Below, one piece after another: positions 1 through 64,000 of a DNA stretch of 64,000 nucleotides; the stretch's first letter is position 1; every line of letters starts with the position of its first letter. The position numbers and the translations under genes are program-made. Source of the DNA: an uncultured virus (IMG/VR IMGVR_UViG_3300035668_000001) (lineage: Duplodnaviria; Heunggongvirae; Uroviricota; Caudoviricetes); the IMG/VR virus record IMGVR_UViG_3300035668_000001; one strand, written 5' to 3'. The notes under the pieces are model-generated. The model was not told the DNA's origin. It made no database searches and was given only the letters and a program-made list of their open reading frames with translations.

Positions 1-1077
1 CGCAACGCGGTGAACACCCACATCCGGCACGCCTCCGCGTCCCTCCTCGCGACCCTGACCCGGGAGAACGCGGCACTCGACCGGCTCGGGGACAAGCGGG
101 CAGCGATCCTCAAGAAGCTGGCTGCCGCAGAAAAGGCGTACGCGGCGCAGTTGAAAGCCAGTGTCGACTACGCGAAGCAGGTCGCCGACTCGGCCCGGCA
201 GTCCGCGTCCATCGTCGGGATCTTGGGTGCCGCCGCCGGTGCCGCCGGCCAGGCGGCGACCGCCGGCGCCTCCGGGGTGACGTCGGTGACCGCGTCCCTC
301 GCGGCGCAAGCGCGAGGTTACGTGACGTCCGTCGCCCGGTCGGTCACCGCCGCCCCCGGACCCGCGCCCTCCGGCGCCTCGATCATCGTCGCCGGGCTCA
401 AGGACCGGCTGGCGAAGCTCAAGGCGTTCGCCGCCGACATCGCCACCCTCAAGAAGAAGGGCCTCAACGCCACCGCGCTCGGGGAGATCATCCAGGCCGG
501 TGTCGAGCAAGGCGCGGAGGTGGCCCGGGCCCTCGTGCTGGGCGGCGTGTCGGCGATCGCCAGCACGAACACGTTGCAGGCGCAGATCAACAAGGCCGCC
601 GACGCGTTGGGGGCGACCGCGGCGAGCTCCATGTACAAGTCGGGGCTGAACGCGGCGAAGGGCCTCATCGCCGGGCTCAAGTCGCAAGAGAAGGCGCTGG
701 CGGCGCAGATGGCCCGCATCGCGCACCTCATGGCGGACCAGATCCGCCGCAACCTCGGTATCAAGTCGCCGTCGACCGTGCTGGAAACCGTGGGGCACTG
801 GACGGCGCGCGGGTTGGAGAAGGGACTGCTGTCCCGCATCCCGGTCATCGCCGCCCTCGCCCGGCGGATGGCGGCCGCCGCGTCCGGTGCCACCGGCCGG
901 CTCACCGTCGGGTCACTGTCGTCGATAGGCAACGGCCCGCTGCGGCCGTACCCGGGTGATGGCCGCGGCGGCGGCGGGGGGGCCGTGTCGATCAGCGTCG
1001 TCGCGTCTCCCGGTATGGACCTCGACGCCCTCGCGGCGGCGATCGCGCACAAGCTCGAGTGGAGCCGCGCATCATGA
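1..1077 (+). CDS. Tape measure protein, C-terminal part (5' truncated)
   Basis: Ala/Gly-rich helical ORF with the LGIKSPS motif typical of siphovirus TMP C-termini; stop overlaps next gene (ATGA). Confidence 0.8.
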   Translation, partial: RNAVNTHIRHASASLLATLTRENAALDRLGDKRAAILKKLAAAEKAYAAQLKASVDYAKQVADSARQSASIVGILGAAAGAAGQAATAGASGVTSVTASLAAQARGYVTSVARSVTAAPGPAPSGASIIVAGLKDRLAKLKAFAADIATLKKKGLNATALGEIIQAGVEQGAEVARALVLGGVSAIASTNTLQAQINKAADALGATAASSMYKSGLNAAKGLIAGLKSQEKALAAQMARIAHLMADQIRRNLGIKSPSTVLETVGHWTARGLEKGLLSRIPVIAALARRMAAAASGATGRLTVGSLSSIGNGPLRPYPGDGRGGGGGAVSISVVASPGMDLDALAAAIAHKLEWSRAS

Positions 1078-1937
1078 CCGCGACCTGGGCTCCACTCAAC
1101 GAGACGCCGACGTACACGGTCGGCGACTGGTACGGCAACGCCACCGACGTGTACGACTGCGACTGGATCGTCGAGACGATCAAGGGATGGTCGGAACCTC
1201 CGACCGTCACCGGCACCACGGTGTCGCGGGAATTCGACGACGGTGAAGACGCCGGGGACGTGTACTACGGCGCCCGGTTCATCATGTTGTCCGGCACCAC
1301 CATCGCCCGGTCCCGGGCGGCGATGGTGGCCGCGAAGGACCGGTTCGCGGCCGTGGCGAGTGGACGGTCCGGGGCGACGCTGATCGTCGCCGAGGCGCAC
1401 CTGACCCGCATGTGTGTCGTCCACCGAGACGGCGGTTCGTCGTGCGAGGACATGGGTCCCGCCAAGTTTCGGTGGGAGTTCACGCTGCGCGCCTCCGACC
1501 CGCGCCGGTACGACGTCACCACGTCCTCCGCCGGGGTCGCGGCCGCGGTTGGCACCGGCGGCCTCCCGATCCCCTTGACATTCCCCCTCGACTTCGGGGC
1601 GTCCTCCCCCGCGAACCGGGTGACGCTCACCAACACCGGGACTTGGCGGACGCCGCTGCGGGCCGTGTTCTCAGGGCCGTACATCTCCCCGGGACTCACC
1701 TCCGAGGCGGCGGGCCGGTCACTCGACTTCGACCTGACCCTCGCCTCCGGTGACCAGCTCACCGTCGACACCGGCACCCGCGAGGTGCTGTTGCAGGGCA
1801 CCTCGTCGCGGCTCTACACGATCCGGCCCGGATCCCAGTGGTTCCAGCTCGTGCCCGGCCCGAACGACCTCCGGGTCAACGGCGACGGCAGCAGCGGCGG
1901 CCGCGTCGACCTGACCTACCAGTCCGCGTGGATCTGA
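1074..1937 (+). CDS. Distal tail (Dit-like) minor tail protein
   Basis: Follows TMP; LRASDPRRY, PLTFPLDFG and WFQLVPGPNDL...YQSAWI motifs of actinophage Dit. Confidence 0.8.
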   Translation: MTATWAPLNETPTYTVGDWYGNATDVYDCDWIVETIKGWSEPPTVTGTTVSREFDDGEDAGDVYYGARFIMLSGTTIARSRAAMVAAKDRFAAVASGRSGATLIVAEAHLTRMCVVHRDGGSSCEDMGPAKFRWEFTLRASDPRRYDVTTSSAGVAAAVGTGGLPIPLTFPLDFGASSPANRVTLTNTGTWRTPLRAVFSGPYISPGLTSEAAGRSLDFDLTLASGDQLTVDTGTREVLLQGTSSRLYTIRPGSQWFQLVPGPNDLRVNGDGSSGGRVDLTYQSAWI

Positions 1938-1947
1938 GGAGAAGCTC

Positions 1948-2979
1948 ATGGGACGCCTGATGTACGCCGACAGCACGCTCTACACCACGGCCGACGACAT
2001 GCGCCTGGTCAACGCCACGCACGCGTACCCGTCCGCCGGGTGGACCGGCACACAGCGGTACCAAGGGCGGCGCGGGGTGAAGCCGAGTCCTCTGGTGGCC
2101 GGCGTCGGCCCTTTGCAGGTGACCGCGCAGAGCACCCCCAACTGGACGGTGAAGGTCGCCAACGGCACGGCGATGATCGAGGCGACGACCGGGTCTACAC
2201 ACGGGGTCTACATCGTCGTCGAGACGGCCGACATAGCGTCCGTCACGGTCACCCCGGCGGACCCCACGAACACCCGGCTCGACCTCGTCGTCATCCGCGC
2301 CAACGACCCCGCCGTGTCCGGGGTGGTCACGTCGGGCACCGTCGAGGTCATCGCGGGCACCCCCGCGCCGACCCCCGTCGCGCCCGCGCAGCCGAACAAC
2401 TGCGTACTACTCGCGACACTCACCATCGTCCCCGGCGACACCGCGGTCACCGCCGCGCGCATCACCGACTCTCGCGTGTACACCGTGCCGCCGGGTGGCA
2501 TCCTGCCGGTCAAGGGCGACTCGGACATGCCCGCGTCCCCGGCGTACGTCGGCGCCCACGTGTACCGCTTGGACTGGCACGAAACGTGGAGGTACGGCGG
2601 CGCCACCCCGTCGTGGCGGGCGTTGGGTTCGCAGGAACAGTTCTTCTCCGGGTCCGCCACCGTGTCGGGCCTCTCGACGATCGGCACCACCGTCGTCCCC
2701 ATCTCCGCCGGCCGCATCGGGCAATGGATCAAGATCGGGTTGACCTTCTGGTCGACCAACACCACGGACCCGGACCCGCAGGTGCTCTGCCAGGTCGACG
2801 GTGTCAGTTGCTGGGGTTCGGGGGTGTACCTGTACCGGGGCTCGACCGTGCAAGTCATGGGGCTCACCTGGTACAGCGGCTTGGTCGTGGGGACCGCGTC
2901 GAACAAGACGATCGCCGTGATGATGAGTGGCGGCGCCGCCGGGGTGTGGGCCTTCAACGGCATCGTCACGGTCGGCTGA
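1948..2979 (+). CDS. Minor tail protein
   Basis: GAGGAG RBS; ADPTNTRLDLVV...GTPAPTPVAP motif seen in actinophage minor tail proteins; tail context. Confidence 0.7.
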   Translation: MGRLMYADSTLYTTADDMRLVNATHAYPSAGWTGTQRYQGRRGVKPSPLVAGVGPLQVTAQSTPNWTVKVANGTAMIEATTGSTHGVYIVVETADIASVTVTPADPTNTRLDLVVIRANDPAVSGVVTSGTVEVIAGTPAPTPVAPAQPNNCVLLATLTIVPGDTAVTAARITDSRVYTVPPGGILPVKGDSDMPASPAYVGAHVYRLDWHETWRYGGATPSWRALGSQEQFFSGSATVSGLSTIGTTVVPISAGRIGQWIKIGLTFWSTNTTDPDPQVLCQVDGVSCWGSGVYLYRGSTVQVMGLTWYSGLVVGTASNKTIAVMMSGGAAGVWAFNGIVTVG

Positions 2980-2980
2980 C

Positions 2981-4177
2981 GTGGCCGAGTACACCTACAT
3001 CGCCCGGGACATCCTCACCCGCCGGGTTCTCGCCGAGTTGCCGCTGCGCGGCGTCGAATTCGGGGCGTCACTCACCGACGGCGGGTCGTTGACCGGGTCG
3101 CTGCCGATCGCGGGCATGTCGTCACGGACACAGGCGCAGATGGACGCCGCCACGCAAGAGGGCCGTACTGCCCTGTGGGTGTACCGGGATTCGCGGCTCA
3201 TGTGGGGCGGCCCGCTCTGGTTGCGGCCGTACGAGTCGGGCGCGTACAAGATCACCGCCGAGGGGTGGCGCAGCTACTTTGCCCGGCAACCACTCGACGT
3301 GGACAAGGCGTACACCGCGACCGACGCGTTCGACGTCGTCCGTGACCTGGTCACGTGGACGCAGACCGGGCTCGACCGGCCGCCGCAGGCGTATGTGTGG
3401 ATAGCGCTGCCCGACACCATGTCCGGGGTCACGGTCGACGCGGCCTACTTGGGTAACGACGTCAAATCGGTCGACACGATTATCCAGGAACTCGCCGACG
3501 CGGTCGGGTTCGAGTGGGGTATCGACGCGTGGGACGTGGCGATGTCCGACCCGATCGGGACACTACAGCTCGGCAACCCCCGCCTTGGGCGGACCGCGGA
3601 AGTGTCCGGGCACGTGTGGGAGCGCACCGACAGTGCCGAGTCGAGCATCGTCGGCTTGTCGTGGCCCGGCGACGGGAAGCAGTTGGCGACGCGGGTCATC
3701 GGCGTCGGCGGGGCCACGGTGTCCGGCGGGACACCGATCCGGTCCACAGCCACGAACACGACACTCCTCGACCAGGGATACCCGCTGATCTGCTCGACGG
3801 TGTCCCGGACCGACGTCACAGTGCAGGCGGATCTCGACGCCATCGTCACCGCCGAGCTGCTGTCCCGGTCATCACCGCTCGTCGACCCGACACTCACCGT
3901 CCTCGCCGACGTGTTCCCCGCATTCGGGGACTGGCGCATCGGCGACGACTGCCGGGTGCGGGTCTTCGGTGACCCCCGCTGGCCCGACGGGCTGGACATC
4001 TACACCCGCATCATCGGCTACCGGGCACACCCGCGGCCGTCCGCCGAGACGGTGGACTTGATCCTCGCCCCGATCCTCGCCGGTTCGCCGCGCCTGGTGC
4101 GCCGGGCCCGCACATACGGGCGGACGATGAGTGACATTGAGCGGCGGCTGTCCCTGATGGAGACGCGACGCGGTTGA
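2981..4177 (+). CDS. Minor tail protein (ReqiPepy6 Gp37-like baseplate hub)
   Basis: ALWVYRDSRLMWGGPLW and WRIGDDCRVRV motifs; GTG start just after upstream stop. Confidence 0.7.
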   Translation: MAEYTYIARDILTRRVLAELPLRGVEFGASLTDGGSLTGSLPIAGMSSRTQAQMDAATQEGRTALWVYRDSRLMWGGPLWLRPYESGAYKITAEGWRSYFARQPLDVDKAYTATDAFDVVRDLVTWTQTGLDRPPQAYVWIALPDTMSGVTVDAAYLGNDVKSVDTIIQELADAVGFEWGIDAWDVAMSDPIGTLQLGNPRLGRTAEVSGHVWERTDSAESSIVGLSWPGDGKQLATRVIGVGGATVSGGTPIRSTATNTTLLDQGYPLICSTVSRTDVTVQADLDAIVTAELLSRSSPLVDPTLTVLADVFPAFGDWRIGDDCRVRVFGDPRWPDGLDIYTRIIGYRAHPRPSAETVDLILAPILAGSPRLVRRARTYGRTMSDIERRLSLMETRRG

Positions 4178-4183
4178 CCCCCG

Positions 4184-4534
4184 TCAGGTTTTGGTCCCGA
4201 GCCAGATCGCGACGATCGTGCTGACGACGGCGGCGGCCGTGGTGAGCAGGACCGCCATCCGGGCGAGCGGTGACCACCGGTCGTTCACGTTGGCGCGACG
4301 TAGTTGATCAGCATTTTTCAGCGCCTCGGCGGTGGTGATCACCGTGGCGTCCCGGGCGACGGCCTGATCCCCCAGCCGCTGGACGGCGAGCCGGAGCCCG
4401 TGCAGTTCCTCGGCAACCCTCCCCATCGACCCGTTGATCAGTTTGAAGTGTTCGTCGTGCTCCGTGAGTCGCGCCGCGATCTCGCCCGCTTCCCGACCTC
4501 GGTCGTACTCGCCGCTCAACGACGGCCGCGTCAC
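4184..4534 (-). CDS. Membrane protein (coiled coil + C-terminal TM)
   Basis: C-terminal hydrophobic helix; overlap-coupled to upstream gene. Confidence 0.6.
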   Translation of the reverse strand: MTRPSLSGEYDRGREAGEIAARLTEHDEHFKLINGSMGRVAEELHGLRLAVQRLGDQAVARDATVITTAEALKNADQLRRANVNDRWSPLARMAVLLTTAAAVVSTIVAIWLGTKT

Positions 4535-4992
4535 TTCGGGATCTCAGGGTTCATGCCCTGCGGTGGCAAGGCGGGCGCTAGGGGCGGGACCGCGATCTCG
4601 TTGTGGCGCAGCGTGTCGGCCAGCAGGACGACCCTCGTCTCGGCGACCGCGACCCGGTTTTCCGCGATGGCGACCCGCGTCTCGGCGGTCGCGACCCGTT
4701 CTTCGGCGCGGACCAACCGGCGGCCGACGGTTTCCGCGTCCTTCGCGTAGTCGTCGAGCCGCTTGTCGAGCCGGATGATCTCGGAACGGAGCCGTTCGAG
4801 GGTCTCCCCGTCCATCGCCTGCGCACGGGCCGCCGACGTGCGCTCGTAGTCGACGGACGCCTTCGCCGCCTGCTCGTCTCCTTCGATCTCCCTGGCGCGC
4901 TGGACTCGCCGGTCGACCCACACCATGCCGCCCGCCGCGCCGCCGGCGCCGATGACAGCGACGACGATGGTGACGACCTGATCCGCGTGCAT
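4531..4992 (-). CDS. Membrane-anchored coiled-coil protein
   Basis: MHADQVVTIVVAVIG TM helix; heptad repeat RVATAET/RVAIAEN/RVAVAET; TGATG coupling at 4992. Confidence 0.65.
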   Translation of the reverse strand: MHADQVVTIVVAVIGAGGAAGGMVWVDRRVQRAREIEGDEQAAKASVDYERTSAARAQAMDGETLERLRSEIIRLDKRLDDYAKDAETVGRRLVRAEERVATAETRVAIAENRVAVAETRVVLLADTLRHNEIAVPPLAPALPPQGMNPEIPK

Positions 4993-5456
4993 CAGTGCGG
5001 TCCCGCCCCGGTCGCGGTACTCGCGTCGGCCTCCATCGGCCCCGAGACGGTGAAAACCGACAGGGCGGCGAGAGTCCAGACCCCGGCGGTGAGCAGGCCC
5101 CGCGTCGAATAGTCGGGGGTCACCCCGAGGATCCCGAGCACCCACGACAGGGTCGAACCGGCGGCCCACAGCGCCGACATCAGCCACGAGAGGGAGAACC
5201 CGAGGCGGAGCCACCCGGAGAATCCGCACGCCGTCGCGATCACGCCGACGACAGCCCACGCGCAGCCCCACATCCACAGGGGCATCAGCAGTAGCTGGAT
5301 GTAGTAGCGGCCGAGGTCTTCCGAGGACGGGGGGACGGCGATGTACGAGGAGGCGAACCCGGCGTAGATGAGTCCGGAGAGGACGAGGAAGCGGCGGCGG
5401 CCGTACATCCACGCGTGGGGCCGGGGATGGGCGTGAGGAGACATGCCACCCACCAT
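4992..5456 (-). CDS. Four-TM membrane protein (possibly lysis-associated)
   Basis: Four hydrophobic segments. Confidence 0.6.
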   Translation of the reverse strand: MVGGMSPHAHPRPHAWMYGRRRFLVLSGLIYAGFASSYIAVPPSSEDLGRYYIQLLLMPLWMWGCAWAVVGVIATACGFSGWLRLGFSLSWLMSALWAAGSTLSWVLGILGVTPDYSTRGLLTAGVWTLAALSVFTVSGPMEADASTATGAGPH

Positions 5457-5584
5457 GCGGATTACCGGACCCTAGTGTCGTGCCCGGTCGGCCGGTCGGC
5501 CGATCGGGAGTCGAGGGCGACGTTAGGAACCTGGGGAGTACACGCTCCCGGGCGTAGGCAGTCCCCCCGATCCAGGAGTCGGCC

Positions 5585-5953
5585 GTGAATCCCTTCACAA
5601 ACGTCAGTGGCACCCAGAAGGCGTGGGCGCAGTTCTTCGTCGTCGTCTTGCCCCTGTTCCTCGGTGCGTCCATGCCCGGCACGGGCCTCGGTACTTGGCT
5701 GAACGTGGCCCTCGGTGTCGTCGGCGCGGTCGCCGTCTACTTCGCCCCCGCCGTACCGTGGCTCAAGATCGCAGCGGCTACCGCCGCCGCCGGGCTACAG
5801 GTCGCCGTATCCGCAGCCACGACCGGGGGGATCAGCCACGCCGAGTGGAACGCCATCGTCCTCGCTGCCGTCGGTGTCGCCGCGACCGCTGTCCTCAAGA
5901 ACGTCCCGGCCTTGACCCCCGCGGCACCGGGACCGTACGCACAGGACGACTGA
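5585..5953 (+). CDS. Putative holin
   Basis: AGGAG RBS; 122 aa, about 4 TMs, GGISHAEW motif like actinophage holins. Confidence 0.55.
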   Translation: MNPFTNVSGTQKAWAQFFVVVLPLFLGASMPGTGLGTWLNVALGVVGAVAVYFAPAVPWLKIAAATAAAGLQVAVSAATTGGISHAEWNAIVLAAVGVAATAVLKNVPALTPAAPGPYAQDD

Positions 5954-6225
5954 AAACCGCGCGGACAACACGACCTGCCGCCGGGAAAGTAGCGGGCCGC
6001 CGGGCGGGTGCTCTACAGTTCTGTTTGCGCCGCCCCGCGGCGCGCCCTCGAAGACCCTGCCTACCGCAACTCGCCGCCATCGGGTCGGTCAAGGCACCTC
6101 TCGTCCCCGCCGGGGAAACCCGGCACGGGACAGGGACGTCAGTAGTTGACGGCAGGGTCTGTGGAGTCTTGGAGGCCGGTCGCTCGGCTGTCGACCCTCC
6201 ACGGCGCGCCTCGGGGTAGGCCTTC

Positions 6226-6750
6226 TCAGTCCTCGTCCGGGGCGCCGCCGAGCTGCAACCGCCGGATCTGCGTCTCGTACCTGCGCGCCCTCGCCGCCGC
6301 CTCCGCCTCGAACTTCTTGCGGTACGCGGTGAACTCCTTCGGATGATCTTGCGCCAAGCTTTCGAGTGCACGCTGCCGAGGTTTGTCCGGGTCCAGGGCA
6401 CGATCCCGGTCCCGGATCAACCCGACAATAGGCTTGAGCGTCCGCCGGACGCCGACGAGCCGGGCCCGGTAGCGGCGGGTCGCCACCTCGTATGACCGGT
6501 CCCCGACCATGCGCGGCGGCGGGTCCTCGAGCTGTTCGGTGACACGGGCAACCAGCACCTCCACGGCCTCGAGGGTGCGCTGCGCGATCCGGGGGTCACG
6601 GAACACCCGGTGGTCGGCCGGCGTCGGGTCCGTCGTCAGGTAACGCTCGACCGCGACCAGGAACTCGCTGTCGGACGCGGACGCGAGGGCGCCTATCTCT
6701 TCTTCGTCTTCGTCGTCGATCATGTCAACGGACTGGAGAGGGGTCGCCAC
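6226..6750 (-). CDS. Hypothetical protein
   Basis: Helical charged ORF with plausible composition. Confidence 0.55.
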   Translation of the reverse strand: MATPLQSVDMIDDEDEEEIGALASASDSEFLVAVERYLTTDPTPADHRVFRDPRIAQRTLEAVEVLVARVTEQLEDPPPRMVGDRSYEVATRRYRARLVGVRRTLKPIVGLIRDRDRALDPDKPRQRALESLAQDHPKEFTAYRKKFEAEAAARARRYETQIRRLQLGGAPDED

Positions 6751-6912
6751 GTGGAGCCTTTCGGAATGCCCTCGGGACCGGAGGCAGGGCGGCGGCGAAC
6801 TCCGTCGCTATCGGGTGAATCCACCGGTTCGAGGAACCTTACTTTCCCGCGGTGAATTCCGTGCAACTCTCCCTGAACCGAGTGTGCTCGCGTTCTGAAC
6901 TGTCGGCGCCGG

Positions 6913-6929
6913 TAAATGGCGGGTACAGT
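6913..6929 (+). promoter_or_regulatory. Promoter, TAAA-box variant; probable leaderless transcript
   Basis: TAAATGGCGGG-TACAGT with ATG 7 nt after the -10. Confidence 0.55.
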
Positions 6930-6936
6930 TGAAGGC

Positions 6937-7242
6937 ATGGACTTCACGGAGCGTGTAGACGCGGGTCGACGGGCCAAGGCCGCCGCCCTGGCCCGCGACC
7001 TACGCCTACGCGGAGTGACCGCCGACGTCGCCATCCGGTACAGCCGGGCGCAGCAACTCGGCGCTGCCCGCGACGCCCGCGTGAAGCCTCCGTCGCGCGA
7101 CAAGACGTGGCCCGCGGTCGTCGCCATGTTGGCCGGGTCCCACGCCCCCGAGGCCGCGTGCCCGACCTGCAACTGGGGCTGCCCCGGTGGCGTCCAGGGC
7201 CCACCGAAGCCGTTCGGCCACGACGGGCCATGTGCCTTGTGA
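6937..7242 (+). CDS. Hypothetical protein with C-terminal Cys/His motif
   Basis: CPTCNWGC...HDGPC; ATG right after promoter motif. Confidence 0.55.
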   Translation: MDFTERVDAGRRAKAAALARDLRLRGVTADVAIRYSRAQQLGAARDARVKPPSRDKTWPAVVAMLAGSHAPEAACPTCNWGCPGGVQGPPKPFGHDGPCAL

Positions 7243-7277
7243 GAGTGCCGTCTACCGGCGGAGGGCGGTGCCCCTAC

Positions 7278-7856
7278 TTACGGGACTCCGCCCTCCGCCG
7301 CCCGGTCGGAACCCGGCCAGTGCCCCCGTAAGAGGTCACCGGTACGCAGCCCGGGAAGGCCGTCGGAGACGGGGTGGTGGGCGCCCTTCCGTTGACCTGT
7401 CACGTGGGGACGGTGTGGGGCCGCCGCCAGATGCCACCGGTCGAGGTCCGCGGCCGCTTGGACCGGGTCCGTGGACGCCGCCGGGACCGGCGGTGACATA
7501 CCCACGGGCACACCGGGCTCGACGTCGATGCCTTCGAGGAACAGGCCGTAGTCGACGGCGTAGATCTCCTCGACGCTGTCGACCGACATGCCGTATGCGT
7601 CGGCGATCTGTTCCCACGTCGCGCCCCGGGCCCGGTCGGCGACGACACAACGGTGGAGAACGGCGAGAGCGACGCTGCGTACCGCGCGGCCCCGGCTGGT
7701 GAAGTCGCCGGGGATGTACTCGTCTTTCTCGCCGGCGGTGGTGACGAGGTCCCGCAGTGCGTCGGCCGCGAAGGCCGCCGCTTCGGACAAGGCGACGCGG
7801 GCGCGCACGTAAGCGCGCGTCGCAGCAAGGTCCGGCGTCGTGGGTTCGGGGTCCAC
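7278..7856 (-). CDS. Hypothetical protein, possible HTH
   Basis: RARGATWEQIADAYGMS resembles an HTH. Confidence 0.55.
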   Translation of the reverse strand: MDPEPTTPDLAATRAYVRARVALSEAAAFAADALRDLVTTAGEKDEYIPGDFTSRGRAVRSVALAVLHRCVVADRARGATWEQIADAYGMSVDSVEEIYAVDYGLFLEGIDVEPGVPVGMSPPVPAASTDPVQAAADLDRWHLAAAPHRPHVTGQRKGAHHPVSDGLPGLRTGDLLRGHWPGSDRAAEGGVP

Positions 7857-7922
7857 GGACCCACGGTAGACCCCTGAGGCGCTGTTCCGGCACGCCGCGC
7901 CGTCGTTGACCGGCGCGGCCCA

Positions 7923-7977
7923 TTGCCCACCCGGTAAACGCCATGTATGATTCGGGATGACCGGAGCGACCCGGTCA
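7923..7977 (+). promoter_or_regulatory. Conserved promoter + AGCGAC hairpin
   Basis: TTGCCC-N17-TATGAT containing TAAACGCCATG; TGACCGG-AGCGAC-CCGGTCA at 7958-7977. Confidence 0.75.
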
Positions 7978-8090
7978 CAGACCCCGGATCCGGCCGCGAC
8001 ACAACGGCTTCCCGCCGTTCATCCTCGCCGGGTTCGGACCCTACCCGGCAGGGACGCCGCGCGGGCCAGCGACACCGCGGACGTCCCGGA

Positions 8091-8408
8091 ATGGACGACC
8101 CGATGACGCACGGCCAGCACGACCTTGACAGGTGTGCGCCCAGCCCCCTCGACTGCCTCATCAACGGCGTCGGGATCCGGACGTTCTACTGCACCGACCA
8201 CCCGATGAGCATCGCCGCCGCGTACGTCGCGTTCGGCTACGACCCCCTCGAACGTCCCCTCGACTTGGCGCACATCACCGTGTGCCGCGACTGGACGCGC
8301 GCAATCATCCTCTCCTTGTCCCCCGCGGACCCCGCCGTCGACCACGCGTTCGCCGTCTACTACGCGCTCGACGCTCTGGCCGCCACCGCCGCAGGGCGCA
8401 GGTCGTGA
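8091..8408 (+). CDS. Hypothetical protein
   Basis: First gene of operon; stop overlaps next GTG; start uncertain (8091 or 8103). Confidence 0.5.
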   Translation: MDDPMTHGQHDLDRCAPSPLDCLINGVGIRTFYCTDHPMSIAAAYVAFGYDPLERPLDLAHITVCRDWTRAIILSLSPADPAVDHAFAVYYALDALAATAAGRRS

Positions 8409-9502
8409 CGACGCCGTTGGTCGTCACCGACCGGGACGACAACCGCCACTACACCCACCCGATCACCGGCCAGGTGATGGTGTCGGTCACGACCGTGATC
8501 TCCATGACCCAGTCGAAGCCTTGGCTGGCGCCGTGGCAGGTCCGGCTCACCCTCGAATGGGCACTCGCCAACCTTCACCTCCTCGACGACGGCACCCTGA
8601 GCCGCATCGACTTCGTGCGGCTCGCGAAGGACGCCGGCGCGCGGGCCCGCGACATCAAGGCCGACACCGGGCAGTACGCCCACGACGTCATCGAGGCCCT
8701 CATCTTGTGGGCGGCCACCCCCGGCGGCTCGGAGATCGCGCTGCCCGTCATCCCCGACCACCTCGTCGGGCAGTACATGGACGGCCCCCCGGAGCCGGGC
8801 GAGACGGGCATCCTCGTCGAGGACTTCGCCGACGTCGCGATCACCGGGTTCACCGCGTTCGTCACCGACTTCGACCCACAGTTCACCGCATCGTCGATGC
8901 CCGTGTTCCACCCGGAGCTCGGCGTCGCCGGAACGTTGGACTTCATGGCGCGGTTCCTGGTGTTCGGCGACCAGTGCGTCGACGTCAAGACGGGCAAGCA
9001 CCTCACCGACGTGCAGGAGCAGTTGGCCGCATACCGGCGGATGACCGAGTGCCAGTTGCCGCTCGGGCAGGTCGAGCCGATGCCGCCGACTGACGGCGGG
9101 ATGGTGCTGCACCTGCGACCGGAGTACCGCCACGGGTACCGGCTCATGCAGGTCCCGGCCGCCGACGACGTCGTCGCCTGGAACTCGTTCCGCCGCGCCT
9201 TGCTCCTCACGCAGGAACGATCCGGCCGCAAGCCCAAGCCGGGGCGAGTCTTGTACCCGCCACTCCCGGACGGCTCCCAGCCGCTGCCGCTGCTCGTCGA
9301 CCTCGACGGGGAAGTGCACGGCCGTGTCCGTAACCCGCTGATCCGCGAGATCGGCGACGACACGCGGGTCGGCGACCTCACCGGGTTCACCGACGACGAC
9401 CTGCTCGCAGTCAAGGGCCTCGGCCCGAAGGCGCTCGGCGCCATCGACACGCTCCTCGCCGACTACGGGCTCACCCGGGTCCAGAAGGGGGAGGTGGCTT
9501 GA
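8405..9502 (+). CDS. PD-(D/E)XK exonuclease (RecE/Cas4-like) with C-terminal RNAP alpha-CTD-like HhH domain
   Basis: SVTTVI...KPWLAPW, AGTLD, VDVKTG, QLAAY motifs; DLLAVKGLGPKAL tail. Confidence 0.75.
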   Translation: MTTPLVVTDRDDNRHYTHPITGQVMVSVTTVISMTQSKPWLAPWQVRLTLEWALANLHLLDDGTLSRIDFVRLAKDAGARARDIKADTGQYAHDVIEALILWAATPGGSEIALPVIPDHLVGQYMDGPPEPGETGILVEDFADVAITGFTAFVTDFDPQFTASSMPVFHPELGVAGTLDFMARFLVFGDQCVDVKTGKHLTDVQEQLAAYRRMTECQLPLGQVEPMPPTDGGMVLHLRPEYRHGYRLMQVPAADDVVAWNSFRRALLLTQERSGRKPKPGRVLYPPLPDGSQPLPLLVDLDGEVHGRVRNPLIREIGDDTRVGDLTGFTDDDLLAVKGLGPKALGAIDTLLADYGLTRVQKGEVA

Positions 9503-9503
9503 G

Positions 9504-10544
9504 ATGCCACTCCTCGACCAACAGCGCAAGTCGCAGCAGATCGGCCGCATCCGCATCGGCGTCAAGGTCACCACGCAGAACGGCAAGATCCGCCCGCAGA
9601 AGATCGACACGTTCCGCCTCACGACCGGGTCCCGGCACGCCGCAGACGCAGTCGCCGAACTCCTCGGCGGGACCGTCGCGGAGTGGGGCAAGCAGTGGGA
9701 GGTCATCACCGAGCGGGACACCCTGCTCGTCACCGTGCCGCCGCGGGACGGCGTCATCACCCAGTTCTACGAGATGTGGAACAAGGGCGGCTGCATCCGC
9801 CGCTGCGACTCGGTCCTCGAGCAGAAGTCGAACAAGCCGTGCATGTGCCCGTCCGACGGCATCCTGCGGTCCCAGCTCGCGAAGATGAACCCCCCGCAGG
9901 CGTGCAAGACGACGACCCGGCTGAACGTGATGATCCCCGACTTGCCCGGTTTGGGCGTGTGGCGGTTCGACACCGGCTCGTACTACGCGGCGCTCGAGAT
10001 GGGCGACATGGCGACGCTGTTGGAGACGGCCCGCGACAACGGGGTGTTCCTGCCCGCTGTGCTGCGCATCGACCAGAGGGAACGGATCTCCGACGGGAAC
10101 ACGACGCCGTACCCGGTCGTCGTCCTCGAGTCGACGGTGCCGTTCCGGGCGCTCGCGACAGGGGCACTCGCAGCGGGTGGGCTCGCCGCTCAGCTTCCCC
10201 CCGCCGCCGGCGACACCCTCAAGGCGATCACCGCTACGACTCCCCCCGCCCCCGCCCCCACGGCGGCATCTACGTCCCCGCACGCCGGGCCGGGACCGGA
10301 GGCACCGAACGCTCAGCAACTCGCGGACATGGCCGCCGCCGCGGTGAGTCGTGAGGAGATCCAACAGCTCGCGGCACTGTCCGAGCAGCACCTCCTCGCC
10401 GAGGACCACGTGTGCACCGACCAGGCCCGGGAGGTGTACGAGCCGCTTGACGAGTTCCTGCGCGACCGGTGGCGTCGGCTCCCGCGCACTGCGGACCTGA
10501 CCGACGACGACAGCGCGGAGCCGTCCGACGTGGGGGAGGAGTGA
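9504..10544 (+). CDS. Gp3-like / recombination directionality factor-like protein
   Basis: GRIRIG...KIDTFRLT, RRCDS, CKTTTRLNVMIPDLPGLGVWRFDTGS motifs; next to exonuclease. Confidence 0.7.
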   Translation: MPLLDQQRKSQQIGRIRIGVKVTTQNGKIRPQKIDTFRLTTGSRHAADAVAELLGGTVAEWGKQWEVITERDTLLVTVPPRDGVITQFYEMWNKGGCIRRCDSVLEQKSNKPCMCPSDGILRSQLAKMNPPQACKTTTRLNVMIPDLPGLGVWRFDTGSYYAALEMGDMATLLETARDNGVFLPAVLRIDQRERISDGNTTPYPVVVLESTVPFRALATGALAAGGLAAQLPPAAGDTLKAITATTPPAPAPTAASTSPHAGPGPEAPNAQQLADMAAAAVSREEIQQLAALSEQHLLAEDHVCTDQAREVYEPLDEFLRDRWRRLPRTADLTDDDSAEPSDVGEE

Positions 10545-10861
10545 TGCCCCGCCACACGCACCCCGTCGTCGAGCCGAAGAAGCGGCGGCACAACCGGCAC
10601 ATCGTGCCCGGCACCTGCCCCGCCGGGGGGAAGCCGGGCTTCACCACCTACGGCGCGGCCAACAAGGTCGTGCGCCGCGGCGGTGGTGGTGGCGGCGTCT
10701 ATTGGTGCACCGCGTGCGGCGCCTGGTCGTACACCCGCTACACGCAAGCCGAGTGGAACGCCTTGTCTGCGAAGCGGCTCCTGCTCGCCGAACAGTTCCA
10801 CCGGGGCCGCGCGGCCGCGTTGCGGCGTCGCGCCGCCGACACCCGAAAGGACGTTGCGTGA
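10544..10861 (+). CDS. Hypothetical Zn-finger protein
   Basis: CPAGGK...YWCTACGAW. Confidence 0.55.
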   Translation: MPRHTHPVVEPKKRRHNRHIVPGTCPAGGKPGFTTYGAANKVVRRGGGGGGVYWCTACGAWSYTRYTQAEWNALSAKRLLLAEQFHRGRAAALRRRAADTRKDVA

Positions 10862-11895
10862 TGGGCAAGACCGGGATCGAGTGGGTTCGCGGTGAAGACG
10901 GCTCCGATGGTGAGACGTGGAACCCGACCACCGGCTGCAACATCGTGTCCGAAGGGTGCCGCCTGTGCTACGCGATGACGCTGGCCAAGCGGCTGAAAGC
11001 GATGGAGCTGGCGCGCGGCACCCGGGACCCGAAGTACCAGCGTGACGGCGACCCCCGGACTTCCGGGCCCGGGTTCGGCCTGTCGATGCACCCGCACGTC
11101 CTCGCCACGCCGATGCACTGGCGCAAGCCGCGCAAGGTGTTCGTCGATTCGATGAGCGACCTGTTCCACAGCGAGGTCACCACCGACTTCATCACCCGCG
11201 TGTTCGCCGTCATGGCCGCGACCCCGCAACACACGTACCTGATCCTCACGAAGCGGCCCGGCCGGATGCGGTCGTTGCTGTCCTCGGCCGACTTCCAGCC
11301 CGCGGTCACCCGCGCCCTGCTCACGATGCCGGAGCTGAGCCGTGGCCGCTGGCCCGTCCCCGACGGCGGTGTCCCGTGGCCGTTGCCGAACGTGTGGCTC
11401 GGAACGAGCGTCGAGACGCAGAAGTGGGCCGACGTCAGGATCCCACTACTGATGCAGACCCCGGCCGCGGTCCGGTTCCTGTCCTGCGAACCACTCCTCG
11501 GCCCAGTGAACCTCCACCACGGCCACACGTACTGCCCAGACCACGACTTTGCGGGCGGGTTCTGCACAGGCCCCTGCCCGTCCAGGCGTAGCCCGGACTG
11601 GGTGATCGTCGGCGGCGAATCCGGCCACGGCGCGCGCCCCATGCACCCCGACTGGGCCCGCAGTCTCCGCGACCAATGCCAGGCCGCCAGCGTGCCGTTC
11701 TTGTTCAAACAGTGGGGTGAATGGGCCCCGAACGGCTACGTCGGCATCGGCTACAACCGACTCGACCACCTGTTCGTCGGCGACCCCGTCGACGAACACG
11801 GCTGCCGCACCCTCGTCGAGAAAGTCGGGAAGAAGCGGGCCGGCCGGGTGCTCGACGGCGTCGTGTGGGACGAGTCCCCGGTGGCGTCGGCATGA
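10861..11895 (+). CDS. DUF5131 (phage Gp37/Gp68) family protein
   Basis: TGIEW, TWNPTTGC...GCRLCYA, SMSDLFH, LTKRP, WVIVGGESG, FLFKQWG. Confidence 0.9.
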   Translation: MGKTGIEWVRGEDGSDGETWNPTTGCNIVSEGCRLCYAMTLAKRLKAMELARGTRDPKYQRDGDPRTSGPGFGLSMHPHVLATPMHWRKPRKVFVDSMSDLFHSEVTTDFITRVFAVMAATPQHTYLILTKRPGRMRSLLSSADFQPAVTRALLTMPELSRGRWPVPDGGVPWPLPNVWLGTSVETQKWADVRIPLLMQTPAAVRFLSCEPLLGPVNLHHGHTYCPDHDFAGGFCTGPCPSRRSPDWVIVGGESGHGARPMHPDWARSLRDQCQAASVPFLFKQWGEWAPNGYVGIGYNRLDHLFVGDPVDEHGCRTLVEKVGKKRAGRVLDGVVWDESPVASA

Positions 11896-13505
11896 CCGCG
11901 GCGACGCTCGGAGACGGCGACCTCACCGTCACCGACCAGTTCTGCGGCGCCGGCGGATCGTCGACCGGGGCGGCGCAGATTCCAGGCGTGCGTATCCGCA
12001 TGGCCGCGAACCACTGGAAGCTCGCCGTCGAGACACACAACCGCAACCACCCCGGCGCCGACCACGACTGCGCGGACATCAGCCAGGTCGACCCGCGCCG
12101 CTGGCCGCGCACGAACATCCTCATCACCTCGCCAGAGTGCACGAACCACTCCCAGGCGCAGGGCAAGAAGCGGAACACGGAGATGACCCCGGACATGTTC
12201 GGGGACACCCTGCCCGACGAGGCCGGGGAGCGGTCCCGGGCGACGATGTGGGACGTGCCGCGCTTCGCCGAGCGGCACCGCTACGACGCGATCATCGTCG
12301 AGAACGTCGTCGACGCATACAAGTGGCCGCTGTTCCCGGCGTGGGTACAGGCCATGACGCTGCTCGGCTACGACATGCGGATCGTGTACCTGAACTCGAT
12401 GCACGCGCACGCGATGGGCGCGCCCGCGCCGCAGTCCCGGGACCGCATGTACGTGGTGCTGTGGCGCAAGGGCAACCGGGCGCCGGACCTCGACAAGTGG
12501 ACCCGCCCGCGCGCCTACTGCCCGTCCTGTGGTGCGTGGGTACGGTCGATCCAGTCGTGGAAGAAGCCTGAGTGGCCGTGGGGCCGGTACCGGGCTCAGT
12601 ACGTCTACCGATGCCCGCACGCGTCCTGCCGTCACCAGGTCGTAGAGCCGCCGATCCTGCCCGCCGCGGCCGCGATCGACTGGACGGTACCCGGGCTGCG
12701 CATCGGGGACCGACCCAAGCCGTTGTCCCCCAAGACGCGCGCGCGGATCGAACGCGGCCTGACGAAGTACTCGCAGCCGATCCACCTGGACGTCGCCGGG
12801 AACACCTTCGAGCGACCCGGGTACACGCGGGCGTGGCCGGCGTTCGACCAGTCGCTCAAGACCTTGCACACCACCGAATCCAAGGGGCTCGCGTACGGGC
12901 CGGGGATGCTGGTGCCGGTAGAGGGCCGTGACGGCAAAGAAGCCGGGTCGGTCCTCGAACCGATGCGCACCCAGACGACGCGCGCCGAAACGGGCTGGGT
13001 GTGCCCGCCGTTCATCACCGAGCTGCGCGGCGGTGGGTCGAACGAACGCCCGGTCGACCAGGCGTTGGGCACGTTCACCTCGTCGGGCACCCACCACGGC
13101 TTGGTCGTGCCGATGCTCCCCCCGACCGTCGCCGACACCCCCGACGGCTGGGGCACTGCCGCGCTCTCTTCCGCTCCGGCCGACGTCCAAGCCTGGCTGT
13201 ACGGGTACGACACCGGCGTCCTCCGGTCGGTCGCCGACGTCCTGCCGACGCAGACCACAGTGCAGGGCGATGCCCTCTTGTCCCGGCTGCTCGACGTCGC
13301 TGCCGCCGAAGTCGACGACTGCCTGTTCCGGATGCTGTTCCCGGCCGAGATCCAGGCGGGCATGGCGTTCCCCAGCTCGTACGAAGTCCTCGGCAACAAG
13401 CGGGAGCAGGTCCGCCTACTGGGGAACGCCGTGACCCCGCCGGCGATGCGGGACCTGATCGCCGCCGTCGCCGAATCCTTGGGCGCCGTGGTGGCCACGG
13501 CATGA
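11892..13505 (+). CDS. DNA (cytosine-5) methyltransferase
   Basis: DQFCGAGG (motif I), SPECTNHS (IV), ENV (VI), QSRDR (VIII), LGNAV (X). Confidence 0.9.
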   Translation: MTAATLGDGDLTVTDQFCGAGGSSTGAAQIPGVRIRMAANHWKLAVETHNRNHPGADHDCADISQVDPRRWPRTNILITSPECTNHSQAQGKKRNTEMTPDMFGDTLPDEAGERSRATMWDVPRFAERHRYDAIIVENVVDAYKWPLFPAWVQAMTLLGYDMRIVYLNSMHAHAMGAPAPQSRDRMYVVLWRKGNRAPDLDKWTRPRAYCPSCGAWVRSIQSWKKPEWPWGRYRAQYVYRCPHASCRHQVVEPPILPAAAAIDWTVPGLRIGDRPKPLSPKTRARIERGLTKYSQPIHLDVAGNTFERPGYTRAWPAFDQSLKTLHTTESKGLAYGPGMLVPVEGRDGKEAGSVLEPMRTQTTRAETGWVCPPFITELRGGGSNERPVDQALGTFTSSGTHHGLVVPMLPPTVADTPDGWGTAALSSAPADVQAWLYGYDTGVLRSVADVLPTQTTVQGDALLSRLLDVAAAEVDDCLFRMLFPAEIQAGMAFPSSYEVLGNKREQVRLLGNAVTPPAMRDLIAAVAESLGAVVATA

Positions 13506-14368
13506 TCTACGACTTGTTCGCCGGGGCGGGTGGTGTCGACGAGGGCCTCCGCATGATCGGCCGCGCCGACACCTTCGGCATCGAATGGGACCGGGCCGCG
13601 TGTGCCACCGCGGTCGCCGCAGGGCACGCCCGGCTGTGGGCCGACGTCGCCGCACTCGACCCGAAGGTGGTCGCCGACGCGTACGGGTGGCCCGACGGGA
13701 TGTGGCTGTCCACGCCGTGTCAGCCGTTCTCCCCCGCCGGGGACCGCGGCGGCGTCGACGACCCGCGCGGTCAGCTCATCCTCGAGCCGGCCCGGTGGGC
13801 CCGCGTGCTGCGTCCAGCGTGGATCGTCGTCGAGAACGTCCCCGACGCGCTGCCGCACATGATGCGCCACGTCGCCATCCCGCTGCGAGAACTCGGATAC
13901 GGCATCCGCGTCGGGATCCTCAGCGCCGCCGACTTCGGTGTCCCCCAGACGCGGGAACGGGCGTTCCTCATCGCTGCCCTCGGTGAAGGCAGGGCTCCGT
14001 GGCCGAATCCGACACATGCACGGCACGGCCCCGGCCTGTTCCACGACCACCACCCGTGGGTCGCGGTCCGGGACGTCCTCGACCCACCCGGCCCGTACAT
14101 GGTCGGCGCCGGGCTCACCGGTGAAGGCGCCCCCCGTCCCGTGCACCTGCCCGCACCGACCGTGACCACGAAGGGCACCGCGTACTGGTCCACCGGCCGG
14201 CGGCTCACCGTCGCCGAACTCGCCGCGCTACAAGGCTTCCGCCCCGACTACCCGTGGCACGGCACCTCCCCGGAGCAGTACCGGCAGGTCGGAGACGCCG
14301 TCCCCCCGCTACTCGCCGCCCACGTGTGCGCCGCCGCCCTCCGCCTCGACACGGGCTTGGCCGCATGA
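13502..14368 (+). CDS. DNA (cytosine-5) methyltransferase (second, compact)
   Basis: DLFAGAGG, TPCQPFS, ENV, PQTRER, QGF, QVGDAVPP. Confidence 0.9.
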   Translation: MIYDLFAGAGGVDEGLRMIGRADTFGIEWDRAACATAVAAGHARLWADVAALDPKVVADAYGWPDGMWLSTPCQPFSPAGDRGGVDDPRGQLILEPARWARVLRPAWIVVENVPDALPHMMRHVAIPLRELGYGIRVGILSAADFGVPQTRERAFLIAALGEGRAPWPNPTHARHGPGLFHDHHPWVAVRDVLDPPGPYMVGAGLTGEGAPRPVHLPAPTVTTKGTAYWSTGRRLTVAELAALQGFRPDYPWHGTSPEQYRQVGDAVPPLLAAHVCAAALRLDTGLAA

Positions 14369-14718
14369 CCACCGCCGACGACGTCCTCGACGTGCTCACC
14401 GGCTACCGGTACACGCACGGCGACGAAGACGGCCTGCAAGCCGCCCTCGCCGCTGCCCTCACCGCCGCCGGGTACCCGGTCCGGCGGGAAGTCGTCCTGT
14501 CCCCCGCCGACCGTATCGACCTCCTCGTCGACCGGGTCGGCGTCGAAGTGAAAGTCGCCGGGACGTTCACGTCGGTCGCCGGACAGATGATCCGGTACGC
14601 CCGCAGCGACCTGGTCGACGAGCTGGTGCTCGTCACCACCGTCCCGGCCCACGACATGCCCAGCACCCTCGGCGGGAAGCCGCTACGCACCTTGCACCTG
14701 TGGGGGGCGTGGCTGTGA
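14365..14718 (+). CDS. Small PD-(D/E)XK-like nuclease-fold protein
   Basis: REV...RIDLLVDRVGVEVK...QMIRYA. Confidence 0.6.
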   Translation: MTTADDVLDVLTGYRYTHGDEDGLQAALAAALTAAGYPVRREVVLSPADRIDLLVDRVGVEVKVAGTFTSVAGQMIRYARSDLVDELVLVTTVPAHDMPSTLGGKPLRTLHLWGAWL

Positions 14719-16472
14719 CCGCCGAGAAGACGTACGGCGCCCTCGTCTACTACCCACCCGAAGGGCAGGCCCGCCGCGGCCGGTACGGCGTCAGCGCGAC
14801 CCCGCCGGTCATCATGCGGATCAAGAGCTTCTTGCCCCGGGTCGACGTCAGCAACCGCGGGTCACTGTTCGTCGCCGACACCCCAGAGGTGGCCCGCGAC
14901 CTCGAGCTGATGTGCCTTCGCTGGCCGCTGCTCATGGACGACCTCACCGCAGCCACACTCGAGGCCGGGGCGAAGCTGCATCGCGCCAACGAAGTGGCGG
15001 TGGCGCGCATCCTCGCCGGGCACGCCGTAGACCGGGGCGCCGTGTGGCGGGTGCCGGCGATGAAGCCACGCGAATACCAGCAGCAGGCCGCGGACCTGAT
15101 CGCCGTCGTGAACCGACTGTTGATCACCGACAGCCTCGGGTTGGGCAAGACACTAGAAGGCGTGTTGACGTTCCGCGACCCTCAGGCCCTCCCCGCCGCC
15201 CTCGTCTGCCAGACCCATCTGCCACCGCAGATGCAGCGGGAGATCGCGAAGGTGTGGCCCGACCTCAAGACCCACATCGCGCGCAAAGGCAAGCCGTACG
15301 ACATGACCCGCTTCGGCGGTGAGCCGGACGTGCTGATCCTGAACTACGCGAAGCTCCCGGGGTGGCAGCACGAGCTCGCCGGGTGGGCACAGACCGTCAT
15401 CTTCGACGAGATCCAAGAGCTACGCCGTGGCGAGACGTCCGACAAAGGCAAGGCGGCGGCGAACATCGCCGCGAACGCCCTGTACGCGATCGGGCTCACC
15501 AACACCCCCGTCTACAACTACGGCAACGAGATCTGGGAGATCATCAACATCCTCATCCCGGGGGCGCTCGGGGACAAAGAGGAGTTCGCCCGCGAATGGA
15601 AGGGGGCGCGCACCGCCGCCGGTCACATAAAGCTCGCCGACCCGGCGGCCCTCGCGACCCACCTCCGCGACGCCGGGCACATGCTCGGCCGGACCCGCGA
15701 GCAGGTCGGCCGGGAACTGCCGTACGGCGAACCGGTCCGGGTTCCGCACTTCGTCGACTCCGACCCGAAGGCGCTCGACGAACTCAGCGGCGACTCGATC
15801 GAACTCGCGAAGCTGATCCTCTCGAAGGGCACCGGGCGGGCCGAGCGGTTCAACATCGCCGGACAGCTCGACTCGCAGATGCGGCAGGCGACCGGCATCG
15901 CGAAGGCCCCGTACGTCGCCGAGTTCGTCAAGATGCTCCTCGACGGCGGTGAACAACGGATCATCTTGTGGGGCTGGCACCGCAGCGTGTACGGCATCTG
16001 GCGTGAGCGTCTCGACGCCTACTGGCCGGTCATGTACACGGGCAGTGAGTCGCCGAAGCAGAAGGAGAGCTCGATCCGTGCCTTCACCGAAGGGGACGCC
16101 CGGGTTCTGATCATGTCACTGCGGTCCGGCGCCGGGATCGACGGCTTGCAGGGCTACTGCAAGACCGGTGTGTTCGGTGAACTCGACTGGTCCCCGCAGG
16201 TCCACAAGCAAGACCTCGGCCGACTGGCCCGGGACGGGCAGATGCACGAGGTCACCGGCTACTTCATGGTCAGTGACCACGGCTCGGACCCGACGATCGC
16301 CCGCGTCCTCGGGGTCAAGCATCACCAGGGGGCCCCGTTCGAGGACCCCGCCGCCGCCACCATCCTGGCGCCGCTTTCCGACGACACGACCGGGCGGGCG
16401 CGGATGCTCGCCGAGGACTTGTTCCGCCGGCGCGGCATCCCCATCCCCATCACGGACGGAGCGAACACGTGA
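14715..16472 (+). CDS. SNF2-family DNA helicase
   Basis: REYQ, DSLGLGKT, FDEIQ, LTNTP, GIDGLQ, GRLARDGQ. Confidence 0.85.
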   Translation: MTAEKTYGALVYYPPEGQARRGRYGVSATPPVIMRIKSFLPRVDVSNRGSLFVADTPEVARDLELMCLRWPLLMDDLTAATLEAGAKLHRANEVAVARILAGHAVDRGAVWRVPAMKPREYQQQAADLIAVVNRLLITDSLGLGKTLEGVLTFRDPQALPAALVCQTHLPPQMQREIAKVWPDLKTHIARKGKPYDMTRFGGEPDVLILNYAKLPGWQHELAGWAQTVIFDEIQELRRGETSDKGKAAANIAANALYAIGLTNTPVYNYGNEIWEIINILIPGALGDKEEFAREWKGARTAAGHIKLADPAALATHLRDAGHMLGRTREQVGRELPYGEPVRVPHFVDSDPKALDELSGDSIELAKLILSKGTGRAERFNIAGQLDSQMRQATGIAKAPYVAEFVKMLLDGGEQRIILWGWHRSVYGIWRERLDAYWPVMYTGSESPKQKESSIRAFTEGDARVLIMSLRSGAGIDGLQGYCKTGVFGELDWSPQVHKQDLGRLARDGQMHEVTGYFMVSDHGSDPTIARVLGVKHHQGAPFEDPAAATILAPLSDDTTGRARMLAEDLFRRRGIPIPITDGANT

Positions 16473-16888
16473 CCGACCCCCCCGCACCCACACCAACCTC
16501 GCCGGACCACGTCCCCCCGCAAGCGGTGGCGGCCGCGGTGGTCGCCGTCGTCGACGTGTTCCCCGACGACACGTGGCGAGCCGCACCGTTGGCCGACGTC
16601 ATCGGCGTCACCCTCGGCGTCGTGTTCGAACCCGTCGCAGAGGAGCCGGTGCTGTTGTCCATCGAGGACATCGCCGACCGGCTGGCCGAGGCGTCCCACT
16701 TCGTCCGGTACGAAGAAGGAGGGGCACTGCTCCTCGTGGCTCCGGCGAACGTCGACAACGCCTACCAGCACGCGGCCGCCTACGCGGCCGCCTACGGCGA
16801 CCCCCGCGACGAGCAGCGGGTACGCGGGTACGCCGCCGCCCTCCACGGCTGGCACCGGCAACGCACCCCCACAGGACACGACACATGA
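16469..16888 (+). CDS. Hypothetical protein
   Basis: GTGA-coupled to helicase. Confidence 0.55.
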   Translation: MTDPPAPTPTSPDHVPPQAVAAAVVAVVDVFPDDTWRAAPLADVIGVTLGVVFEPVAEEPVLLSIEDIADRLAEASHFVRYEEGGALLLVAPANVDNAYQHAAAYAAAYGDPRDEQRVRGYAAALHGWHRQRTPTGHDT

Positions 16889-16947
16889 CCTGTGGGTAAC
16901 CGGACAACCAAGCGTGATCTGGGAGTAACGTTCGTTGCCGAAGCCGA

Positions 16948-16965
16948 CGTCTGAGCGACCGGACG
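16948..16965 (+). promoter_or_regulatory. AGCGAC-loop hairpin
   Basis: CGTCTG-AGCGAC-CGGACG (one G-U pair), intergenic. Confidence 0.55.
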
Positions 16966-17184
16966 CCCGGCAGACCCTGAATCTCCGTGCTGTGGTCCGA
17001 GACGCAAGGCGTGAGCCCGTTGCAGGCTCCGTCAATGCCCCGGACCGGGAAGGCGTCCCCGATGACGGCCCCCCTTCACGCCGCCACCTTGACACGCCGG
17101 TGGCGCACCACCTCCCACCGCCGCGGTGTGCTGTGCGGAACACTGCACACCGTTCAACCGTGCGGAGAAGGAGAGGGGTCAGCC

Positions 17185-17352
17185 ATGCCGAATGTCCGCG
17201 GGGTACTGAGCCGTGAGATCCGGACCCGGGTGACCGACGACGAGGCGGCCGAGTGGAACCAACTGGTCCCGCCGCGCGAGCGTGCCGCCAGAATCCGCCG
17301 GTTGCTCCGCGAAGAGATGGACCGAATCCGGGAGGGGCGCACCGCCGCGTGA
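17185..17352 (+). CDS. Small ribbon-helix-helix-like DNA-binding protein
   Basis: Purine-rich RBS; EIRTRVTDDEAAEW...RAARIRRLLREEM pattern. Confidence 0.55.
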   Translation: MPNVRGVLSREIRTRVTDDEAAEWNQLVPPRERAARIRRLLREEMDRIREGRTAA

Positions 17353-17515
17353 ACTAGCTGGGGTCGGCAGCCCCGCGACAACTCCACATATGACGAAGCC
17401 CCGGCTGGCAGGCCAGGGCGTTCGTCCACACATCTAACTCAGGAGCTCCACTCGTGAGTGTACTAGATTATGCCCTGGCGCGTCTGCGCTCGGCCGAAAA
17501 CATCGGCGTGTCGAA

Positions 17516-19174
17516 ATGACGACCGCCACCGTCGAGCTGTACGCCGACATCCTCGCCCGCGCCGAAGACCACGCCGTCTGGCGGGTCCTCCGCCGACTCT
17601 TCTGGATGGTGTCCGACGACGGCACCCTCCACCGCCCACCCCGCAACGCCGAGCTCGCCGAACTGGCCGGGGTGTCCGCCCGATCCGTCACCCGTGCCCG
17701 CGCACTACTCCGCGAAACCGAAGGCGTCGAGTACATCCCCCACCACCGGTACGACCCGCCCCGATACCGGTTCCTCCGCCACCCGCAGGGTCGCCACGAG
17801 GGTCGCCGCCAGGGTCGCCACACACGCGCGTTCCAGGTTTTGAACGAGTGCAACGACCACATAGACGCGCTCGCGACCGACGTCGCACGCCGGCGGCGGG
17901 AAGCCGTTCCCGGCAGTCCGTGGAACGAGGCAGGGATCAGCGCCTGCCTTCGGCGCGCCGTCGCCCTTGGCGTCGGGCCCGAACGGCTCCGCCTCATCGC
18001 CTTCGACGCCGCCTCCGACCCCAACGTGAAGACCCCCGGCGTCATCGCCGCCGACGGATTCCGTCAACGTGTCACCCCCACCCCGCGCCACACCCCACCC
18101 CCGGCCAGTCCACCCGCCGGGCGCATCACCGCCGACGAGTTCGCCCGCCTCAAGCCCGCCGACCAAGCCCGACTCGTCCGCCTCGGCCTCGCCCCCGTTA
18201 CCTACGAGTCACCGGCGCCTGTGCCGGTGACCGATCGGGAACCGGGGGCGGCCGGGGACGGTAGTGCCAGTCCAGAGGTAGACCCGCGCGTGAGCGACCA
18301 CGCGCTACCCGATCTCGTGGAGGACCCGTGTATCCCGTCCCTGAGTGCGCCGCCCCCGGATCCCGGTGGTGGGACGCCGCTCGGCACGTCTGCGCCGTCG
18401 TGTCGTGCGCCTTCCGCGGGCGGCACGTCCCGGCCCCGTGCCAGTGCGCGCACCACACCGACACGCGCACGCTCGTCCAGGCCCCCACTTCCTGTGTCCG
18501 ATGCGGACGCCCGCTGCTCCGTCTCGTGCCGCAGTGATCAAGCGACGCGTCCCGCTCGAACGGGGCGCCGGCCCGGCCCGGAGGACGCCGTTGGCGGTGA
18601 CGTCGCCACTGCGCGCGCGGCCGATGCCCGCGTGTCGGGAGGATGGTTGCGCGCGCGCGGCGACGACACGGAAGCGTGGTCTGTGCGCGCGGCACGACCG
18701 GCCGGCGCGCGCAACGGTGCGCGTGACGGTGCGCACGGCGGTGCGCACGGCGGGGATCCCGGCGCCGATCCGCGCGCTCGTGCTGGTGCGCGCGGCCGGG
18801 CTGTGCGAGGGATGCGGCGGCCTGCTGGACGACACGGGCACACATCTGCATCACCGGATCCGGCGCCGCGACGGCGGGCACACCCTCGACAACCTGGTGG
18901 CGTTGCACCCGCTGTGTCACGTCCTGGGCCCGCTGGCCGTGCACGAGCGGACGAAGTGGGCGCGCGCGCGGGGGTTGACGGTGCGCGTGGCCGCCGACGT
19001 GTCAGCGGCGCCGCTGATCCTGCCGTCGGGGCAGGTCGTGTTGTTGGACTCGCACCGGCCGGTGTACATCGCCGCGGCGTGAAGGTCTCGATCACGGGAC
19101 GCCTCACGGGCATCCTGGGACGGTTCTGTGCGCTACGCGCGTCAGGGCAAGGACACCCCCCATTTAGGGTGTAG
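17516..19174 (+). CDS. HTH protein, possible replication initiator (true 3' end uncertain)
   Basis: NAELAELAGVSARSVTRARALL HTH; after about 18230 the frame is low complexity and overlaps two better genes. Confidence 0.5.
   Translation: MTTATVELYADILARAEDHAVWRVLRRLFWMVSDDGTLHRPPRNAELAELAGVSARSVTRARALLRETEGVEYIPHHRYDPPRYRFLRHPQGRHEGRRQGRHTRAFQVLNECNDHIDALATDVARRRREAVPGSPWNEAGISACLRRAVALGVGPERLRLIAFDAASDPNVKTPGVIAADGFRQRVTPTPRHTPPPASPPAGRITADEFARLKPADQARLVRLGLAPVTYESPAPVPVTDREPGAAGDGSASPEVDPRVSDHALPDLVEDPCIPSLSAPPPDPGGGTPLGTSAPSCRAPSAGGTSRPRASARTTPTRARSSRPPLPVSDADARCSVSCRSDQATRPARTGRRPGPEDAVGGDVATARAADARVSGGWLRARGDDTEAWSVRAARPAGARNGARDGAHGGAHGGDPGADPRARAGARGRAVRGMRRPAGRHGHTSASPDPAPRRRAHPRQPGGVAPAVSRPGPAGRARADEVGARAGVDGARGRRRVSGAADPAVGAGRVVGLAPAGVHRRGVKVSITGRLTGILGRFCALRASGQGHPPFRV
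17787..17819 (+). repeat. 3 x AGGGTCGCC direct repeat, 12-bp period
   Basis: Copies at 17787, 17799, 17811. Confidence 0.75.
18286..18305 (+). promoter_or_regulatory. AGCGAC-loop hairpin
   Basis: GCGCGTG-AGCGAC-CACGCGC, upstream of GGAGG RBS and GTG 18328. Confidence 0.65.
18328..18537 (+). CDS. Small Cys-rich protein
   Basis: GGAGG RBS, CQCAHH and CVRC motifs, GTGA overlap with HNH gene. Confidence 0.5.
   Translation: MYPVPECAAPGSRWWDAARHVCAVVSCAFRGRHVPAPCQCAHHTDTRTLVQAPTSCVRCGRPLLRLVPQ
18534..19082 (+). CDS. HNH endonuclease
   Basis: CEGCG...HLHHRIRRRDGGHTLDNLVALHPLCH. Confidence 0.8.
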   Translation: MIKRRVPLERGAGPARRTPLAVTSPLRARPMPACREDGCARAATTRKRGLCARHDRPARATVRVTVRTAVRTAGIPAPIRALVLVRAAGLCEGCGGLLDDTGTHLHHRIRRRDGGHTLDNLVALHPLCHVLGPLAVHERTKWARARGLTVRVAADVSAAPLILPSGQVVLLDSHRPVYIAAA

Positions 19175-19222
19175 TGTTCGGCGCGCTGCACTCCACGACT
19201 CACGTCCCCCCGGAGGGTTCCC

Positions 19223-19507
19223 GTGCGCATCTACACCGCAACCGAATGGGCCAGCTCCGTGTTGGCCGCACCCACTTCGCCTGGCTCAGGCCCCAGCTTC
19301 AACAAGGTCAACGACTGGCTCATCCACAACCCACTCATCACGGTCATGGTGGTCGTCGGCATCGCGATGGTGTGGAAGGCGCTCAGAGGGAAGATCGGCC
19401 AGGTATTGACCATCTTCTGCTGCGCCCTGATCGGGTTCACGTTCATCGGCGTCGGCTCCGGATGGATCGACATCACGCGGTCCTTCGCCGACCTGTTCCC
19501 GCGGTAG
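19223..19507 (+). CDS. Small 2-TM conjugation protein (pilin/VirB2/TcpD-like)
   Basis: GGAGG RBS; two TMs; first gene of the VirB4 operon. Confidence 0.5.
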   Translation: MRIYTATEWASSVLAAPTSPGSGPSFNKVNDWLIHNPLITVMVVVGIAMVWKALRGKIGQVLTIFCCALIGFTFIGVGSGWIDITRSFADLFPR

Positions 19508-19513
19508 TCCGCC

Positions 19514-19891
19514 GTGAGCCGCGTTCTCCGCTCGGATGACGGCATCTACCGGGCCGTGATGGAGTCCGTCTTCTTGGGCCCCGGCCGTCACGACTGGGCC
19601 CCAGTCCGTTACTCGACCGTCGGCGTCGGCATCGTGACGTACGCCTTGATCGTGCTCGCCGAGATCGCCCTGGCCGGCTTCCACTTCACCCACACCCCGT
19701 TTCCGGCAGAGGTCTTCGCGGCGGTCGTCGTCGCGAAGGCTTCCTCGAGGTACGTCGGTGTCGAGCGGATGCCCCACGTCGTGTTCGGTGACTTCATCTC
19801 CGAGCGTCGCCGCGGCGGCCGGCGGGCAGACCCCGCCTCCGAGGTCCACATCCGTGCCCGTATCCGCGTCCAGCCCCGGGAGCACCTGTGA
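19514..19891 (+). CDS. VirB3/TcpE-like membrane protein
   Basis: Two hydrophobic segments, coupled directly to VirB4 gene; positional inference. Confidence 0.5.
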   Translation: MSRVLRSDDGIYRAVMESVFLGPGRHDWAPVRYSTVGVGIVTYALIVLAEIALAGFHFTHTPFPAEVFAAVVVAKASSRYVGVERMPHVVFGDFISERRRGGRRADPASEVHIRARIRVQPREHL

Positions 19892-22608
19892 AGACTTCCA
19901 CCCGAACCAAGACCGACTCGCTCGCCCGGCGCCTCCCCGTCCTCGAGGCCGCAGTGAAGCCGGTGCCGGTGTGTGACCTGGCGCTGCGGGAGATCAGTGA
20001 CAACGTGGCGGTCACCAAGGACCGCGTAACGGCCTGGTTCACCCTGGCTGCGCAGCGGTGGGCGTGGCTGTCCGACGACACCCGGAAAGGTCTGCTGTCG
20101 GACACCGCATCGGCGTACGCCACCCTCGCCGGCCACTCGATCCACCTGCGGGTCACCGCGAAGCCGTACCCGGGGCGGGTGTGGGCGCAGCAGATCTTGG
20201 ACCGCACCCCGAACCCGCTGCCCAGTTTCGGTGACCGCGTCACGCGCACCCAGAACCTTCTCCTCGGCCAGTCGATGGCGGAGAAGGTCGTGTACTTGGG
20301 GATCGACATCGAACGCCGTGACTTCACGGGGAAGGCTGCCGCCGCGGTACGCGACTTGGCCAGTTCGCCCCGCGACTTCAAGGCGATCATCGCCTCGTAC
20401 GCGACGGGCGGGTCAGGCGACAGTGAGCTCCACCGCATCACCGTCGAGGCGCAGCGGATGGCCCGCAACCTCGCCTACCTGGGGGCGAAGGCGTGCACCC
20501 CGCAGGAAGTGGAGTGGCTGGTTCACCGGTCGGTCGGCCTCTCACTTCCCGCGCAACAGAACCCCTCCCCCACCCCGGGCGGGGCGCTGTCGGACATGGC
20601 CCAGTTCTCCGACGGGGTCGTGGCCGTCCGTGACCCGTTCGACGAGACGACGGAGCTGCGCCTCCGTAGCGCCCGCACCAAGGGCGGGAGGCCGGTGTCC
20701 AGGCACGTCGCCGTCCTCACTCTCGGGCCGAGCGACGCGGTCGACCCGCACAGCGGGCTCGAGCCGTGGATGGCGATCGCCGACCGGCTGCCGTTCACCG
20801 TCGAGTGGTACTCCCACCTCAACATCCTGTCGGGGCCGGTGGTGAAGAAGCGACTCGACCGTGTCCTCAGGTGGATCAATGGGCAGCGGGAACACTTCGC
20901 CGAGCACCCCAGCTACCACCCGCCGCGAAGCCTCCTCGACGCCGGCCAGCAGGCCCTCGACATCGAAGACGAGACGTACAAGAACGACCCCTCGATCGCG
21001 GCCCGCGGGTACGGCTGGCACTACCTGATGGTGTCGGGCAAGACCCGGGAGGAATGCCTGTCGAACGTCCAGGTCGCGCAGACGCTGTACATGAACGAGT
21101 TGAAGTGGACCCTCGTCCACCCGAAGAACCAGTACGCCCTGTATCGGTCCTTCATCCCGGGTGAACCCCTCGGGTCGAAGGCGCATCTGCGCCACTTCCC
21201 GCTCCGCATGGTCACCGCAGGTCTGCCGACGGTGACATCCGACATCGGGGACCGCCGTGGCGCCTACCTGGGAACGACTGCGGGGACCCGCCACGCGGTC
21301 CTCGTCGACCTCCTCAACGGCCCCGAGTACCTCGACGCGTCCGGGCTGTGGGCCTTCATCGGCGGGCTGGGTTCGGGCAAGAGCGGCCTGATCGGCAAGT
21401 TCGCGGCCTGGTACGTCGAGCGGCGGATCCCGGTCACGATCTTCGACCCCTCCGGGCCGCTGGCGAAACTGTGCGACCTGCCGTGGCTGCCCCCCGGCTC
21501 GGCGATGCACTTCGACCTGACGAAGGCCCCACCCGGCACCCTCAACCCCTACGGGGTCATCGCGGACCCGAGGAAGGAAAACTTCACCACGGACCCCGAC
21601 GTGTTGCGCGCCTGGGACAACGGGGAGCAGGCGAGGGCCCGGACGCTGGCGTTGCTGCGGCACGCGGAAGCCGTCGAGGAGACGGCCGCGGACCGGCGCC
21701 AACTGGTCCGGGACATCGTGTACATGCTGATCGACCCGGCGACGAAGAAGAACGAGTCCACGGCGGACGTCGTCGGTGACGCGATCGTCGCCGTCCCGGC
21801 CGTCAGCACCTCGACCCTGTGGGACCTCATCCGCGAGCTCGAGCGGCACGCGGACCCACACGGCCGGAAGATCGCGAACCAGCTCCGCGCCACGGCCGGG
21901 ATGCGCCTCACCCGCCTGTTCTTCCCACCCGAGCACGACGAGTTCGTGCAGGTTCCGATCGACGACCCGATCCTCCTCGTCATCACCATGCCCGGCCTGA
22001 CTCTGCCCCTCGAGGGCACGGACCCGGAACAGTGGACGGCGGAGGAGAGGGCGTCGGTGCCCGCCCTGCACCTCGCCGCGCACCTCGCGTCCCGCCGCGC
22101 CTACAACGAAAACCGGCTCAAGCCGAAGGTCGTCTTCTTCGACGAGGTTGGCCAGTTGGGTGAATGGGGGTCCGGCCGGGCGCTGTTCGTCCGCATGGGC
22201 CGCGACACCCGCAAGTGGACCCTCGCTGTGGGTGTCGCCGACCAGAACCCGGCGGGCATCATGCGCCTCGGGGACCAGGTCGGGAACCTCCTCGCCGGCG
22301 TGTTCGTGGGCCGCATCGGGGACGACGAGACGGCCTCGGCCGCCCTCAAGCTCCTCAACTCCCCCCGCGGCATCGGATACGAGCGGGTACTCCGCCGCCT
22401 GTCTCCGCCGTCCCCACCGGGATCGCGAGAGGACCGGCGCCGCAGCTACGTCCTTCGCATCGGGGAGAACGTGGAGAAGATCCACGTGACTTTCGACGTC
22501 GACCCCGACGTCCTCGCCGTCCTCCGGTCCGGCAAGGTCGGGTCCGAACCCGCCCCGGCCCCGGCCACGCCGGCGGAGACGAGCCTGTACGAGGAGGGCG
22601 TGGCGTGA
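19888..22608 (+). CDS. virB4: VirB4-like conjugative ATPase (TcpF/ConE type)
   Basis: 906 aa; Walker A GGLGSGKS, IFDPSG, Walker B VFFDEV, GRDTRKW...ADQNP. Confidence 0.85.
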   Translation: MKTSTRTKTDSLARRLPVLEAAVKPVPVCDLALREISDNVAVTKDRVTAWFTLAAQRWAWLSDDTRKGLLSDTASAYATLAGHSIHLRVTAKPYPGRVWAQQILDRTPNPLPSFGDRVTRTQNLLLGQSMAEKVVYLGIDIERRDFTGKAAAAVRDLASSPRDFKAIIASYATGGSGDSELHRITVEAQRMARNLAYLGAKACTPQEVEWLVHRSVGLSLPAQQNPSPTPGGALSDMAQFSDGVVAVRDPFDETTELRLRSARTKGGRPVSRHVAVLTLGPSDAVDPHSGLEPWMAIADRLPFTVEWYSHLNILSGPVVKKRLDRVLRWINGQREHFAEHPSYHPPRSLLDAGQQALDIEDETYKNDPSIAARGYGWHYLMVSGKTREECLSNVQVAQTLYMNELKWTLVHPKNQYALYRSFIPGEPLGSKAHLRHFPLRMVTAGLPTVTSDIGDRRGAYLGTTAGTRHAVLVDLLNGPEYLDASGLWAFIGGLGSGKSGLIGKFAAWYVERRIPVTIFDPSGPLAKLCDLPWLPPGSAMHFDLTKAPPGTLNPYGVIADPRKENFTTDPDVLRAWDNGEQARARTLALLRHAEAVEETAADRRQLVRDIVYMLIDPATKKNESTADVVGDAIVAVPAVSTSTLWDLIRELERHADPHGRKIANQLRATAGMRLTRLFFPPEHDEFVQVPIDDPILLVITMPGLTLPLEGTDPEQWTAEERASVPALHLAAHLASRRAYNENRLKPKVVFFDEVGQLGEWGSGRALFVRMGRDTRKWTLAVGVADQNPAGIMRLGDQVGNLLAGVFVGRIGDDETASAALKLLNSPRGIGYERVLRRLSPPSPPGSREDRRRSYVLRIGENVEKIHVTFDVDPDVLAVLRSGKVGSEPAPAPATPAETSLYEEGVA

Positions 22609-24935
22609 TCGCCCGGATCGCGTCGTACCTGCCGCGCCGTTTCAACGCCGACTGGCTGATCCGCACCCTCGTCCTGTCCGTCCTCGTCGGCGGCCTCCTC
22701 ACCCTCCCCGGCACCGTCGCGTACGCCTGGGACCTCAACCCTTGCGACCCGTCCGCGCCGGTCCCGTCGACCCCAGTCGACGCCCCGTTCGGGATGATCT
22801 TCCCCGTCCCGGACCACCCCCCGACCGGGGAGGCGTTCGGGGCGAACGCGACCACCACCCCGTTCGCGAAGTACGGGTGGGGCGGGTTGACGCTCGAAAC
22901 GTATGACCTCGGCTGCTCCGACCTGGGGGGGCGTGTCGGCGCGAACGCCGGAACTTACGAGGCCAACTTCCTCGGCTCCTTCGGCACCCTCGTCCTCGTC
23001 CTCACGACGGGGATGCTGATGCTGATCCTCGACCTCGCCACCTTCTGGCTGCACGCCTTCGACTCGGCTGTAGAGGGGGTGTTCGACGCCCTGTACCTGA
23101 GCCTGTTCCGGCCGTACGCCACGACCGCCATCATCCTCATCGGCGGCATCATCATCGCGCGGTCCATCTTCGGGTCGAACAAGACCCGGATGGACAAGGC
23201 GGTCACCACGTCCGGGTGGGCGCTGCTCGTCCTGACGGTCCTGGCGTTCCTGTCGGTCTTCCCCGTGGGGGCCGCGCAAGTCGCCGACAAAGTGGTGACG
23301 CAGGCGGTGACGTCGGGGTTCGTCGCGGTCAACGGGCAGCCCGAAACCGGCGGGACCATGACGGGGAAGGCCGCCGGCGCGATCCACTACTCGCTCGGCT
23401 ACCGGTACTGGATCGGTGCCGAGCTCGGCGACCCCAACTCGGCTGTCGCGAAGAAGTACGGCCCGGCCCTGTTCGACGCGCACACCTTGTCCTGGGACGA
23501 GTACAAGCGGTCTTCGGGGTTCAGTGACGGCGCTGAACGCCTGCGGATCATCAAAGCCAAGCAGAAGCAGTGGGACGACACCGCCGCGAAGATCAAGGCC
23601 GAGGACGAGATCGCGTACGGCGCCCTGACCGGCCGCAACGTCGACCAACGCCGATGGGGCGCGTTCGGCTACCTGTTGTCCAGCGTGGCCGTCGGCGCGT
23701 TCCTGTTCTTCGCCTGCTGCCTGATCGTGCTGTCGTACCTGCTGCGGCGCCTCGCCGTCATGCTGTCCCCCGGCATCGCCCTCGTCGGCATGTACTTCCC
23801 GAAGGTCGTGACGAAGGCCCTCGCCCTCTGCGCGGCCACGATCGTCAACACGATCGTGTTCGGGATGGCCGTCGCCGTGTACGTCCGCTGCGTCCCGACG
23901 ATCCTCGAGTCGATGCCGTACCCGCTGAGCATCATCCTGCTGGGTGCCTTCACCGTCGCTTTGTTCATGTTCCTGCGCCCGATCATGCACCTCCGAAACT
24001 TCGCCGGGCTCAAGAAGAGGCAGGACGTCATCGGGTCCGTCCTCGACGACATGAAGGATCTGTACGACAAGCTCAGGAACATGGCGTGGGAGGGCGCGAA
24101 GATCGCCGCGACCGCCGCCGCGACCGGCGGCGCGACCGCCACGGCGATGAGCTACGTCGAGAGCCAGAGGGTCCGGTACGAAGAAGGCACCGACACCGCC
24201 CTCCCACCCGGCGAAACCTTCCCCGTCCCGTACCCGGACCGTGACAACGATGAGCGCCCCAACCGGTACGTCCACAGCACGCGGGACGACGCCGGCCCGG
24301 CGATAGAGCCGGGTGTACCGGAGCGGACCCCCCGCCCACACCCGGGCAGGCACCCCGGCGGCGAGCTCCCGCCCGGTGCCGAAACCGAGCCTGCCGTCCA
24401 CCCGCCGCTCGCGTTGCCCGCCGGGTCGGAGCCGAGGCCAGGAGAAGCCGACGACCGGCACGGCCGCACGGACACGGCGACCCCGATCGTCGGGCAGGTC
24501 GTAGACGACGAGGTGCTGTACAAGCCGGGCGGGAACCCCGATCTGCGCCGCACCGACGACGACCCGGTGCCCCAAGTCATCGCGGAGCCGGAAGTCGACG
24601 ACGACGGCCGGGAGGTCTACGTGATCACCACGATGGACGGGGACGAGATCTACACGGTCCCCGACGGCGGCGATGACGACGAGTACGCGCTACCCGGCGC
24701 CGGGCTCACGTTCGCCCGGCAGGACGACGACGGCACCGTGTGGTCCGTCAGCCGCGGCGACGAACTACGCGGCACCGTCGAGCGGACCGACAAGGGCGGC
24801 TGGATCTCGAGGGACGTCCGCGGTATGCCCCGCGGCGTGGACATGTTCCGCGAGAACGCGGGCGGACGCCTCGACGCCGACGTCGACCGTGACCCGAACT
24901 TCCGGTTCACCGACTATCCCGAGGACTTGGCGTGA
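22605..24935 (+). CDS. VirB6/TcpH-like polytopic membrane protein with acidic Pro-rich tail
   Basis: Many TMs, YDLGC motif, follows VirB4 with GTGA overlap. Confidence 0.7.
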   Translation: MIARIASYLPRRFNADWLIRTLVLSVLVGGLLTLPGTVAYAWDLNPCDPSAPVPSTPVDAPFGMIFPVPDHPPTGEAFGANATTTPFAKYGWGGLTLETYDLGCSDLGGRVGANAGTYEANFLGSFGTLVLVLTTGMLMLILDLATFWLHAFDSAVEGVFDALYLSLFRPYATTAIILIGGIIIARSIFGSNKTRMDKAVTTSGWALLVLTVLAFLSVFPVGAAQVADKVVTQAVTSGFVAVNGQPETGGTMTGKAAGAIHYSLGYRYWIGAELGDPNSAVAKKYGPALFDAHTLSWDEYKRSSGFSDGAERLRIIKAKQKQWDDTAAKIKAEDEIAYGALTGRNVDQRRWGAFGYLLSSVAVGAFLFFACCLIVLSYLLRRLAVMLSPGIALVGMYFPKVVTKALALCAATIVNTIVFGMAVAVYVRCVPTILESMPYPLSIILLGAFTVALFMFLRPIMHLRNFAGLKKRQDVIGSVLDDMKDLYDKLRNMAWEGAKIAATAAATGGATATAMSYVESQRVRYEEGTDTALPPGETFPVPYPDRDNDERPNRYVHSTRDDAGPAIEPGVPERTPRPHPGRHPGGELPPGAETEPAVHPPLALPAGSEPRPGEADDRHGRTDTATPIVGQVVDDEVLYKPGGNPDLRRTDDDPVPQVIAEPEVDDDGREVYVITTMDGDEIYTVPDGGDDDEYALPGAGLTFARQDDDGTVWSVSRGDELRGTVERTDKGGWISRDVRGMPRGVDMFRENAGGRLDADVDRDPNFRFTDYPEDLA

Positions 24936-25495
24936 GGGCCTGGTGGCGGGCGGGCGCCAAGACCCGCTGGCGGGTCGCCGGGGCACTGTTCGTCTTGCTC
25001 GTCGCCGTCGCCGTGTTCTCCCGGCTCACCGGCGGACCCCCGCAGCCGGGCCGCGACCTGTCCCCCGCCGCCGCGCCGCCGGCGGCGCCTACGTCCGCCA
25101 CCGCGGCGCCGTCCCCGTCCCCGTCGGTACTCGAAAGGGACGTGCCGCCCGGGGCCACACCCGACCCGACTCTCGCCGAAGCCGCCGCCGCCGCCTTCAC
25201 CCGCGCCTGGGCCCGGCCGCCGGTCGGGGACGCGGCGTGGCTTCGGGGCATGACCCCGTACATGACCGCGCACCTCCGGGGCTTGTTCACCGGGGTCCGG
25301 CAGTCCGACATGCCGACGCGCAACTGCATCGGCGCTCCCCGCCCGGCGGGGGTGACCGGCGGTGCCGCGACGTTCCACTTCACCTGCCCCGGCGTCGGCG
25401 GTGAACCGGGACAGGCGACGGTGACGGTACTCGTCACCGCGACCGGGGGGTGGCGCGCCGACGAGGTCACGTGGGTGCCGGGCGGCATCAGGTGA
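24932..25495 (+). CDS. Bitopic conjugation protein (VirB8/TcpC-like)
   Basis: N-terminal TM, Pro linker, AAAFTRAW...GWRADEV domain; position in operon. Confidence 0.5.
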   Translation: MRAWWRAGAKTRWRVAGALFVLLVAVAVFSRLTGGPPQPGRDLSPAAAPPAAPTSATAAPSPSPSVLERDVPPGATPDPTLAEAAAAAFTRAWARPPVGDAAWLRGMTPYMTAHLRGLFTGVRQSDMPTRNCIGAPRPAGVTGGAATFHFTCPGVGGEPGQATVTVLVTATGGWRADEVTWVPGGIR

Positions 25496-26613
25496 AGCGG
25501 GGCCTCCTCGCCTCCGCGGTCGTCGCCGCGGCCGCGGTGGGCTTCTGCTTCTTGGGGCCGGTGGCGGCCGTGACGATGATGTTCAACGGCGGCATCGACC
25601 AGGCGGCGGCCGCCATAAGCTGCGGCGGCTCCACAAGCCCGGCCCCCGGCCGCATCCACGTCGGGAACCTCGACCAGGAGCAGATGGGGAACGCGACGAC
25701 GATCGTCCGGGTCGGCAAAAACTTCCCCGCCGGGGGCACCGTCGGCGGCCGGCCCGTGCCGCTGCCCGACCGGGCGTTTGTCGTCGCGATCGCCACCGCC
25801 ATGCAGGAATCGAAGATGCGGAACGTGGACTACGGCGACCGGGACTCCCTCGGCTTGTTCCAGCAGCGCCCCTCCCAAGGCTGGGGCACCCCGGCGCAAG
25901 TCCTGGACCCCGTCTACTCGTCCACCCAGTTCTACAAGCACCTCGTCAAAGTCCCCGGCTGGCAGCGGATGTCGATCAACGATGCGGCGCAGACGGTCCA
26001 ACGGTCCGCCACCCCGTCCGCGTACGCGGCGTGGGAGTCCTTGGCGTTCGCCGTCGTCGCGAAGCTCGCGGGCAGCAACGCCGCCGGGATCTCCCCCGCG
26101 TGTGCCCGGCCCGGCGCCGTGTCTTCCACCGGCTGGGTGTGGCCGGCGCGCGGCGGCATCGTGTCCGGCTTCCGGACCGCGGACCGTCCGGGCCACGACG
26201 GGACCGACATCGGAGCCCCGGCCGGGTCGGCGATCGTCGCCGCCGCCGCGGGCACCGTCACGGTCGTCGTCTGCAACGCCCACGGCGGTGGCGCCGCACA
26301 GAACGCGTGCGCCGCCCCCGGCGGCATGAGCGTGCAGGGATGCGGCTGGTACGTCGAAATCTCCCACGGCCTCGCCGACACGGCAGGCGGCCAGCGGAAC
26401 GCGGTCACCCGCTACTGCCACATGGTGACCCGGCCGGGCGTGGCCGTCGGGCAACGGGTCGCCGCCGGGGACCCGCTCGGGAATGTCGGGTCGACCGGCA
26501 ATTCGTCCGGGCCGCACCTCCATTTCGAGGTCCACCTCGGCGGGAACGATTCCGCGTCGGCCGTCGACCCTGCCGCGTGGATGCGCGAGCACGGCGTCAC
26601 CATCCCGACCTGA
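25492..26613 (+). CDS. Cell-wall hydrolase: lysozyme-like domain + M23 peptidase (VirB1/TcpG role)
   Basis: AIATAMQES...DSLGLFQQRPSQGWG; HDGTD, YCHM, GNSSGPHLHFEV. Confidence 0.85.
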   Translation: MKRGLLASAVVAAAAVGFCFLGPVAAVTMMFNGGIDQAAAAISCGGSTSPAPGRIHVGNLDQEQMGNATTIVRVGKNFPAGGTVGGRPVPLPDRAFVVAIATAMQESKMRNVDYGDRDSLGLFQQRPSQGWGTPAQVLDPVYSSTQFYKHLVKVPGWQRMSINDAAQTVQRSATPSAYAAWESLAFAVVAKLAGSNAAGISPACARPGAVSSTGWVWPARGGIVSGFRTADRPGHDGTDIGAPAGSAIVAAAAGTVTVVVCNAHGGGAAQNACAAPGGMSVQGCGWYVEISHGLADTAGGQRNAVTRYCHMVTRPGVAVGQRVAAGDPLGNVGSTGNSSGPHLHFEVHLGGNDSASAVDPAAWMREHGVTIPT

Positions 26614-26646
26614 CCTCGCGCCTACCGCCGAAGGAGGCACGACGAC

Positions 26647-27198
26647 GTGACGACTCCCTCCCCCGCGCGCGCCTCCACCACTGCGCACGTGATGCACAGA
26701 TACGGTGGCGCGGTGCCAAGCCTCTACGAAGCGGCGTGCGTTGCCGCGCAGCGCGTGACCGAACTCCGAAACGACCGCAAGGATGCGCTACGCGCGCGCG
26801 ACGACGTGATCCTCGCTCTGTATGAAGGGACGCGCGGACCCGAGCTCGACTGCCGCCCGCACGGCCGGACCCCCCTCTACATTGCGCGCGCGCTCGGAAT
26901 GGCCAAGTCCACGGTATGGCTGGCGATCCGAACGGCCGCCGATACGGACGCGCGCCCGTTCTCCGGTCGAGCACTGGACGAATTGGAAGACCTCGCGCGC
27001 GCGGCAACCAAGCGTCTCGAGCACGTGCGTGCGCGCGAGGCGGCCGCGTTGGTCGTGCGCGACGACGCGATCCTCGCCTTGTACGAGTCGGGAACGCGCC
27101 CACACGCGATCGCGCGTGACCTCGGGATGGGCAAGACGCCGGTGCGGCAAGCGATCCGCACGGCGGCCGCGCGCCGCGCCGCCGCCCCCCCCTCCTGA
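26647..27198 (+). CDS. Protein with two tandem HTH-like repeats
   Basis: AAGGAGG RBS; RDD(V/A)ILALYE...IAR(A/D)LGM.K..V..AIRTAA occurs twice. Confidence 0.65.
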   Translation: MTTPSPARASTTAHVMHRYGGAVPSLYEAACVAAQRVTELRNDRKDALRARDDVILALYEGTRGPELDCRPHGRTPLYIARALGMAKSTVWLAIRTAADTDARPFSGRALDELEDLARAATKRLEHVRAREAAALVVRDDAILALYESGTRPHAIARDLGMGKTPVRQAIRTAAARRAAAPPS

Positions 27199-27203
27199 TC
27201 CAC

Positions 27204-27220
27204 TAAACCTAGTGTATAGT
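27204..27220 (+). promoter_or_regulatory. Conserved promoter
   Basis: TAAACCTAGTG-TATAGT; hairpin 27230-27248 and AGCGAC at 27276 downstream. Confidence 0.65.
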
Positions 27221-27305
27221 TCGGGCGGGGTGGGCGATCTTCGCCCACTGCTACTGCCGCCCCCGACGCGTCAAGAGCGACCGCGACGAGAGAGGACAAA
27301 TCCCG

Positions 27306-28475
27306 ATGAGTCAGTTGACAGAGTCCATCCGGTGGCGGTTCGAGCGCCAGCCGACCGGCGGGCAGTCCGACGACGTCGAACTGCCCGGAAACTTCGGCGA
27401 GCCAACCGAAAGTGAAGCCCGCAACGACATGCCACTGGCGCCGACCCTGTTGGCCACGAAGCCAGTCCCCGTGCCGGCGGTGATCCGGCGCCCCCCGTCC
27501 CCGGCGAAAGTCACCGGCGAGCCCGAAACGCGCTGGGTGGACAAAGCACTCGACGCCGGATCCACACTCGGCATCACTGCGCTGATCGGCGTCGGATTCA
27601 CCGTCAGCTACAACACGCTGCGGAACGCCGCACTCGACGCCGGATTCTCGGAGTTCCTCGCCCCTGCCGTCCCACTGTCCTTCGACGTCGGGATCATCAC
27701 CCTGTCCCTCAAGGTTTACCGGCTGGCCCGGGAAGGCCGTACCGCTCCGATCCTCCGAGCGATCATCATCGCCCTGTCGATCGCGACCGTCGTCGCGAAT
27801 GCCGCCGCCGGCGACACCCTCGCTTCCCGGATCCTGCACGGTATCCCCTCGGCGATGTTCGTCATCTGTTTCGAGTCCATGATCGTGTCTGCGCGGCGGC
27901 ACGCGTTGCAGCGAATGGGCCTTGTCCCGCCCGCGCTGCCGCGCGTCCGACCGATCCGGTGGGTACTCGCCCCGAAGGCCACCGGTGGCGAGTGGAAGAG
28001 GATGGTCCTCGCGCAGAACGACGCGCACACCCGGCGCGTCGAAGACCTCGAGTACCTGCTCGCCGAGTACGAGGCGTACGAGACGCACGCGCGCCTCGAG
28101 GAGGCGCGCGCGGAAGCCGCGCGGGAAGCTGACCGGGAGCGGGCGCGGGCCGCGCGCGAGGCCGCGCGCGCGGCAAACCAGGGCACGCCCGCCGCGCATC
28201 CCGCGCACGACGCCGACCCGATGCGCGCGCCCGCCGTGCGCGCGGGCGCGGACGACGGGGTCGACCTGTCTCGGTGGACCGACCTGATGCGCGAGGCGTA
28301 CCCGACGTACGCGCGGCTGCGCGACGAGGGCCAGCGGTGCGCGGGCGTGGACGTCCACAGGGCGTCACAGACGACTGCGTCCGAGTCGCAGGTGCGTCGG
28401 TGGATGAACCCCTTCGCCGCCCGGTACGACACCGAAGCCCGGGAGAGGGACGCCGGGGAGCTGCGGGTCGTGTAG
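27306..28475 (+). CDS. DUF2637-family membrane protein (actinomycete mobile elements)
   Basis: GFTVSYNTLR...AVPLSFDVGII, four TMs, RWVLAP motif. Confidence 0.7.
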   Translation: MSQLTESIRWRFERQPTGGQSDDVELPGNFGEPTESEARNDMPLAPTLLATKPVPVPAVIRRPPSPAKVTGEPETRWVDKALDAGSTLGITALIGVGFTVSYNTLRNAALDAGFSEFLAPAVPLSFDVGIITLSLKVYRLAREGRTAPILRAIIIALSIATVVANAAAGDTLASRILHGIPSAMFVICFESMIVSARRHALQRMGLVPPALPRVRPIRWVLAPKATGGEWKRMVLAQNDAHTRRVEDLEYLLAEYEAYETHARLEEARAEAAREADRERARAAREAARAANQGTPAAHPAHDADPMRAPAVRAGADDGVDLSRWTDLMREAYPTYARLRDEGQRCAGVDVHRASQTTASESQVRRWMNPFAARYDTEARERDAGELRVV

Positions 28476-28496
28476 GGCGCCCCGCGGGCGCACAGA

Positions 28497-28533
28497 GAAG
28501 CGGGCCCCACCCGCGCCGGGTGGGGGCCGCTTC
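28497..28533. terminator. Hairpin terminator between convergent genes
   Basis: GAAGCGG.CCCCACCC / GGGTGGGG.CCGCTTC inverted repeat. Confidence 0.6.
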
Positions 28534-28623
28534 CGTGTGTGGGCTGGGTGCTCACCTCCTCTGGTTGTTCTGATGGGCGGGGGGCCACCTTCCCCTTGCG
28601 GCCCCCCGCCCCCCTTTCGGGTG

Positions 28624-28815
28624 TTACACCTTCGGAGGGACCGGGGCTGAGGTCCAGCCCTTCCCGATGGGGATGAGGTAGGCGACGGTTACGCCGTCCA
28701 CCTTCGCGACCATGATCCCCGTGTGGGGGAATCGACGGGCCGGTTCGATCATGTACTCGACGCCGTCGAGAACGACCGTCTTGTGCGCCTTGTGGGCCTG
28801 AGCCGTGGTCGCCAT
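28624..28815 (-). CDS. Hypothetical protein
   Basis: GGGAGG RBS and conserved promoter upstream. Confidence 0.65.
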   Translation of the reverse strand: MATTAQAHKAHKTVVLDGVEYMIEPARRFPHTGIMVAKVDGVTVAYLIPIGKGWTSAPVPPKV

Positions 28816-28837
28816 CGGTCTGCCCTCCCGGGGGGTG

Positions 28838-28895
28838 TTGTCGGTGTCGCTCCCGACAAACCCAAACTATACACGGGGTTTACCACACAGGTCAA
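28838..28895 (-). promoter_or_regulatory. Conserved promoter + AGCGAC hairpin (minus strand)
   Basis: TTGACC-N18-TATAGT with TAAACCCCGTG; TTGTCGG-gAGCGACa-CCGACAA. Confidence 0.8.
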
Positions 28896-28964
28896 CGGTA
28901 CCGCCGAAGAATCGCCGAAGCGTGCCAGTGGTCGGGCGTCGGATCCACGCGCTACCGTGGCCGC

Positions 28965-29270
28965 ATGTCCACCCCCCTCTTGCGCCCCCCGACCCGTGAG
29001 CCGCGCCCCGCGGCCGAGGTCGCCGTGGCCGGAGGGCGCCTCCTCGGCCGACGGTGCATCCTTCCCGGCGTCCCCGCCGGAAGCTGGCAATACGACCGCC
29101 GAATCTTCTCCGAGCCGTTCATCCCGGCAGGTCAGAGGGCGCGCTGGGTGCGGGTCGTCACCGAGGCCGCGTACCACGCCTACGCGAACCCGGTCCCGGG
29201 CGAGGAGCCGACCCCGCCGGCGGACCACCAGGTGACCGACTTCCCCCTGTCCCTCGTCTGGCTCGAGTAA
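28965..29270 (+). CDS. Hypothetical protein
   Basis: ORF followed by strong terminator. Confidence 0.55.
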   Translation: MSTPLLRPPTREPRPAAEVAVAGGRLLGRRCILPGVPAGSWQYDRRIFSEPFIPAGQRARWVRVVTEAAYHAYANPVPGEEPTPPADHQVTDFPLSLVWLE

Positions 29271-29288
29271 CCTCCCCGGCTCAACACG

Positions 29289-29330
29289 AAAGGCCCCCGG
29301 TCGGACAGTCGACCGGGGGCCTTTTCCTTT
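29289..29330 (+). terminator. Intrinsic terminator
   Basis: 15-bp perfect IR AAAGGCCCCCGGTCG/CGACCGGGGGCCTTT with T-rich tail. Confidence 0.85.
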
Positions 29331-30196
29331 CGACGTGGCGAAGAGGCGAGAAAGAGAGGGGGCAGCGGGCGGGGGCACACTGGCCGCCGCTGGCGGCACC
29401 CTGCGGCCGCGGGCCAACGGTGTGATCCTGGCGCACCGGGAGGGCTGAGGGGCGCCGTGCCGGTGGCCCGACCCGGCGGGTCACGGCCTTCCTGCCTACT
29501 CCGAAGCGCTCAATCCCGTGTGTACTATGCCCCGCCCGGCTAGGGGTCCCCCGAGCCCGCGGCCTGGCGGCCTTGCCTCGGGGCGATCCTATCCGACGTG
29601 TCAAGTGTCCACCGCATTGACCTCTCCGGTAAAGGGAGGAGTCTGCTCCCCGTCGCCCGATCCCCCGCCCCGTCACGCCACAGCCGCCGGAGCCCCGGGG
29701 AGCTCGCCGTGCCCGCCGCCTGGGGTGCCGGGGCAGCGTTCCGCAGCCCACGGCGGGGTGGGGTGCAGGGTGCCGCACCCTGTACGCTCATGGTGTGCCC
29801 GACTTCCGCGAGGTACCAGTCTGGAAACCCGACGCACCGGCCGGCACGTGCCGCCACTGCGGGGAGCGCTGCTATCCCGCGTTCAACTACCACGCCGCGT
29901 GTGAGGCCGCGTACGAAGAGAAGCGGGACTACCGCAAGCACACGCCTGGCCCGAAGCGGTGCATCGACGGGGGTCACGGCCTCGGCCCTTGCTCGAAGTT
30001 CCGGGTGGGGCCGATCGTCCCCCCCAGCGAGGACGACCTCGAGTCGGACCACGACACGGCCCTGGCCGCCGGGGGGTCACACCGCCGCACTTGCTGGCGA
30101 TGCCCCCGGCACCACCAGATCAAGACCACCACCGACACCCGGGCGCTCAACGCCCGCCAGGGGGCCCGCGCCGGGCGCGCGCCCGAGGAGGCACCG

Positions 30197-32191
30197 ATGG
30201 CACAGAGGAAGCGGACGCCCGCGATCGACTGGCGCGTGCTCACCGTCGGCGCGGCGCTGCTCGCGTGCGCCGGGATCGGGTACTGGAAAGGGCAGGGGTT
30301 CCTGATCGGCGTGCTCGGCGCGTGCGCGGTCCTCGGCGTGCTCGGGTACGTCGGCCGGATCCGCGTGCGCGCGTGCGACGCGGCGCTCGTGCGCGCGCAC
30401 GGCATCATCGGCGCGGAGATGCGCGTGCCCGCCGTCACCCTCGAGCTGCGCGCGCACGCGTGGGACTACATCGGCCCGTTCTTCGACCCGATCGCCCCGT
30501 TGCCCGTGCGCGCCAATTACGGCCCCGACTTCGCCGACGACAATCCGGCCGCGCGCGCGTCGGTCGAAAAGGCGCTCAGCCGGAAATTCGGTGTGCCGGT
30601 CGCCGGGGACTGGGACCCGCCCCGGGACACCGTCCTGTTCCATCGCGCACGCGGGCACGTCGGAACGTTGACCCCGCCGCCGGCGGGCGACGAGTTGGCG
30701 GCACCGGACCCCCAGCACGCGCGCATCGTCCAAACCCTCCACGCCGCCCTGAGGGAATTCGTCGGGCCGAAAGGGGACCTCTTCGTCACTGTCGTCGGCT
30801 CCGACAACGACGGCGCACCGGATCGGCTTCGCGTCGCCTACCCGGCGGGATTCAAGGACCACATCGACGACAAGCGGGCGGAGTTCTTGGACATCGCCAA
30901 CTCCAAGCTCGACGGCCGGTGGGCCGCGGTCTCGTGGAACACGCGGGACAACGTCGTAGACCTCTCCCGCAGGCCGGACATGCCGACGTTCATCCCTCAC
31001 CCCGGCTTCGCGCCCGGTCGCCCCTGGCACAGGCTGTCCCTCGGTCCCGACGGGCACGGAAAGGAGCGGGGGCTCGACGTCACCATCGTCCCGCACACCC
31101 TCGTCACCGGCACCACTCTGTCCGGGAAGACGGCGACGATGCGGGCACTCGCGTGTGCTGTCACCGCGGGTAGAGCCGAGGCGACACTCGTGGACCCGAA
31201 GCGGGTCGAGTTCCAGGGCTTCCGCAACTGGCCAGGGGTGCGCGTGGTCGCTTCCAACCCGTCGGACATGATCGAGGCCATCGACGGGGTATGGAAGGAG
31301 ATGGATCGCCGCTACCGCGAATTCGACAACAGGCAGGTCCCACTGTCCTCCCACACCCCCTGGTTCCTCATCGTCGACGAGTTCGAGGAGTTGGTCAGCC
31401 TCCTCAACGGCATGCACTACGGGAAGGGCACCACCCACCCGACGATCCGGAATGCGCACAGCATCGCCCGCCTCGGCCGCCTCGCCCTCGTGTACCTCGT
31501 CGTCGGAACCCAGCGAGCGGACGCCGACTGGTTCAAAGGCGCGTTCCGGGACAACCTCCAGAACCGGATCGGCGTCGGACCCCTCGGTCGGGACGCCGCC
31601 CGCATGGCGTTCGACGACTCGTCTGTCGGGCGTGACGTCCCGGCTAACACCAAAGGCCGGGAAAATGTGCTGAACGGGGAGTCGCGGGACGCGTTCGAGG
31701 TCCAGAACTATTGGGTGCCGCGGCCTGGCGACGAAGACAACACGGCGTCTGACATCGCGATCCTCGACCGGCTGCGTGCCGCCGCGGCAGCGGCCCACCC
31801 CGGCTGGGGCGGGAAGCCGGACATCGTGGAACTTGACCCGGAACCGGAGCTGGAACCGGCCGAAGTCCGGGAAAAGCTGTCCCCTCCCCCACGGCCTGTG
31901 CTCCGCGAGCCGCGGCGGGCACTGACCGTCGTCCCGGGATCCGGCGGCGACGAAGACGAAGACGACGACGATGACCCGGACGCGGCGGGCATTCTTGGGT
32001 CTGTCCGCGCCGCCGAACTCGCCCCGCAGGACAGGATCATCCTCGGTGACGACGGACGTGAGCGGGTCATCGACCACATCCGCACCGCCGACGATCCCGA
32101 CTTCGTGGTCATCACCTGGCATCGGCCGCGGCTGCGGCGCGAGCCGCCGGTGACGGTCGCTGCCGAAAAGATGTTCCTCAGAGCCCCTTGA
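30197..32191 (+). CDS. FtsK/SpoIIIE-family ATPase (TraB/TcpA-like translocase or coupling protein)
   Basis: GAGGAGG RBS; 2 N-terminal TMs; HTLVTGTTLSGKT, VDPKRVEF, EMDRRY, LIVDEFEE, GTQR; frame is open upstream to 29795. Confidence 0.85.
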   Translation: MAQRKRTPAIDWRVLTVGAALLACAGIGYWKGQGFLIGVLGACAVLGVLGYVGRIRVRACDAALVRAHGIIGAEMRVPAVTLELRAHAWDYIGPFFDPIAPLPVRANYGPDFADDNPAARASVEKALSRKFGVPVAGDWDPPRDTVLFHRARGHVGTLTPPPAGDELAAPDPQHARIVQTLHAALREFVGPKGDLFVTVVGSDNDGAPDRLRVAYPAGFKDHIDDKRAEFLDIANSKLDGRWAAVSWNTRDNVVDLSRRPDMPTFIPHPGFAPGRPWHRLSLGPDGHGKERGLDVTIVPHTLVTGTTLSGKTATMRALACAVTAGRAEATLVDPKRVEFQGFRNWPGVRVVASNPSDMIEAIDGVWKEMDRRYREFDNRQVPLSSHTPWFLIVDEFEELVSLLNGMHYGKGTTHPTIRNAHSIARLGRLALVYLVVGTQRADADWFKGAFRDNLQNRIGVGPLGRDAARMAFDDSSVGRDVPANTKGRENVLNGESRDAFEVQNYWVPRPGDEDNTASDIAILDRLRAAAAAAHPGWGGKPDIVELDPEPELEPAEVREKLSPPPRPVLREPRRALTVVPGSGGDEDEDDDDDPDAAGILGSVRAAELAPQDRIILGDDGRERVIDHIRTADDPDFVVITWHRPRLRREPPVTVAAEKMFLRAP

Positions 32192-32470
32192 GGGTGGCTT
32201 CGCGACCTGGGGACAGGATGGGTTTACGGTCGAGGCGTGGCGGGTGAGCGACCCCGGCACCGAGTACCCGATCCGAACAGGAGGCTTTCCTTCCGCCGTC
32301 CCGCTCGATGAACCCACCGCAAGACGCCCGTCTCCGAAGCCGCCTGACCCCCGCGGCTGACCCCCTCCGGAGACGGGCGTCGTGCTGTCGGGACTGGCCA
32401 CTTCCGCGCGGGGCCGCGAAGTCTCTGTTGCCGTCGAAACCTGGCCGACCGAGACCCCTTCCCCGGTGTA

Positions 32471-32516
32471 TAAACCCCGTGTACACTTCGAGTGAAGGCG
32501 GAACAGCGACACCGCC
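32471..32516 (+). promoter_or_regulatory. Conserved promoter + AGCGAC hairpin
   Basis: TAAACCCCGTG-TACACT; GGCGG-aacAGCGACa-CCGCC. Confidence 0.75.
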
Positions 32517-32540
32517 ACCGCGCCGATCGAGGAGGACACG

Positions 32541-32879
32541 ATGGCCGCAGCAGACGTCACCGAGCGGGTCGAGTGGAGCCGGGACGAGGCCATCGCCGCG
32601 ATCCGCAAGGCGCTGCGCGCCCGCAGCGGGCTGACGTGGAGCGTCACCGGCGGCCGCGGCACCGGTTGGGGCTGGATCACCATCACCGCCCCGCCGGCGC
32701 GCCGCACCGCTCACGGCGACATGACCGACGACGATGCCAGGCAGCTCCACGCGATGCTCGGACTGCCCAACCGGTCGCGGCAGTTCGTGTTGGTGCCCGC
32801 CAGTGCGGCGCACCGCCGGGAGTACGTGGCCCGCGCCGAAGGCCTCCCCGTCACCGCGACGCCCGCGTACTGGGACTGA
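32541..32879 (+). CDS. Hypothetical protein
   Basis: GAGGAGG RBS. Confidence 0.7.
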   Translation: MAAADVTERVEWSRDEAIAAIRKALRARSGLTWSVTGGRGTGWGWITITAPPARRTAHGDMTDDDARQLHAMLGLPNRSRQFVLVPASAAHRREYVARAEGLPVTATPAYWD

Positions 32880-32891
32880 TCCTTCTCCGAG

Positions 32892-32919
32892 CGCCCGCCT
32901 CCCCCACCGGAGGCGGGCG
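32892..32919 (+). terminator. Hairpin terminator
   Basis: CGCCCGCCTCC/GGAGGCGGGCG 11-bp IR after stop. Confidence 0.6.
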
Positions 32920-32965
32920 TCGCACTGTCGGGAAGCCGACTCCCCTGGGCGGTCGACTCTCGCAG

Positions 32966-33006
32966 TAAACCCCCTGTATGCTCAGGGGTGTCGGAAGCGA
33001 CCCGGC
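32966..33006 (+). promoter_or_regulatory. Conserved promoter + AGCGAC hairpin
   Basis: TAAACCCCCTG-TATGCT; GTCGG-aAGCGAC-CCGGC. Confidence 0.75.
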
Positions 33007-33052
33007 GAACCCGAAGGGCCGACCGGTGACCTACTCACCCAGGAGCGTTCCC

Positions 33053-33244
33053 ATGTTCACCTCCACTTCCACCAAACCGCTGCGCATCCGCCTCCTGCGC
33101 TTCCTGCTGCGGCACAGCGGAATCCAGATGTACGTCATCGGCGTCCCCGGCTACGCCTGGTCCGGCGACCGCGATGACGAGCCCAAGGCCTACTACGCGG
33201 AGTGGCTCCACGAGATCCCCGCCGACTACGACGCTGCCGCGTAA
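33053..33244 (+). CDS. Hypothetical protein
   Basis: AGGAG RBS downstream of promoter motif. Confidence 0.65.
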   Translation: MFTSTSTKPLRIRLLRFLLRHSGIQMYVIGVPGYAWSGDRDDEPKAYYAEWLHEIPADYDAAA

Positions 33245-33263
33245 AGAGGGCGCCCCGGACGCC

Positions 33264-33316
33264 TTGACTGGCCACTAAACCCCATGTACATTAAGGGTGT
33301 TGGGAGCGACACCAAC
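33264..33316 (+). promoter_or_regulatory. Conserved promoter + AGCGAC hairpin
   Basis: TTGACT-N17-TACATT with TAAACCCCATG; GTTGG-gAGCGACa-CCAAC. Confidence 0.85.
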
Positions 33317-33336
33317 CACGGCCCGGGGAGCAGACG

Positions 33337-33894
33337 ATGACCACCACGACGCAGACGATGACCGACCTCGAGCTCGGATACGAGATGCGGCGCACGCAGG
33401 ACCCGGCCGTACTCGCCGAGGTCCGGCGCCGCGGCTACGTCCTCGACGCTGCCGACACGGTCGTCGGCGCGCAGGTCCAGTCCGGTGAGCGGGTCGGTAC
33501 TGTCACCGAGATCCACGCCGACGGCGGTGTGACCGTCGACTGGGACACCACGGACGTCCCCGGGTGCCCCGGTAACCGCTACACCCGCTTCCTCGACCTC
33601 ACCGGCGGCGTGCTCAAGAACGCCCCGGCGCCCCGGCCCGTGGTCGAGCCGGCGATCGACTGGGACGCAGTCCTCCCCCGGATCAGCAAGCGGGTCCGCA
33701 TCGCCCCCATCCACATCTTCGCCGCCTCCGACCCGACCGACGTCGACGTCGACGAGGTGCCCGTGGTCGACTACGACAAGCAAGGCGAAGAGTGGGCGCG
33801 GACACAGGCTGCGACCCTCGTCGGCAACGGCACCGTCGGCCGACTCTTGCGCACCGAGACGCTGCGCTACCGCCCGTTCGTGCAGAACCGGTAG
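33337..33894 (+). CDS. Hypothetical protein
   Basis: GGGGAG RBS. Confidence 0.65.
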   Translation: MTTTTQTMTDLELGYEMRRTQDPAVLAEVRRRGYVLDAADTVVGAQVQSGERVGTVTEIHADGGVTVDWDTTDVPGCPGNRYTRFLDLTGGVLKNAPAPRPVVEPAIDWDAVLPRISKRVRIAPIHIFAASDPTDVDVDEVPVVDYDKQGEEWARTQAATLVGNGTVGRLLRTETLRYRPFVQNR

Positions 33895-33896
33895 GG

Positions 33897-34244
33897 ATGA
33901 CGACCATGAACGCGGACCCGCGCACCCTCGGCGCCGACGGATGCGTCGTCGGCTACGACCACCTGCCCAGATTCGCCCGCCCGTCCGTCGGTGGACTCAG
34001 CTCCACTGTCCAGCGTGGCGATGAGGTCGGCGTCGTCGTCGGCCTCGACACCGTCCCCGGCTCCCGCCGCGACTTGCTCCTGTGGGTCGTGTGGGGCATC
34101 CGCCCGGCACGGTCCGGGCGCGCCCCGGGCCAGACCATCCGCGCCACGATGATGCGCCGCTACCAGCTCGGCCAGGCCGAGGTCGACAAGGTTCCGGCCG
34201 TCGGCCTGATCGCCCTCGACGCGCACCTCCCCGACCACAACTGA
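33897..34244 (+). CDS. Hypothetical protein
   Basis: ATG 2 nt after upstream stop. Confidence 0.55.
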   Translation: MTTMNADPRTLGADGCVVGYDHLPRFARPSVGGLSSTVQRGDEVGVVVGLDTVPGSRRDLLLWVVWGIRPARSGRAPGQTIRATMMRRYQLGQAEVDKVPAVGLIALDAHLPDHN

Positions 34245-34302
34245 TCCCGATCGGCGCCACGGGGGAGCGACCCCCGGTGCCCAACCCGAGAGAGAAGCGA
34301 TC

Positions 34303-34893
34303 ATGAAGAAGCTCCCCGGCCTCGCCGGACAGATCCAGGCCATGCTCGAGCAGATGCCCGCTCGCGCGCTCGCGTTCCTCGAGAGCCCGATCCGGCGGGT
34401 CCCCGCCGGCCGCGACGCGAGCGCCGCGCGGGACAGGTACTTCGACCTCGAACGGGAGTACCGGCGGCCACAGTGGGTCCTCGCCGTGAGCTCCCTGCCG
34501 GGCGATCGGGCGGACGCCCTTCGCCTCATGTTCGAGCTGCAACAGGAGCAGGCCGATCTGCACCGGACCGCGTTCGGGCCCGACCCGATCCCGTGGGAGG
34601 ACGGCCGGGACCTGGCCGATTCGCACGCCCTGAGCGCGCACCTGCTGTACCTGGCGTGGCAGGCGGAGGTCGCTCTTGTCGACCACGTCGAGACCGACTG
34701 GGCGCGGCTCGGCAAGGTCGAGTTCGCTGCGGTGTCGGCGGCGGCAGCGCCGGTGCTGGCCCGCCTGTACCGGGACCGGCCGGTCGACCGGCTGGCGCGG
34801 TACGAAGACCTGTGGCAGGCCGTGGTCGACCTGGTCGGCGGGCAGGCCGCCGAGGTGGTCGCGTGCCTCCCGGCGCCGGATGTGGTCGCCTGA
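34303..34893 (+). CDS. Hypothetical protein
   Basis: Helical ORF; AGCGAC hairpin at 34260-34276 upstream. Confidence 0.65.
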   Translation: MKKLPGLAGQIQAMLEQMPARALAFLESPIRRVPAGRDASAARDRYFDLEREYRRPQWVLAVSSLPGDRADALRLMFELQQEQADLHRTAFGPDPIPWEDGRDLADSHALSAHLLYLAWQAEVALVDHVETDWARLGKVEFAAVSAAAAPVLARLYRDRPVDRLARYEDLWQAVVDLVGGQAAEVVACLPAPDVVA

Positions 34894-34908
34894 CCGAAAT
34901 TTCACACC

Positions 34909-34964
34909 GCCGACGTGTCTACCTCCCTAGACACGTCGGCGTTGTGTCTAGTAGGCTAGACACA
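34909..34964. promoter_or_regulatory. Tandem palindromic operators GTGTCTA-N6-TAGACAC
   Basis: Copies at 34915-34934 and 34944-34963, upstream of an HTH gene. Confidence 0.75.
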
Positions 34965-34996
34965 CCAGCAAGACAGGCACTCAAGGGAGCCCAGCC

Positions 34997-35356
34997 ATGA
35001 CCACCACCATCAAGGACGCAGCCGACCAGCTCGACGTCACCGAGGAGACCATCGTCACCCTTGCCGGCCTGTTCTCCGACGACCCTGACCTGTACGACGG
35101 GGAGGCGATCACCGACCTGGGCATGGACGTCATCCGGTCGCAGGTCACCGGTAGTGCCACGGCCGAGACGTTTCTCGCCGACGTCGCCGAGGCCACCGAG
35201 GTCCGCAACCGCGCCCTCGCCGTTACCGCCGAGGCCACCGAGGCGTGGCATACGAAGATCCGGGCCGCCGTCGCTCACGGCTGCGTGCGCACCGAGGTCG
35301 CCGATCGTGCCGGGATCCACCGCTCGCGGCTGTACCAGGTCTTGAACGGGGTCTGA
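34997..35356 (+). CDS. HTH DNA-binding protein
   Basis: AAGGGAG RBS; C-terminal RTEVADRAGIHRSRLYQVL. Confidence 0.7.
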   Translation: MTTTIKDAADQLDVTEETIVTLAGLFSDDPDLYDGEAITDLGMDVIRSQVTGSATAETFLADVAEATEVRNRALAVTAEATEAWHTKIRAAVAHGCVRTEVADRAGIHRSRLYQVLNGV

Positions 35357-35376
35357 CCAGAGCCTTCCCGGTCCGA

Positions 35377-35409
35377 AGGACCCCCCGCCCACGACGGCCG
35401 GGGGGTCCT
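35377..35409 (+). terminator. Hairpin terminator
   Basis: AGGACCCCCCG/CGGGGGGTCCT 11-bp IR. Confidence 0.6.
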
Positions 35410-35511
35410 CCCGCGTGTATGAAGCCCCCGGTGCGACGGGGGGCGCAAGGGGGCTCGGCCAGCCGTCGGCATACGCAACCTGGCCCCGCCCCGAAACACT
35501 TCCCCAGCCGC

Positions 35512-35528
35512 TAAACCCCATGTACACT
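35512..35528 (+). promoter_or_regulatory. Conserved promoter; probable leaderless transcript
   Basis: TAAACCCCATG-TACACT, ATG 6 nt later, no RBS. Confidence 0.75.
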
Positions 35529-35534
35529 TTGGTT

Positions 35535-36011
35535 ATGACCACAACGACGGAGCACACCGAGAGCCCCACCTACACGGTCCGCAACTACAAAGGCCACGAC
35601 ACCAACGACGGCGTCGCATTCGCCGTCGACATCCACAAGGACGGCACGTTCGTCGGCACCGCCGAGAACGACGGCTGCGGCGGCTGCAACCGGTACCGGT
35701 TCCGCAGCCGCGACGAGCAGGTGGCGTTCGTCGCCTACGCGAAGGCGCACGTCGACCCCGGCGTCACGTTCGAGCACGACGATTGGTATCTCGAGAGCCT
35801 CATCGCCCCGGCCAATCGGGCGGCGGAACTGAACCGCAAGCGGTGCGTCGTGTTCGTGCTCGAGGAGGACTACTTCGACGCCACGGGCGCGTACCGCACC
35901 TTCCCGGCCAAGGTGACCCGCGAGAGGGCGACCGCCGAACTCCGCACCCGCTACGCCGACAAGCACCCGAAGATCTGGGACAAGGCCACCAGCACGTTCG
36001 TCACCGTCTGA
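35535..36011 (+). CDS. Hypothetical protein
   Basis: ENDGCGGC motif; high GC3. Confidence 0.7.
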   Translation: MTTTTEHTESPTYTVRNYKGHDTNDGVAFAVDIHKDGTFVGTAENDGCGGCNRYRFRSRDEQVAFVAYAKAHVDPGVTFEHDDWYLESLIAPANRAAELNRKRCVVFVLEEDYFDATGAYRTFPAKVTRERATAELRTRYADKHPKIWDKATSTFVTV

Positions 36012-36023
36012 CCCCCCCCGTCA

Positions 36024-36041
36024 GCCGAGAGCGACCTCGGC
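36024..36041 (+). promoter_or_regulatory. AGCGAC-loop hairpin
   Basis: GCCGAG-AGCGAC-CTCGGC in a 54-bp intergenic gap. Confidence 0.7.
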
Positions 36042-36065
36042 CCGACCCGACAAGAGGCGCCCGAC

Positions 36066-36920
36066 ATGAGGGGCAACACGCACTTCATCACAGGGGTCAC
36101 CCTGTGGCTCGCCGCCACCCCCGCGGTCGACCTTGTCCACCGGCAGACACCGGCAGAGGTCGTCCTCTACGCGGTCGCGCTCGGCGGCACGGCGATGGTG
36201 TCCGACCTGGATCACCAGTCGTCGACGATCGCCTACACGTTCGGGTGGCGCACGTCCCGCCTGTGGCCGACCCGGCTCCGCTGGATGTCCGGGGGACCGA
36301 CCCGCATCTTGGCCCGCCTCGTCGGCCGGATCTTCGCCGGGCCCCGGAACGCGAAAGGGACCCGGCCCGGGCACCGATGGGGCACGCACTCGCTCCCGTT
36401 CGCGGTCGGCCTCGGCTTCCTCGTCCAGCTCGGCGTAGTCGCCGGGGCCGGGTGGACGGCCGCCGCCGCGGTCCTCGCCCTCGGCTTGGGTCTTGCCACG
36501 GTGGGGGAGAGGTGGGTCCCGAAGAAGCTGGGGGAGGGATGGGTGTCCTCCGCCGCCGTGTTCTGCATCGCCTGGGTGGCCGCGGTCCAGATCGGCTCGG
36601 CGTACGGCGTCGACTGGCGGTTCATCGGCCTCGTGTACGGCCTCGGGGTCATCGCCCACTGCCTCGGCGACTGGTGCACCCCGGAAGGGGTGCCGTGGTT
36701 CTGGCCGTTCAGCATGCGCCGGTTCGTGCTCGCCGAGGTCACGTTCACGTTCCGCGGCAAAGAACGGACCCTCAACTTGGCCTCCACCGGCGGGAAGCGG
36801 GAGACGGTGATCGCCGTGCTCCTGTCCATCACCGCAACCCTGCTCGCGGTCTGGCGCCTCGACTTGGGGCCGTCCGCCGAGTACCTGATCGCCGCGCTCG
36901 AATCCTTCGGCCGCGGCTAG
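36066..36920 (+). CDS. Membrane-bound metal-dependent hydrolase (YdjM family)
   Basis: GNTH, SDLDH, HRWGTHSL, HCLGDWCTPEGVPWFWP. Confidence 0.85.
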   Translation: MRGNTHFITGVTLWLAATPAVDLVHRQTPAEVVLYAVALGGTAMVSDLDHQSSTIAYTFGWRTSRLWPTRLRWMSGGPTRILARLVGRIFAGPRNAKGTRPGHRWGTHSLPFAVGLGFLVQLGVVAGAGWTAAAAVLALGLGLATVGERWVPKKLGEGWVSSAAVFCIAWVAAVQIGSAYGVDWRFIGLVYGLGVIAHCLGDWCTPEGVPWFWPFSMRRFVLAEVTFTFRGKERTLNLASTGGKRETVIAVLLSITATLLAVWRLDLGPSAEYLIAALESFGRG

Positions 36921-37044
36921 CCCTCAACGACCCCGTGACGCAAGTGGGGTCCGCCGCGCACACTCACGCGCGGTGGCCCCGAACCGCGCGCGACGGGCCG
37001 CCGCGCCACAATCCCGGCCCGGCCGGCGTGGGGGGAGTGACGCA

Positions 37045-37145
37045 GGGGGTGGGGGGCGGCGACCAGTCCTGGTGGTTGCCCGGGGGGACACCCTGGGTGG
37101 CGGGTTCGATCCCCGCATCGTGTCCGGGCGCCGCCCCCCACCCCC
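37045..37145 (+). ncRNA. tRNA-like structured element closed by a 17-bp stem
   Basis: GGGGGTGGGGGGCGGCG/CGCCGCCCCCCACCCCC IR enclosing a D-arm-like hairpin and T-arm GCGGG-TTCGATC-CCCGC; no canonical acceptor stem. Confidence 0.45.
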
Positions 37146-37179
37146 GAACGCGCGCGCACGGGACCCCCGGGAGGCGCGC

Positions 37180-37623
37180 ATGCGCGAGAGCACCGACCAC
37201 ATCCTCGACGCGATCGACCACGCGATCGGGGATTACGACACGTCCGGCGACGCGATGCGGTGGACGCCGCGCACCGAGCCGCCGACGGCAAACGCCCGCG
37301 TGGAGAGCCGAGCAGTGCTCGATCGTCCGTACGGGATCCGGCTCGGCGCCGACATCGCGTCCGACGGCGGGCTCGTGGTGGCCATGGTGTTCGACCACGC
37401 CGTTGCGTTTGCGTTGTTCGCCGAGCACGCGCGCACCGGGGGACTGTCCCACGCGAGTCTCGCGGGGGCGTGCGCGCGGGCCCAACGCGCGCTCACTGAC
37501 GTCGGGGCACATTTGACGTGTCCCGACGGGCGAGACGAAGTGATCGCGCGCGCACGCGCGCGGCGGGGGACTGGCCCACCTGTCCAACCGTTCCTGGCGA
37601 CCGGGCGCCGCCGGCGCCGCTGA
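37180..37623 (+). CDS. Hypothetical protein
   Basis: GGGAGG RBS. Confidence 0.55.
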   Translation: MRESTDHILDAIDHAIGDYDTSGDAMRWTPRTEPPTANARVESRAVLDRPYGIRLGADIASDGGLVVAMVFDHAVAFALFAEHARTGGLSHASLAGACARAQRALTDVGAHLTCPDGRDEVIARARARRGTGPPVQPFLATGRRRRR

Positions 37624-37679
37624 AATCCGGGCCGGTTGCCCCGAGACGCAAAGAGTGGCCGGTCTTTACGTTCCGGACC

Positions 37680-39011
37680 GTGACCTCCTCCGCCACAGAC
37701 GACGCCGCCGTGGCGCGGCGCATCGACTACCTGCCTCTCGACACCATCCCCGAAGCGCTGCGGAACCCCCGCGAGCATGACCTGCCCGCGATCCGGCGCG
37801 CTGTCGCGCTCTACGGCTTCACCACGCCCCTCGTCCTCGACGAACGAACCGGGCGCCTGGTCGCCGGGCACGGCCGCCGCCTCGTCCTCCTCGAGATGCG
37901 CGGCGACGAGGAACATCCGCCCGAAGGCGTCGCTTTGGCCGATGACGGCACGTGGCTCGTCCCGGTCGTCCGCGGATGGTCGTCGCACTCCGACGCGGCC
38001 GCCGAAGCGGTCTTGATCGGCGACAACCGGCTCGGCGACCTCGCCGGGTGGGACGACCGGCGGCTGACCGAGATGCTCGAGGAACTCCTCGACCAGGCCC
38101 CCGAGCTCCTCGTTTCCACCGGGTACACGGTCGACGACGTCGACACGATGCTCGCCGAGTTCGATGCGGGCACCGCCGCCACCGAGCTGTCCGACGCGAA
38201 GGACGCCGAACCGTCCCCGCGGAAGCTGACCATCGACGCCATCTTCACCGTGTCCCCGAGACACGTCGGCGCGTTCATCGCCGCCGACGCCGGGTTGAAG
38301 GTCGGCACCCAGTCGACGGACACGTCCGCGATCAGCACCCGCGCCACATGGGAGTGGAAGTTCCCGCTGACGTTCATCGACAACGACTGGCACGACTACG
38401 ACCACTCACGGCACGTCGACTTCGTCGCCGCGTTCCGACCCAAGTACGCCACGGTCCGCGACGTGATGACCAAGAAGCAGTGCGACGAGGCGGGCGTCAC
38501 CTACTACACCCTCGACAAGGTGCTCGAGATGGCCCGCGAGGTCGCCGACCACGCCGACAACGTGATCGTCATCCCCAAGTACGACTGCCTCGCCGACATC
38601 CCGGACGAGTTCATGCTCGGCTACTCCGTCCGGTCCTCCTACGGCGCGACCCCGCTGCCGGCCTGGCGTTTCGAGGGACGTCGGGTCCACCTCCTCGGCG
38701 GGACGTGGGCCGACCAACGCCGCTACCTGTCGATGCTCGGCGAGTCCGTCGTGTCCCTCGACTTCAACCACTGCCTCAAAGCTGCCCAATGGGGCAGCTT
38801 CGTCCTACCCGACGGCAGTTCGTTGCCGAAGGTCAACCAACACCTCGGGTTGTACCCGTCCAACGGTGGCGTCGTGGCCCTCGCGCTGTCACTCGGACAC
38901 ATCGGCCGCGCCATCCACGACCTCACCCAAGACCCGACGATCCCCGTGGACGAACTCGCCATCGGCGACGTCGACGTCCCACCAGAGGCGTTGGAGGCGA
39001 CGGCCCGATGA
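37680..39011 (+). CDS. ParB-like N-terminal domain fused to divergent TGT-like (DUF6610-like) domain; candidate DNA deazaguanine insertase
   Basis: NPREHD...YGFTTPLVLDERTGRLVAGHGR and DNRLGDLAGWD (ParB-N); FIDND, IVIPK, VHLLGG, VSLDFN; first gene of que cluster; start uncertain. Confidence 0.65.
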   Translation: MTSSATDDAAVARRIDYLPLDTIPEALRNPREHDLPAIRRAVALYGFTTPLVLDERTGRLVAGHGRRLVLLEMRGDEEHPPEGVALADDGTWLVPVVRGWSSHSDAAAEAVLIGDNRLGDLAGWDDRRLTEMLEELLDQAPELLVSTGYTVDDVDTMLAEFDAGTAATELSDAKDAEPSPRKLTIDAIFTVSPRHVGAFIAADAGLKVGTQSTDTSAISTRATWEWKFPLTFIDNDWHDYDHSRHVDFVAAFRPKYATVRDVMTKKQCDEAGVTYYTLDKVLEMAREVADHADNVIVIPKYDCLADIPDEFMLGYSVRSSYGATPLPAWRFEGRRVHLLGGTWADQRRYLSMLGESVVSLDFNHCLKAAQWGSFVLPDGSSLPKVNQHLGLYPSNGGVVALALSLGHIGRAIHDLTQDPTIPVDELAIGDVDVPPEALEATAR

Positions 39012-39415
39012 CCGCCACCGGCTCCGGCGCCGACTTCGCTGTCCTCGGGAAGACCGTTCACGGGGCCGTCACCGCCGCGGACCTGGACGTGTTCCCCACC
39101 CCACGCACAGTCACGTTCGTCGAGTTCCGCACCGACGAGCTGACCGCGTTCTGCCCCGTCACCGGCCAGCCGGACTTCTACGACATGCGCCTCGCCTACG
39201 AACCCGGCCCGGTGTGCGTCGAGTCGAAGTCGCTCAAGCTGTACCTCCTCGGCTACCGGGACCGCGGCGTGTTCTGTGAAGCACTGGCCGCCGAGATCCT
39301 GGCCGACGTCGTCACCCGCTGCGGCCCGACCCGGGCCACCGTCACCCTCACCCAACACGTGCGCGGGGGCCTCACCTTGACCGCCCGCGCCGACCACAAC
39401 GGAGGTATCCCGTGA
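39008..39415 (+). CDS. queF: preQ0 reductase QueF (unimodular)
   Basis: ELTAFCPVTGQPDF and ESKSLKLYL QueF motif, RGG. Confidence 0.9.
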   Translation: MTATGSGADFAVLGKTVHGAVTAADLDVFPTPRTVTFVEFRTDELTAFCPVTGQPDFYDMRLAYEPGPVCVESKSLKLYLLGYRDRGVFCEALAAEILADVVTRCGPTRATVTLTQHVRGGLTLTARADHNGGIP

Positions 39416-40152
39416 GCGTCGTCGTCTACTCCGGTGGGCTCGACTCCACTGTCGCCCTCACTGAGATGGTGAAACTCCGCGGGGTCGACGACGTCCTCGC
39501 ACTGTCTTTCGACTACGGCCAGCGGCACGCCCGCCGCGAGCTCGCCGCCGCCGGGCATGTCGCCGCCGGCATGCACGTCGAGCACCACGTCATCGACCTG
39601 CGCACCGTCGGTGCTCTCCTCGCCGGGTCCGCGCTGACCGACTCCCGGGTGGCCGTGCCGGAAGGGCACTACGCCGAGGCGTCGATGGCGAAGACGATCG
39701 TCCCGAACCGGAACATGATGATGATCTCGTGCGCGGCCGCGGTCGCCGCCGCCCGTGGGCACACCGAGGTAGTCACCGCGGTCCACGCCGGCGACCACTT
39801 CGTCTACCCCGACTGCCGGCCCGGGTTCATCGACGCGATGAACGACGCCCTCGGCGCCGCGTCCGCCGGGTCCCTACGGCCGGTGGTGTCCGCGCCGTAC
39901 CTGCATCTGACGAAGGCGCGGATCGTGGCCCGCGGCTACGAGATGGGCGCCCCGATGCACCTGTCGTGGTCCTGTTACGAGGGCGGGCGCGCCCACTGTG
40001 GCCGCTGTGGAACTTGTGTCGAGCGCGCGGCCGCGTTCGCCGAGGCGGAGGTGGCGGACTCGACGTTGTACGAGGACCCGCACTACTTCCGCACCGTGAA
40101 GGAACCTGAGTCGTTCGCCCTGCGCGGCGGCGCCGGGGGAGTGTCGACGTGA
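39412..40152 (+). CDS. queC: 7-cyano-7-deazaguanine synthase QueC
   Basis: SGGLDS, FDYGQRH, VPNRN, YPDCR, SWSCY...HCGRCGTC. Confidence 0.95.
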   Translation: MSVVVYSGGLDSTVALTEMVKLRGVDDVLALSFDYGQRHARRELAAAGHVAAGMHVEHHVIDLRTVGALLAGSALTDSRVAVPEGHYAEASMAKTIVPNRNMMMISCAAAVAAARGHTEVVTAVHAGDHFVYPDCRPGFIDAMNDALGAASAGSLRPVVSAPYLHLTKARIVARGYEMGAPMHLSWSCYEGGRAHCGRCGTCVERAAAFAEAEVADSTLYEDPHYFRTVKEPESFALRGGAGGVST

Positions 40153-40622
40153 ACCGCGTCCGGCGACCCCACTTGATCACGGTCCGACACAACGCCGAGA
40201 CGGCGCACCGCCTCCCGACCCTCGGCGGGAAATGCGTCAACCTGCACGGCCACTCGTGGCATCTCGAGGTCGCCGTCGCCGCCCCCGCACTCGCCCCGCC
40301 GGGGATCGTCGTCGACTTCGGCGCGTTCAAGGGCGCGTTCCGGCACTGGGTCGACACCCGCATGGACCACGGCGCGATGCTCGGCTACCAGGACAACCTG
40401 CGGCCCGCGTTCGAGGCCGACGGGACCCGCCTCATCGTGTTCGGGGAGTCCGGTGACCCACTCACCGAAGACCTGCCGTGGCCGACTGTCGAGAACGTCG
40501 CCGTGATGATCCACCGCGTCGCGACGCAGTGCCTCACCGGCCTGCATGCCGCCGACGCAGCGCGTGTCGTGGGCGTCGAGGTCCGCGAGACGGACACCAA
40601 CAGCGCCGGGTGGTGGCCGTGA
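40149..40622 (+). CDS. queD: 6-carboxytetrahydropterin synthase QueD
   Basis: AHRL, CVNLHGHSW, VDFG, DH, PTVEN, VRET. Confidence 0.93.
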   Translation: MNRVRRPHLITVRHNAETAHRLPTLGGKCVNLHGHSWHLEVAVAAPALAPPGIVVDFGAFKGAFRHWVDTRMDHGAMLGYQDNLRPAFEADGTRLIVFGESGDPLTEDLPWPTVENVAVMIHRVATQCLTGLHAADAARVVGVEVRETDTNSAGWWP

Positions 40623-41296
40623 AGGCCGACAGTGTCGACAAGGTCGTCATGGCGTACTTCGCTGCCGTGACCGCCCGCCCGTTCACGTACAAGGGTGTGC
40701 GGTACCCCGTGCCGCGGCTCACCGTGTCCACGGGCGTCGTCCGCGGCTACACGTGCCCAGCCGGGTGCGGCGGATGCTGCCCACGGTTCACCCTCGACTA
40801 CCTGCCGTCGGAGCCCCAGCCGTACCCGATGGGGGAGCGGGCCGTGGAGTTCGACGGCCGCACCGTCCGGATCGTGTCCGACACCCAAGACGAACACCGC
40901 AACGCCCGGTGCCGCAACCTGCTGTCCGACGGCCGGTGCGCGGTCCACGGCCGACAGCCGTTCACGTGCGACTTCGAGCTGATCCGCGTCATGCACTCCT
41001 CGCCCGGGGTCGCGCACATCACCCAGCGGCTGTTTTCCCGCGGCGCGCTGATGAACCGCACCGACGGCGGCAAGGGCGCGAAGTGCACCATCTACCCGGC
41101 CGACCCGGCGACGGTCGACGACACGGTCCGCCGCCTCCGCAGGTTGGTCGACTGGGCAGACCACTTCGGCATCCCCACCCGCGTCCCGCAGGTCGTCGCG
41201 TGGATCGGCACCATCCGCGGCGAACCGGAGGCGTACTCGGACCTGGTGCTGCCCGCCGGCGCCGACGTCGCCACGGCGGGGAGGGCGGCCTCGTGA
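40619..41296 (+). CDS. Cys-rich metal-cluster protein (YkgJ-like CxxxCxxCC)
   Basis: CPAGCGGCC...CRNL...RCAVHGRQPFTCDF; coupled between queD and queE. Confidence 0.6.
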   Translation: MKADSVDKVVMAYFAAVTARPFTYKGVRYPVPRLTVSTGVVRGYTCPAGCGGCCPRFTLDYLPSEPQPYPMGERAVEFDGRTVRIVSDTQDEHRNARCRNLLSDGRCAVHGRQPFTCDFELIRVMHSSPGVAHITQRLFSRGALMNRTDGGKGAKCTIYPADPATVDDTVRRLRRLVDWADHFGIPTRVPQVVAWIGTIRGEPEAYSDLVLPAGADVATAGRAAS

Positions 41297-41985
41297 CCGC
41301 CGCGACGCTCGTACTGTCCGAGACGTTCCTGACCGTTCAGGGAGAAGGCCCTTCGGCGGGTCGCCGGGCGACGTTCATCCGGCTCGGCGGCTGTAACCTC
41401 CGGTGCAACTTCTGTGACACGGCGTACACGTGGGATGCGTCCCTGTACGACCTGCGCGCCGAGATGACCCGGACGTCGGTCGACGAGATCCTCGACCAAG
41501 TCCGCCGCAACGGCACCGGGCTCACCGTCATCACCGGCGGTGAACCGTTGTTGCACCAGACCCAGCCCGGCTGGGACCAACTCCTCACCGGGCTGCCCGG
41601 CGACGTCGAGATCGAGACGAACGGGACCGTCGCGCCGACGGCGCGCACCGCCGGCCGCTGCCGGTTCGTCGTCTCACCCAAGCTGGCGCACTCGGGGGAT
41701 CCGTTGGCCGCCCGGATCCGCCCGGAAGCGCTCCACGCTCTCGCCGCCACCGGCCGGGCCGTGTTCAAGTTCGTCGTCCTCGACGTCGGCGACCTGGACG
41801 CCGTCGACGCGATCGCCCGGCAGGTCGGGGTCCCCGCCGGGGACGTCTGGATCATGCCCGAAGGGACGACGGCGGCCACCGTCCTCCGCCGGTCCAGGCT
41901 GATCGTCGACGACACGGTCGCCCGCGGATGGAACTTTTCGTCACGGCTGCATGTCCTCCTCTGGGGATCCGAAAGGGGTCACTGA
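41293..41985 (+). CDS. queE: 7-carboxy-7-deazaguanine synthase QueE (radical SAM)
   Basis: TVQGEG, FIRLGGCNLRCNFCDT, TGGEP, IETNG, SPK, RLHVLLW. Confidence 0.95.
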   Translation: MTAATLVLSETFLTVQGEGPSAGRRATFIRLGGCNLRCNFCDTAYTWDASLYDLRAEMTRTSVDEILDQVRRNGTGLTVITGGEPLLHQTQPGWDQLLTGLPGDVEIETNGTVAPTARTAGRCRFVVSPKLAHSGDPLAARIRPEALHALAATGRAVFKFVVLDVGDLDAVDAIARQVGVPAGDVWIMPEGTTAATVLRRSRLIVDDTVARGWNFSSRLHVLLWGSERGH

Positions 41986-42572
41986 TGACCGTCACCACCG
42001 CCCTGCCCGACCTGATCGCCGCCGCCCGGCACGCCGCCGCGATGATGGCCGCACTCGGGATGCCCTGCGACGGGCCGCGGACCGCCGACACCCCGCGACG
42101 CCTCGTCGCCGCGTACGCCGACATGACCCGCGGCCGGTACGAGGACCCGTCGCTGCATCTCGCCGTCACGTTCCCCGCCGAGGAACCCGACCCGTGCATG
42201 ATCGTCGTCCGCGACGTGCCTTTCACCGCCCTGTGTGAGCACCACATGCTGCCCTTCACCGGGCGCGCCACCGTCGCCTATCTGCCCGCCGACGGCGCGG
42301 ACATCGTCGGATTGTCGAAGCTGGCCCGCATCGTCCACGGCTACGCTGCCCGCCCCCAGGTGCAAGAACGCCTTGGGCGGCAAATCGTCGACGCCATCAC
42401 CGGCAGGCTCGAGACACAAGGCGCGGCGTGCTTGATCCGCGCCACCCACACGTGCATGACCCTCCGCGGAGCTACCGCGGTCGGCGCCGAAATGGTCACC
42501 TCCCACCTCCTCGGCGCCTTCCGAGACGACGCCGCTGTCCGCGTCGAGTTCCTGTCCCTCGCCGGCCTCTGA
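41985..42572 (+). CDS. folE: GTP cyclohydrolase I FolE
   Basis: TPRR, LCEHHMLPF, GLSKLAR, QVQERL, HTCMTLRG. Confidence 0.95.
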   Translation: MTVTTALPDLIAAARHAAAMMAALGMPCDGPRTADTPRRLVAAYADMTRGRYEDPSLHLAVTFPAEEPDPCMIVVRDVPFTALCEHHMLPFTGRATVAYLPADGADIVGLSKLARIVHGYAARPQVQERLGRQIVDAITGRLETQGAACLIRATHTCMTLRGATAVGAEMVTSHLLGAFRDDAAVRVEFLSLAGL

Positions 42573-42580
42573 ACGTTCAC

Positions 42581-42623
42581 CAAACCCGGTGTACGTTCTG
42601 TGAGGCCCCGACAGCGACCCGGG
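42581..42623 (+). promoter_or_regulatory. Conserved promoter variant + AGCGAC hairpin
   Basis: CAAACCCGGTG-TACGTT; CCCG-acAGCGACc-CGGG. Confidence 0.6.
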
Positions 42624-42655
42624 CGTCCCGATCCCCCCGAAAGGGGTACCCGCGC

Positions 42656-42898
42656 GTGAGCGTGATCATCACCCGCACCGTCACCGCCGACACCTGGGCC
42701 GACCCGATCAAACAGAAGATCGTCCGGACCGGGATGGACACCGCGGCCGCACGCGACGCCTCCTCACGGAACCTCGACGTCGCCCCCTACCCGGACCCGA
42801 CGGAGAGGGTCCTTCCGGGGCAACCGGCCGTACCCGGGGGGAACACCGTCCCCCAACTGACGGTCATCCGCACATACCCGACCCGGGAGATCCCGTGA
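42656..42898 (+). CDS. Hypothetical protein
   Basis: AAAGGGG RBS, overlap with next gene. Confidence 0.55.
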   Translation: MSVIITRTVTADTWADPIKQKIVRTGMDTAAARDASSRNLDVAPYPDPTERVLPGQPAVPGGNTVPQLTVIRTYPTREIP

Positions 42899-43314
42899 CC
42901 GTGGCAATGCCGCCAGCCGCACTCGCCCGACCCGACGCCCACGTCTGGATCGGGCGCACCCACACCGCGACACAGTCGTACTGCGGCCGCTGCGACGGCC
43001 TCTTCGGCGACGTGGCCACACAGCCGTGTTCCCCCCACGGGCTGTTGATCATCGAACAAAGGTTCATCCCCTCCGCCGACTGGCCGGACGCCGCCGACGC
43101 GGTCCGCGACGAGCTGCGCGACGCCTGCCACGCCACAGCTACCGCCGCCGGCCTCACACTCTCCGACACCGGATGGGTCGACCTCGTCGCCGGGACACTC
43201 GACGACGACGGCCACTGGGACGCCGGGTCACTCCGCACCGCGTCCCACGTCCTCATCCGCGCCGCGTTCCGGGCATACGCCGAAGAGGGGACCCCGTGCC
43301 ATCTCACGGCATGA
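42895..43314 (+). CDS. Hypothetical protein
   Basis: Overlap-coupled. Confidence 0.55.
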   Translation: MTVAMPPAALARPDAHVWIGRTHTATQSYCGRCDGLFGDVATQPCSPHGLLIIEQRFIPSADWPDAADAVRDELRDACHATATAAGLTLSDTGWVDLVAGTLDDDGHWDAGSLRTASHVLIRAAFRAYAEEGTPCHLTA

Positions 43315-43562
43315 CCGGCGACGGCCACCTCTGGGTCACCGACGTCCTGCCCCACCGCGAATGGGAACAGAGGGACCGCGCCGACGCACTCCGAGGCCGC
43401 CTCGCCCAACTGGGATCGGACTACGCGGACGGGCACGGCCTCCGGCTCGACGGTGTCCCAGACGAGCGCGTCGACGCCTTCGACAACTCCGAAGGCGTCG
43501 TCACCCTCACCCTCACCTACCGCATCGCCCTCCACGAAGCCGGGCACTGGCCCGCGACATAA
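43311..43562 (+). CDS. Hypothetical protein
   Basis: ATGA overlap. Confidence 0.5.
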   Translation: MTGDGHLWVTDVLPHREWEQRDRADALRGRLAQLGSDYADGHGLRLDGVPDERVDAFDNSEGVVTLTLTYRIALHEAGHWPAT

Positions 43563-43590
43563 ACCGGACGCACGGCGCAGCCTCCCCGTC

Positions 43591-44223
43591 ATGGCACGCA
43601 GGACCCCCCGCGCGCGACCTGGTCGGCCAACCGTCTTGACCCCCGAGTCCCGCGACCGCTTCCTCGAAGCCGTGCGCGCCGGGGCACCACTGAACCTCGC
43701 CGCCGCGCACGCGGGATTCACCTACGCCGCCTACGCCCGGTGGATGGCCCTCGGCTCCGCCGCGTTGGAAGCGCGGGAAGACGGCCGCGCATACGACCCC
43801 GCGCACAAACCGTATTTGGAGTTCTTTGAGGCGTCGCAACGCGCGCGCGCCGCCGGGGGGATGCGCGACTTCTTGCTGGTGCAGAAGGCGGCGGCGGGCG
43901 GGTACGTGGTGAAGGAGACGACGCGCAAGTTCCGGGGCCCGGACGGGTGGGTGACGGAGACGGAGAAGCAACTGGCGCCGGTCGACTGGAAGGCGGCGGC
44001 GTACGTGCTGGACCGGACGCACGCGGACACGTTCCGCAAGCCGACGCAGGTCGAGCTGTCGGGCCCGGGTGGGGGGCCGGTGCGGGTGGCGGCGGCGGAT
44101 GTCGACGACTTGGCGGCCCGGATGATGCTGCACATCGCGGCGCACCGTGACGAGCTGTTGCCCGGCGACGATGTCGAGGACGGGGAGATGGTGGACGACG
44201 ACCCGGGGCAGGTGGCGTCGTGA
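43591..44223 (+). CDS. Terminase small subunit-like HTH protein
   Basis: GRPTVLT...AAAHAG...WM, DWKAAAYVLDR, VELSGPGGGPV pattern of TerS-like proteins. Confidence 0.6.
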   Translation: MARRTPRARPGRPTVLTPESRDRFLEAVRAGAPLNLAAAHAGFTYAAYARWMALGSAALEAREDGRAYDPAHKPYLEFFEASQRARAAGGMRDFLLVQKAAAGGYVVKETTRKFRGPDGWVTETEKQLAPVDWKAAAYVLDRTHADTFRKPTQVELSGPGGGPVRVAAADVDDLAARMMLHIAAHRDELLPGDDVEDGEMVDDDPGQVAS

Positions 44224-44453
44224 TTCGGCCCGTCGGCGAGCTCGTCCCGTGCAGCGCGGTGCGCGCTCGGCCGTGCGCGCCTTGTACCGGCTTCGGAGAT
44301 GCGCACGCGCACGCGCGCACGCGGGGGAGGGGCGATGTGGTGGTGGTGTACCGGGAGGAGCTGGCGCGCGCGGGCGTGCTGGATGCGCGCGCGCCCGGTT
44401 CCGCAGGGCGCCGCACGGGCCGGCGGATTCCGTGGGGTGACCCGTGGCCGTGA
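44220..44453 (+). CDS. Hypothetical protein
   Basis: GTGA overlap. Confidence 0.4.
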   Translation: MIRPVGELVPCSAVRARPCAPCTGFGDAHAHARTRGRGDVVVVYREELARAGVLDARAPGSAGRRTGRRIPWGDPWP

Positions 44454-44677
44454 CGGTGCGGTGGGCGGATCCGCGGGACGTGGCGCGCACGGTGGTCGCG
44501 CTGTTGATCGCCGCGGAGGTCGAACGGCTGCGCCGCCCGACGCTCGCGCGCCGGTATCGGCGGATGGCCGACGACATGGGCGCCGCGATCGACGAGTCGG
44601 CGGCGACGGTGCCGCTGGACGGAACAGAAGGGCACGCGCGCGCACTTCCACCGGCTGGTAAACCCCACGTACACTAG
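44450..44677 (+). CDS. Hypothetical protein
   Basis: GTGA overlap. Confidence 0.4.
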   Translation: MTVRWADPRDVARTVVALLIAAEVERLRRPTLARRYRRMADDMGAAIDESAATVPLDGTEGHARALPPAGKPHVH

Positions 44678-44699
44678 CGGTGTGGGGAGCGACCCCCAC
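44659..44699 (+). promoter_or_regulatory. Conserved promoter + AGCGAC hairpin
   Basis: TAAACCCCACG-TACACT; GTGGGG-AGCGAC-CCCCAC. Confidence 0.8.
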
Positions 44700-44721
44700 C
44701 CGAGCAGGGAGCTGGTTCCCG

Positions 44722-45108
44722 ATGACCGCTGTCCACACCGTGCTGCACCCCACCGCCCCGGCGCGTGACTTCGTCGACCCGCGCCTCGCCCTCGCCGTGG
44801 CCCGCGCCACCGGCGCCGACTACGTCCTGTCCGACTTCGGCGGCGAACGGCGCCTCACGTGGGGAGCGCTGAGCGACGTGCGCTGTACCGGCCAACTGAT
44901 CGCCCTCGCCGACAAGGCGGGCCCGATCCGTGCCGCCGACCTGCCCGACGGGTCGGTCGTCGCCAACGCGGCGAAGGCGTGGATCAAGACGCGCCCCGCC
45001 GGGGACACGCAGTGGTGCACCACCGCCGGTTCCCACGAGCACGACGTGCACGTCGACCGGGCTCTCGCCGACGGCGCCACCGTGCTGCGGTACGGGCAGG
45101 TGGCCTGA
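44722..45108 (+). CDS. Hypothetical protein
   Basis: AGGGAG RBS after motif. Confidence 0.65.
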   Translation: MTAVHTVLHPTAPARDFVDPRLALAVARATGADYVLSDFGGERRLTWGALSDVRCTGQLIALADKAGPIRAADLPDGSVVANAAKAWIKTRPAGDTQWCTTAGSHEHDVHVDRALADGATVLRYGQVA

Positions 45109-45146
45109 CCGGGGAAATCTGTTCACGAAGACCTACCCCCGCCGCC

Positions 45147-45190
45147 TAAACCCCATGTACGATAGTGGTGTGGGCGGGAGCGACCCCGCC
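45147..45190 (+). promoter_or_regulatory. Conserved promoter + AGCGAC hairpin
   Basis: TAAACCCCATG-TACGAT; GGCGGG-AGCGAC-CCCGCC. Confidence 0.8.
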
Positions 45191-45277
45191 GACCCGATGA
45201 GAGGACCCACCGATGGCCACTACCGGCATCTGCGTCCGCGGCCCGGTGTGCGAGTCGAACGACGGCCGTGGTCCGAC

Positions 45278-45517
45278 ATGAGCCGCCTCACCGTCACCCC
45301 CGCCGGCGCGGACCGGCACGAGGTCCGCACGGTCGCCGACCTCCGCGACCCCGCCTCCTATTCCACGACCCTCGGCTATGTCACAGGCCGGGGCGTGACG
45401 TGGCGCGCCGAGACGTCGACCGGCCAGACCACCGACCCGTTCCGCACCCGGAAGGCCGCCGCCAACTGGATCGACACGGCCATGACGGGTACCCGCTACG
45501 ACTCCGTGAAGGACTGA
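45278..45517 (+). CDS. Hypothetical protein
   Basis: PFRTRKAAANW motif; preceded by a 22-codon ORF (45213-45281) with ATGA overlap. Confidence 0.55.
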   Translation: MSRLTVTPAGADRHEVRTVADLRDPASYSTTLGYVTGRGVTWRAETSTGQTTDPFRTRKAAANWIDTAMTGTRYDSVKD

Positions 45518-45522
45518 TCGCC

Positions 45523-45870
45523 ATGGTGAGCGCGTCGACACCGGGAGCCCGACTGGTTCGGAGACTCCGCGAGGAGCATGGCATCGACATCCCCGCCACG
45601 GCCCACGTTCTGCGCACCGGGGCCGGGAGGCACCAACGGGCCGCCGGTGCGTGGACGTGGCACCTGGAAGCCGTCGAGGACGGCCGTCGGGTGTTCGTGC
45701 CGTACGGCAGCCAGTCCAGGGTCACGGATCTACTGAGGTGCCGGGCGTGGGTGGTGGAGCAGCCGACCCATTGGAGACCTGACGCGACCATCGACCTCTG
45801 CCTTGATTGCTCTCTCGGGGCGCCCCGGTGTCCAGGGGTGAAGGGTCCCGATGGGGGCGGCCTCCGGTGA
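45523..45870 (+). CDS. Hypothetical protein
   Basis: RTGAGRHQRAAGAWTW motif. Confidence 0.55.
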   Translation: MVSASTPGARLVRRLREEHGIDIPATAHVLRTGAGRHQRAAGAWTWHLEAVEDGRRVFVPYGSQSRVTDLLRCRAWVVEQPTHWRPDATIDLCLDCSLGAPRCPGVKGPDGGGLR

Positions 45871-46235
45871 TCACGTCGAGGCTCATCGTCGAGCGAGAAG
45901 CGATTATCAGCTTGATCGTGACCGGTGGTGGGCGTGGCATCCAGCGCCGAGCCGGTAGATACGTCATCGGCAGCAACGTTCGCAACGAAGCAATCGCGTT
46001 GTGTTGGAACGGCCGCACGAGGTCGAAGGTCGATCGTGTCGTCCTCCGTGCGATGTTCGAAGAGGCAAAGTCTCTCCGACTACAGAAGCCCCTTCGCGTC
46101 TATGGAACAACGTGCACCGTGGGTGAAACCGAGTCATTCCGGTTTTGCCAAATACCGGACGAGATCCTGACGGCGCTACAGATCAACCCGGACCGGGTCA
46201 CACGGCAAGTCACCTACCCCGACATGAGGGACTGA
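45867..46235 (+). CDS. Protein resembling the C-terminal region of site-specific (type III Mod-like) DNA methyltransferases; probable fragment
   Basis: ALCWNG...LRVYG...FRFCQIPDEIL; visibly lower GC; similarity recalled, not computed. Confidence 0.4.
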   Translation: MITSRLIVEREAIISLIVTGGGRGIQRRAGRYVIGSNVRNEAIALCWNGRTRSKVDRVVLRAMFEEAKSLRLQKPLRVYGTTCTVGETESFRFCQIPDEILTALQINPDRVTRQVTYPDMRD

Positions 46236-46241
46236 GCTGCC

Positions 46242-46409
46242 ATGCAGGACTCCATCACCGGCGCCGACGGTGCCGAGATCGGCACCGTCTCGTACAGCGT
46301 CGGCGGCCGTATCCGTTTCTACGCCGTCCTCACCGCCACGGGCGCGAAGTCGCCGCCGATGCGGACCCGAGAAGACGCGACCCGATGGCTCCTCCACGTC
46401 ACGCGGTAA
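46242..46409 (+). CDS. Small hypothetical protein (55 aa, not in ORF track)
   Basis: MQDSITGADG...TREDATRWLLHVTR. Confidence 0.45.
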   Translation: MQDSITGADGAEIGTVSYSVGGRIRFYAVLTATGAKSPPMRTREDATRWLLHVTR

Positions 46410-46440
46410 GCCCGCGTCCCCGACGCCCTACCCCTGCTGG

Positions 46441-46482
46441 TAAACCCCGTGTACACTACGGGGTGTGGGGGAAGCGTCCCCC
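46441..46482 (+). promoter_or_regulatory. Conserved promoter + hairpin (loop variant AAGCGT)
   Basis: TAAACCCCGTG-TACACT; GGGGG-AAGCGT-CCCCC. Confidence 0.75.
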
Positions 46483-46498
46483 GGACAAGGAGCCCCCG

Positions 46499-47146
46499 AT
46501 GACCGACCAGGCAGCCCGGGTCACCGGCCTGGCCCAGCAGACCCCGGCCGAGATCGACTTCCAGCTCGCCGACATCTGGGACCGCTTCTACACCGCCCGC
46601 GACAAGCGCGACCAGCACCGCAAATGGCTGACCCAGATTGTCGAACGCCAGGAGGAAGTCGCCGCCGGCACGTACCGCGGCTTCTACACCGCCACCGAGG
46701 CGAAGCGGGACGCCGAGACGGTCGCCCGGATGGAGGCCAAGATCGCCTGGCTGGCCGCCGCGGCGCTGACGATCCTCGAAGAGACGGTGCCGTTCGACTC
46801 GGAGCATGTCCGCCGCAACGGCTGGACCCGCGCCTACTTGGTCGACAACAACGGCGGCCACGTCCACACGTCGATGAACTGCCGCACCTGCTTCCCGACG
46901 ACCCGCTTCAACTGGCTCCCACAGGTGTCGGGTTGGACTGAGGCGCAGGTCTTGGCCGAGGCCGGGAATTCGGCCTGCTCGGTCTGCTACCCGACCGGCC
47001 GCGTCAAGGGCAAGCGGAACGCGAACCTGCTGGACCGCCCGGACCGGATCGCCGAGCGGGAGGCCCGCGCCGCCGCGAAGGCCGAGCGTGAGGCGAAGAA
47101 GGCAGCGAAGGCCGGACGGCAGCAGACGGGACGGTACCCCCGATGA
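46499..47146 (+). CDS. Hypothetical protein with Zn-binding motif
   Basis: AAGGAG RBS; GGHVHTSMNCRTC...CSVCYP. Confidence 0.7.
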   Translation: MTDQAARVTGLAQQTPAEIDFQLADIWDRFYTARDKRDQHRKWLTQIVERQEEVAAGTYRGFYTATEAKRDAETVARMEAKIAWLAAAALTILEETVPFDSEHVRRNGWTRAYLVDNNGGHVHTSMNCRTCFPTTRFNWLPQVSGWTEAQVLAEAGNSACSVCYPTGRVKGKRNANLLDRPDRIAEREARAAAKAEREAKKAAKAGRQQTGRYPR

Positions 47147-47448
47147 GCAGAAGCAGAGATCATCACCCGCGCGACGACTCCGTATGCCCGGACCGGACAG
47201 CGTGCGCCCGCCTGTACCACGACGTCCAGCTCACCCCCGGCGACTGCTGCGAATGCTGTGGGGTCGTGTACGAAGGCCAGCCGGATGCCGTCGGCGAGGC
47301 GTTGGGGTCCGCCACCGACGCGGCCGATGCGCTGGGTGTCGACATGGCCGAAGTGTGGACGATGGTGGCTGCGGGCGCCCTGATCGCCACCCGCCCGGAC
47401 GACCGGGCCCCTTGGAACATCTATCGCAGTCCGAAGGGAGTCTGGTGA
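47143..47448 (+). CDS. Hypothetical protein (Cys-rich N-terminus, excisionase-like HTH)
   Basis: SATDAADALGVDMAEVWTMVAAGAL. Confidence 0.5.
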   Translation: MSRSRDHHPRDDSVCPDRTACARLYHDVQLTPGDCCECCGVVYEGQPDAVGEALGSATDAADALGVDMAEVWTMVAAGALIATRPDDRAPWNIYRSPKGVW

Positions 47449-47672
47449 CCATCATCGCCCAGCTCCTCCCCGACTTCCCGCCGTGCACTGTCCGCGGCCA
47501 CGACCACCCACTCACCTACCTGCACACCACCGTGCAGAAGCAGACGGGGGACGAGGGCCACATGCTGGAATGCCCCACCGGCGCGTACCGGTTCTTCTAC
47601 CTCGCCCCGGTGTGGGCCGCACTCGGCACGATGGCCCGCTACTCCCGCCCCCGCTACGGCTGGCCCGGATGA
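47445..47672 (+). CDS. Hypothetical protein
   Basis: AAGGGAG RBS, GTGA overlap. Confidence 0.55.
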   Translation: MTIIAQLLPDFPPCTVRGHDHPLTYLHTTVQKQTGDEGHMLECPTGAYRFFYLAPVWAALGTMARYSRPRYGWPG

Positions 47673-47998
47673 TGCCCGCGCCGGCCAGCCTGCCGATCGG
47701 GAACATCGCGGAGACGATCCGCACCACCCTCGGCATCCAGACCCATTCGGCACGGGCAGGGTCGACCCTCCTGTTCGTCACCACCCTGGCCGACGGCCAG
47801 CTTGTGGTCGTGGCGGACAAGGACGGGCCTCTGGTGCCCCGGTACGGGCACAGGGCCGACGTGCAGGGGTTCGGCGTGGGTGTGTACGCGTGCGCCCGCG
47901 CCTACCTCGAGCGGCAGCCCCCGGAGTCGTTCCGGGTGACAGATCCGACGCTGGATGCGCTGGCGGAGGCGCTGGCGGAGATCCGCCCGGCTGGCTGA
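47669..47998 (+). CDS. Hypothetical protein
   Basis: ATGA overlap. Confidence 0.55.
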   Translation: MMPAPASLPIGNIAETIRTTLGIQTHSARAGSTLLFVTTLADGQLVVVADKDGPLVPRYGHRADVQGFGVGVYACARAYLERQPPESFRVTDPTLDALAEALAEIRPAG

Positions 47999-48030
47999 AA
48001 CTGGCCTGGCCAGGAACACCCCACCGGTGG

Positions 48031-48074
48031 TAAACCCCATGTATGCTGTGCGGGTACGGGAGCGACCCCGTACC
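48031..48074 (+). promoter_or_regulatory. Conserved promoter + AGCGAC hairpin
   Basis: TAAACCCCATG-TATGCT; GGTACGGG-AGCGAC-CCCGTACC. Confidence 0.85.
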
Positions 48075-48094
48075 GAAAGCGACGGAGGAACCCC

Positions 48095-48718
48095 ATGAAG
48101 ACCAAAGACCTCGCCACCGGCACCGTCTACGCGTGCAAGGTCAAGTACAGCAAACCGATGCAGGTCGTCCTCCTCGACCTCGACCAGCTCTACACGACCA
48201 CCTTTGCCGCCCGCACCGGTCGCGCCGACCGGACGACCCGCCTGCTCGAGAAGGCCCGCGCCGGCGCCCGCCCGCAGGTCGCCTCGAGCTACATGGGTGC
48301 CGCGATCGGCTATCTGGTCGCCGCCCCGCTCACCCACTACTACGACGACGACGGCCCGGTGGCCGACGTCGGCCAGCTCTTGGCCGTCACCGCCGACCAG
48401 GCCGTCACCGAGCTGGCGTGCGAAGGCGAGCTTCGCGCCGCCGGCATCCAGGTCTTCGTCGTCCAGCCCCGCGACCTGATGGGCGAATGGGACACGGTCG
48501 CCGCCGCCGAACAGACCGCCCACGACGCCGACTTGGCCGCCGCGCAGGCTGCCAAGGCCTACGCGGCCGCCGCCAAGGCCCGCGCCGAGGCCGCGGTCGA
48601 CGCCCTAGCCGACCTCGGCATCGACGCCTGCGTCGACTACGCCCGTTTCGGCGACGGGTACGTGGTTACCCTCACCGCCGCCGCCATCGTCAAGCTCGCC
48701 GCCACCCGCGCGGCCTGA
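48095..48718 (+). CDS. Hypothetical protein
   Basis: GGAGG RBS. Confidence 0.7.
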   Translation: MKTKDLATGTVYACKVKYSKPMQVVLLDLDQLYTTTFAARTGRADRTTRLLEKARAGARPQVASSYMGAAIGYLVAAPLTHYYDDDGPVADVGQLLAVTADQAVTELACEGELRAAGIQVFVVQPRDLMGEWDTVAAAEQTAHDADLAAAQAAKAYAAAAKARAEAAVDALADLGIDACVDYARFGDGYVVTLTAAAIVKLAATRAA

Positions 48719-48772
48719 TCCCGACCTACCCCGTCCGGCGCCCGACCACTACGGAACATCAGGAGAAGACCC

Positions 48773-49141
48773 ATGACCGTGACGAACCCCAACCCGGGAC
48801 ATGAGACGACCCCGATGATCCACCCCCGGTGGGAGGAAATCGTCCACGTCGACAAGCTCCTCGCGCCCGTCGTCGCCGCCTGCTGGGACAACGGCATCGA
48901 CACATTCGGCTGCTGCCAGGACATCGACGGGATCGCGAACATCGACTTCCCGACGGTGCAGGACATGTGCGACTTCGCGGTGCTCGTCGGCGTGTCCGGG
49001 GTCGACACCTCGACAGGGTGGCGGTGGTCTTCGTGGAGCAACGGCAACGACGACTGTGACGACGACATGGGCAGCGTCGGGTTCCCGGCCGCGCAGATCG
49101 GGGACCTCGCCGCCGCTGTCGTGAACGCCTCGGAGTCCTGA
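48773..49141 (+). CDS. Hypothetical protein
   Basis: AGGAG RBS; GIDTFGCCQ motif. Confidence 0.65.
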   Translation: MTVTNPNPGHETTPMIHPRWEEIVHVDKLLAPVVAACWDNGIDTFGCCQDIDGIANIDFPTVQDMCDFAVLVGVSGVDTSTGWRWSSWSNGNDDCDDDMGSVGFPAAQIGDLAAAVVNASES

Positions 49142-49232
49142 CAGCGCCCCGGATGTCCGCCGCCCCGCGACGGTAGAGCTGCCACGGGCGGATCGTTCCG
49201 AATGTCAACGGTCAGACCCCTGCCGCAGCGGG

Positions 49233-49280
49233 TAAACCCCGTGTATGATCGGTGGTGCGGAGGTCGGTAGCGACCCGCCC
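49233..49280 (+). promoter_or_regulatory. Conserved promoter + AGCGAC (weak stem)
   Basis: TAAACCCCGTG-TATGAT; GGTCGG-tAGCGAC-CCGCCC. Confidence 0.7.
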
Positions 49281-49303
49281 CCGCCACCCGATGGGAGAGC
49301 GTC

Positions 49304-49558
49304 ATGGACGTCACCGAAACCACCACGAACATCGCGGCCCGCACCCGGCAGGCAGTAGGCAACGTCGTCGCCGTCCTGTGGCGCCCGATGGTCATGGCCG
49401 CCGGGATCGCACTCATCCTCTTCGGAGTGGGCGTCGACCCGACCTGGCCACTGATCGCCTACAGCGTGTTCGCCGCCGCCGTCATCGCCGTCTTCATCAT
49501 CGCGTCGACCATGCGGCACCGGCGGGACATGGCCGAATGGAAGGCGACGAACCGGTGA
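49304..49558 (+). CDS. Small 2-TM membrane protein
   Basis: GGGAG RBS; two TMs. Confidence 0.65.
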   Translation: MDVTETTTNIAARTRQAVGNVVAVLWRPMVMAAGIALILFGVGVDPTWPLIAYSVFAAAVIAVFIIASTMRHRRDMAEWKATNR

Positions 49559-50004
49559 CGGATGCCGCACCGTTCCGCATCCTCGTCACCGGCTCCCGCG
49601 ACTGGACCGACGAGCGGGCCATCGCCGCGGCGCTGCTCGAGGTACGCGACCGGGCCGTCACCGCCGGGCCGCAACGGATCCTCGTCGTCGACGGCGCCTG
49701 CCCCACGGGGGTCGACGAGATCGCCCACCGCTGGGCCCGCTTGTGGGGCTGGCTGACCGAGCGGCACCCGGCCGACTGGAACCGCTACGGCAAGGCCGCC
49801 GGGTTCCGGCGCAACGCGGAGATGGTGGCCGTCGGCGCCGACACTTGCCTGGCGTTCATCCGTCCGTGCACCAAGCCGGGATGCCCCGACCACGCCAACG
49901 GCCCGCACGGATCACACGGCGCGACGGATTGCGCCGACCGCGCCGAGGGGGCGGGCATCCCGACGGCGAGGTTCCTCGAGGGGCAGCGGGCGGGCACGCG
50001 GTGA
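49555..50004 (+). CDS. SLOG/YspA-like (DUF2493) protein
   Basis: RILVTGSRDW, GACPTGVD, HPADWNRYGKAAGFRRNAEMV. Confidence 0.85.
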   Translation: MTDAAPFRILVTGSRDWTDERAIAAALLEVRDRAVTAGPQRILVVDGACPTGVDEIAHRWARLWGWLTERHPADWNRYGKAAGFRRNAEMVAVGADTCLAFIRPCTKPGCPDHANGPHGSHGATDCADRAEGAGIPTARFLEGQRAGTR

Positions 50005-50126
50005 TGGACGACTACCCGTGCCCCGGATGCGGCTACGAGGGCCCGCACACCCCGACGGACGACGACGACGACGTCGACAGCTACGAGTGCGGCAGTTGTC
50101 TCGACGTCTTCGACGCCGCTGACTAG
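50004..50126 (+). CDS. Tiny Zn-ribbon protein
   Basis: CPGC...CGSC; TGATG coupling. Confidence 0.5.
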   Translation: MDDYPCPGCGYEGPHTPTDDDDDVDSYECGSCLDVFDAAD

Positions 50127-50136
50127 GGAGCGCATC

Positions 50137-50490
50137 GTGACCGATACCACCGACTTCCCGAACGACCGCGAGATGCTCGCGCTGATCGGCGGAACCCGCA
50201 CCGACCGCGACCTGCGCCTGTTACGCGAGTCGATGCAGTACTTCGTGGCTACCCGCGAGGCGGCGGCCCGCGCCGACGCCGAGCAGTCCGTCGGTGACGC
50301 GCTGATGAGGCACGTCACCGAGCTGACCGAGTTCGTGGACCACGGCCCCGACGGGCTGGGCCAGGACGACACGTGGCGCGCCGGCGTGGCGTTCGCCATG
50401 AACCGGATCGTGGCCGACCTGTTCCTACGCGGGCACCTCGTCCTCGCCGACCCCGAGGAGGTGTCGAACGTCGGACTCCGAGCACCTTGA
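50137..50490 (+). CDS. Hypothetical protein
   Basis: AGGGAG RBS. Confidence 0.6.
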   Translation: MTDTTDFPNDREMLALIGGTRTDRDLRLLRESMQYFVATREAAARADAEQSVGDALMRHVTELTEFVDHGPDGLGQDDTWRAGVAFAMNRIVADLFLRGHLVLADPEEVSNVGLRAP

Positions 50491-50543
50491 CCCACCGCCT
50501 AAATGGCGTGTATGTTCTACGTGCCGGGACAGCGACCCCGGCA
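50487..50543 (+). promoter_or_regulatory. Conserved promoter variant + AGCGAC hairpin
   Basis: TTGACC-N18-TATGTT with TAAATGGCGTG; TGCCGGG-acAGCGAC-CCCGGCA. Confidence 0.8.
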
Positions 50544-50564
50544 ACCCGACGAAGGAGCGCCGTC

Positions 50565-50999
50565 ATGGCGACCAGCTCTGACCGACCATCCTCGACCCGG
50601 CTTCTGGCCGCGGTCACCGAAGCCCTCGACGACGCCGAACGGGCGTTGACGATGACCACCGCTTGCGGCACCTGGAAGTCCGGAGGGACCGCCGCCTGGG
50701 GTGCCGGCAGCGTCCGGCACTCCACTACCGACGACCTGCTCGGGACGTTCACGTACCGGGCCGACGCCGAGCACGCCGTCCGCTGGCAGCCCAACCGGAT
50801 CCGCGACCTGATCGCCGCCGAACGGGCCGAACTGGCGATGATCGCCCTGATGCGTGACCCGGACAGCGGCATCTACGACTCGTGGGCCGCCGCCGGGCAC
50901 CTGTACCGCATGGCCGTCCGCTGGGGACTCGCCCCTGACCGGTTCGCCGTCACAGACATGACCGCCGCCGACGCGCCCGACACCGACGGTGCGGCATGA
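50565..50999 (+). CDS. DUF6221-like protein
   Basis: AAGGAG RBS; AEHAVRWQPNRIRDLIAAER. Confidence 0.55.
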   Translation: MATSSDRPSSTRLLAAVTEALDDAERALTMTTACGTWKSGGTAAWGAGSVRHSTTDDLLGTFTYRADAEHAVRWQPNRIRDLIAAERAELAMIALMRDPDSGIYDSWAAAGHLYRMAVRWGLAPDRFAVTDMTAADAPDTDGAA

Positions 51000-51856
51000 G
51001 TTCCCCCGGAGCTGTCGACCGCTGGGACGCCGAGTACCGCACCGTCCCCGGCACGTTCACCGTCACCACCACCGCCCGTTTCCCCGAAGACCCAGACGAT
51101 CCGGACCGGGAGGAACTGGTCCTCGTAGACGGCTGGCAGATCGGCTCGACCTACCGATGCGCCGACGGCACCTGGGCGTCATGGGGACCGGCCAGCCTGT
51201 CGAGGTACCACCCGACCCGTGAAGCCGCCGGTGCGGCGCAGGTCCGGGCCTACGCGATCGACCCGTCCGTCTTCGACAGGATCGTCGCCGACGAACAGGC
51301 GACGCGGGCGGCTGAGGCCGTCCGGCTGCAAGCCGAGGACGAGGCCCGCCGGGCTGCCCGCGAAGACCAACGCCGGCGCGAACGCCTCGGCGACGACCTG
51401 CCCGGCCCGACGATCCTCACCATCCCCGCCTACCACGTCATCTACGCCGACGTCGGGGAGGTCACGGCCGTCAAGGAGTGGCTCGACGCCAACGGCGCGG
51501 AGTCCGTGTCCGGCGTCCACGAGATCCGTGTCGAACAGCGCGCCACCCGCCAGGTGATCGTGTACGAGGCGGTCCCGGGCTGGCACCTCAAGGCTGCCCG
51601 GTTCGTCGACGACACCGAGACGCACGTCACCACCATGACCGTCCCGCCGCCGCCATCGGTCACCGCCGCGCCGTGCCCGGACCTGCACGTGCTGTTCGAG
51701 GCGCACTGGCCTGCCGAGTTCCCGATGATCGCATGGGGCGTCCTGGCCTGCGGGCCGTGCACCCGCACGCTTCGCGAGTTCCGTGTCGTCCCCTGGCCTT
51801 GCCCGCCTGTGGCTGCCGTCATCGGCAACCGTTCACCCCTCGGCGGTGCCGCATGA
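50996..51856 (+). CDS. Hypothetical protein
   Basis: ATGA overlap; C-terminal CGPC...PWPCP. Confidence 0.65.
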   Translation: MSSPGAVDRWDAEYRTVPGTFTVTTTARFPEDPDDPDREELVLVDGWQIGSTYRCADGTWASWGPASLSRYHPTREAAGAAQVRAYAIDPSVFDRIVADEQATRAAEAVRLQAEDEARRAAREDQRRRERLGDDLPGPTILTIPAYHVIYADVGEVTAVKEWLDANGAESVSGVHEIRVEQRATRQVIVYEAVPGWHLKAARFVDDTETHVTTMTVPPPPSVTAAPCPDLHVLFEAHWPAEFPMIAWGVLACGPCTRTLREFRVVPWPCPPVAAVIGNRSPLGGAA

Positions 51857-52155
51857 GCTGCACCGGCATCCTCGACGGCAACGACGGGTACAGCCCGATC
51901 ACCCGCGACAACTGCGGCCGCTACTGCTGGACTCGCACCGATCCCGACACGGGCGAGGTCGTGTTCCACCGCACCGACCCGACCGGCGACGGCCTGTGGC
52001 AGTGGGTCCGCGTCGAGGACAACGTCAAGACGGGGGCGCCGGAATACCGGTGGCGTCTCCGCCTCGCCCCGGGAAAGTTCACTGTCCGCGCGCAGGCGTG
52101 GTCCATGGCCGATGTCCGCCCCAGCTATGCCGCACCGCTGCGTGGTGCGGCATGA
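51853..52155 (+). CDS. Hypothetical protein
   Basis: ATGA overlap. Confidence 0.55.
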   Translation: MSCTGILDGNDGYSPITRDNCGRYCWTRTDPDTGEVVFHRTDPTGDGLWQWVRVEDNVKTGAPEYRWRLRLAPGKFTVRAQAWSMADVRPSYAAPLRGAA

Positions 52156-52475
52156 AGGCCCTGTTCACGCGCCGGGCCGCCGTGCCGGAGCAGCGCGGGG
52201 GGCCTTGCTGCGGTGGACGCTGCGCCGTGGAGTTCAACGACCTGGTGGGCGAGCTCGACAAGGCGCTCGACGTGCTCGCCGACTTCGTGGAAGTCGAGGA
52301 GCATCTGACGTTCCCCGCTCTCGGGGAGGCGCTGCACGACTTGTCGCACCGCGCCCGCGGCCTACTGCTCGTCGTCGACGCGGGCACGCCCGTTGACACG
52401 TCGAAGCCGACTGGTCCGTCGCGGCCGAGGACGGCACCTGCCGACGCCGGCGACGGCACCGGCACGTACACCTGA
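52152..52475 (+). CDS. Hypothetical protein
   Basis: ATGA overlap. Confidence 0.55.
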   Translation: MKALFTRRAAVPEQRGGPCCGGRCAVEFNDLVGELDKALDVLADFVEVEEHLTFPALGEALHDLSHRARGLLLVVDAGTPVDTSKPTGPSRPRTAPADAGDGTGTYT

Positions 52476-52599
52476 GGTCGTCCGGAACCCGCACATCCAA
52501 CTCGAAGGACTGACCGGCCGCCGGGGGTCTGCCCCGCGACGCTGACCCGTCAACGGGCCTACCGTGCGCGCGCAACCACCCCCGACCAGGGAGCGCGCA

Positions 52600-53118
52600 G
52601 TGTCCCGCCGCCACCCGTACATCACCCACATCCTCGGCTACGAGCTGCCCGTCCCGCGAACCCGACGCGAGGCGGGCAGAGCCGTAGCGTCCGCCGTCCT
52701 CGCGCTGGTGGCCGCCGCGGCGATCGCCGGCATCGCCTACCTGCCCTCTGGTGCCCTCGCCGCCAGTGTCCTCGCGGTCGTCCTCGTCCTGGCGTCCGTC
52801 GCCTGGACCGTCCTGTCCTTCATCCACCGACACCTGCCCCCCGGCGAAATCCGGCGCCGGCGCCAAGTCGTGGCCCGCCGCGGCCGGTGGGAGGAACGCT
52901 GGGACTACGGCGGCCACTCCGGGCCCGCCCGCAGGCTGGTGTGGGTCGGCGAAGACCCGCCGCCCGTGCGGGGCATCACCCACATCTACGAGCCGCCCAC
53001 GCGACCCAACCCGCCCGGCGCCGGGCGGGACGACCCCGCCGCCTGGCACAACCTGGGGAACGTCGGCCCTCCCGACCGCGCCGAACGTTTGAAGTACCTG
53101 CCGCCCGTCGATGAATGA
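52600..53118 (+). CDS. 2-TM membrane protein
   Basis: AGGGAG RBS; two TMs. Confidence 0.6.
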   Translation: MSRRHPYITHILGYELPVPRTRREAGRAVASAVLALVAAAAIAGIAYLPSGALAASVLAVVLVLASVAWTVLSFIHRHLPPGEIRRRRQVVARRGRWEERWDYGGHSGPARRLVWVGEDPPPVRGITHIYEPPTRPNPPGAGRDDPAAWHNLGNVGPPDRAERLKYLPPVDE

Positions 53119-53386
53119 CCCGGCGCGTTGCGACTCCTGCGGGACCGCCGACGAGGGCGACTGGTTGATCGTCACCCTCGTCCACGACCAGTCCCGCCGC
53201 ATCCGCATCATCGCCGAGGAGCGCCCCACTGTCCGCGACGACCCGGCTGTCCACCGCGGCGAGGGCCCGTGGCGGTTCTGCTGCTCCTTCTGCCTCGCCG
53301 ACTGGGCGCGCGGCGTCATGCGGCCCCGTCGGCCCCGGGGCCCCGCCGGGGACAACCAGCCGGGGGAACGCCGGGACGCGACGTAA
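53111..53386 (+). CDS. Small Zn-finger protein
   Basis: CDSC...FCCSFC. Confidence 0.55.
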   Translation: MNDPARCDSCGTADEGDWLIVTLVHDQSRRIRIIAEERPTVRDDPAVHRGEGPWRFCCSFCLADWARGVMRPRRPRGPAGDNQPGERRDAT

Positions 53387-53447
53387 GGACCCGGCGGCGT
53401 CCACCGTGCACGCGACCGCACATCCGCGTGCACGGAGAGGACCGTCA

Positions 53448-55001
53448 GTGACGACCCCGACGCAGGACCCCGACGTCGGCGAGATTCTCGCCGCTGCCTT
53501 CCGCGCACTCGAGCCGGTCCAGTACCACCCCGCTGTCCTCCGTCCCGCCGCCCCGTCGCCGGGACGTGACCCCGACACCGGCGCCCCCTTGTTCTTCCCC
53601 ACCCCGGTCTTCGACGCCGACACCGCCCCCCTGTTCCTCGGCGACGTCGACGGGCTCGAGGACGACCTCGACGTCGAACTCGGCGACGGCGCCATGCCCG
53701 CCGAGCTCGCCGGATTCCGGGAGCGGGCCGCCCCCGCCCTCGCCCTGTGCTTGCCGCACCTGACCCGGGTCGGATCCGGGAACAACGGGATCATCGGTAA
53801 CGACGCCCACAGCTACGGGTACCACCTGTCGAGGAACCGGCTCCTCGGCACCGGGCACCGCGGCGACTACTCCATCACCGGCCCCCACGATGTCGGCGGC
53901 CCCAACGACACCGCCTGCGCCCTCGACTTGTTCATGCACGGCTGGCCCGCCTCCCGCGCCTGGGTGTCGTGGGCCCGCGCCGAACGGGCCGCCGGCCGGT
54001 TGCCTGAGATCGCCGAGCTGATCGGTTCCCCCGACGGCAAGCGGGCCTTGTACGCCGCCGACACCACCGGGTGGCGGTGGACCGTCTACCAAGGCGAGGG
54101 GCACATCTCGTGGACGCACGTCGCGATCTACCGGCAGAGCGCGAACAACGCATCGTTCGCGACCCGCGCCTTCGGCCGGTGGACCCGCAACGGCCTCGTC
54201 ACTCCCCGCCCGACCCCCCGCCCCCCGAAGCCGACCGCGGCGACGTACACCGTGCAGACGGGAGACACCCTCGTCAGCATCGGGGAGAAGACGGGGGTCC
54301 CGTGGCAGACGATCTCGGTGCTCAACCGCATCCGCCGCCCGTACACCGTCCACAAGGGGCAGGTACTCCGACTGCGCGCCGCCCCCCGGCCTGCGCCGAA
54401 GCCGCCGAAGCCGCCGAAGCCGACGACGTACCGGGTCCGCGCCGGCGACTCGGGGCTGATCGAGATAGCGGAACGTGTCGGGGTCCCGTGGCAGACGATC
54501 GCCTCACTGAACCGGCTCCGGCCCCCGTACATCATCCACAAGGGCCAGCTTCTGCGGATCCGCGCCTCCGCGGCCCGGCACGTGCAACCCGCCGCGTTCG
54601 CCGAGGCCGCGTTGCCGGACGGCGGCGTCGCGGCACTCCCTGCCCTCACCCCGGCGAAGATCTTGGGCCGGTGGCGGGCCGGGGACGGATCGGACCTCCT
54701 CGGCTTCTACGCCACGACCCTCCCCGTCCTCGCGTGCGGGATGGGTCACGTGACGGGGCACGGCGAGTACGTGTCCTTGATCCGTGACGCCCTGAACGCC
54801 CGCGGCGCGCACATCGCCGGGCTGGGCACCGAACCGGCGTTCGACGGGGACGTGTACATGAAGGCGATGATGTGGAAGGCGGCGCACGGTGTGGGCCCGT
54901 ACACGATGCCCGGCCAGCCCTTGTCGGGCTTCGACTACGCCGACGAATGGGGCACGGCGTCGTGGGCGTCGATCCTCGGCCAGACGTTGATTGCCGCCTG
55001 A
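53448..55001 (+). CDS. Endolysin-like cell-wall hydrolase with two LysM domains
   Basis: GGAGAGG RBS; GIIGNDAH..GYH...ACALD...GHISWTH catalytic-like region; LysM YTVQTGDTLVSI and YRVRAGDSGLIEI. Confidence 0.7.
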   Translation: MTTPTQDPDVGEILAAAFRALEPVQYHPAVLRPAAPSPGRDPDTGAPLFFPTPVFDADTAPLFLGDVDGLEDDLDVELGDGAMPAELAGFRERAAPALALCLPHLTRVGSGNNGIIGNDAHSYGYHLSRNRLLGTGHRGDYSITGPHDVGGPNDTACALDLFMHGWPASRAWVSWARAERAAGRLPEIAELIGSPDGKRALYAADTTGWRWTVYQGEGHISWTHVAIYRQSANNASFATRAFGRWTRNGLVTPRPTPRPPKPTAATYTVQTGDTLVSIGEKTGVPWQTISVLNRIRRPYTVHKGQVLRLRAAPRPAPKPPKPPKPTTYRVRAGDSGLIEIAERVGVPWQTIASLNRLRPPYIIHKGQLLRIRASAARHVQPAAFAEAALPDGGVAALPALTPAKILGRWRAGDGSDLLGFYATTLPVLACGMGHVTGHGEYVSLIRDALNARGAHIAGLGTEPAFDGDVYMKAMMWKAAHGVGPYTMPGQPLSGFDYADEWGTASWASILGQTLIAA

Positions 55002-55034
55002 AACCGGGGGAGCGTGTCCACTTCCCGAGCCGAC

Positions 55035-55085
55035 TAAACGGCGTGTACAATTGCGGTAGGTGCCGGTGGGGTGAGCGACCACCCC
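55035..55085 (+). promoter_or_regulatory. Conserved promoter variant + AGCGAC hairpin
   Basis: TAAACGGCGTG-TACAAT; GGGGTG-AGCGAC-CACCCC. Confidence 0.8.
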
Positions 55086-55113
55086 GGGACGCACCGCCGG
55101 AAGGACGTCCGTC

Positions 55114-55464
55114 GTGGACTACTCGCGCACCGAGGCCGCCGATACAGCGGCCCTCGACGACCTGCTCCGCGCCGCCGGGTCATCGGCCGCCGAGCTGCCG
55201 CGCACCCGATCCCCGAAGGGGAACCCGATGCCCCGTGCCATGGTTTTCACCGTCCTCATCGTCTTTCTCATCGCCTACGGGCTGTGGCACCTCGCCGCCC
55301 ACGCGTGGTCCCACGCAGCTCGCCGTGTCGACGACGCCATCGCCAGCATCGACGACCCCGACGACGGCTTCGACCACTGGGTCGAACGCCACCTCGCCGT
55401 CACCCCCGGCTGCGACACCCCCGGCTGCGTCACGTGCGCACTCGAGCGGGAAGGCGCCCGGTGA
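55114..55464 (+). CDS. Hypothetical membrane protein
   Basis: One TM; start may be 55228. Confidence 0.5.
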   Translation: MDYSRTEAADTAALDDLLRAAGSSAAELPRTRSPKGNPMPRAMVFTVLIVFLIAYGLWHLAAHAWSHAARRVDDAIASIDDPDDGFDHWVERHLAVTPGCDTPGCVTCALEREGAR

Positions 55465-55886
55465 CCACGCCGGCGCCGGGCACGGCGGCAACCGCCTGGC
55501 CGACCGCGGCCGAGTTGTACGAGTTCCCGAAGGACGTGCCGTGGCCGTCGCAGGAAGCGGCGTTGATCGTCCGCCGTCAGGTTGCTGCCCGTGAGGCAGC
55601 GGCCTACGCCCGCGGCCGCGACGAGGCGGTCGAGGCGGTGTGCGACTGCTACCCCGGGGGTGTCTCTCCGGAGGCGTACGAGGGGCCGCAGGAGTGGTGC
55701 GCGGTTCACGGCCAGGCGCGCTCGACCCTCATCCAGCACCGTGACGCGGCCCGGGCACTGGTGGACAAGCTCCGCGCCGAGCGGGCCGGCCTGCTCACCG
55801 AGCTGGGCAAAGCGATCGTCGAGATCGCTCGTCTACAGGCCGAGGCAACCGCCGCATCCGACCCCACCCACGAAGGACCACAGTGA
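55461..55886 (+). CDS. Hypothetical protein
   Basis: GTGA overlap; CDC...EGPQEWCAVHG. Confidence 0.6.
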   Translation: MTTPAPGTAATAWPTAAELYEFPKDVPWPSQEAALIVRRQVAAREAAAYARGRDEAVEAVCDCYPGGVSPEAYEGPQEWCAVHGQARSTLIQHRDAARALVDKLRAERAGLLTELGKAIVEIARLQAEATAASDPTHEGPQ

Positions 55887-56137
55887 CAACACCGACAAGC
55901 GAACCCCTCACCTCACTCACGCTGGTCGTGGGAGTCGAGGACGAGCTGGTGGAGGGCTGCCTCAAGGTCTACGTGGCAGCAAGGTACCTGGGCCTGTACG
56001 TCCTGATCCGGGACCCGGGGGTTCAGCGGGAGGTTCGAGACGCATGGCGCGGCAGGGGTCACCTCCTCATCTCTCTACCACCGCAGGGCCACTTCTACCG
56101 TGACGACGGTCACGAGGAGGGTGGTGACGCGGAATGA
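55883..56137 (+). CDS. Hypothetical protein
   Basis: Overlap-coupled. Confidence 0.55.
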   Translation: MTTPTSEPLTSLTLVVGVEDELVEGCLKVYVAARYLGLYVLIRDPGVQREVRDAWRGRGHLLISLPPQGHFYRDDGHEEGGDAE

Positions 56138-56721
56138 ATGACTCCACACTCCAGGCCATCCGTGAGGGTCAATGCCCGGTCGGTCATGGGCCACTCGAGA
56201 AGGCCGGACTCGACAGGGACTACCGCTGGTGTCACGTATGCGCGGCGGGCTGGTCCGTATCGGGCAGGATCATCACGAAGCATGCGCATCGCCTCGGGTT
56301 CCCGCCAGAAGCCTCAGGGAGTCTGACCGACGAGCTGACGTCCACCGACCAGCTCACTCAGCGAATCACGGACGCCCTCGACAGGGCCGGGAAGCTGGCC
56401 AGCGAGGCGACTCCCGGACCGTGGCACCCGGAGCAGTGCGGCGACTATGGACAGAGGACGTGGCTGATCCCGGGAGTCCTCCGCGAGAGGTATGGGGACA
56501 ACGCGCTGAGCTTCGGCGAGGACGAGAGGGTCGCCAACTTCGTCGCATCGTGGTATCCGAACCGGGTTCTCATGCTGATCGCCGCAGAGCGGCGAGTGTT
56601 GGCCCGCCACAAGACGGTCAGCATCGACGGAATCTCCGCGTGCCTCAACTGCTGGCCCACGGCGCGACCCAACTGCGCAGAGCTGCTCGCACTCGCCGCC
56701 CGCTGGGGCGTGACCCCGTGA
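56134..56721 (+). CDS. Zn-ribbon + DUF6221-like protein
   Basis: ATPGPW, WYPNRVLMLIAAERRVLARH...CLNC...LAARWG. Confidence 0.55.
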   Translation: MNDSTLQAIREGQCPVGHGPLEKAGLDRDYRWCHVCAAGWSVSGRIITKHAHRLGFPPEASGSLTDELTSTDQLTQRITDALDRAGKLASEATPGPWHPEQCGDYGQRTWLIPGVLRERYGDNALSFGEDERVANFVASWYPNRVLMLIAAERRVLARHKTVSIDGISACLNCWPTARPNCAELLALAARWGVTP

Positions 56722-56927
56722 GCGCCCACATCACCCGCAGCGGCAGGTACAGCTGGCACGACGGGCGCCTCTCCGTCGAGTCCATCACCGCCTGGCGCCG
56801 CCTCCGCGCCGCCGACCGGCAACTCATCGACGACCACACCCTCTGCGGCTACTGCCTCGAGCCCCCGCCTCGGCACACGCCGCCCTGCCCCAGCCCGCGG
56901 AACCACGCCCAGAGGAGCGCGGCATGA
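56718..56927 (+). CDS. Hypothetical protein
   Basis: GTGA overlap. Confidence 0.5.
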   Translation: MSAHITRSGRYSWHDGRLSVESITAWRRLRAADRQLIDDHTLCGYCLEPPPRHTPPCPSPRNHAQRSAA

Positions 56928-57352
56928 CCATCACCACGACCCCGGACCTCGAACTTCTCGATGAGGTCTTCGATCACATCGACACACACCCGGAGGAACA
57001 CGACCAGGTGCACTGGATCTGCGGGACTACCGCCTGCATCGGAGGCCGCACCTGCCTGCTGCGAGGGTGGTCTCCGCTGCGTCCGAACGTTCCGAGGGTC
57101 ACCTGCGTCACGAAGAACGGCGAGATGCGGCACATCGGGGAGCTGAGCAGGGAACTCCTCCGCCTCGACAGGACGACCGCCAACAGACTGTTCTGCGCCG
57201 CGAACACCGTGGACGACCTACACCTGATCCAGAAGGAGATCCACGGCGGCCCGCGGGAGCTCCTTTCTTGGGAGCGCGCCGCGGAGCTGGACCGGGACCC
57301 AACCGACCCTGTGTGGGCCGACTGGGACCACGTCATGGGGGGAACCCGATGA
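56924..57352 (+). CDS. Hypothetical protein
   Basis: HDQVHWICGTTACIGG motif; GAGGAG RBS. Confidence 0.65.
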   Translation: MTITTTPDLELLDEVFDHIDTHPEEHDQVHWICGTTACIGGRTCLLRGWSPLRPNVPRVTCVTKNGEMRHIGELSRELLRLDRTTANRLFCAANTVDDLHLIQKEIHGGPRELLSWERAAELDRDPTDPVWADWDHVMGGTR

Positions 57353-57594
57353 CGAACGGATCCGCGCCAGAGCTCTCGCCGACGCGCCACCCCGGCTGCC
57401 CGTACCACGACCGGTCCGCGCCCCACGGCGTGGTCGACGGCCTCCCGCAAGCCACCAACGGGACCCGCCGGATGCGCGCCCCGACCTGCGCGTGTGGCGG
57501 GAGCTGCCTCTGTCACGTCCTGCCGCCGGTACCCGGACGCTGCCACCACTGCCCCGAGGACACCACCAGCCACAGAGGAGCGCACCGTGGATGA
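57349..57594 (+). CDS. Small Cys-rich protein
   Basis: ATGA overlap. Confidence 0.45.
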   Translation: MTNGSAPELSPTRHPGCPYHDRSAPHGVVDGLPQATNGTRRMRAPTCACGGSCLCHVLPPVPGRCHHCPEDTTSHRGAHRG

Positions 57595-57847
57595 GCCCCG
57601 GCGTGACCCGTGGGAAGGCGTCAAGAGCCCATTCGACGCTGAGGTGATCGGCCCTGGCGACCCCGGCTGGGAAGTCCTCCGGCTTGCGATGGCCACCGGG
57701 CAGCCCGTCATCGGTGAGTACGACCCAGACACGGGGGAAGTCGTGTCGGTCCGAGTGGTCGGCCCGGACGAAGCACCGCCACCGCCGGTACGGCGGAGAA
57801 CGTTGTGGTGGGCACAACTGCGGCGCGCGCTCGGTGGTACCAAGTGA
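57587..57847 (+). CDS. Hypothetical protein
   Basis: GAGGAG RBS. Confidence 0.55.
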   Translation: MDEPRRDPWEGVKSPFDAEVIGPGDPGWEVLRLAMATGQPVIGEYDPDTGEVVSVRVVGPDEAPPPPVRRRTLWWAQLRRALGGTK

Positions 57848-58473
57848 CCGCACCGTGGGCCACGGACGGTGAGGTGCGGCGACTTGCCGAACTCGCGACC
57901 TGTGACCGCCGGTGCGACGACCAGTCGGTACACGGCGGCGGATGCATCCCCAAGGCGCGAGCGCTGGCGGACAAGATCGCGCCCGTGGTGGCTGACCGCG
58001 AGAAGGAGGCCCGCGAAGACGAACGGCGCCACCTCGGCGACGAAGCACGGGAGCTGCACCTGGACGGTGCCCCCCCGCCCCGCCATTGGGGATTCGTCTC
58101 TACGTGGATCACCCTCGACGACTCCGCCGGCGCGGTGTACCCCTACTTCCGGTCGCTGGGTATGCCGGTCGGCGACATCAAGGGCGCACTCGACACCGTC
58201 GCGGCGTACATGCAGTCCGGCAAGGGCGCACTTGACGTCGTCACGGCGTACATACAGTCCGGCAGCGCCCTGGCCGACGCATTGGCGGAAGTCGAGCGAC
58301 TGGGGGAGCAGCTCGACGACTGCAACGACGAACTGTCCCACGCACGTGCCGTCAAGGCGTCGGCGTGGGACGAGGGCTACGAAGCGGCCGTCCACGACAT
58401 CGCGAACCGGCACACCCCGACGTCGAACCCGTACCGCGCCGATTCCCGGGAAGGCGGAGGAGATCGCCGATGA
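57844..58473 (+). CDS. Hypothetical protein with internal 14-aa duplication
   Basis: GTGA overlap; AWDEGY...NPYR tail. Confidence 0.6.
   Translation: MTAPWATDGEVRRLAELATCDRRCDDQSVHGGGCIPKARALADKIAPVVADREKEAREDERRHLGDEARELHLDGAPPPRHWGFVSTWITLDDSAGAVYPYFRSLGMPVGDIKGALDTVAAYMQSGKGALDVVTAYIQSGSALADALAEVERLGEQLDDCNDELSHARAVKASAWDEGYEAAVHDIANRHTPTSNPYRADSREGGGDRR
58180..58263 (+). repeat. 42-bp tandem duplication
   Basis: KGALDTVAAYMQSG / KGALDVVTAYIQSG. Confidence 0.8.
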
Positions 58474-58907
58474 TCCGCACCGACCGGTTCCGCATCTCCG
58501 CCCGCCCGTACGCCGTCGACCTGCCCACCCTCAAGGTCGGCGACCCGTACGCCCGCCACGACGGCACCCCGGTGTACCGGTGCTTGATCCGGGCCGCGTG
58601 GTTCCGGCGCAAAGGAGGCCGTCTCAGCGCGCTGGCCGGAACCCTGTGGGACCACCAAGGTCCCGCGCCGGCGGACGGGCGCGCGTTCCTGACCGCGCTC
58701 ACCGACGGCCGGTACGGCGGGGCCGCGGTCGCCCGCTGGGACGGCAGCAACTTGTGGGCCCCGCAGATGCACCGCGACGACCAGGAGGCGTACTACGCGC
58801 TACTGGGTCCGATGCTCGACGCCTTCCCCGCGATCCCGGACGGCTTCGACGGCTGGTGGACGTTCGTCGGCCCCGTCACCACCCACGAAGGAGACACCGC
58901 GTCATGA
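58470..58907 (+). CDS. Hypothetical protein
   Basis: GGAGGAG RBS. Confidence 0.65.
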   Translation: MIRTDRFRISARPYAVDLPTLKVGDPYARHDGTPVYRCLIRAAWFRRKGGRLSALAGTLWDHQGPAPADGRAFLTALTDGRYGGAAVARWDGSNLWAPQMHRDDQEAYYALLGPMLDAFPAIPDGFDGWWTFVGPVTTHEGDTAS

Positions 58908-59236
58908 CCGAGCCCAGCAGGTACCGCACCAGGCCGGTCGAAGTCGAGGCCGTGCAGTTCGACGGCACCGCCGAGTCCGGTGCGCGGGTGGTCGAGTGGA
59001 TCCGTAGCAACGGCGGTCAGGCGCTTACCGCGAGCGTCGGGTACGGCGACAAACGCCGTCCCGGGGTGTGGGTCCAGACGGCGTCCGGGCGGCCTCGCGT
59101 GAGCCGGGGATGGGTGGTCGTCCGGGACATCGACCAGGGCGAGTTTTCCGTGTGCCAGCTCGGCGTCTTCGCGAGACGGTACGAACCCGCCGACACCCCG
59201 GTCGCGACAGGTGACGTACGGGAGACCACCCCATGA
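58904..59236 (+). CDS. Hypothetical phage protein
   Basis: YRTRPVEVEAVQFDG...F.RRYE motif common in phage proteins; AAGGAG RBS. Confidence 0.65.
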   Translation: MTEPSRYRTRPVEVEAVQFDGTAESGARVVEWIRSNGGQALTASVGYGDKRRPGVWVQTASGRPRVSRGWVVVRDIDQGEFSVCQLGVFARRYEPADTPVATGDVRETTP

Positions 59237-59469
59237 GCGCGGCATATGTGCGGTGCTACTACCGCGTCCCGGCAAAGCGTGGCACGCGCGTGATCGCGGA
59301 CGGGAAACCGGGCACCATCGTCAGCTTCCCCGGGAAGTACATCGGGGTCCGCCTCGACGGTGAGACGCGGGTGGGTCGTTGGCACCCGACGTGGCGCATC
59401 GACTACCTCGACGAGAGCGGGGCGGTCGTGTTCGCCAGCCCCGGCGACGCTGACGAGGTGACCCGGTGA
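59233..59469 (+). CDS. Hypothetical phage protein
   Basis: YYRVPAKRG...HPTWRIDY. Confidence 0.65.
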   Translation: MSAAYVRCYYRVPAKRGTRVIADGKPGTIVSFPGKYIGVRLDGETRVGRWHPTWRIDYLDESGAVVFASPGDADEVTR

Positions 59470-59732
59470 CCGCGCCGACACCGAAGCTGGACGAGGTCTG
59501 CCGGCGGTTCGGCAGACCAGACATCAACTACTTCTTGCCGAACCGGCAGTACCGCGTGTGGCTCCACGGATGGCACGTGCACAGAACACGCGCGTCGTAC
59601 GGCAGTGCCTGCGGATACGGGCCCACCCTCGAGGCCGCCGCCGAGCGGCTCTTGGAGAGCGTCGAGAAGCACGGCATCCGGCGGTCGGGGCACTGTTCCC
59701 GCGGCTGCCCCGACTACGTGGACGACCTGTGA
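59466..59732 (+). CDS. Hypothetical protein
   Basis: GTGA overlap. Confidence 0.55.
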   Translation: MTAPTPKLDEVCRRFGRPDINYFLPNRQYRVWLHGWHVHRTRASYGSACGYGPTLEAAAERLLESVEKHGIRRSGHCSRGCPDYVDDL

Positions 59733-60703
59733 TGGCCGCGCCGACGCCGGGCACACCGGCAACCGCCTGGTACAGCCCGGCTCTGCTGTCGGCCGTGGAG
59801 ATGATCCTCGACTCGCAGGACATCCCCACACTCGTGGAACACCGCGAAGGAGACAGTTCCGCCATGCCGTGGGCACGCGCCGTGCTCGATGCCGCTACCG
59901 AAGAGGTGGCTGCCCGCGAGGCGGTGGCACGCGCCGAGCGGGACGAGGAGAGCGACGCCTTGCGGACCCGAATGGCGAATCTGCTGTCCGACACCGCTGA
60001 CGCGTTGAAGGGCGACCCGGGTCCACTGAGGGCGCATGACTGGTCCGACCTGCCCCGCGTTGCTGCGGGGCTCATGCAGGCACGAGCGGCGGCCGAACAG
60101 CGAGGAGCCGACGCGGCTCTGGCTGTCTTCGGCCGGATGTGGTCTGACCCGAACTGGAACGGCCAGGTCAGCCTGGGATTCGCTGCCAGTTTCGCGCAGG
60201 AGCTTCATGAAGGGCTCCGCACCGACGGGTTCCCTGCCGTAGGCGCGGAGCTGAGTTGCTGCGCCGACTGCCGCCAGCCCTACACGGTCTGGTACGCCGA
60301 CGTCGACCTGTGGAACGCCGTGATGCGACCCAACGGCGAACAGCAAGGCGAGCCGTTCCTGTGCGCTCGGTGCTTCCTCGTCCGTGCCGAACCGGTCTCC
60401 GAGTTCGCCGAGGTCACCTGGCCCCAGTACCCGTCGCGACGTGACCGCACCCGCGTCGCCGACCTCCTCCGGCAGGTCGCCGACCTCACCACCGAGCGGG
60501 ACGCACTGCGGCGGCAGGTCGACGCCGTGAAGGCGCATCGGATTGCCGGGTCCGGGATCTCGGATCGCACCTGCGGCATCCACTGTGCGTGCGGCGCCGA
60601 GTTCGACAGCGGCACATGGGGCGAGGCCCTTGTGGAATGGGCAGCCCACTTCGACAGCCTCGCCCACGGCGGCGCGGACCTCGACACCGACGAGAGGCGC
60701 TGA
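59732..60703 (+). CDS. Mosaic hypothetical protein with Zn-binding modules
   Basis: HDWSDLP, CADC...LCARCF, CACG modules. Confidence 0.6.
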
Positions 60704-60705
60704 AC

Positions 60706-61206
60706 ATGGCAGGCGACACCGTCATCACCGTCGTCGGGAACCTGACCGACGACCCCGAGCTCCGCTTCACCCCGTCGGGTGCGGCCGTCTCCAACTTCAC
60801 GATCGCGTCCACACCCCGCATGTTCGACAAGGCCACGAACGAGTGGAAGGACGGCTCCGCGCTGTTCCTCCGCTGCTCGATCTGGCGGCAGGCCGCGGAG
60901 AACGTCGCCGAGACGCTCACCCGTGGCGCGCGCGTCATCGCTCAAGGGCGGCTCGTCCAACGCTCGTACGAGACGCGCGAAGGCGAAAAACGCACGGTTG
61001 TGGAGTTACAGGTCGACGAGATCGGCCCTAGTCTCCGATATGCAACCGCGAAGGTGACGAAGGCGACTCGTTCCGACGCTAGCGGCGGCGGCGGTGGCGG
61101 GTTCGGAAGTTCCGGAAGCACCGGGCAAAGGAAGGCACAGGACGACCCGTGGGCAACATCGCCGGCCACCGCCGGGGGTTCACCGTCCGATGAGCCCCCG
61201 TTCTAG
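60706..61206 (+). CDS. ssb: Single-stranded DNA-binding protein
   Basis: [25 protein letters not shown]...DEPPF, actinobacterial SSB. Confidence 0.97.
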
Positions 61207-61255
61207 CCGGACCGCCCCCATGGGTACTACCGGTGTCGCGAAGGAGTGACCGTCC

Positions 61256-61552
61256 ATGCAGCAGCACGGAACGACGGAGGAGGACCCGCTCGAACAGCTT
61301 CGTGATGCTGCGGCTGAGGTGGCGGAACGGCACGGTGCATGGAAGGAGGCGGTCCGTCAAAGGGACCGCCTCCTTCGCAAGCTCCGGAAGGCGGGAGTCG
61401 CCGGTGTCGACTGCGCCCGCGCCGCCGGCGTCTCGGATGCCTTCGTCTCGAAGATCGCGGGGACACGCCGCACCCGCAAACCGGGGGGTATCCGGCGACT
61501 CCGGCCCCGGCGCCGCGACATGACGGCCGACCTCGAGGGAGATTCCCCGTGA
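61256..61552 (+). CDS. HTH-like protein
   Basis: AAGGAG RBS; GVDCARAAGVSDAFVSKI. Confidence 0.6.
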   Translation: MQQHGTTEEDPLEQLRDAAAEVAERHGAWKEAVRQRDRLLRKLRKAGVAGVDCARAAGVSDAFVSKIAGTRRTRKPGGIRRLRPRRRDMTADLEGDSP

Positions 61553-61732
61553 CGTGGATCCGCGCCCTGCTCGACTTCGCCCACCGCCTGCCCTGGCCCG
61601 GCCCGTTCACCCGGCCTGTCCACAGCCACCGGCACCCTCCCGGCCGGCACCGCCGCGAGGTGGGGGACGCACGTCGATGGTGACGCCGATCCGCCCGGGA
61701 CGTTAGACCTACTACTGGTCCACCGTGTCCCC

Positions 61733-62020
61733 GTGGATCTGAGCGAGATGGCGGGCGAGTGGGACGCGGCCGAGGTCCGCGCCGCCGCCCGGCCGTGGTG
61801 GCGGCGCTGGTTGTCCCGCGACCCGTACGTCATGTGGTGGCCGTGCCGCCCCACGATCCTCGGGCAGACGGGGAAGCCGGTGACCCGCGGGGGCCAACCG
61901 TTGGTCGCGTTCCGGTTGTCGCAGGTCCGCGGGATGCGTGCCTACTTCCGGGCCGCGGTCCGGGACGACGAAGGCATCGACCCGGACCGGGACGTTACGC
62001 ACGGCGCCGGGACAAGGTGA
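61733..62020 (+). CDS. Hypothetical protein
   Basis: ORF; start uncertain. Confidence 0.4.
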   Translation: MDLSEMAGEWDAAEVRAAARPWWRRWLSRDPYVMWWPCRPTILGQTGKPVTRGGQPLVAFRLSQVRGMRAYFRAAVRDDEGIDPDRDVTHGAGTR

Positions 62021-62044
62021 CCGTGCGCCGCCCCCGTCTACTGC

Positions 62045-62091
62045 ACAACCCCGTGTACGCTGGCCCCCGCCGGTGGGTGAGCGACCCCGCC
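62045..62091 (+). promoter_or_regulatory. Conserved promoter variant + AGCGAC hairpin
   Basis: ACAACCCCGTG-TACGCT; GGTGGG-tgAGCGAC-CCCGCC. Confidence 0.65.
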
Positions 62092-62123
62092 CGGCGCCCG
62101 ATCCGACCGAGGAAGTGACTGCC

Positions 62124-62249
62124 GTGTCCGACCCGACACGCGAGTGCCCAGACGTGGATGTCCCCGACGATGTCCCTGGCGACGATCCGCGCCCCGACGA
62201 CGTCGAAGACAAGGACCACCCGGCCGCTGCGGACCGCGAGATCAAATGA
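62124..62249 (+). CDS. Tiny acidic protein
   Basis: GAGGA RBS; ATGA overlap with next gene. Confidence 0.4.
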   Translation: MSDPTRECPDVDVPDDVPGDDPRPDDVEDKDHPAAADREIK

Positions 62250-62743
62250 CCGACCCGCGAGTGTCCACTCTGCGTGGCACCCGATGCCCCGAATGCGACG
62301 AACGGATCGACTACATCGGCGACGGCGTCGAGTCCGTCGACCCGGTCACGTTCCAGCAGATTTTCACGTGCCACCCGTGCGGGCATCGCAGCGACCGGGA
62401 GCACGCCTTGTACGCGCACCACATCGGGATACGGGTACACGTGCCGAAGGTGTCCGCGGCCGCGATCGTCGCCGCCGAGCAGGCGCGGGCCCGCGCGAAG
62501 GGCCACTCGCCGGAAGACGACGCGGCCCTCCCCGACGGGGTCCTGTCGTGGGCGTTGTGGTGCCTGACCGACGCGGCCCGTAAGGACGCGTCGCCGTCCC
62601 CGGATCCGCCGACCGCGTGGCCCGCCGAGCTCGGCCCCGAACGGTGGCCTTCCGCGGAGCCGTCGATCCGCAAGCTCGTCATCGCCCTCGCGTACGGGCT
62701 GTCCGAACTCGACAAGCGGCTAGCTGCGGGGGAGACGCCGTGA
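62246..62743 (+). CDS. Hypothetical protein (Zn ribbon + AEQARARAKGHSPEDD domain)
   Basis: CPEC...CHPC; C-terminal domain like phage AERxRQ..GW..EHDD proteins. Confidence 0.6.
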   Translation: MTDPRVSTLRGTRCPECDERIDYIGDGVESVDPVTFQQIFTCHPCGHRSDREHALYAHHIGIRVHVPKVSAAAIVAAEQARARAKGHSPEDDAALPDGVLSWALWCLTDAARKDASPSPDPPTAWPAELGPERWPSAEPSIRKLVIALAYGLSELDKRLAAGETP

Positions 62744-62961
62744 GCTACCCGGGGCCCGCCACCATCACCTTGAACACCACCGACCTGCCCGCCGTCGAGG
62801 CGTTGCGGGGCCTGAGGGCCCGGGTCGTCATCGCCGGCCGCGTCATCGGCACGGTCCTCGTCACCGATGTCACCTCCGGTGACCCGGGTGAAGTGCTGGT
62901 CACCTTCGCGATGCCCGTCCGTACTGTGCACGCCGTCTTCGACACCGAAGGATCGACATGA
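62740..62961 (+). CDS. Hypothetical protein
   Basis: GTGA overlap. Confidence 0.55.
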   Translation: MSYPGPATITLNTTDLPAVEALRGLRARVVIAGRVIGTVLVTDVTSGDPGEVLVTFAMPVRTVHAVFDTEGST

Positions 62962-63440
62962 CTTACATGGCTGAGGCCCGTGCCCTCCCGGAGCCTGTGT
63001 TCGTCGCGTGCGTTGTCCGCGCCGTCCCCGCATCCGGCCCCCCGTCCGTCCCCGCACCCGGCCTCCCGTCCGTGTCAAGTGACGCCTATGACGTCTGTGA
63101 GCGGATGGTCTTCGCGGCCTTCGACGGCAAGGTCGTCGACTACGTGACCGACGTGACCATCTCGCCGGAGGTCGACGACAGCGACATCTCGTGGTCCCTG
63201 GTTCGCAGCGTTGTACGGCATCCGGTGCGGGAGGTGCAGATGACCCTCGGCATCGACCCGAGGTACGTGGTCGTCACCGACTCGCCGAACGCGCTGTCGA
63301 CTGTCCTCGAGTGCGCCATCCTCGAGGACGGCGCACTCGAGGACGACCCGGAAGTGGACGCGCGGCAGCTCGCCGACCGTCTCGTCGCCGCCATCCTCGA
63401 CCACTTCGTCCAGCGTGGCGCGCTCCCGGACCCGTCGTGA
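62958..63440 (+). CDS. Hypothetical protein
   Basis: ATGA overlap. Confidence 0.55.
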   Translation: MTYMAEARALPEPVFVACVVRAVPASGPPSVPAPGLPSVSSDAYDVCERMVFAAFDGKVVDYVTDVTISPEVDDSDISWSLVRSVVRHPVREVQMTLGIDPRYVVVTDSPNALSTVLECAILEDGALEDDPEVDARQLADRLVAAILDHFVQRGALPDPS

Positions 63441-63682
63441 TCCCCGTCCGGGTACCCCGCGACATGGCCCCCACCCTCGCCAACGACCGGGTGTGGGATC
63501 TCGCGGACAGACCAGACCAACCGGTTCACGGCACCGAATGCCTGGCGTGCGGACAGCCGATGACCGGCAAGATCGTTCTCGTGTACGTCGGCCGCGAACC
63601 GGATGGCCGGGTCGACGGGTGGACCACCGGGACCGCGGTCCCCGTCCACCAGGCGTGTGCACGCCCCGGGGGGCCGGAGTGA
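63437..63682 (+). CDS. Small Zn-finger protein
   Basis: CLAC...HQAC; GTGA overlap. Confidence 0.55.
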   Translation: MIPVRVPRDMAPTLANDRVWDLADRPDQPVHGTECLACGQPMTGKIVLVYVGREPDGRVDGWTTGTAVPVHQACARPGGPE

Positions 63683-64000
63683 ACACCCGGCAAGCGTTCG
63701 CCCTCGCGCACCCGTTGAACCGCGCCATCGGCGACTTGCGCCCGTACCAGCGGGTGCGGGAACACCCCAACGGGCTGCTGATCATGACCGTGCTGGCGGT
63801 GGACCGTTGAAACCGAATCAACGACGGGCTGCCCGTGTGGCACCTGTCGGTGAGCGTCTGGTCCAGGCGCCGAGTGAAACGGAACCGGCCCGCCCTCGCC
63901 GAGCGGGAGGCCGTCAAACTACTCCGCGGCGTCGGCGGCGACCGCGAATGGTGGACGTGGAACGAGGACGTGCTCATCGGCCACTTGCGGGTCGCCGTCA
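63679..64000 (+). pseudogene. Hypothetical gene interrupted by in-frame TGA (63808-63810), runs off the window
   Basis: Frame continues NRINDGLPVWHLSVSVW...LLRGVGGDREWW after the stop. Confidence 0.4.

Follow-up and report, generated by a model that had tools for sequence, protein, structure and literature searches.

Known antitermination systems that parallel a short hairpin in an mRNA leader are the lambda N protein acting with boxB and boxA, LoaP with its leader hairpin, and the put sites of phage HK022. The boxA consensus is a U-rich word. In cassette exchange of the PeSL type, conservation spans about 100 bp (PMC2839356). At the DNA level, variable stems topped by a constant loop are typical of some HUH-nuclease origins.

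The 64,000-nucleotide stretch of DNA analyzed here (the window) stems from a soil metagenome and belongs to an uncultured soil actinobacterial mobile element of conjugative type, which also bears phage-like genes. Conjugation-type genes encode a VirB4-like ATPase, an FtsK-like protein, a DUF2637 protein and an M23 peptidase. About 19 genes or operons of this element begin with a common small RNA hairpin presenting the loop AGCGAC, and many of the genes flanking it are orphans.

Hairpin copies, covariation and loop conservation

All 20 sites listed in the initial annotation contain the sequences attributed to them, confirming the underlying observation. A covariance model built from 19 of these sites (R1, both strands scanned with filters off) finds 19 copies in the window at 23.0–36.3 bits, 18 on the plus and one on the minus strand, and the next-best match at 16.6 bits; as these copies are the seeds of R1, their recovery is by construction. 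The previous count of about 20 therefore stands for 19 copies, while the one at 8060 is marginal because its 12.6 bits are at the noise level of R1. With a hold-out model built from 10 copies and weighting the downstream CCCGA word (R2), five of the nine remaining copies were recovered at 17.7–29.7 bits, above the best non-family match of 14.6 bits, whereas four were not (28851 at 13.9, 16954 at 13.3 and 33305 at 11.2 bits, and 32505, which is unlisted).

By itself, the hexamer AGCGAC shows no enrichment in the window (48 matches versus 58.1 ± 6.4 expected). Hairpins with this loop, in contrast, number 25, 19 and 13 at minimum stem lengths of 4, 5 and 6 bp, respectively, versus means of 9.9, 4.2 and 1.8 and maxima of 19, 10 and 5 in the 200 dinucleotide shuffles defining chance expectation, so that the comparison with shuffled sequence (13 versus 1.8 at stems of at least 6 bp) bears out the motif. 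When the 4096 possible exact hexaloops are compared at a stem length of 5 bp or more, AGCGAC comes first with 8 hairpins, the next best having 6; GTCGCT, also with 8, is its reverse complement and represents the same hairpins seen from the other strand.

The stems had been described as freely covarying while remaining complementary, and this is corroborated by 65.8% paired cells across the 19 copies (50.1 ± 3.3% when shuffled) and by 33 cells with changes on both sides (15.2 in shuffles), neither value being reached in any of 500 shuffles. Likewise, the covariation score is 0.417 as against 0.168 for shuffled copies, and shifting the partner by 1–3 columns lowers it to 0.193 or less. G-U pairing is indeed present, but in four copies (six pairs) rather than the three reported before. 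Near-invariance of the loop was also verified, as positions 1–4 and 6 (A, G, C, G, C) are identical in 19 of 19 copies and the A at position 5 is kept in 18, whereas the 5′ arms share on average 2.9 of 7 positions. Hence, a fixed loop sits on divergent stems, which argues for a constraint beyond the requirements of folding. It contains a GNRA-type tetraloop, GCGA, whose flanks A1 and C6 are invariant in all 19 copies and cannot pair with each other.

Overall, the sense fold is not more stable than the antisense one (summed energies of −207.0 kcal/mol each, sense better in 11 of 19 copies). A complement of the loop in cis was found neither upstream (0/19) nor downstream (0/19), leaving the loop free for a partner in trans. 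Searching Rfam gave no match at the gathering threshold and, at E-values up to 5, none within 32000–36200 and 42500–50700, the regions holding 14 of the 19 copies; the hairpin thus appears to match no described RNA family, in line with its initial presentation as an undescribed motif. Close relatives of the element and relatives carrying the motif were not found, hence the covariation derives entirely from paralogous copies of one element.

Architecture of the hairpin modules

The modules follow the order sigma-70-type promoter with a spacer box, hairpin, (A)CCCGA, Shine-Dalgarno (SD) sequence and start codon. The box TAAACCCCGTGTA in the promoter spacer is partly palindromic and conserved in 16 copies, of which 14 precede hairpins. 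A recognizable promoter is accordingly present ahead of 14 of the 19 hairpins, as expected from the earlier placement of most copies between promoter and ribosome-binding site, and the gap from −10 to stem amounts to 5–15 nt (5–6 nt in seven of these 14 copies, 9–15 nt in the other seven). From loop start to start codon, 30–44 nt are found in 15 of 19 copies. All 19 copies are located in leaders and, as had been stated for the loop, share the sense orientation of the gene they precede; this also holds for the lone minus-strand copy, whose gene is on the minus strand. Twelve of the 19 copies have CCCGA no more than 30 nt from the loop, compared with a background of 7.8% (P about 1.5e-9), and the other seven lack it; of all 1024 5-mers, it is the commonest one found downstream of the hairpins.

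Best scored by R1 is the only minus-strand module (28813–28882; 36.3 bits, 13.9 when held out), with −35 TTGACC, box and −10 at 28866–28882 (TAAACCCCGTGTA, TATAGT), a 7-bp hairpin with loop GAGCGACA at 28838–28859, SD GGGAGGG and ATG 28815 heading the minus-strand gene 28815–28624; the promoter scan gave 10/12. All further modules are on the plus strand. In the first (7935–8093), box and −10 at 7935–7951 (TAAACGCCATGTA, TATGAT) are followed by a 7-bp hairpin with loop AGCGAC at 7958–7977 (29.3 bits) and ATG 8091; the marginal second hairpin (8060–8079, hit 8056–8093, 12.6 bits) has 5 bp and a 10-nt loop, GCCAGCGACA, holding AGCGAC.

Three promoter-linked modules lie between 32471 and 33339. 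The first (32471–32543; 23.0 bits, unlisted in the hold-out scan) has box and −10 at 32471–32487 (TACACT), a 5-bp hairpin at 32497–32516 with the 10-nt loop AACAGCGACA, GCCGAT, SD GAGGAGG and ATG 32541. The second (32966–33055; 27.8 bits) shows box and −10 at 32966–32982 (TATGCT), a 6-bp hairpin including two G-U pairs at 32989–33007, ACCCGA at 33009–33014 and either ATG 33053 or GTG 33026 as start. The third (33276–33339; 27.5 bits, 11.2 held out) combines −35 TTGACT, box and −10 at 33276–33292 (TACATT), a 5-bp hairpin with loop GAGCGACA at 33299–33316, SD GGGGAG and ATG 33337.

Downstream, the module at 42581–42658 (23.1 bits) has box and −10 at 42581–42597 (CAAACCCGGTGTA, TACGTT), a 4-bp hairpin at 42607–42623, CCCGA at 42627–42631 and GTG 42656. 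It is followed by 44659–44724 (31.9 bits, 25.2 held out; box and −10 44659–44675, TACACT; 6-bp hairpin 44682–44699; CCCGA 44699–44703; ATG 44722) and 45147–45221 (34.6 bits; box and −10 45147–45163, TACGAT; 6-bp hairpin 45173–45190; ACCCGA 45192–45197; ATG 45219). The variant loop AAGCGT noted before at 46467 was seen on GGGGG/CCCCC (hairpin 46467–46482) in the module 46441–46501 (25.4 bits, 17.7 held out; box and −10 46441–46457, TACACT; SD AAGGAG; ATG 46499). The longest stem, 8 bp at 48053–48074, belongs to 48031–48097 (32.1 bits; box and −10 48031–48047, TATGCT; SD GGAGGA; ATG 48095), where a second, unpaired AGCGAC at 48078–48083 occupies the CCCGA position of other copies. At 49233–49306 (23.4 bits, 21.9 held out; box and −10 49233–49249, TATGAT), AGCGAC at 49269–49274 is presented on a 3-bp regular or an irregular longer stem, making the copy listed at 49262 as weak as claimed; ACCCGA at 49286–49291 and ATG 49304 follow.

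The remaining promoter-linked modules are 50500–50567 (25.6 bits), with −35 TTGACC, box and −10 at 50500–50516 (TAAATGGCGTGTA, TATGTT), a 7-bp hairpin at 50522–50543, ACCCGA at 50544–50549, SD GAAGGAG and ATG 50565; 55035–55116 (30.5 bits, 21.2 held out), with box and −10 at 55035–55051 (TAAACGGCGTGTA, TACAAT), a 7-bp hairpin including one G-U pair at 55067–55086, SD GGAAGGA and GTG 55114; and 62045–62126 (25.5 bits), with box and −10 at 62045–62061 (ACAACCCCGTGTA, TACGCT), a 6-bp hairpin including two G-U pairs at 62074–62093, CCCGA at 62097–62101, SD GAGGAAG and a start at GTG 62124 or ORF start 62144.

Five hairpins without the promoter box are located between cistrons, four of them preceded by an upstream stop codon. 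For two, with loops at 34266 and 36030, the distance from that stop is 16 and 12 nt, respectively; they belong to the modules 34260–34305 (33.2 bits; 5-bp hairpin 34260–34276; ACCCGA 34284–34289; ATG 34303) and 36024–36068 (28.0 bits, 29.7 held out; 6-bp hairpin 36024–36041; CCCGA twice within 36041–36050; ATG 36066). The module at 18286–18330 (26.4 bits) consists of a 7-bp hairpin (18286–18305), ACCCGA (18307–18312), SD GGAGGA and GTG 18328. Directly past the FtsK-like gene, 32241–32272 (25.2 bits) shows a 4-bp hairpin with loop TGAGCGAC (32241–32256), ACCCGA (32266–32271) and AGGAGG; a convincing ORF was not found downstream. The least supported core copy is 16948–16965, a hairpin alone (6 bp including one G-U pair, loop AGCGAC) that lacks promoter and CCCGA boxes as well as a clear start codon close by, scoring 25.4 bits as a seed and 13.3, noise level, when held out. 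These five copies tie the hairpin to gene or translation starts rather than to promoters. The promoter-spacer box, the CCCGA box and the promoter-less intercistronic copies had not been described in the initial annotation.

Two box promoters lack the AGCGAC hairpin. At 35512–35537 (+), box and −10 (35512–35528, TACACT) are followed after 6 nt by ATG 35535 of a leaderless gene. As this start codon begins on the 7th nucleotide after −10, we infer that transcription itself likely starts about 7 nt after −10 in the promoter-linked copies as well, which would put the hairpin directly at the 5′ end or no more than about 10 nt from it. At 27204–27308 (+), box and −10 (27204–27220, TAAACCTAGTGTA, TATAGT) are followed after 9 nt by a different hairpin (27230–27248, 7–8 bp) with loop ATCTT and then by ATG 27306 of a DUF2637 gene, which indicates that a 5′ hairpin in this place may also have a loop-independent role.

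Possible roles of the hairpin

The best reading, to which we assign a probability just short of even, is a two-part RNA site for a putative trans-acting factor controlling translation or stability. The hairpin would then be a cis-acting signal in mRNA leaders of the mobile element, in which a stem of any sequence presents the invariant loop AGCGAC and a single-stranded (A)CCCGA/CCGAY word follows 0–20 nt past the hairpin, ahead of SD sequence and start codon. Loop and word may jointly bind one factor, whose gene could belong to the element or to its host. Positioned at the margin of the region where ribosomes load, this factor would control how strongly about 19 transcription or translation units are translated and/or how long their mRNAs last, all of them together; its existence, nature and effect are what we infer from the layout. 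The hairpin most likely acts as RNA, with the orientation of its gene, and the promoter-less intercistronic copies make an effect on translation or stability more plausible than a promoter-linked event. The promoters are probably of host type (sigma-70/HrdB-like), with the spacer box as operator for a DNA-binding regulator. Common box and hairpin suggest a co-regulated gene set, sustaining the regulon proposed at the outset.

A hairpin only shielding the mRNA 5′ end from 5′-end-dependent decay (RNase E/J type) or insulating the ribosome-binding site against sequence lying upstream seems rather unlikely, and so does the corollary that the loop is kept just for folding as a GCGA GNRA tetraloop, with no dedicated factor. 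Stems begin 5–6 nt after −10, at the predicted +1, in seven of 14 promoter-linked copies, the 5′ hairpin behind the same-family promoter at 27204 has an unrelated loop, and a binder was not found among the 82 translations scanned with Pfam; known RNA-binding, N-, Q- or NusG-type families were detected neither among these nor among 77 translations compared with PHROGs, and look-ups in the Atlas likewise yielded no candidate. However, a stabilizer does not need a fixed loop, yet A1 and C6 are invariant on divergent stems, and the co-conserved CCCGA word is left unexplained. Moreover, five copies are operon-internal and not at a primary 5′ end, and in the other seven promoter-linked copies the distance of 9–15 nt would leave a single-stranded 5′ tail.

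Improbable, in our view, is a role of hairpin and CCCGA as the place where RNA polymerase acquires a protein, or the RNA itself, and thereby becomes resistant to termination. The architecture, in which a short hairpin of the leader has GNRA within its loop and a conserved linear word beside it near promoters, would suit this, and the operon-internal promoter-less copies could serve as reloading sites. Against it, most sites head short operons, the fixed start-codon distance has no role, and terminator-like sites do not exceed shuffles (7 versus 6.2 and 3 versus 4.8), the sole strong stem-loop with a T-tail being at 34908–34941; nor was any N, Q, NusG or KOW family found among the 82 Pfam-scanned translations of the window.

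Very improbable is a role in DNA, where the hairpin would form in single-stranded or supercoiled molecules and be the target of a nuclease, primase or recombinase, either while a single strand is transferred in conjugation or at cassette-exchange sites resembling PeSL or integron attC. The conjugation-type genes, the resemblance to the conserved loops on variable stems of some HUH-nuclease origins, the equally stable antisense fold and the many flanking orphans are outweighed by a lone minus-strand copy following gene orientation rather than strand, by the fixed SD and start-codon distance and co-conserved CCCGA fitting RNA better, by the shortness of identical tracts between two modules (longest 17 nt, median 8), which would not suffice for homologous exchange of the PeSL type, and by the finding of neither a recombinase nor an HUH family in the window.

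The two-part RNA site would make the hairpin a docking tag for a putative regulator across about 19 units. Compared with PeSL, with about 100 bp conserved (PMC2839356), modules of the element share tracts of at most 17 identical nt. The analogy to lambda boxB/nut drawn in the initial annotation is not specifically supported, with terminator-like sites at shuffle level and N-, Q- and NusG-type proteins absent among the 82 translations (Pfam): lambda nut comprises two sites with boxA as linear word, whereas the element has 19 hairpins accompanied by CCCGA, a word that is not U-rich and not boxA-like.

Hairpins with a conserved AGCGAC loop and variable stems

The initial annotation described about 20 dispersed leader hairpins with a near-invariant AGCGAC loop and freely covarying stems. 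This hairpin family is real and statistically solid, as is evident from the gap in model scores, the excess over shuffled sequence and the covariation of the stems. With respect to copy number, 19 of the 20 sites (named here by loop position) held up, whereas the twentieth, 8060, has a 10-nt loop and reaches a marginal 12.6 bits with R1, the covariance model built from the 19 copies. The bare AGCGAC hexamer is not enriched in the window (48 occurrences versus 58 expected). AGCGAC-loop hairpins with stems of at least 6 bp number 13 versus 1.8 ± 1.2 in 200 dinucleotide shuffles (maximum 5), and those with stems of at least 5 bp 19 versus 4.2. At the latter stem length, AGCGAC ranks first among the 4096 exact hexaloops, tied only with its own reverse complement, which represents these hairpins as seen from the opposite strand. 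Another five or so AGCGAC hairpins, with stems of 5–6 bp, fall within coding or antisense sequence (20731, 44872, 59951 and, on the minus strand, 35275 and 3102), a number corresponding to the shuffle prediction.

When searching both strands with R1 and filters switched off, the seeds score 23.0–36.3 bits and everything else at most 16.6 bits. As these seeds match their own model, a hold-out model (R2) was built from 10 copies, with nine held out. Five of the nine were recovered as the top non-seed matches (29.7, 25.2, 21.9, 21.2, and 17.7 bits versus 14.6 bits for the best unrelated match), and four were not (28851, 16954, 33305, and 32505). The copies at 28851, 33305, and 32505 have longer loops (G- or AAC-AGCGAC-A) and lack the downstream CCCGA word weighted by R2, and possess a box promoter upstream; 16954 is the weakest member of the family and consists of the hairpin alone.

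In the alignment of the 19 copies, five loop positions are invariant and the sixth is kept in 18 copies. Helix cells are paired at 65.8% compared to 50.1% in shuffles (reached by none of 500) and 33 cells are altered on both sides compared to 15.2 (likewise 0 of 500), all of this covariation being drawn solely from paralogous copies in one element; slid registers score far lower. With regard to their stems, the paralogous copies are nearly independent, but they provide no insight into change on an evolutionary time scale. Stem arms share 2.9 of 7 positions, with the loop being invariant, and the longest identical tract between modules (promoter box, hairpin, (A)CCCGA word, Shine-Dalgarno sequence (SD), and start codon) amounts to 17 nt, with a median of 8 nt over 171 module pairs. 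The stems give the impression of having been kept apart in sequence.

Promoter box and transcription start

Upstream of 14 hairpin copies, a conserved box, TAAACCCCGTGTA, is located in the promoter spacer and reaches into the −10 element. Allowing up to three mismatches, the box occurs 21 times versus 4.8 times expected (reached in 0 of 100 shuffles), with 16 occurrences in promoter context. Its final two bases open a TAnnnT −10 hexamer, and a weak −35 element (TTGACC, TTCCCC or similar) is found 17–18 nt upstream. Three of the box promoters were also picked by an independent consensus promoter scan. Conservation of the promoter spacer is not required by the host RNA polymerase and, being a near-palindrome (TAAAC-N3-GTGTA) that fills this spacer, the box looks like an operator. 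In line with the proposed location of most copies between a promoter and a ribosome-binding site, a box promoter is joined by a hairpin, an SD, and a start codon in 14 modules. An ORF on the minus strand (7278–7856), which diverges from the leftmost box promoter (7935), shows coding-type third-position G+C (0.83) and a sub-threshold HTH_23 match, and its product is a possible candidate for a DNA-binding regulator of the box. Weak HTH matches are also present in 26647–27198 and 34997–35356.

Two box promoters come without an AGCGAC hairpin. One of them (35512–35537, plus strand) is leaderless, with the −10 TACACT being followed after 6 nt by the ATG at 35535 of a gene encoding a 158-aa orphan. 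Used as an internal ruler, this arrangement would place the start of transcription about 7 nt past the −10. Relative to a 5′ end inferred from promoter geometry in this way, the hairpins are close: the stem begins 5–6 nt after the −10 in 7 of the 14 copies and 9–15 nt after it in the other 7. The second one (27204–27308, plus strand) precedes the DUF2637 gene and is followed by a 7–8 bp hairpin with the loop ATCTT (27230–27248); an unpaired AGCGAC is found at 27276 within the same leader. Five hairpins, in turn, are boxless (16954, 18293, 32247, 34266, and 36030), and four of these come after the stop codon of the upstream gene, two of them 16 and 12 nt past it. Considering the five boxless hairpins and the two boxes without hairpin, the latter structure tracks translation starts that are uncoupled from the upstream gene, not promoters in themselves.

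Conserved word, start codons and strand orientation

Within 30 nt downstream of the hairpin, CCCGA is present in 12 of the 19 copies, nine times as ACCCGA, compared to a background of 7.8% (P of about 1.5e-9). Of the 1024 possible 5-mers, it is the most frequent one behind the 19 copies, with CCGAT also leading, and CCGAY occurs in 13 of the 19 copies versus 19.6%. This conserved word of 5–6 nt is positioned upstream of the SD, which is itself variable. In the 48061 copy, the CCCGA position is occupied by a second, unpaired AGCGAC. Directly before the start codons of several module genes, CCGA is found (CCGATG at 28815, 44722, 45219, 46499, and 27306); the second conserved word can apparently abut the start codon rather than precede the SD.

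The start codon lies 30–44 nt after the first loop base in 15 of the 19 copies. Exceptions are 7965 (126 nt), 32996 (57 nt to an ATG, with a GTG at 30 nt) as well as 16954 and 32247, to which no start has been assigned. The sense orientation of the loop noted at first was borne out, with 19 of 19 copies being sense to the downstream gene and the single minus-strand copy representing a full module before a minus-strand gene. Together with the fixed start-codon distance and the asymmetry of loop and CCCGA word, these orientations argue for an action of the hairpin in RNA. The G-U pairs pointed out in the initial annotation carry less weight than they might seem to: such pairs exist (six in four copies), but summed over all copies the two strands fold with equal stability, and a sense-strand preference via G-U pairs gains no support from the folding energies.

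Pairing of the loop in cis, including pseudoknot formation, was rejected since its complement is present in none of the 19 copies on either side, leaving the loop free. In some minimum free energy folds, the stem is extended by pairing between the G-rich discriminator and ACCC, but the discriminator is upstream of the inferred start. Reading AGCGAC as an ECF-type −10 with TAAAC as −35 was also rejected, the spacing being about 27 nt in the one copy counted (28851) compared to 16–17 nt in the ECF consensus. Likewise, intrinsic terminators were ruled out by stems of 3–8 bp, folding energies of −1.5 to −14.1 kcal/mol, the lack of a T-tract and the fact that none of the hairpins was found in a terminator scan. 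The only strong terminator-like structure in 27–64 kb (34908–34941) has a 14-bp stem and a T-rich tail and comes after a gene ending at 34893.

Genomic context of the modules

The window has a G+C content of 70% throughout, and no tRNA was found in it. Genes were called by third-position G+C and annotated with PHROGs and Pfam. At 1–5456, siphovirus-type tail genes are encoded (tape measure C-terminus, Dit-like, and minor tail proteins), and from about 7.9 kb to the window end nearly all genes lie on the plus strand. Besides numerous small orphan genes, this 7.9–64 kb region encodes a VirB4-like AAA_10 ATPase (19888–22608), an FtsK/SpoIIIE-like protein (29795–32191), an M23 peptidase, a DUF2637 protein, a ParB-like protein, a Gp3-like recombination directionality factor, DNA methyltransferases, an SNF2 helicase and a QueC/D/E plus GTP cyclohydrolase cluster. 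The VirB4-like protein shows 29–35% identity to actinobacterial plasmids and no match among phage records, the window's proteins are present on a 140,409-base contig, and the sole sequencing run containing the stretch derives from soil metagenome DNA and is possibly its source. Based on these observations, the sequence from 7.9 kb onward is read as belonging to an uncultured actinobacterial mobile element of the conjugative type that comes from soil and carries phage-like genes.

The tail genes at 1–5456 adjoin the conjugation-type set (VirB4-like, FtsK-like, M23 peptidase, and DUF2637; 7900–64000), and left of 7935 there is not one of the 19 hairpins, nor any of the 16 boxes accepted as real. 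These two zones may represent the boundary of two elements or two regulatory regimes within one hybrid element. At 39008–42572, a 7-deazaguanine (queuosine-precursor) set comprises a GTP cyclohydrolase-like gene, QueC, QueD, a CxxCxxCC-domain protein, QueE, and FolE, which hints at base modification of DNA (or RNA) by the element; a TGT/DpdA-type transglycosylase was not recognized within the window.

Searches for related motifs and for a binding protein

The initial annotation had not recognized a described motif and, in agreement with this, Rfam 15 gave no match over the whole window at gathering thresholds. At E values up to 5, five chance-level matches were obtained for 32000–36200 and 42500–50700, four of which fall on no hairpin; the fifth (Xist_exon1, 14.1 bits, 49200–49295) spans the weak 49269 copy. 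No description of the motif was found in the literature searched, a limited library.

The exact 15-mer of the box is present at 20 loci in viral contigs, which are regarded as chance matches since most are of low GC content (0.37–0.63) and the box is never followed by an AGCGAC hairpin. A composite pattern of box, AGCGAC, and CCCGA was found in no viral contig, one genome contig and no metagenome contig; the single match, in a Luminiphilus MAG of 58% GC with one box and no hairpin, was dismissed as chance. For the FtsK-like protein, viral contigs yielded no relative and the protein collection just the protein itself. The nearest relatives of the VirB4-like protein show 36–42% identity, and in their 80 loci (809,746 bases) R1, run with default filters, gave nothing above 21.9 bits. 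Four of the eight best matches represent one conserved membrane-protein coding stretch and none of the eight shows the promoter-hairpin-start module. Tallies of hairpin loops and repeated 10-mers revealed no analogous private motif in the 80 loci. Repeated words in three of them (L024, L049, and L074) are tandem coding repeats unrelated to the motif, for example, at 2370–3000 in L024 (period of about 126 bp) and at 2329–3295 in L049 (about 24 bp). With one entire module as query, blastn against plasmid and phage records gave matches with E ≥ 0.8 only or none, and megablast of 30000–50000 against phages gave no match.

Within the 64-kb window of the approximately 140-kb contig, no RNA-binding family was detected by Pfam (82 translations, two scans) or PHROGs (77 translations), and an N-, Q- or NusG-type antiterminator was not found among the same 82 and 77 translations either. 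Nothing useful came out of Atlas look-ups for a 63-aa gene on the minus strand and for the 112-aa gene at 32541.

Possible function of hairpin and CCCGA word

The invariant, non-pairing A and C around the GCGA tetraloop, the co-conserved single-stranded word next to the ribosome-binding site and the fact that the hairpin does not depend on promoters suggest that hairpin and CCCGA may form a two-part operator for a putative trans-acting factor controlling translation and/or mRNA lifetime, a reading put forward tentatively as somewhat short of probable. Such a factor would recognize both the AGCGAC loop and the CCCGA word and, when present at the two-part site, would set translation and/or mRNA lifetime. 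By analogy, this architecture resembles CsrA sites, which combine a motif in the loop with another at the SD, or the IRE/IRP system. More speculative is the wider reading that the AGCGAC hexaloop and CCCGA, as operator of a putative RNA-binding regulator, might define a post-transcriptional regulon on top of the DNA-level TAAACCCCGTGTA-box regulon and spanning an actinobacterial conjugative or phage-like element.

A passive 5′ stabilizer would account for the position of the hairpin but leaves the loop and the CCCGA word unexplained, and we consider it unlikely; in that case, the family would be a clean and unusually systematic, yet ordinary example. Quite improbable is antitermination in the manner of lambda nut, the analogy drawn in the initial annotation: the architecture of hairpin, GNRA-containing loop, and linear word fits, but the 19 copies, the lack of a boxA-like word, the start-codon spacing and the lack of a terminator excess do not. 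A role at the DNA level, set against the orientation and spacing that argue for RNA, is very improbable.

If the loop is indeed a docking site, as in the two-part operator, some 19 units on a large mobile element would be under joint RNA-level control by a tiny code of six loop bases and five linear bases, which would make a compact, portable means of control in high-GC bacteria. Such a site would further illustrate the timing of early or establishment genes in actinobacterial conjugative or phage-like elements, most of which are without assigned function. The freely varying stems illustrate how a multi-copy signal can escape long direct repeats.

Comparison with known systems

Lambda nut consists of the boxB hairpin and boxA, a U-rich word for NusB/NusE, and is bound by N together with Nus factors at two sites. 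Both systems have in common a small leader-RNA hairpin near promoters of a mobile element, specificity that would reside in a purine-rich GNRA-type loop and not in the stem, and an adjacent conserved linear word. In contrast to the two nut sites, 19 copies are present here, and their loop, compared with boxB/GNRA by sequence, contains GCGA but comprises 6 nt, GCGA being bracketed by an invariant A and an invariant C. Furthermore, the linear word is CCCGA and located 3′ of the hairpin, no boxA-like U-rich word emerged when all 5-mers behind the 19 copies were counted without bias, start-codon spacing is fixed, no N-like gene was found in the window, and terminators are not in excess.

Closer in organization to the proposed two-part operator are CsrA/RsmA and IRE/IRP, where a short conserved loop motif is presented on stems of any sequence in many mRNAs. 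With CsrA, a second single-stranded copy of the motif, GGA, is found near the SD and occupancy controls translation or stability, while the IRE loop motif is CAGUGN. The conserved loop on arbitrary stems and, for CsrA, the second motif near the SD are thus shared, but AGCGAC/CCCGA is the motif in the present case, no protein of these families was detected here and all targets are on one element. With the loop AGCGAC and the second word CCCGA instead of GGA, a CsrA/RsmA binding site proper was rejected. The 5′-terminal stabilizer stem-loops, such as that of the E. coli ompA leader, have a loop that is not sequence-specific and no accompanying conserved word. Common to both would be a hairpin at or near the mRNA 5′ end, here one predicted by promoter geometry, whereas the fixed loop and the conserved word alongside are specific to the family described here.

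Promoter-early stem-loop (PeSL) cassettes of T4-type phages (Arbiol et al., 2010, PMC2839356) bear G-run/C-run stems within or around the promoter that act as terminators, and are conserved and recombining over about 100 bp. Similar to these, repeated units of sigma-70-type promoter, stem-loop, and SD before small, mostly orphan genes of a mobile genome are found here, 14 modules having box promoter, hairpin, SD, and start codon. In contrast to the PeSL features, the stem is variable and the loop invariant, and the hairpin follows 5–15 nt after the −10 without T-tract. Compared with the cited tract of about 100 bp, a longest shared tract of 17 nt (median of 8 nt) rules out a recombination cassette of this type, and the position after the −10, the stems of 3–8 bp and the missing T-tract do not agree with a PeSL-type terminator or attenuator.

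In Cluster K mycobacteriophages, the SAS is a 13-nt word overlapping the ribosome-binding site and the ESAS has arms conserved in sequence and a variable spacer (Pope et al., 2011, PMC3203893). Both systems share repeats that accompany the translation starts of some of the non-structural genes of a mobile genome from actinobacteria, orientation with transcription, an inverted-repeat part upstream of a conserved word and a function that is likewise not assigned. Compared with the SAS, an asymmetric word over the SD, CCCGA measures 5–6 nt and lies upstream of a variable SD, and compared with the ESAS the pattern is opposite, with arms that vary (2.9 of 7 positions shared) and an invariant loop. 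Overall, the motif is best filed as akin to known repeated leader or operator-hairpin systems.

Follow-up and report, generated by a model that had tools for sequence, protein, structure and literature searches.

The module described here occupies positions 19223-32191 of a 64-kb window (the whole stretch of DNA that was analysed), which forms part of a ~140-kb contig whose source is best explained as a large, tailed and temperate phage that infects a soil actinomycete of high GC. To the left of the module lie tail genes (1..5456, plus strand), including the TMP C-terminus (1-1077), Dit (1059-1937) and minor tail proteins reaching 4177, and a gene for an HNH endonuclease (18699..19079, plus strand; Pfam HNH 2.3e-6, 28.1 bits against a cut-off of 21.4 bits) stands immediately upstream of the operon. 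Queuosine, lysis and SSB genes are found on the right side, together with a YdjM-family membrane hydrolase (36066..36920, plus strand), which adjoins the module in the related phage G002 as well, a ParB_N-like/DUF6610 protein (37518-39011) and a LysM endolysin (53406-55001). Furthermore, a Gp3-like RDF and a TerS-like gene were recognised among the 79 ORFs of the window. The virion and lysis set within these 64 kb thus comprises tail, lysis and TerS-like genes; capsid, portal and TerL genes were not found there and are present in all four relatives discussed below. Capsid genes and any integrase would be located in the remaining 76 kb of the contig.

ORF calls, frame signal and translations bore out the gene order and coordinates that the initial annotation had given for 19223-32191, where all genes are on the plus strand except one of 63 codons. 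The first gene of the operon (19223..19507), supported by the GC3 frame signal, encodes a 94-aa protein with two transmembrane (TM) segments (32-50 and 61-79) that had no family match in domain and profile searches; a small ORF occupies the equivalent position in related loci. At the VirB3 position follows a small membrane protein of 125 aa (19514..19891; hydrophobic segment 31-59), whose stop overlaps the VirB4 start. It had no Pfam match, and in its nearest Atlas clusters (0.91-0.92) 15% of members carry PrgI and 14% carry TcpE, so that a PrgI/TcpE-like identity is a lead only. The next gene (19888..22608) encodes a 906-aa VirB4-family ATPase (Pfam AAA_10 2.9e-16) with Walker A (GGLGSGKS, residue 492) and Walker B (VVFFDE, residue 748) intact, as had been claimed; a profile built from 16 homologues matched a single PDB entry, the VirB4 structure 4AG5 (1.1e-6), and the NCBIfam matches to TcpF (5.4e-6) and VirB4_plasma (5e-4) were both far under the curated cut-offs. 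The VirB4, VirB6-like and VirB3-like assignments are predictions that combine sub-threshold sequence matches with fold and position.

The VirB6-like gene (22605..24935) encodes a polytopic membrane protein of 776 aa with ~7 TM segments and an acidic C-terminal tail; a longer ORF from 22164 was rejected, the true start being 22605. This protein matched the NCBIfam CD3337/EF1877 mobilome membrane protein under the cut-off (1.5e-4) and Atlas clusters at 0.94 in which TrbL is carried by 11-18% of members, and it is homologous to the gene 3' of VirB4 in plasmids and phages. The following gene (24932..25495) encodes a putative VirB8-like bitopic protein, with one N-terminal TM helix, a linker and a predicted NTF2-like domain. 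Its AlphaFold2 model, from a 36-sequence alignment, had a mean pLDDT of 81.5 (mostly >90 in the C-terminal domain), and in VIA-align the best match was TraM of pIP501 (Z 12.3, rmsd 2.4, 104 residues), followed by DotI, VirB8, CagV, TrwG, TcpC and PrgL, with VirB8-family chains dominating the top 20. Since NTF2 is a common fold, this identity depends on fold and context together. The last member of this set (25450..26613) is a peptidoglycan hydrolase combining a muramidase domain (residues 59-203; PDB 8B2H 2.6e-9 and 8B2E 3.8e-9) with an M23 endopeptidase (Pfam M23 4.2e-19, with matches to M23 structures); an N-terminal hydrophobic segment suggests that it would be secreted or anchored, as a VirB1 analogue.

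Downstream, a 183-aa protein (26647..27198) shows two internal HTH-like repeats in its translation and a weak HTH_29 match (0.0074). It is followed by a 389-aa DUF2637 membrane protein (27306..28475; Pfam DUF2637 1.9e-24, 3 TM), which also adjoins the module in Streptomyces plasmids and in G002, and by a terminator-like hairpin 3' of this gene (28491..28539) with 23-nt arms that are 87% complementary. Two small genes come next: one on the minus strand with a GC3 signal and a phage promoter copy of its own (63 aa, 28624..28815), and one encoding 101 aa (28965..29270), after which a perfect 15-nt hairpin occurs (29289-29324). The module closes with a membrane-anchored FtsK/SpoIIIE-type ATPase (29795..32191, start uncertain; Pfam FtsK_SpoIIIE 6e-12), which matched FtsK in the PDB (2IUU, 2.4e-8) and phrog_1358 (7.7e-25), and which has Walker motifs A and B at residues 439 and 524 and a TM segment at 168-186 (1-2 TM in all). 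Its residues 1-134 are Cys/His-rich and had no homologue, and the database gene call begins at residue 135. The ATPase is a candidate for a coupling role or for a pump that moves DNA.

The module shares its regulation with the phage. The exact sequence TAAACCCC occurs at 10 sites against 0.36 expected, one of them on the minus strand (28875) and the other nine within 32471-49233. The composite motif TAAACNNNNTGTAYRNT occurs at 15 sites against 0.01 expected, two of which fall in the module (27204 and 28866), one to its left (7935) and 12 to its right. The copy 5' of the DUF2637 gene (27204..27220, plus strand; TAAACCTAGTGTATAGT) fits the composite pattern as a variant (TAAACCTA plus GTGTATAGT), the promoter of the 63-aa gene (28895-28866, minus strand; TTGACC-18-TATAGT) contains TAAACCCC, and the sole copy in the left flank, at 7935, is again a variant (TAAACGCC). 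Consequently, the element-wide promoter proposed initially, within the module and on both flanks, holds as a composite motif and not as exact copies, of which the left flank has none. By itself, GGAGCGAC shows no enrichment (7 sites against 8.09 expected).

Composition is likewise uniform: GC is 0.69-0.73 throughout the window, and in tetranucleotide usage the module correlates with other segments at 0.962-0.980, much as those segments do among themselves (0.960-0.977). ORF, tRNA and repeat searches agreed with the initial annotation that no integrase or att-like boundary is visible, with no integrase among the 79 window ORFs, no tRNA flanking the module and, across 13.5-38 kb, solely imperfect, chance-like repeats, none of them att-like repeats bracketing it. 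Moreover, single read-derived pieces span both 19223 and 32191 with no differences, and the depth of read-derived contigs is even (9.4-15.7 in all 30 bins of 14500-34400), a result that is not independent evidence because the sequencing run is probably the source sample. Taken together, uniform composition, a shared promoter and borders free of integrase, att-like repeat and tRNA support the earlier claim that the module is resident within the phage genome and is not a fresh ICE insertion.

The arrangement recurs in other phage genomes. All four IMG/VR records with a VirB4 relative (G001-G004) carry VirB4, the VirB6-like protein, the hydrolase and the FtsK-like protein along with TerL, portal, major capsid and tail genes (three sipho-type and one myo-type), and every one encodes a tyrosine integrase. 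The window has 10-11 proteins in common with G002, G003 and G004, among them Dit, minor tail, DUF5131 and SNF2 helicase proteins, and the FtsK-like homologue of these three phages has FtsK alpha and motor domains, with the gamma (DNA-recognition) domain also in G002. Deposited phages present another picture: the window VirB4 gave no match in 50,697 phage records (tblastn, 1e-5), in line with the stated rarity of VirB4 systems in phages, from the deposited ones of which they are essentially absent; the VirB4 of a relative matched 3 deposited records only, all from Streptococcus or Enterococcus; and the module was found in no deposited actinophage.

Homologues of five of the proteins (VirB4, VirB6-like, hydrolase, DUF2637 and FtsK-like) occur in like order on actinobacterial plasmids, with VirB4 being 30-35% identical to the plasmid ATPases over >90% of its length. 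This order is seen in the linear plasmid of Nonomuraea sp. NBC_00507 (NZ_CP107854), in Streptomyces pSSFR2 (NZ_CP009804) and in Streptomyces sp. 891-h (NZ_CP050694), and Rhodococcus and Prescottella plasmids have a T4SS-like module of like order. As in the phage, two small proteins precede a VirB4-like protein, a membrane protein of 600-870 aa, a protein of ~180 aa and a wall hydrolase, with an FtsK/SpoIIIE protein and DUF2637 nearby; the differences are the hydrolase C-terminal domain, C40/NlpC-P60 in the plasmids and M23 here, and the carrier, here a tailed phage, and the sequences are highly divergent and fall on long branches. By BLAST, the FtsK-type ATPase accompanies the core operon in the window, in all four viral loci and in two of three plasmid loci, against just 18 of the 68 loci of >=18 kb from chromosomes or metagenomes. 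Of the 97 plasmids with a VirB4 relative, 61 have the type 'non-mobilizable'. The core operon is also chromosomal in several actinomycete families, e.g., Micromonosporaceae, Kineosporiaceae, Glycomycetaceae and Nocardioidaceae, with conserved synteny beside folP/folK in Micromonosporaceae and upp/tadA in Kineosporiaceae. The VirB4 tree tracks host family. Given this chromosomal locus, a role other than conjugation is possible, and as the operon adjoins housekeeping genes there, VirB4 by itself does not imply conjugation.

The initial annotation likened this set to the mating-pair formation systems of the Gram-positive Tcp/Tn916 class, and the likeness stands in that the components of a T4SS core are present within a tailed phage. 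The component list resembles that of pIP501 Tra, pCW3 Tcp, Tn916, pCF10 Prg and ICEBs1 (MPF-FATA), namely a VirB1-like hydrolase, VirB4, a VirB8-like NTF2 protein, an FtsK-like ATPase (cf. TcpA) and candidate VirB3-like and VirB6-like proteins; in contrast to these systems, the module is phage-borne, its matches to the Firmicutes families are under cut-offs, and the window yielded neither a relaxase nor an oriT. No relaxase was detected among the 79 window ORFs with Pfam or among 27 with NCBIfam, searches that novel relaxases might escape; six-frame searches of the four relatives for TrwC, Relaxase and Rep_trans, in which positive controls worked, found none, and 92 larger proteins of these relatives contained no relaxase domain. 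Thus, the features of a minimal Gram-positive T4SS are seen (VirB4 with Walker A/B, VirB8-like NTF2 fold, hydrolase and FtsK-type ATPase), and those that would mark a self-transmissible conjugative element, relaxase and oriT, are not; as judged from sequences and models, the relaxase appears to be the sole signature part of a Gram-positive T4SS that is missing. The designation as a phage-plasmid was not sustained, with neither Rep nor ParA among the 79 window ORFs and tyrosine integrases in the four relatives.

Among actinobacterial systems, the mycobacterial plasmid pRAW is reported to have a virB4-like gene essential for conjugation, and it has a coupling ATPase and a TcpC/VirB8-like protein, as here, together with a requirement for an ESX type VII system and a TraA relaxase, which set it apart (PMC4173767). 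The relationship is probably distant, because the organisms counted for the 97 plasmid matches include no Mycobacterium. TraB-type systems of Streptomyces (AICE or plasmid) use a membrane FtsK-family motor and need no relaxase, which fits the relaxase-less module. They are described as not needing a VirB4 channel (PMC9513070). Unlike them, the phage has no clt-like 8-bp repeat array near the FtsK-type gene (28400-32600), a weak test, since this motor may recognise another sequence.

Precedents also exist among phages, SPP1, a virulent phage, being one of them. Its genes gp31, gp31.1, gp31.2 and gp32 are reported as a non-essential cassette with a VirB4/TrwB/FtsK-like ATPase and membrane proteins, and for Bacillus phages such as SPP1 the function of this ATPase cassette is given as unknown, the authors proposing a translocon; as described there, the cassette includes no VirB6-like protein, VirB8-like protein or hydrolase (PMC6316719). 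Streptococcus phage-ICE tandems (PMC13651849) and the fusion-derived conjugative phage-plasmid p1002-1 of E. coli (SegMantX preprint) likewise join phage and conjugation functions on one transferable unit. As far as these two sources describe them, they are recent fusions or accretions of separate elements with relaxases, whereas the present module is within the regulation of the phage, has no relaxase and recurs in divergent phages.

In this context, the reading that we prefer, tentatively and at slightly less than an even chance, is that the module is a resident accessory T4SS core, probably for relaxase-independent DNA translocation from cell to cell. In a lysogen or infected cell, the hydrolase would open the peptidoglycan locally, VirB4, VirB6 and VirB8 would assemble a channel through the envelope, and the FtsK-type motor would push phage DNA through it into a neighbouring cell or compartment of the hypha. 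Given the lack of a relaxase, DNA would probably be moved in a relaxase-free manner, like the double-strand route of actinomycete TraB. Phage DNA as the substrate, the direction of transfer and relaxase independence are what we infer.

FtsK/SpoIIIE-type motors pump DNA across septa, and the same machine might instead move phage DNA within one organism, through hyphal cross-walls or across sporulation septa into spores, with no separate recipient, an explanation that we judge unlikely and under which the phage could occupy all compartments or persist in spores. It draws on the FtsK-like genes matching 257 phage records (166 Bacillus, 52 Mycobacterium) and being common in phages of spore-formers, and on the many families with the chromosomal operon that are mycelial or sporulating (Micromonosporaceae, Kineosporiaceae and Glycomycetaceae). 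However, the largely non-mycelial Nocardioidaceae carry the operon too, and septal pumping by SpoIIIE needs neither a wall hydrolase nor a full VirB6/VirB8 channel.

It is quite unlikely that the module moves no DNA at all and secretes proteins or remodels the envelope, e.g., to exclude superinfection, compete with neighbours or assist lysis, with the FtsK-like ATPase as substrate receptor. The lack of a relaxase in the window and four relatives would suit such a role, and the repurposing of T4SSs for protein delivery is on record (PMC12857230). Chromosomal copies adjoin housekeeping genes, and an FtsK-like gene is nearby in no more than 18 of the 68 loci cited above. Against this, the core on phages and plasmids is consistently paired with an FtsK-type DNA-translocase homologue, and no candidate effector gene was recognised.

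The tandems and the fusion cited above give precedent for an ICE or plasmid that is not part of the phage but lies within a prophage or is joined to it, and the module of G002 and G004, which stands at a contig edge and on the strand opposite to the structural genes, might lie outside the true prophage. Nevertheless, we consider this very unlikely for the window, where composition is unbroken, integrase, att-like repeats and tRNA are absent and the module contains phage promoter copies; as in G001 and G003, phage genes lie on both sides of it. That the assembly joined a phage contig to a plasmid or ICE contig as a chimera, conceivable since the metagenome data come from one soil run with no independent sample of the arrangement, is highly improbable, given the even depth and the pieces crossing both borders, alternative joints whose sides have 20-22 letters only and are flagged unreliable, a promoter motif common to both sides of the borders and the same combination in four independent records.

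Cell-to-cell translocation, our preferred reading, would give the phage a virion-independent means of spread alongside infection, and because at least four other phage genomes carry the module, passage of DNA between cells without virions may be open to some phages. A broader proposal, which we regard as rather unlikely, is that several temperate tailed actinophage lineages, of sipho- and myo-type, are dual-route elements that use virions and a relaxase-independent, conjugation-like transfer, in which an FtsK-type pump would drive double-stranded phage DNA through a VirB4/VirB6/VirB8 channel. If true, this would be a hybrid of two actinomycete conjugation modes, undescribed for any element.

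We consider it highly probable that the gene set at 19223-32191 forms a genuine T4SS-type module resident in a tailed actinophage, probably a temperate one, and that the combination recurs in other phages. By GC3 frame analysis and translations, the module comprises nine genes on the plus strand and one on the minus strand. Its 906-aa protein matched Pfam AAA_10 (2.9e-16) with both Walker A (GGLGSGKS) and Walker B (VVFFDE) motifs intact, and gave sub-threshold NCBIfam matches to TcpF (5.4e-6) and VirB4_plasma (5e-4); when a profile of 16 homologues was used, the sole PDB match was the VirB4 ATPase domain 4AG5 (1.1e-6). Judged from its sequence, this protein is a VirB4-family ATPase. Directly after it, a 776-aa protein (start 22605) has about seven TM segments and weak VirB6-type signals (CD3337/EF1877, 1.5e-4; Atlas clusters with TrbL on 11-18% of members), while a 125-aa protein in the VirB3 position yielded weak leads only. 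The 187-aa bitopic protein was modelled on a 36-sequence alignment (mean pLDDT 81.5; C-terminal domain mostly >90) as a TM helix joined by a linker to an NTF2-like domain. Among the Foldseek top 1000 chains, VIA-align ranked first TraM of the Gram-positive conjugative plasmid pIP501 (Z 12.3, rmsd 2.4 Å, 104 residues aligned), followed by DotI, VirB8, CagV, TrwG, TcpC, and PrgL; by predicted fold and context, the protein reads as VirB8-like. Furthermore, the module encodes a hydrolase with muramidase (PDB 8B2H/8B2E) and M23 domains, a DUF2637 protein (Pfam 1.9e-24), and a membrane FtsK/SpoIIIE ATPase (Pfam 6e-12; PDB FtsK 2.4e-8) with Walker A and B motifs. From these protein-by-protein family, motif, and fold results (Pfam, NCBIfam, PDB profiles, fold model, TM segments), the module gene list of the initial annotation is therefore correct.

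At the N-terminus of the FtsK-like ORF, the 134 residues (29795-30196) that precede the start in the database gene call are rich in Cys and His, and their GC3 signal for coding is strong. No homologue of these residues was detected in the fetched loci or among the screened proteins besides the window's own, and an HNH-like fold considered for this N-terminus was dropped, with no Pfam match and no homologue.

Among deposited phages, megablast of the module returned no match, and that of 1-19000 returned only brief matches within the methylase and DUF5131 genes; likewise, tblastn of the window's VirB4 against 50,697 deposited phage records gave no match. When close relatives of the phage were sought in IMG/VR through the SNF2 helicase, the best match had 46% identity and nothing else in common. 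Plasmids matching the window's VirB4 numbered 97, at no more than 35% identity (Rhodococcus 62, Prescottella 12, Paenibacillus 7, Streptomyces 6, others 10), 61 being typed as non-mobilizable and 36 as mobilizable. In Nonomuraea and Streptomyces plasmids the gene order was the same as in the module, with FtsK/SpoIIIE and DUF2637 genes nearby. Moreover, a VirB4 relative was found at four distinct IMG/VR loci (5 of 65 pattern matches confirmed), each with a VirB6-like protein, a hydrolase, and an FtsK-like protein; one of them (G002) has DUF2637 and YdjM in addition. One VirB4 homologue (P0004, 1181 aa) contains an intein domain of the LAGLIDADG type (PF14528).

Whole records of these four relatives, G001 to G004, were scanned with PHROGs (72 and 77 proteins), and all four are tailed-phage genomes. 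TerL and portal genes are accompanied by capsid/protease, major tail protein, TMP, and Dit genes in G002 (85.7 kb, CheckV 97%); by protease, major capsid, adaptor, major tail protein, chaperone, TMP, and fibre genes in G003 (163 kb, CheckV 100%); by scaffold, capsid, terminator, major tail protein, TMP, and Dit genes in G004 (69.7 kb, called provirus); and by scaffold, capsid, sheath, tube, and baseplate genes in G001 (85.3 kb, called provirus, myovirus type). By BLASTP, the window has 11 proteins in common with G002, 11 with G003, 10 with G004, and 5 with G001, and a homologue of its Dit occurs in three of the four records. Phage genes flank the module on both sides in G001 and G003; that the module is part of the G002 and G004 prophages is less certain, because there it lies at the contig start on the strand opposite to the structural genes. 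Against deposited "phage" records, the VirB4 of G002 had three matches only, all from Streptococcus or Enterococcus. Other features of these records were a run of three tandem lipase/esterase-like genes adjoining the tail genes of the G001 myovirus-type provirus (module at L020:10969-16339 and in L021), a Cas1-like gene (PF01867, 3e-15) near a tyrosine integrase at the G002 record end (L013:4360-5361, i.e., 84360-85361), and a Tad2-like (anti-Thoeris) domain protein in G003 (L187:3135-3875).

No relaxase was found in the 64-kb window with Pfam and NCBIfam, nor relaxase domains in 92 larger proteins of the four relatives, and six-frame searches of these genomes for TrwC, Relaxase, and Rep_trans gave 0/4 each, with positive controls that worked. 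Around the motor gene of the window, no clt-like array of repeats was seen. The motors of G002, G003, and G004 have FtsK alpha and motor domains, and that of G002 also a gamma domain; going by domain content, these motors are built like double-strand DNA pumps. In this context, we infer, as the most economical reading, that the module serves contact-dependent phage DNA translocation: the FtsK-type motor would move phage DNA without a classical relaxase, and the DNA would pass into adjoining cells or compartments. One rival explanation also takes the substrate to be DNA, with translocation directed to septa or spores; another assigns to the module non-DNA secretion or an envelope role.

The setting for this proposed contact-dependent translocation is a stretch with 69-73% G+C throughout and nearly all genes on the plus strand, as mapped with Pfam and PHROGs on 79 ORFs. 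A tape-measure C-terminus (1-1077), an SPP1-type Dit (1059-1937), and minor tail proteins (up to 4177) are followed by a short block on the minus strand that matches HTH weakly (~4.2-7.9 kb; HTH_23, 0.0059), and then by exonuclease, Gp3-like RDF, DUF5131, C5 methylase, SNF2 helicase, and HNH nuclease (18699-19079) genes, the last directly before the module. On the 3' side lie numerous small genes, YdjM, and, at 37518-42572, a ParB_N/DUF6610 protein with QueC, QueD, a QueE-like radical-SAM protein, and FolE (GTP cyclohydrolase I) after it; a TerS-like protein, a LysM endolysin (53406-55001), and an SSB are also on this side. We take the Que genes to represent the 7-deazaguanine pathway, of the type used by phages in DNA modification. 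A 552-aa ORF with a winged-helix-like N-terminus (17516-19174) loses its GC3 coding signal near 18250, where the signal shifts to another frame (18345-19082) encoding the HNH nuclease (PF01844), which may reflect genes that overlap, a frameshift, or a misassembly.

Capsid, portal, TerL, integrase, Rep, ParA, and relaxase genes were all absent from the 79 ORFs of the 64 kb surveyed, which belong to a contig of 140,409 bp. With no Rep or ParA in the window, and tyrosine integrases in all four relatives, the designation as a phage-plasmid is unsupported. A nested ICE would be an alternative to residence; the initial annotation had favored a resident module with no visible att site or integrase, and this holds in the window, where no convincing direct att-like repeats bracket the module and no tRNA genes were found. 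Composition agrees, since the tetranucleotide profile of the module correlates with those of five other window segments at 0.962-0.980, and these among themselves at 0.960-0.977. An assembly chimera is opposed by even coverage in the only sequencing run that contains the region (soil; all 30 bins covered by contigs, depth 9.4-15.7) and by single contig pieces spanning both module borders (17028-21571 and 30989-32951) with no differences, evidence that is not independent of the source, as the run is probably the source sample. Alternative joints with short sides were left out of this assessment, and no RNA run was listed for the region.

A motif had also been reported inside the module and on both flanks. 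It is indeed present there, although the copies at 27204 and 7935 are variants and not exact ones. The exact TAAACCCC occurs 10 times in the window (0.36 expected), and the composite motif TAAACNNNNTGTAYRNT at 15 sites (0.01 expected), while GGAGCGAC alone is not enriched. Two composite sites lie in the module, before the DUF2637 gene (27204) and before the minus-strand gene (28866, minus), one to the left (7935), and 12 to the right (32471, 32966, 33276, 35512, 42581, 44659, 45147, 46441, 48031, 49233, 50500, and 55035); none stands directly upstream of the VirB4 operon. The composite motif overlaps a sigma-70-like -35/-10 pair. This phage-wide promoter-like element, TAAAC(C/G)(C/G)C-N-TGTAY..T, overlaps the -10 box, usually has a short hairpin after it, with AGCGAC in loop or stem, and precedes many small genes in 32-50 kb; it may define one temporal gene class.

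VirB4 relatives at 35-41% identity were abundant, amounting to 297 of 404 candidate stretches in metagenomes and at least 590 in species-representative genomes (590 of the 600 matches listed), and the best 80 of each set were kept for comparison. In four annotated chromosomal loci (74 proteins), the core operon (two small proteins, VirB4, a VirB6-like protein, a ~175-aa protein, and a hydrolase) lay amid housekeeping genes, i.e., dnaX, tadA, and upp in Kineosporia, and folK and folP in Longispora. Among the matches listed, FolP lay within 10 kb of the operon in 55 loci (16 named Micromonosporaceae), and Upp with TadA were near it in nine (6 Kineosporiaceae). The conserved chromosomal operon (L153:8358-16034, L110:9196-16661, L176:8680-16136, L146:9307-16210, and ~70 further loci) occurs in several actinomycete families, with folP/folK as neighbors in Micromonosporaceae and upp/tadA/dnaX in Kineosporiaceae; these loci have no relaxase, and most lack an FtsK-like gene in the vicinity. 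In Nocardioides ungokensis (L146:304-6282), a second, divergent T4SS-like cluster adjoins the first (TrbL/VirB6 protein, AAA_10, M23, DUF6112, and an EccE-like protein).

In both VirB4 trees (FastTree, 158 sequences after 10 of 168 shorter than 780 aa were dropped; IQ-TREE, 69), chromosomal copies grouped by host family on short branches, and mobile copies were spread over three or more positions on long branches, whose placement is uncertain. The window grouped with four metagenome proteins, G002-G004 were sister to a Micromonosporaceae/Glycomycetaceae clade, G001 was sister to the Kineosporiaceae clade, and plasmids stood apart. Among the matches listed, 18 of the 68 chromosomal or metagenome loci that measured 18 kb or more had an FtsK-like gene close to the operon, against 4/4 viral loci, and none of the 68 had DUF2637 there; by BLAST, DUF2637 accompanied the module in the window and, of the four viral loci, in L003 (from G002) and L005 (from G004). 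Because chromosomal loci lie amid housekeeping genes, with an FtsK-like gene in only 18/68, the core machine alone is no marker of a mobile element; the FtsK-type motor, together with DUF2637 in the window, G002, and G004, marks the phage and plasmid copies. The chromosomal copies further raise the question of the machine's role in ordinary cells.

Our search of the literature, in articles without their supplements, found no T4SS module described in any actinophage. The nearest published items include the SPP1 gp31-gp32 cassette (PMC6316719), pRAW (PMC4173767), the Escherichia coli fusion plasmid p1002-1 (preprint), and Streptococcus phage-ICE tandems (PMC13651849), and in a phage-plasmid survey (preprint) phages were screened with CONJscan.

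Gene flow through phages and gene flow through conjugative elements are usually regarded as distinct routes. If our reading is true, a recurrent, regulated T4SS core in tailed phages of soil actinomycetes would blur the divide between phage and conjugation, such a phage could bypass receptor barriers and cross hyphal compartments, and classifiers that decide between virus and plasmid would mislabel these hybrids. The consistent absence of a relaxase beside an FtsK-type motor provides a testable connection between the two actinomycete mechanisms of DNA transfer.
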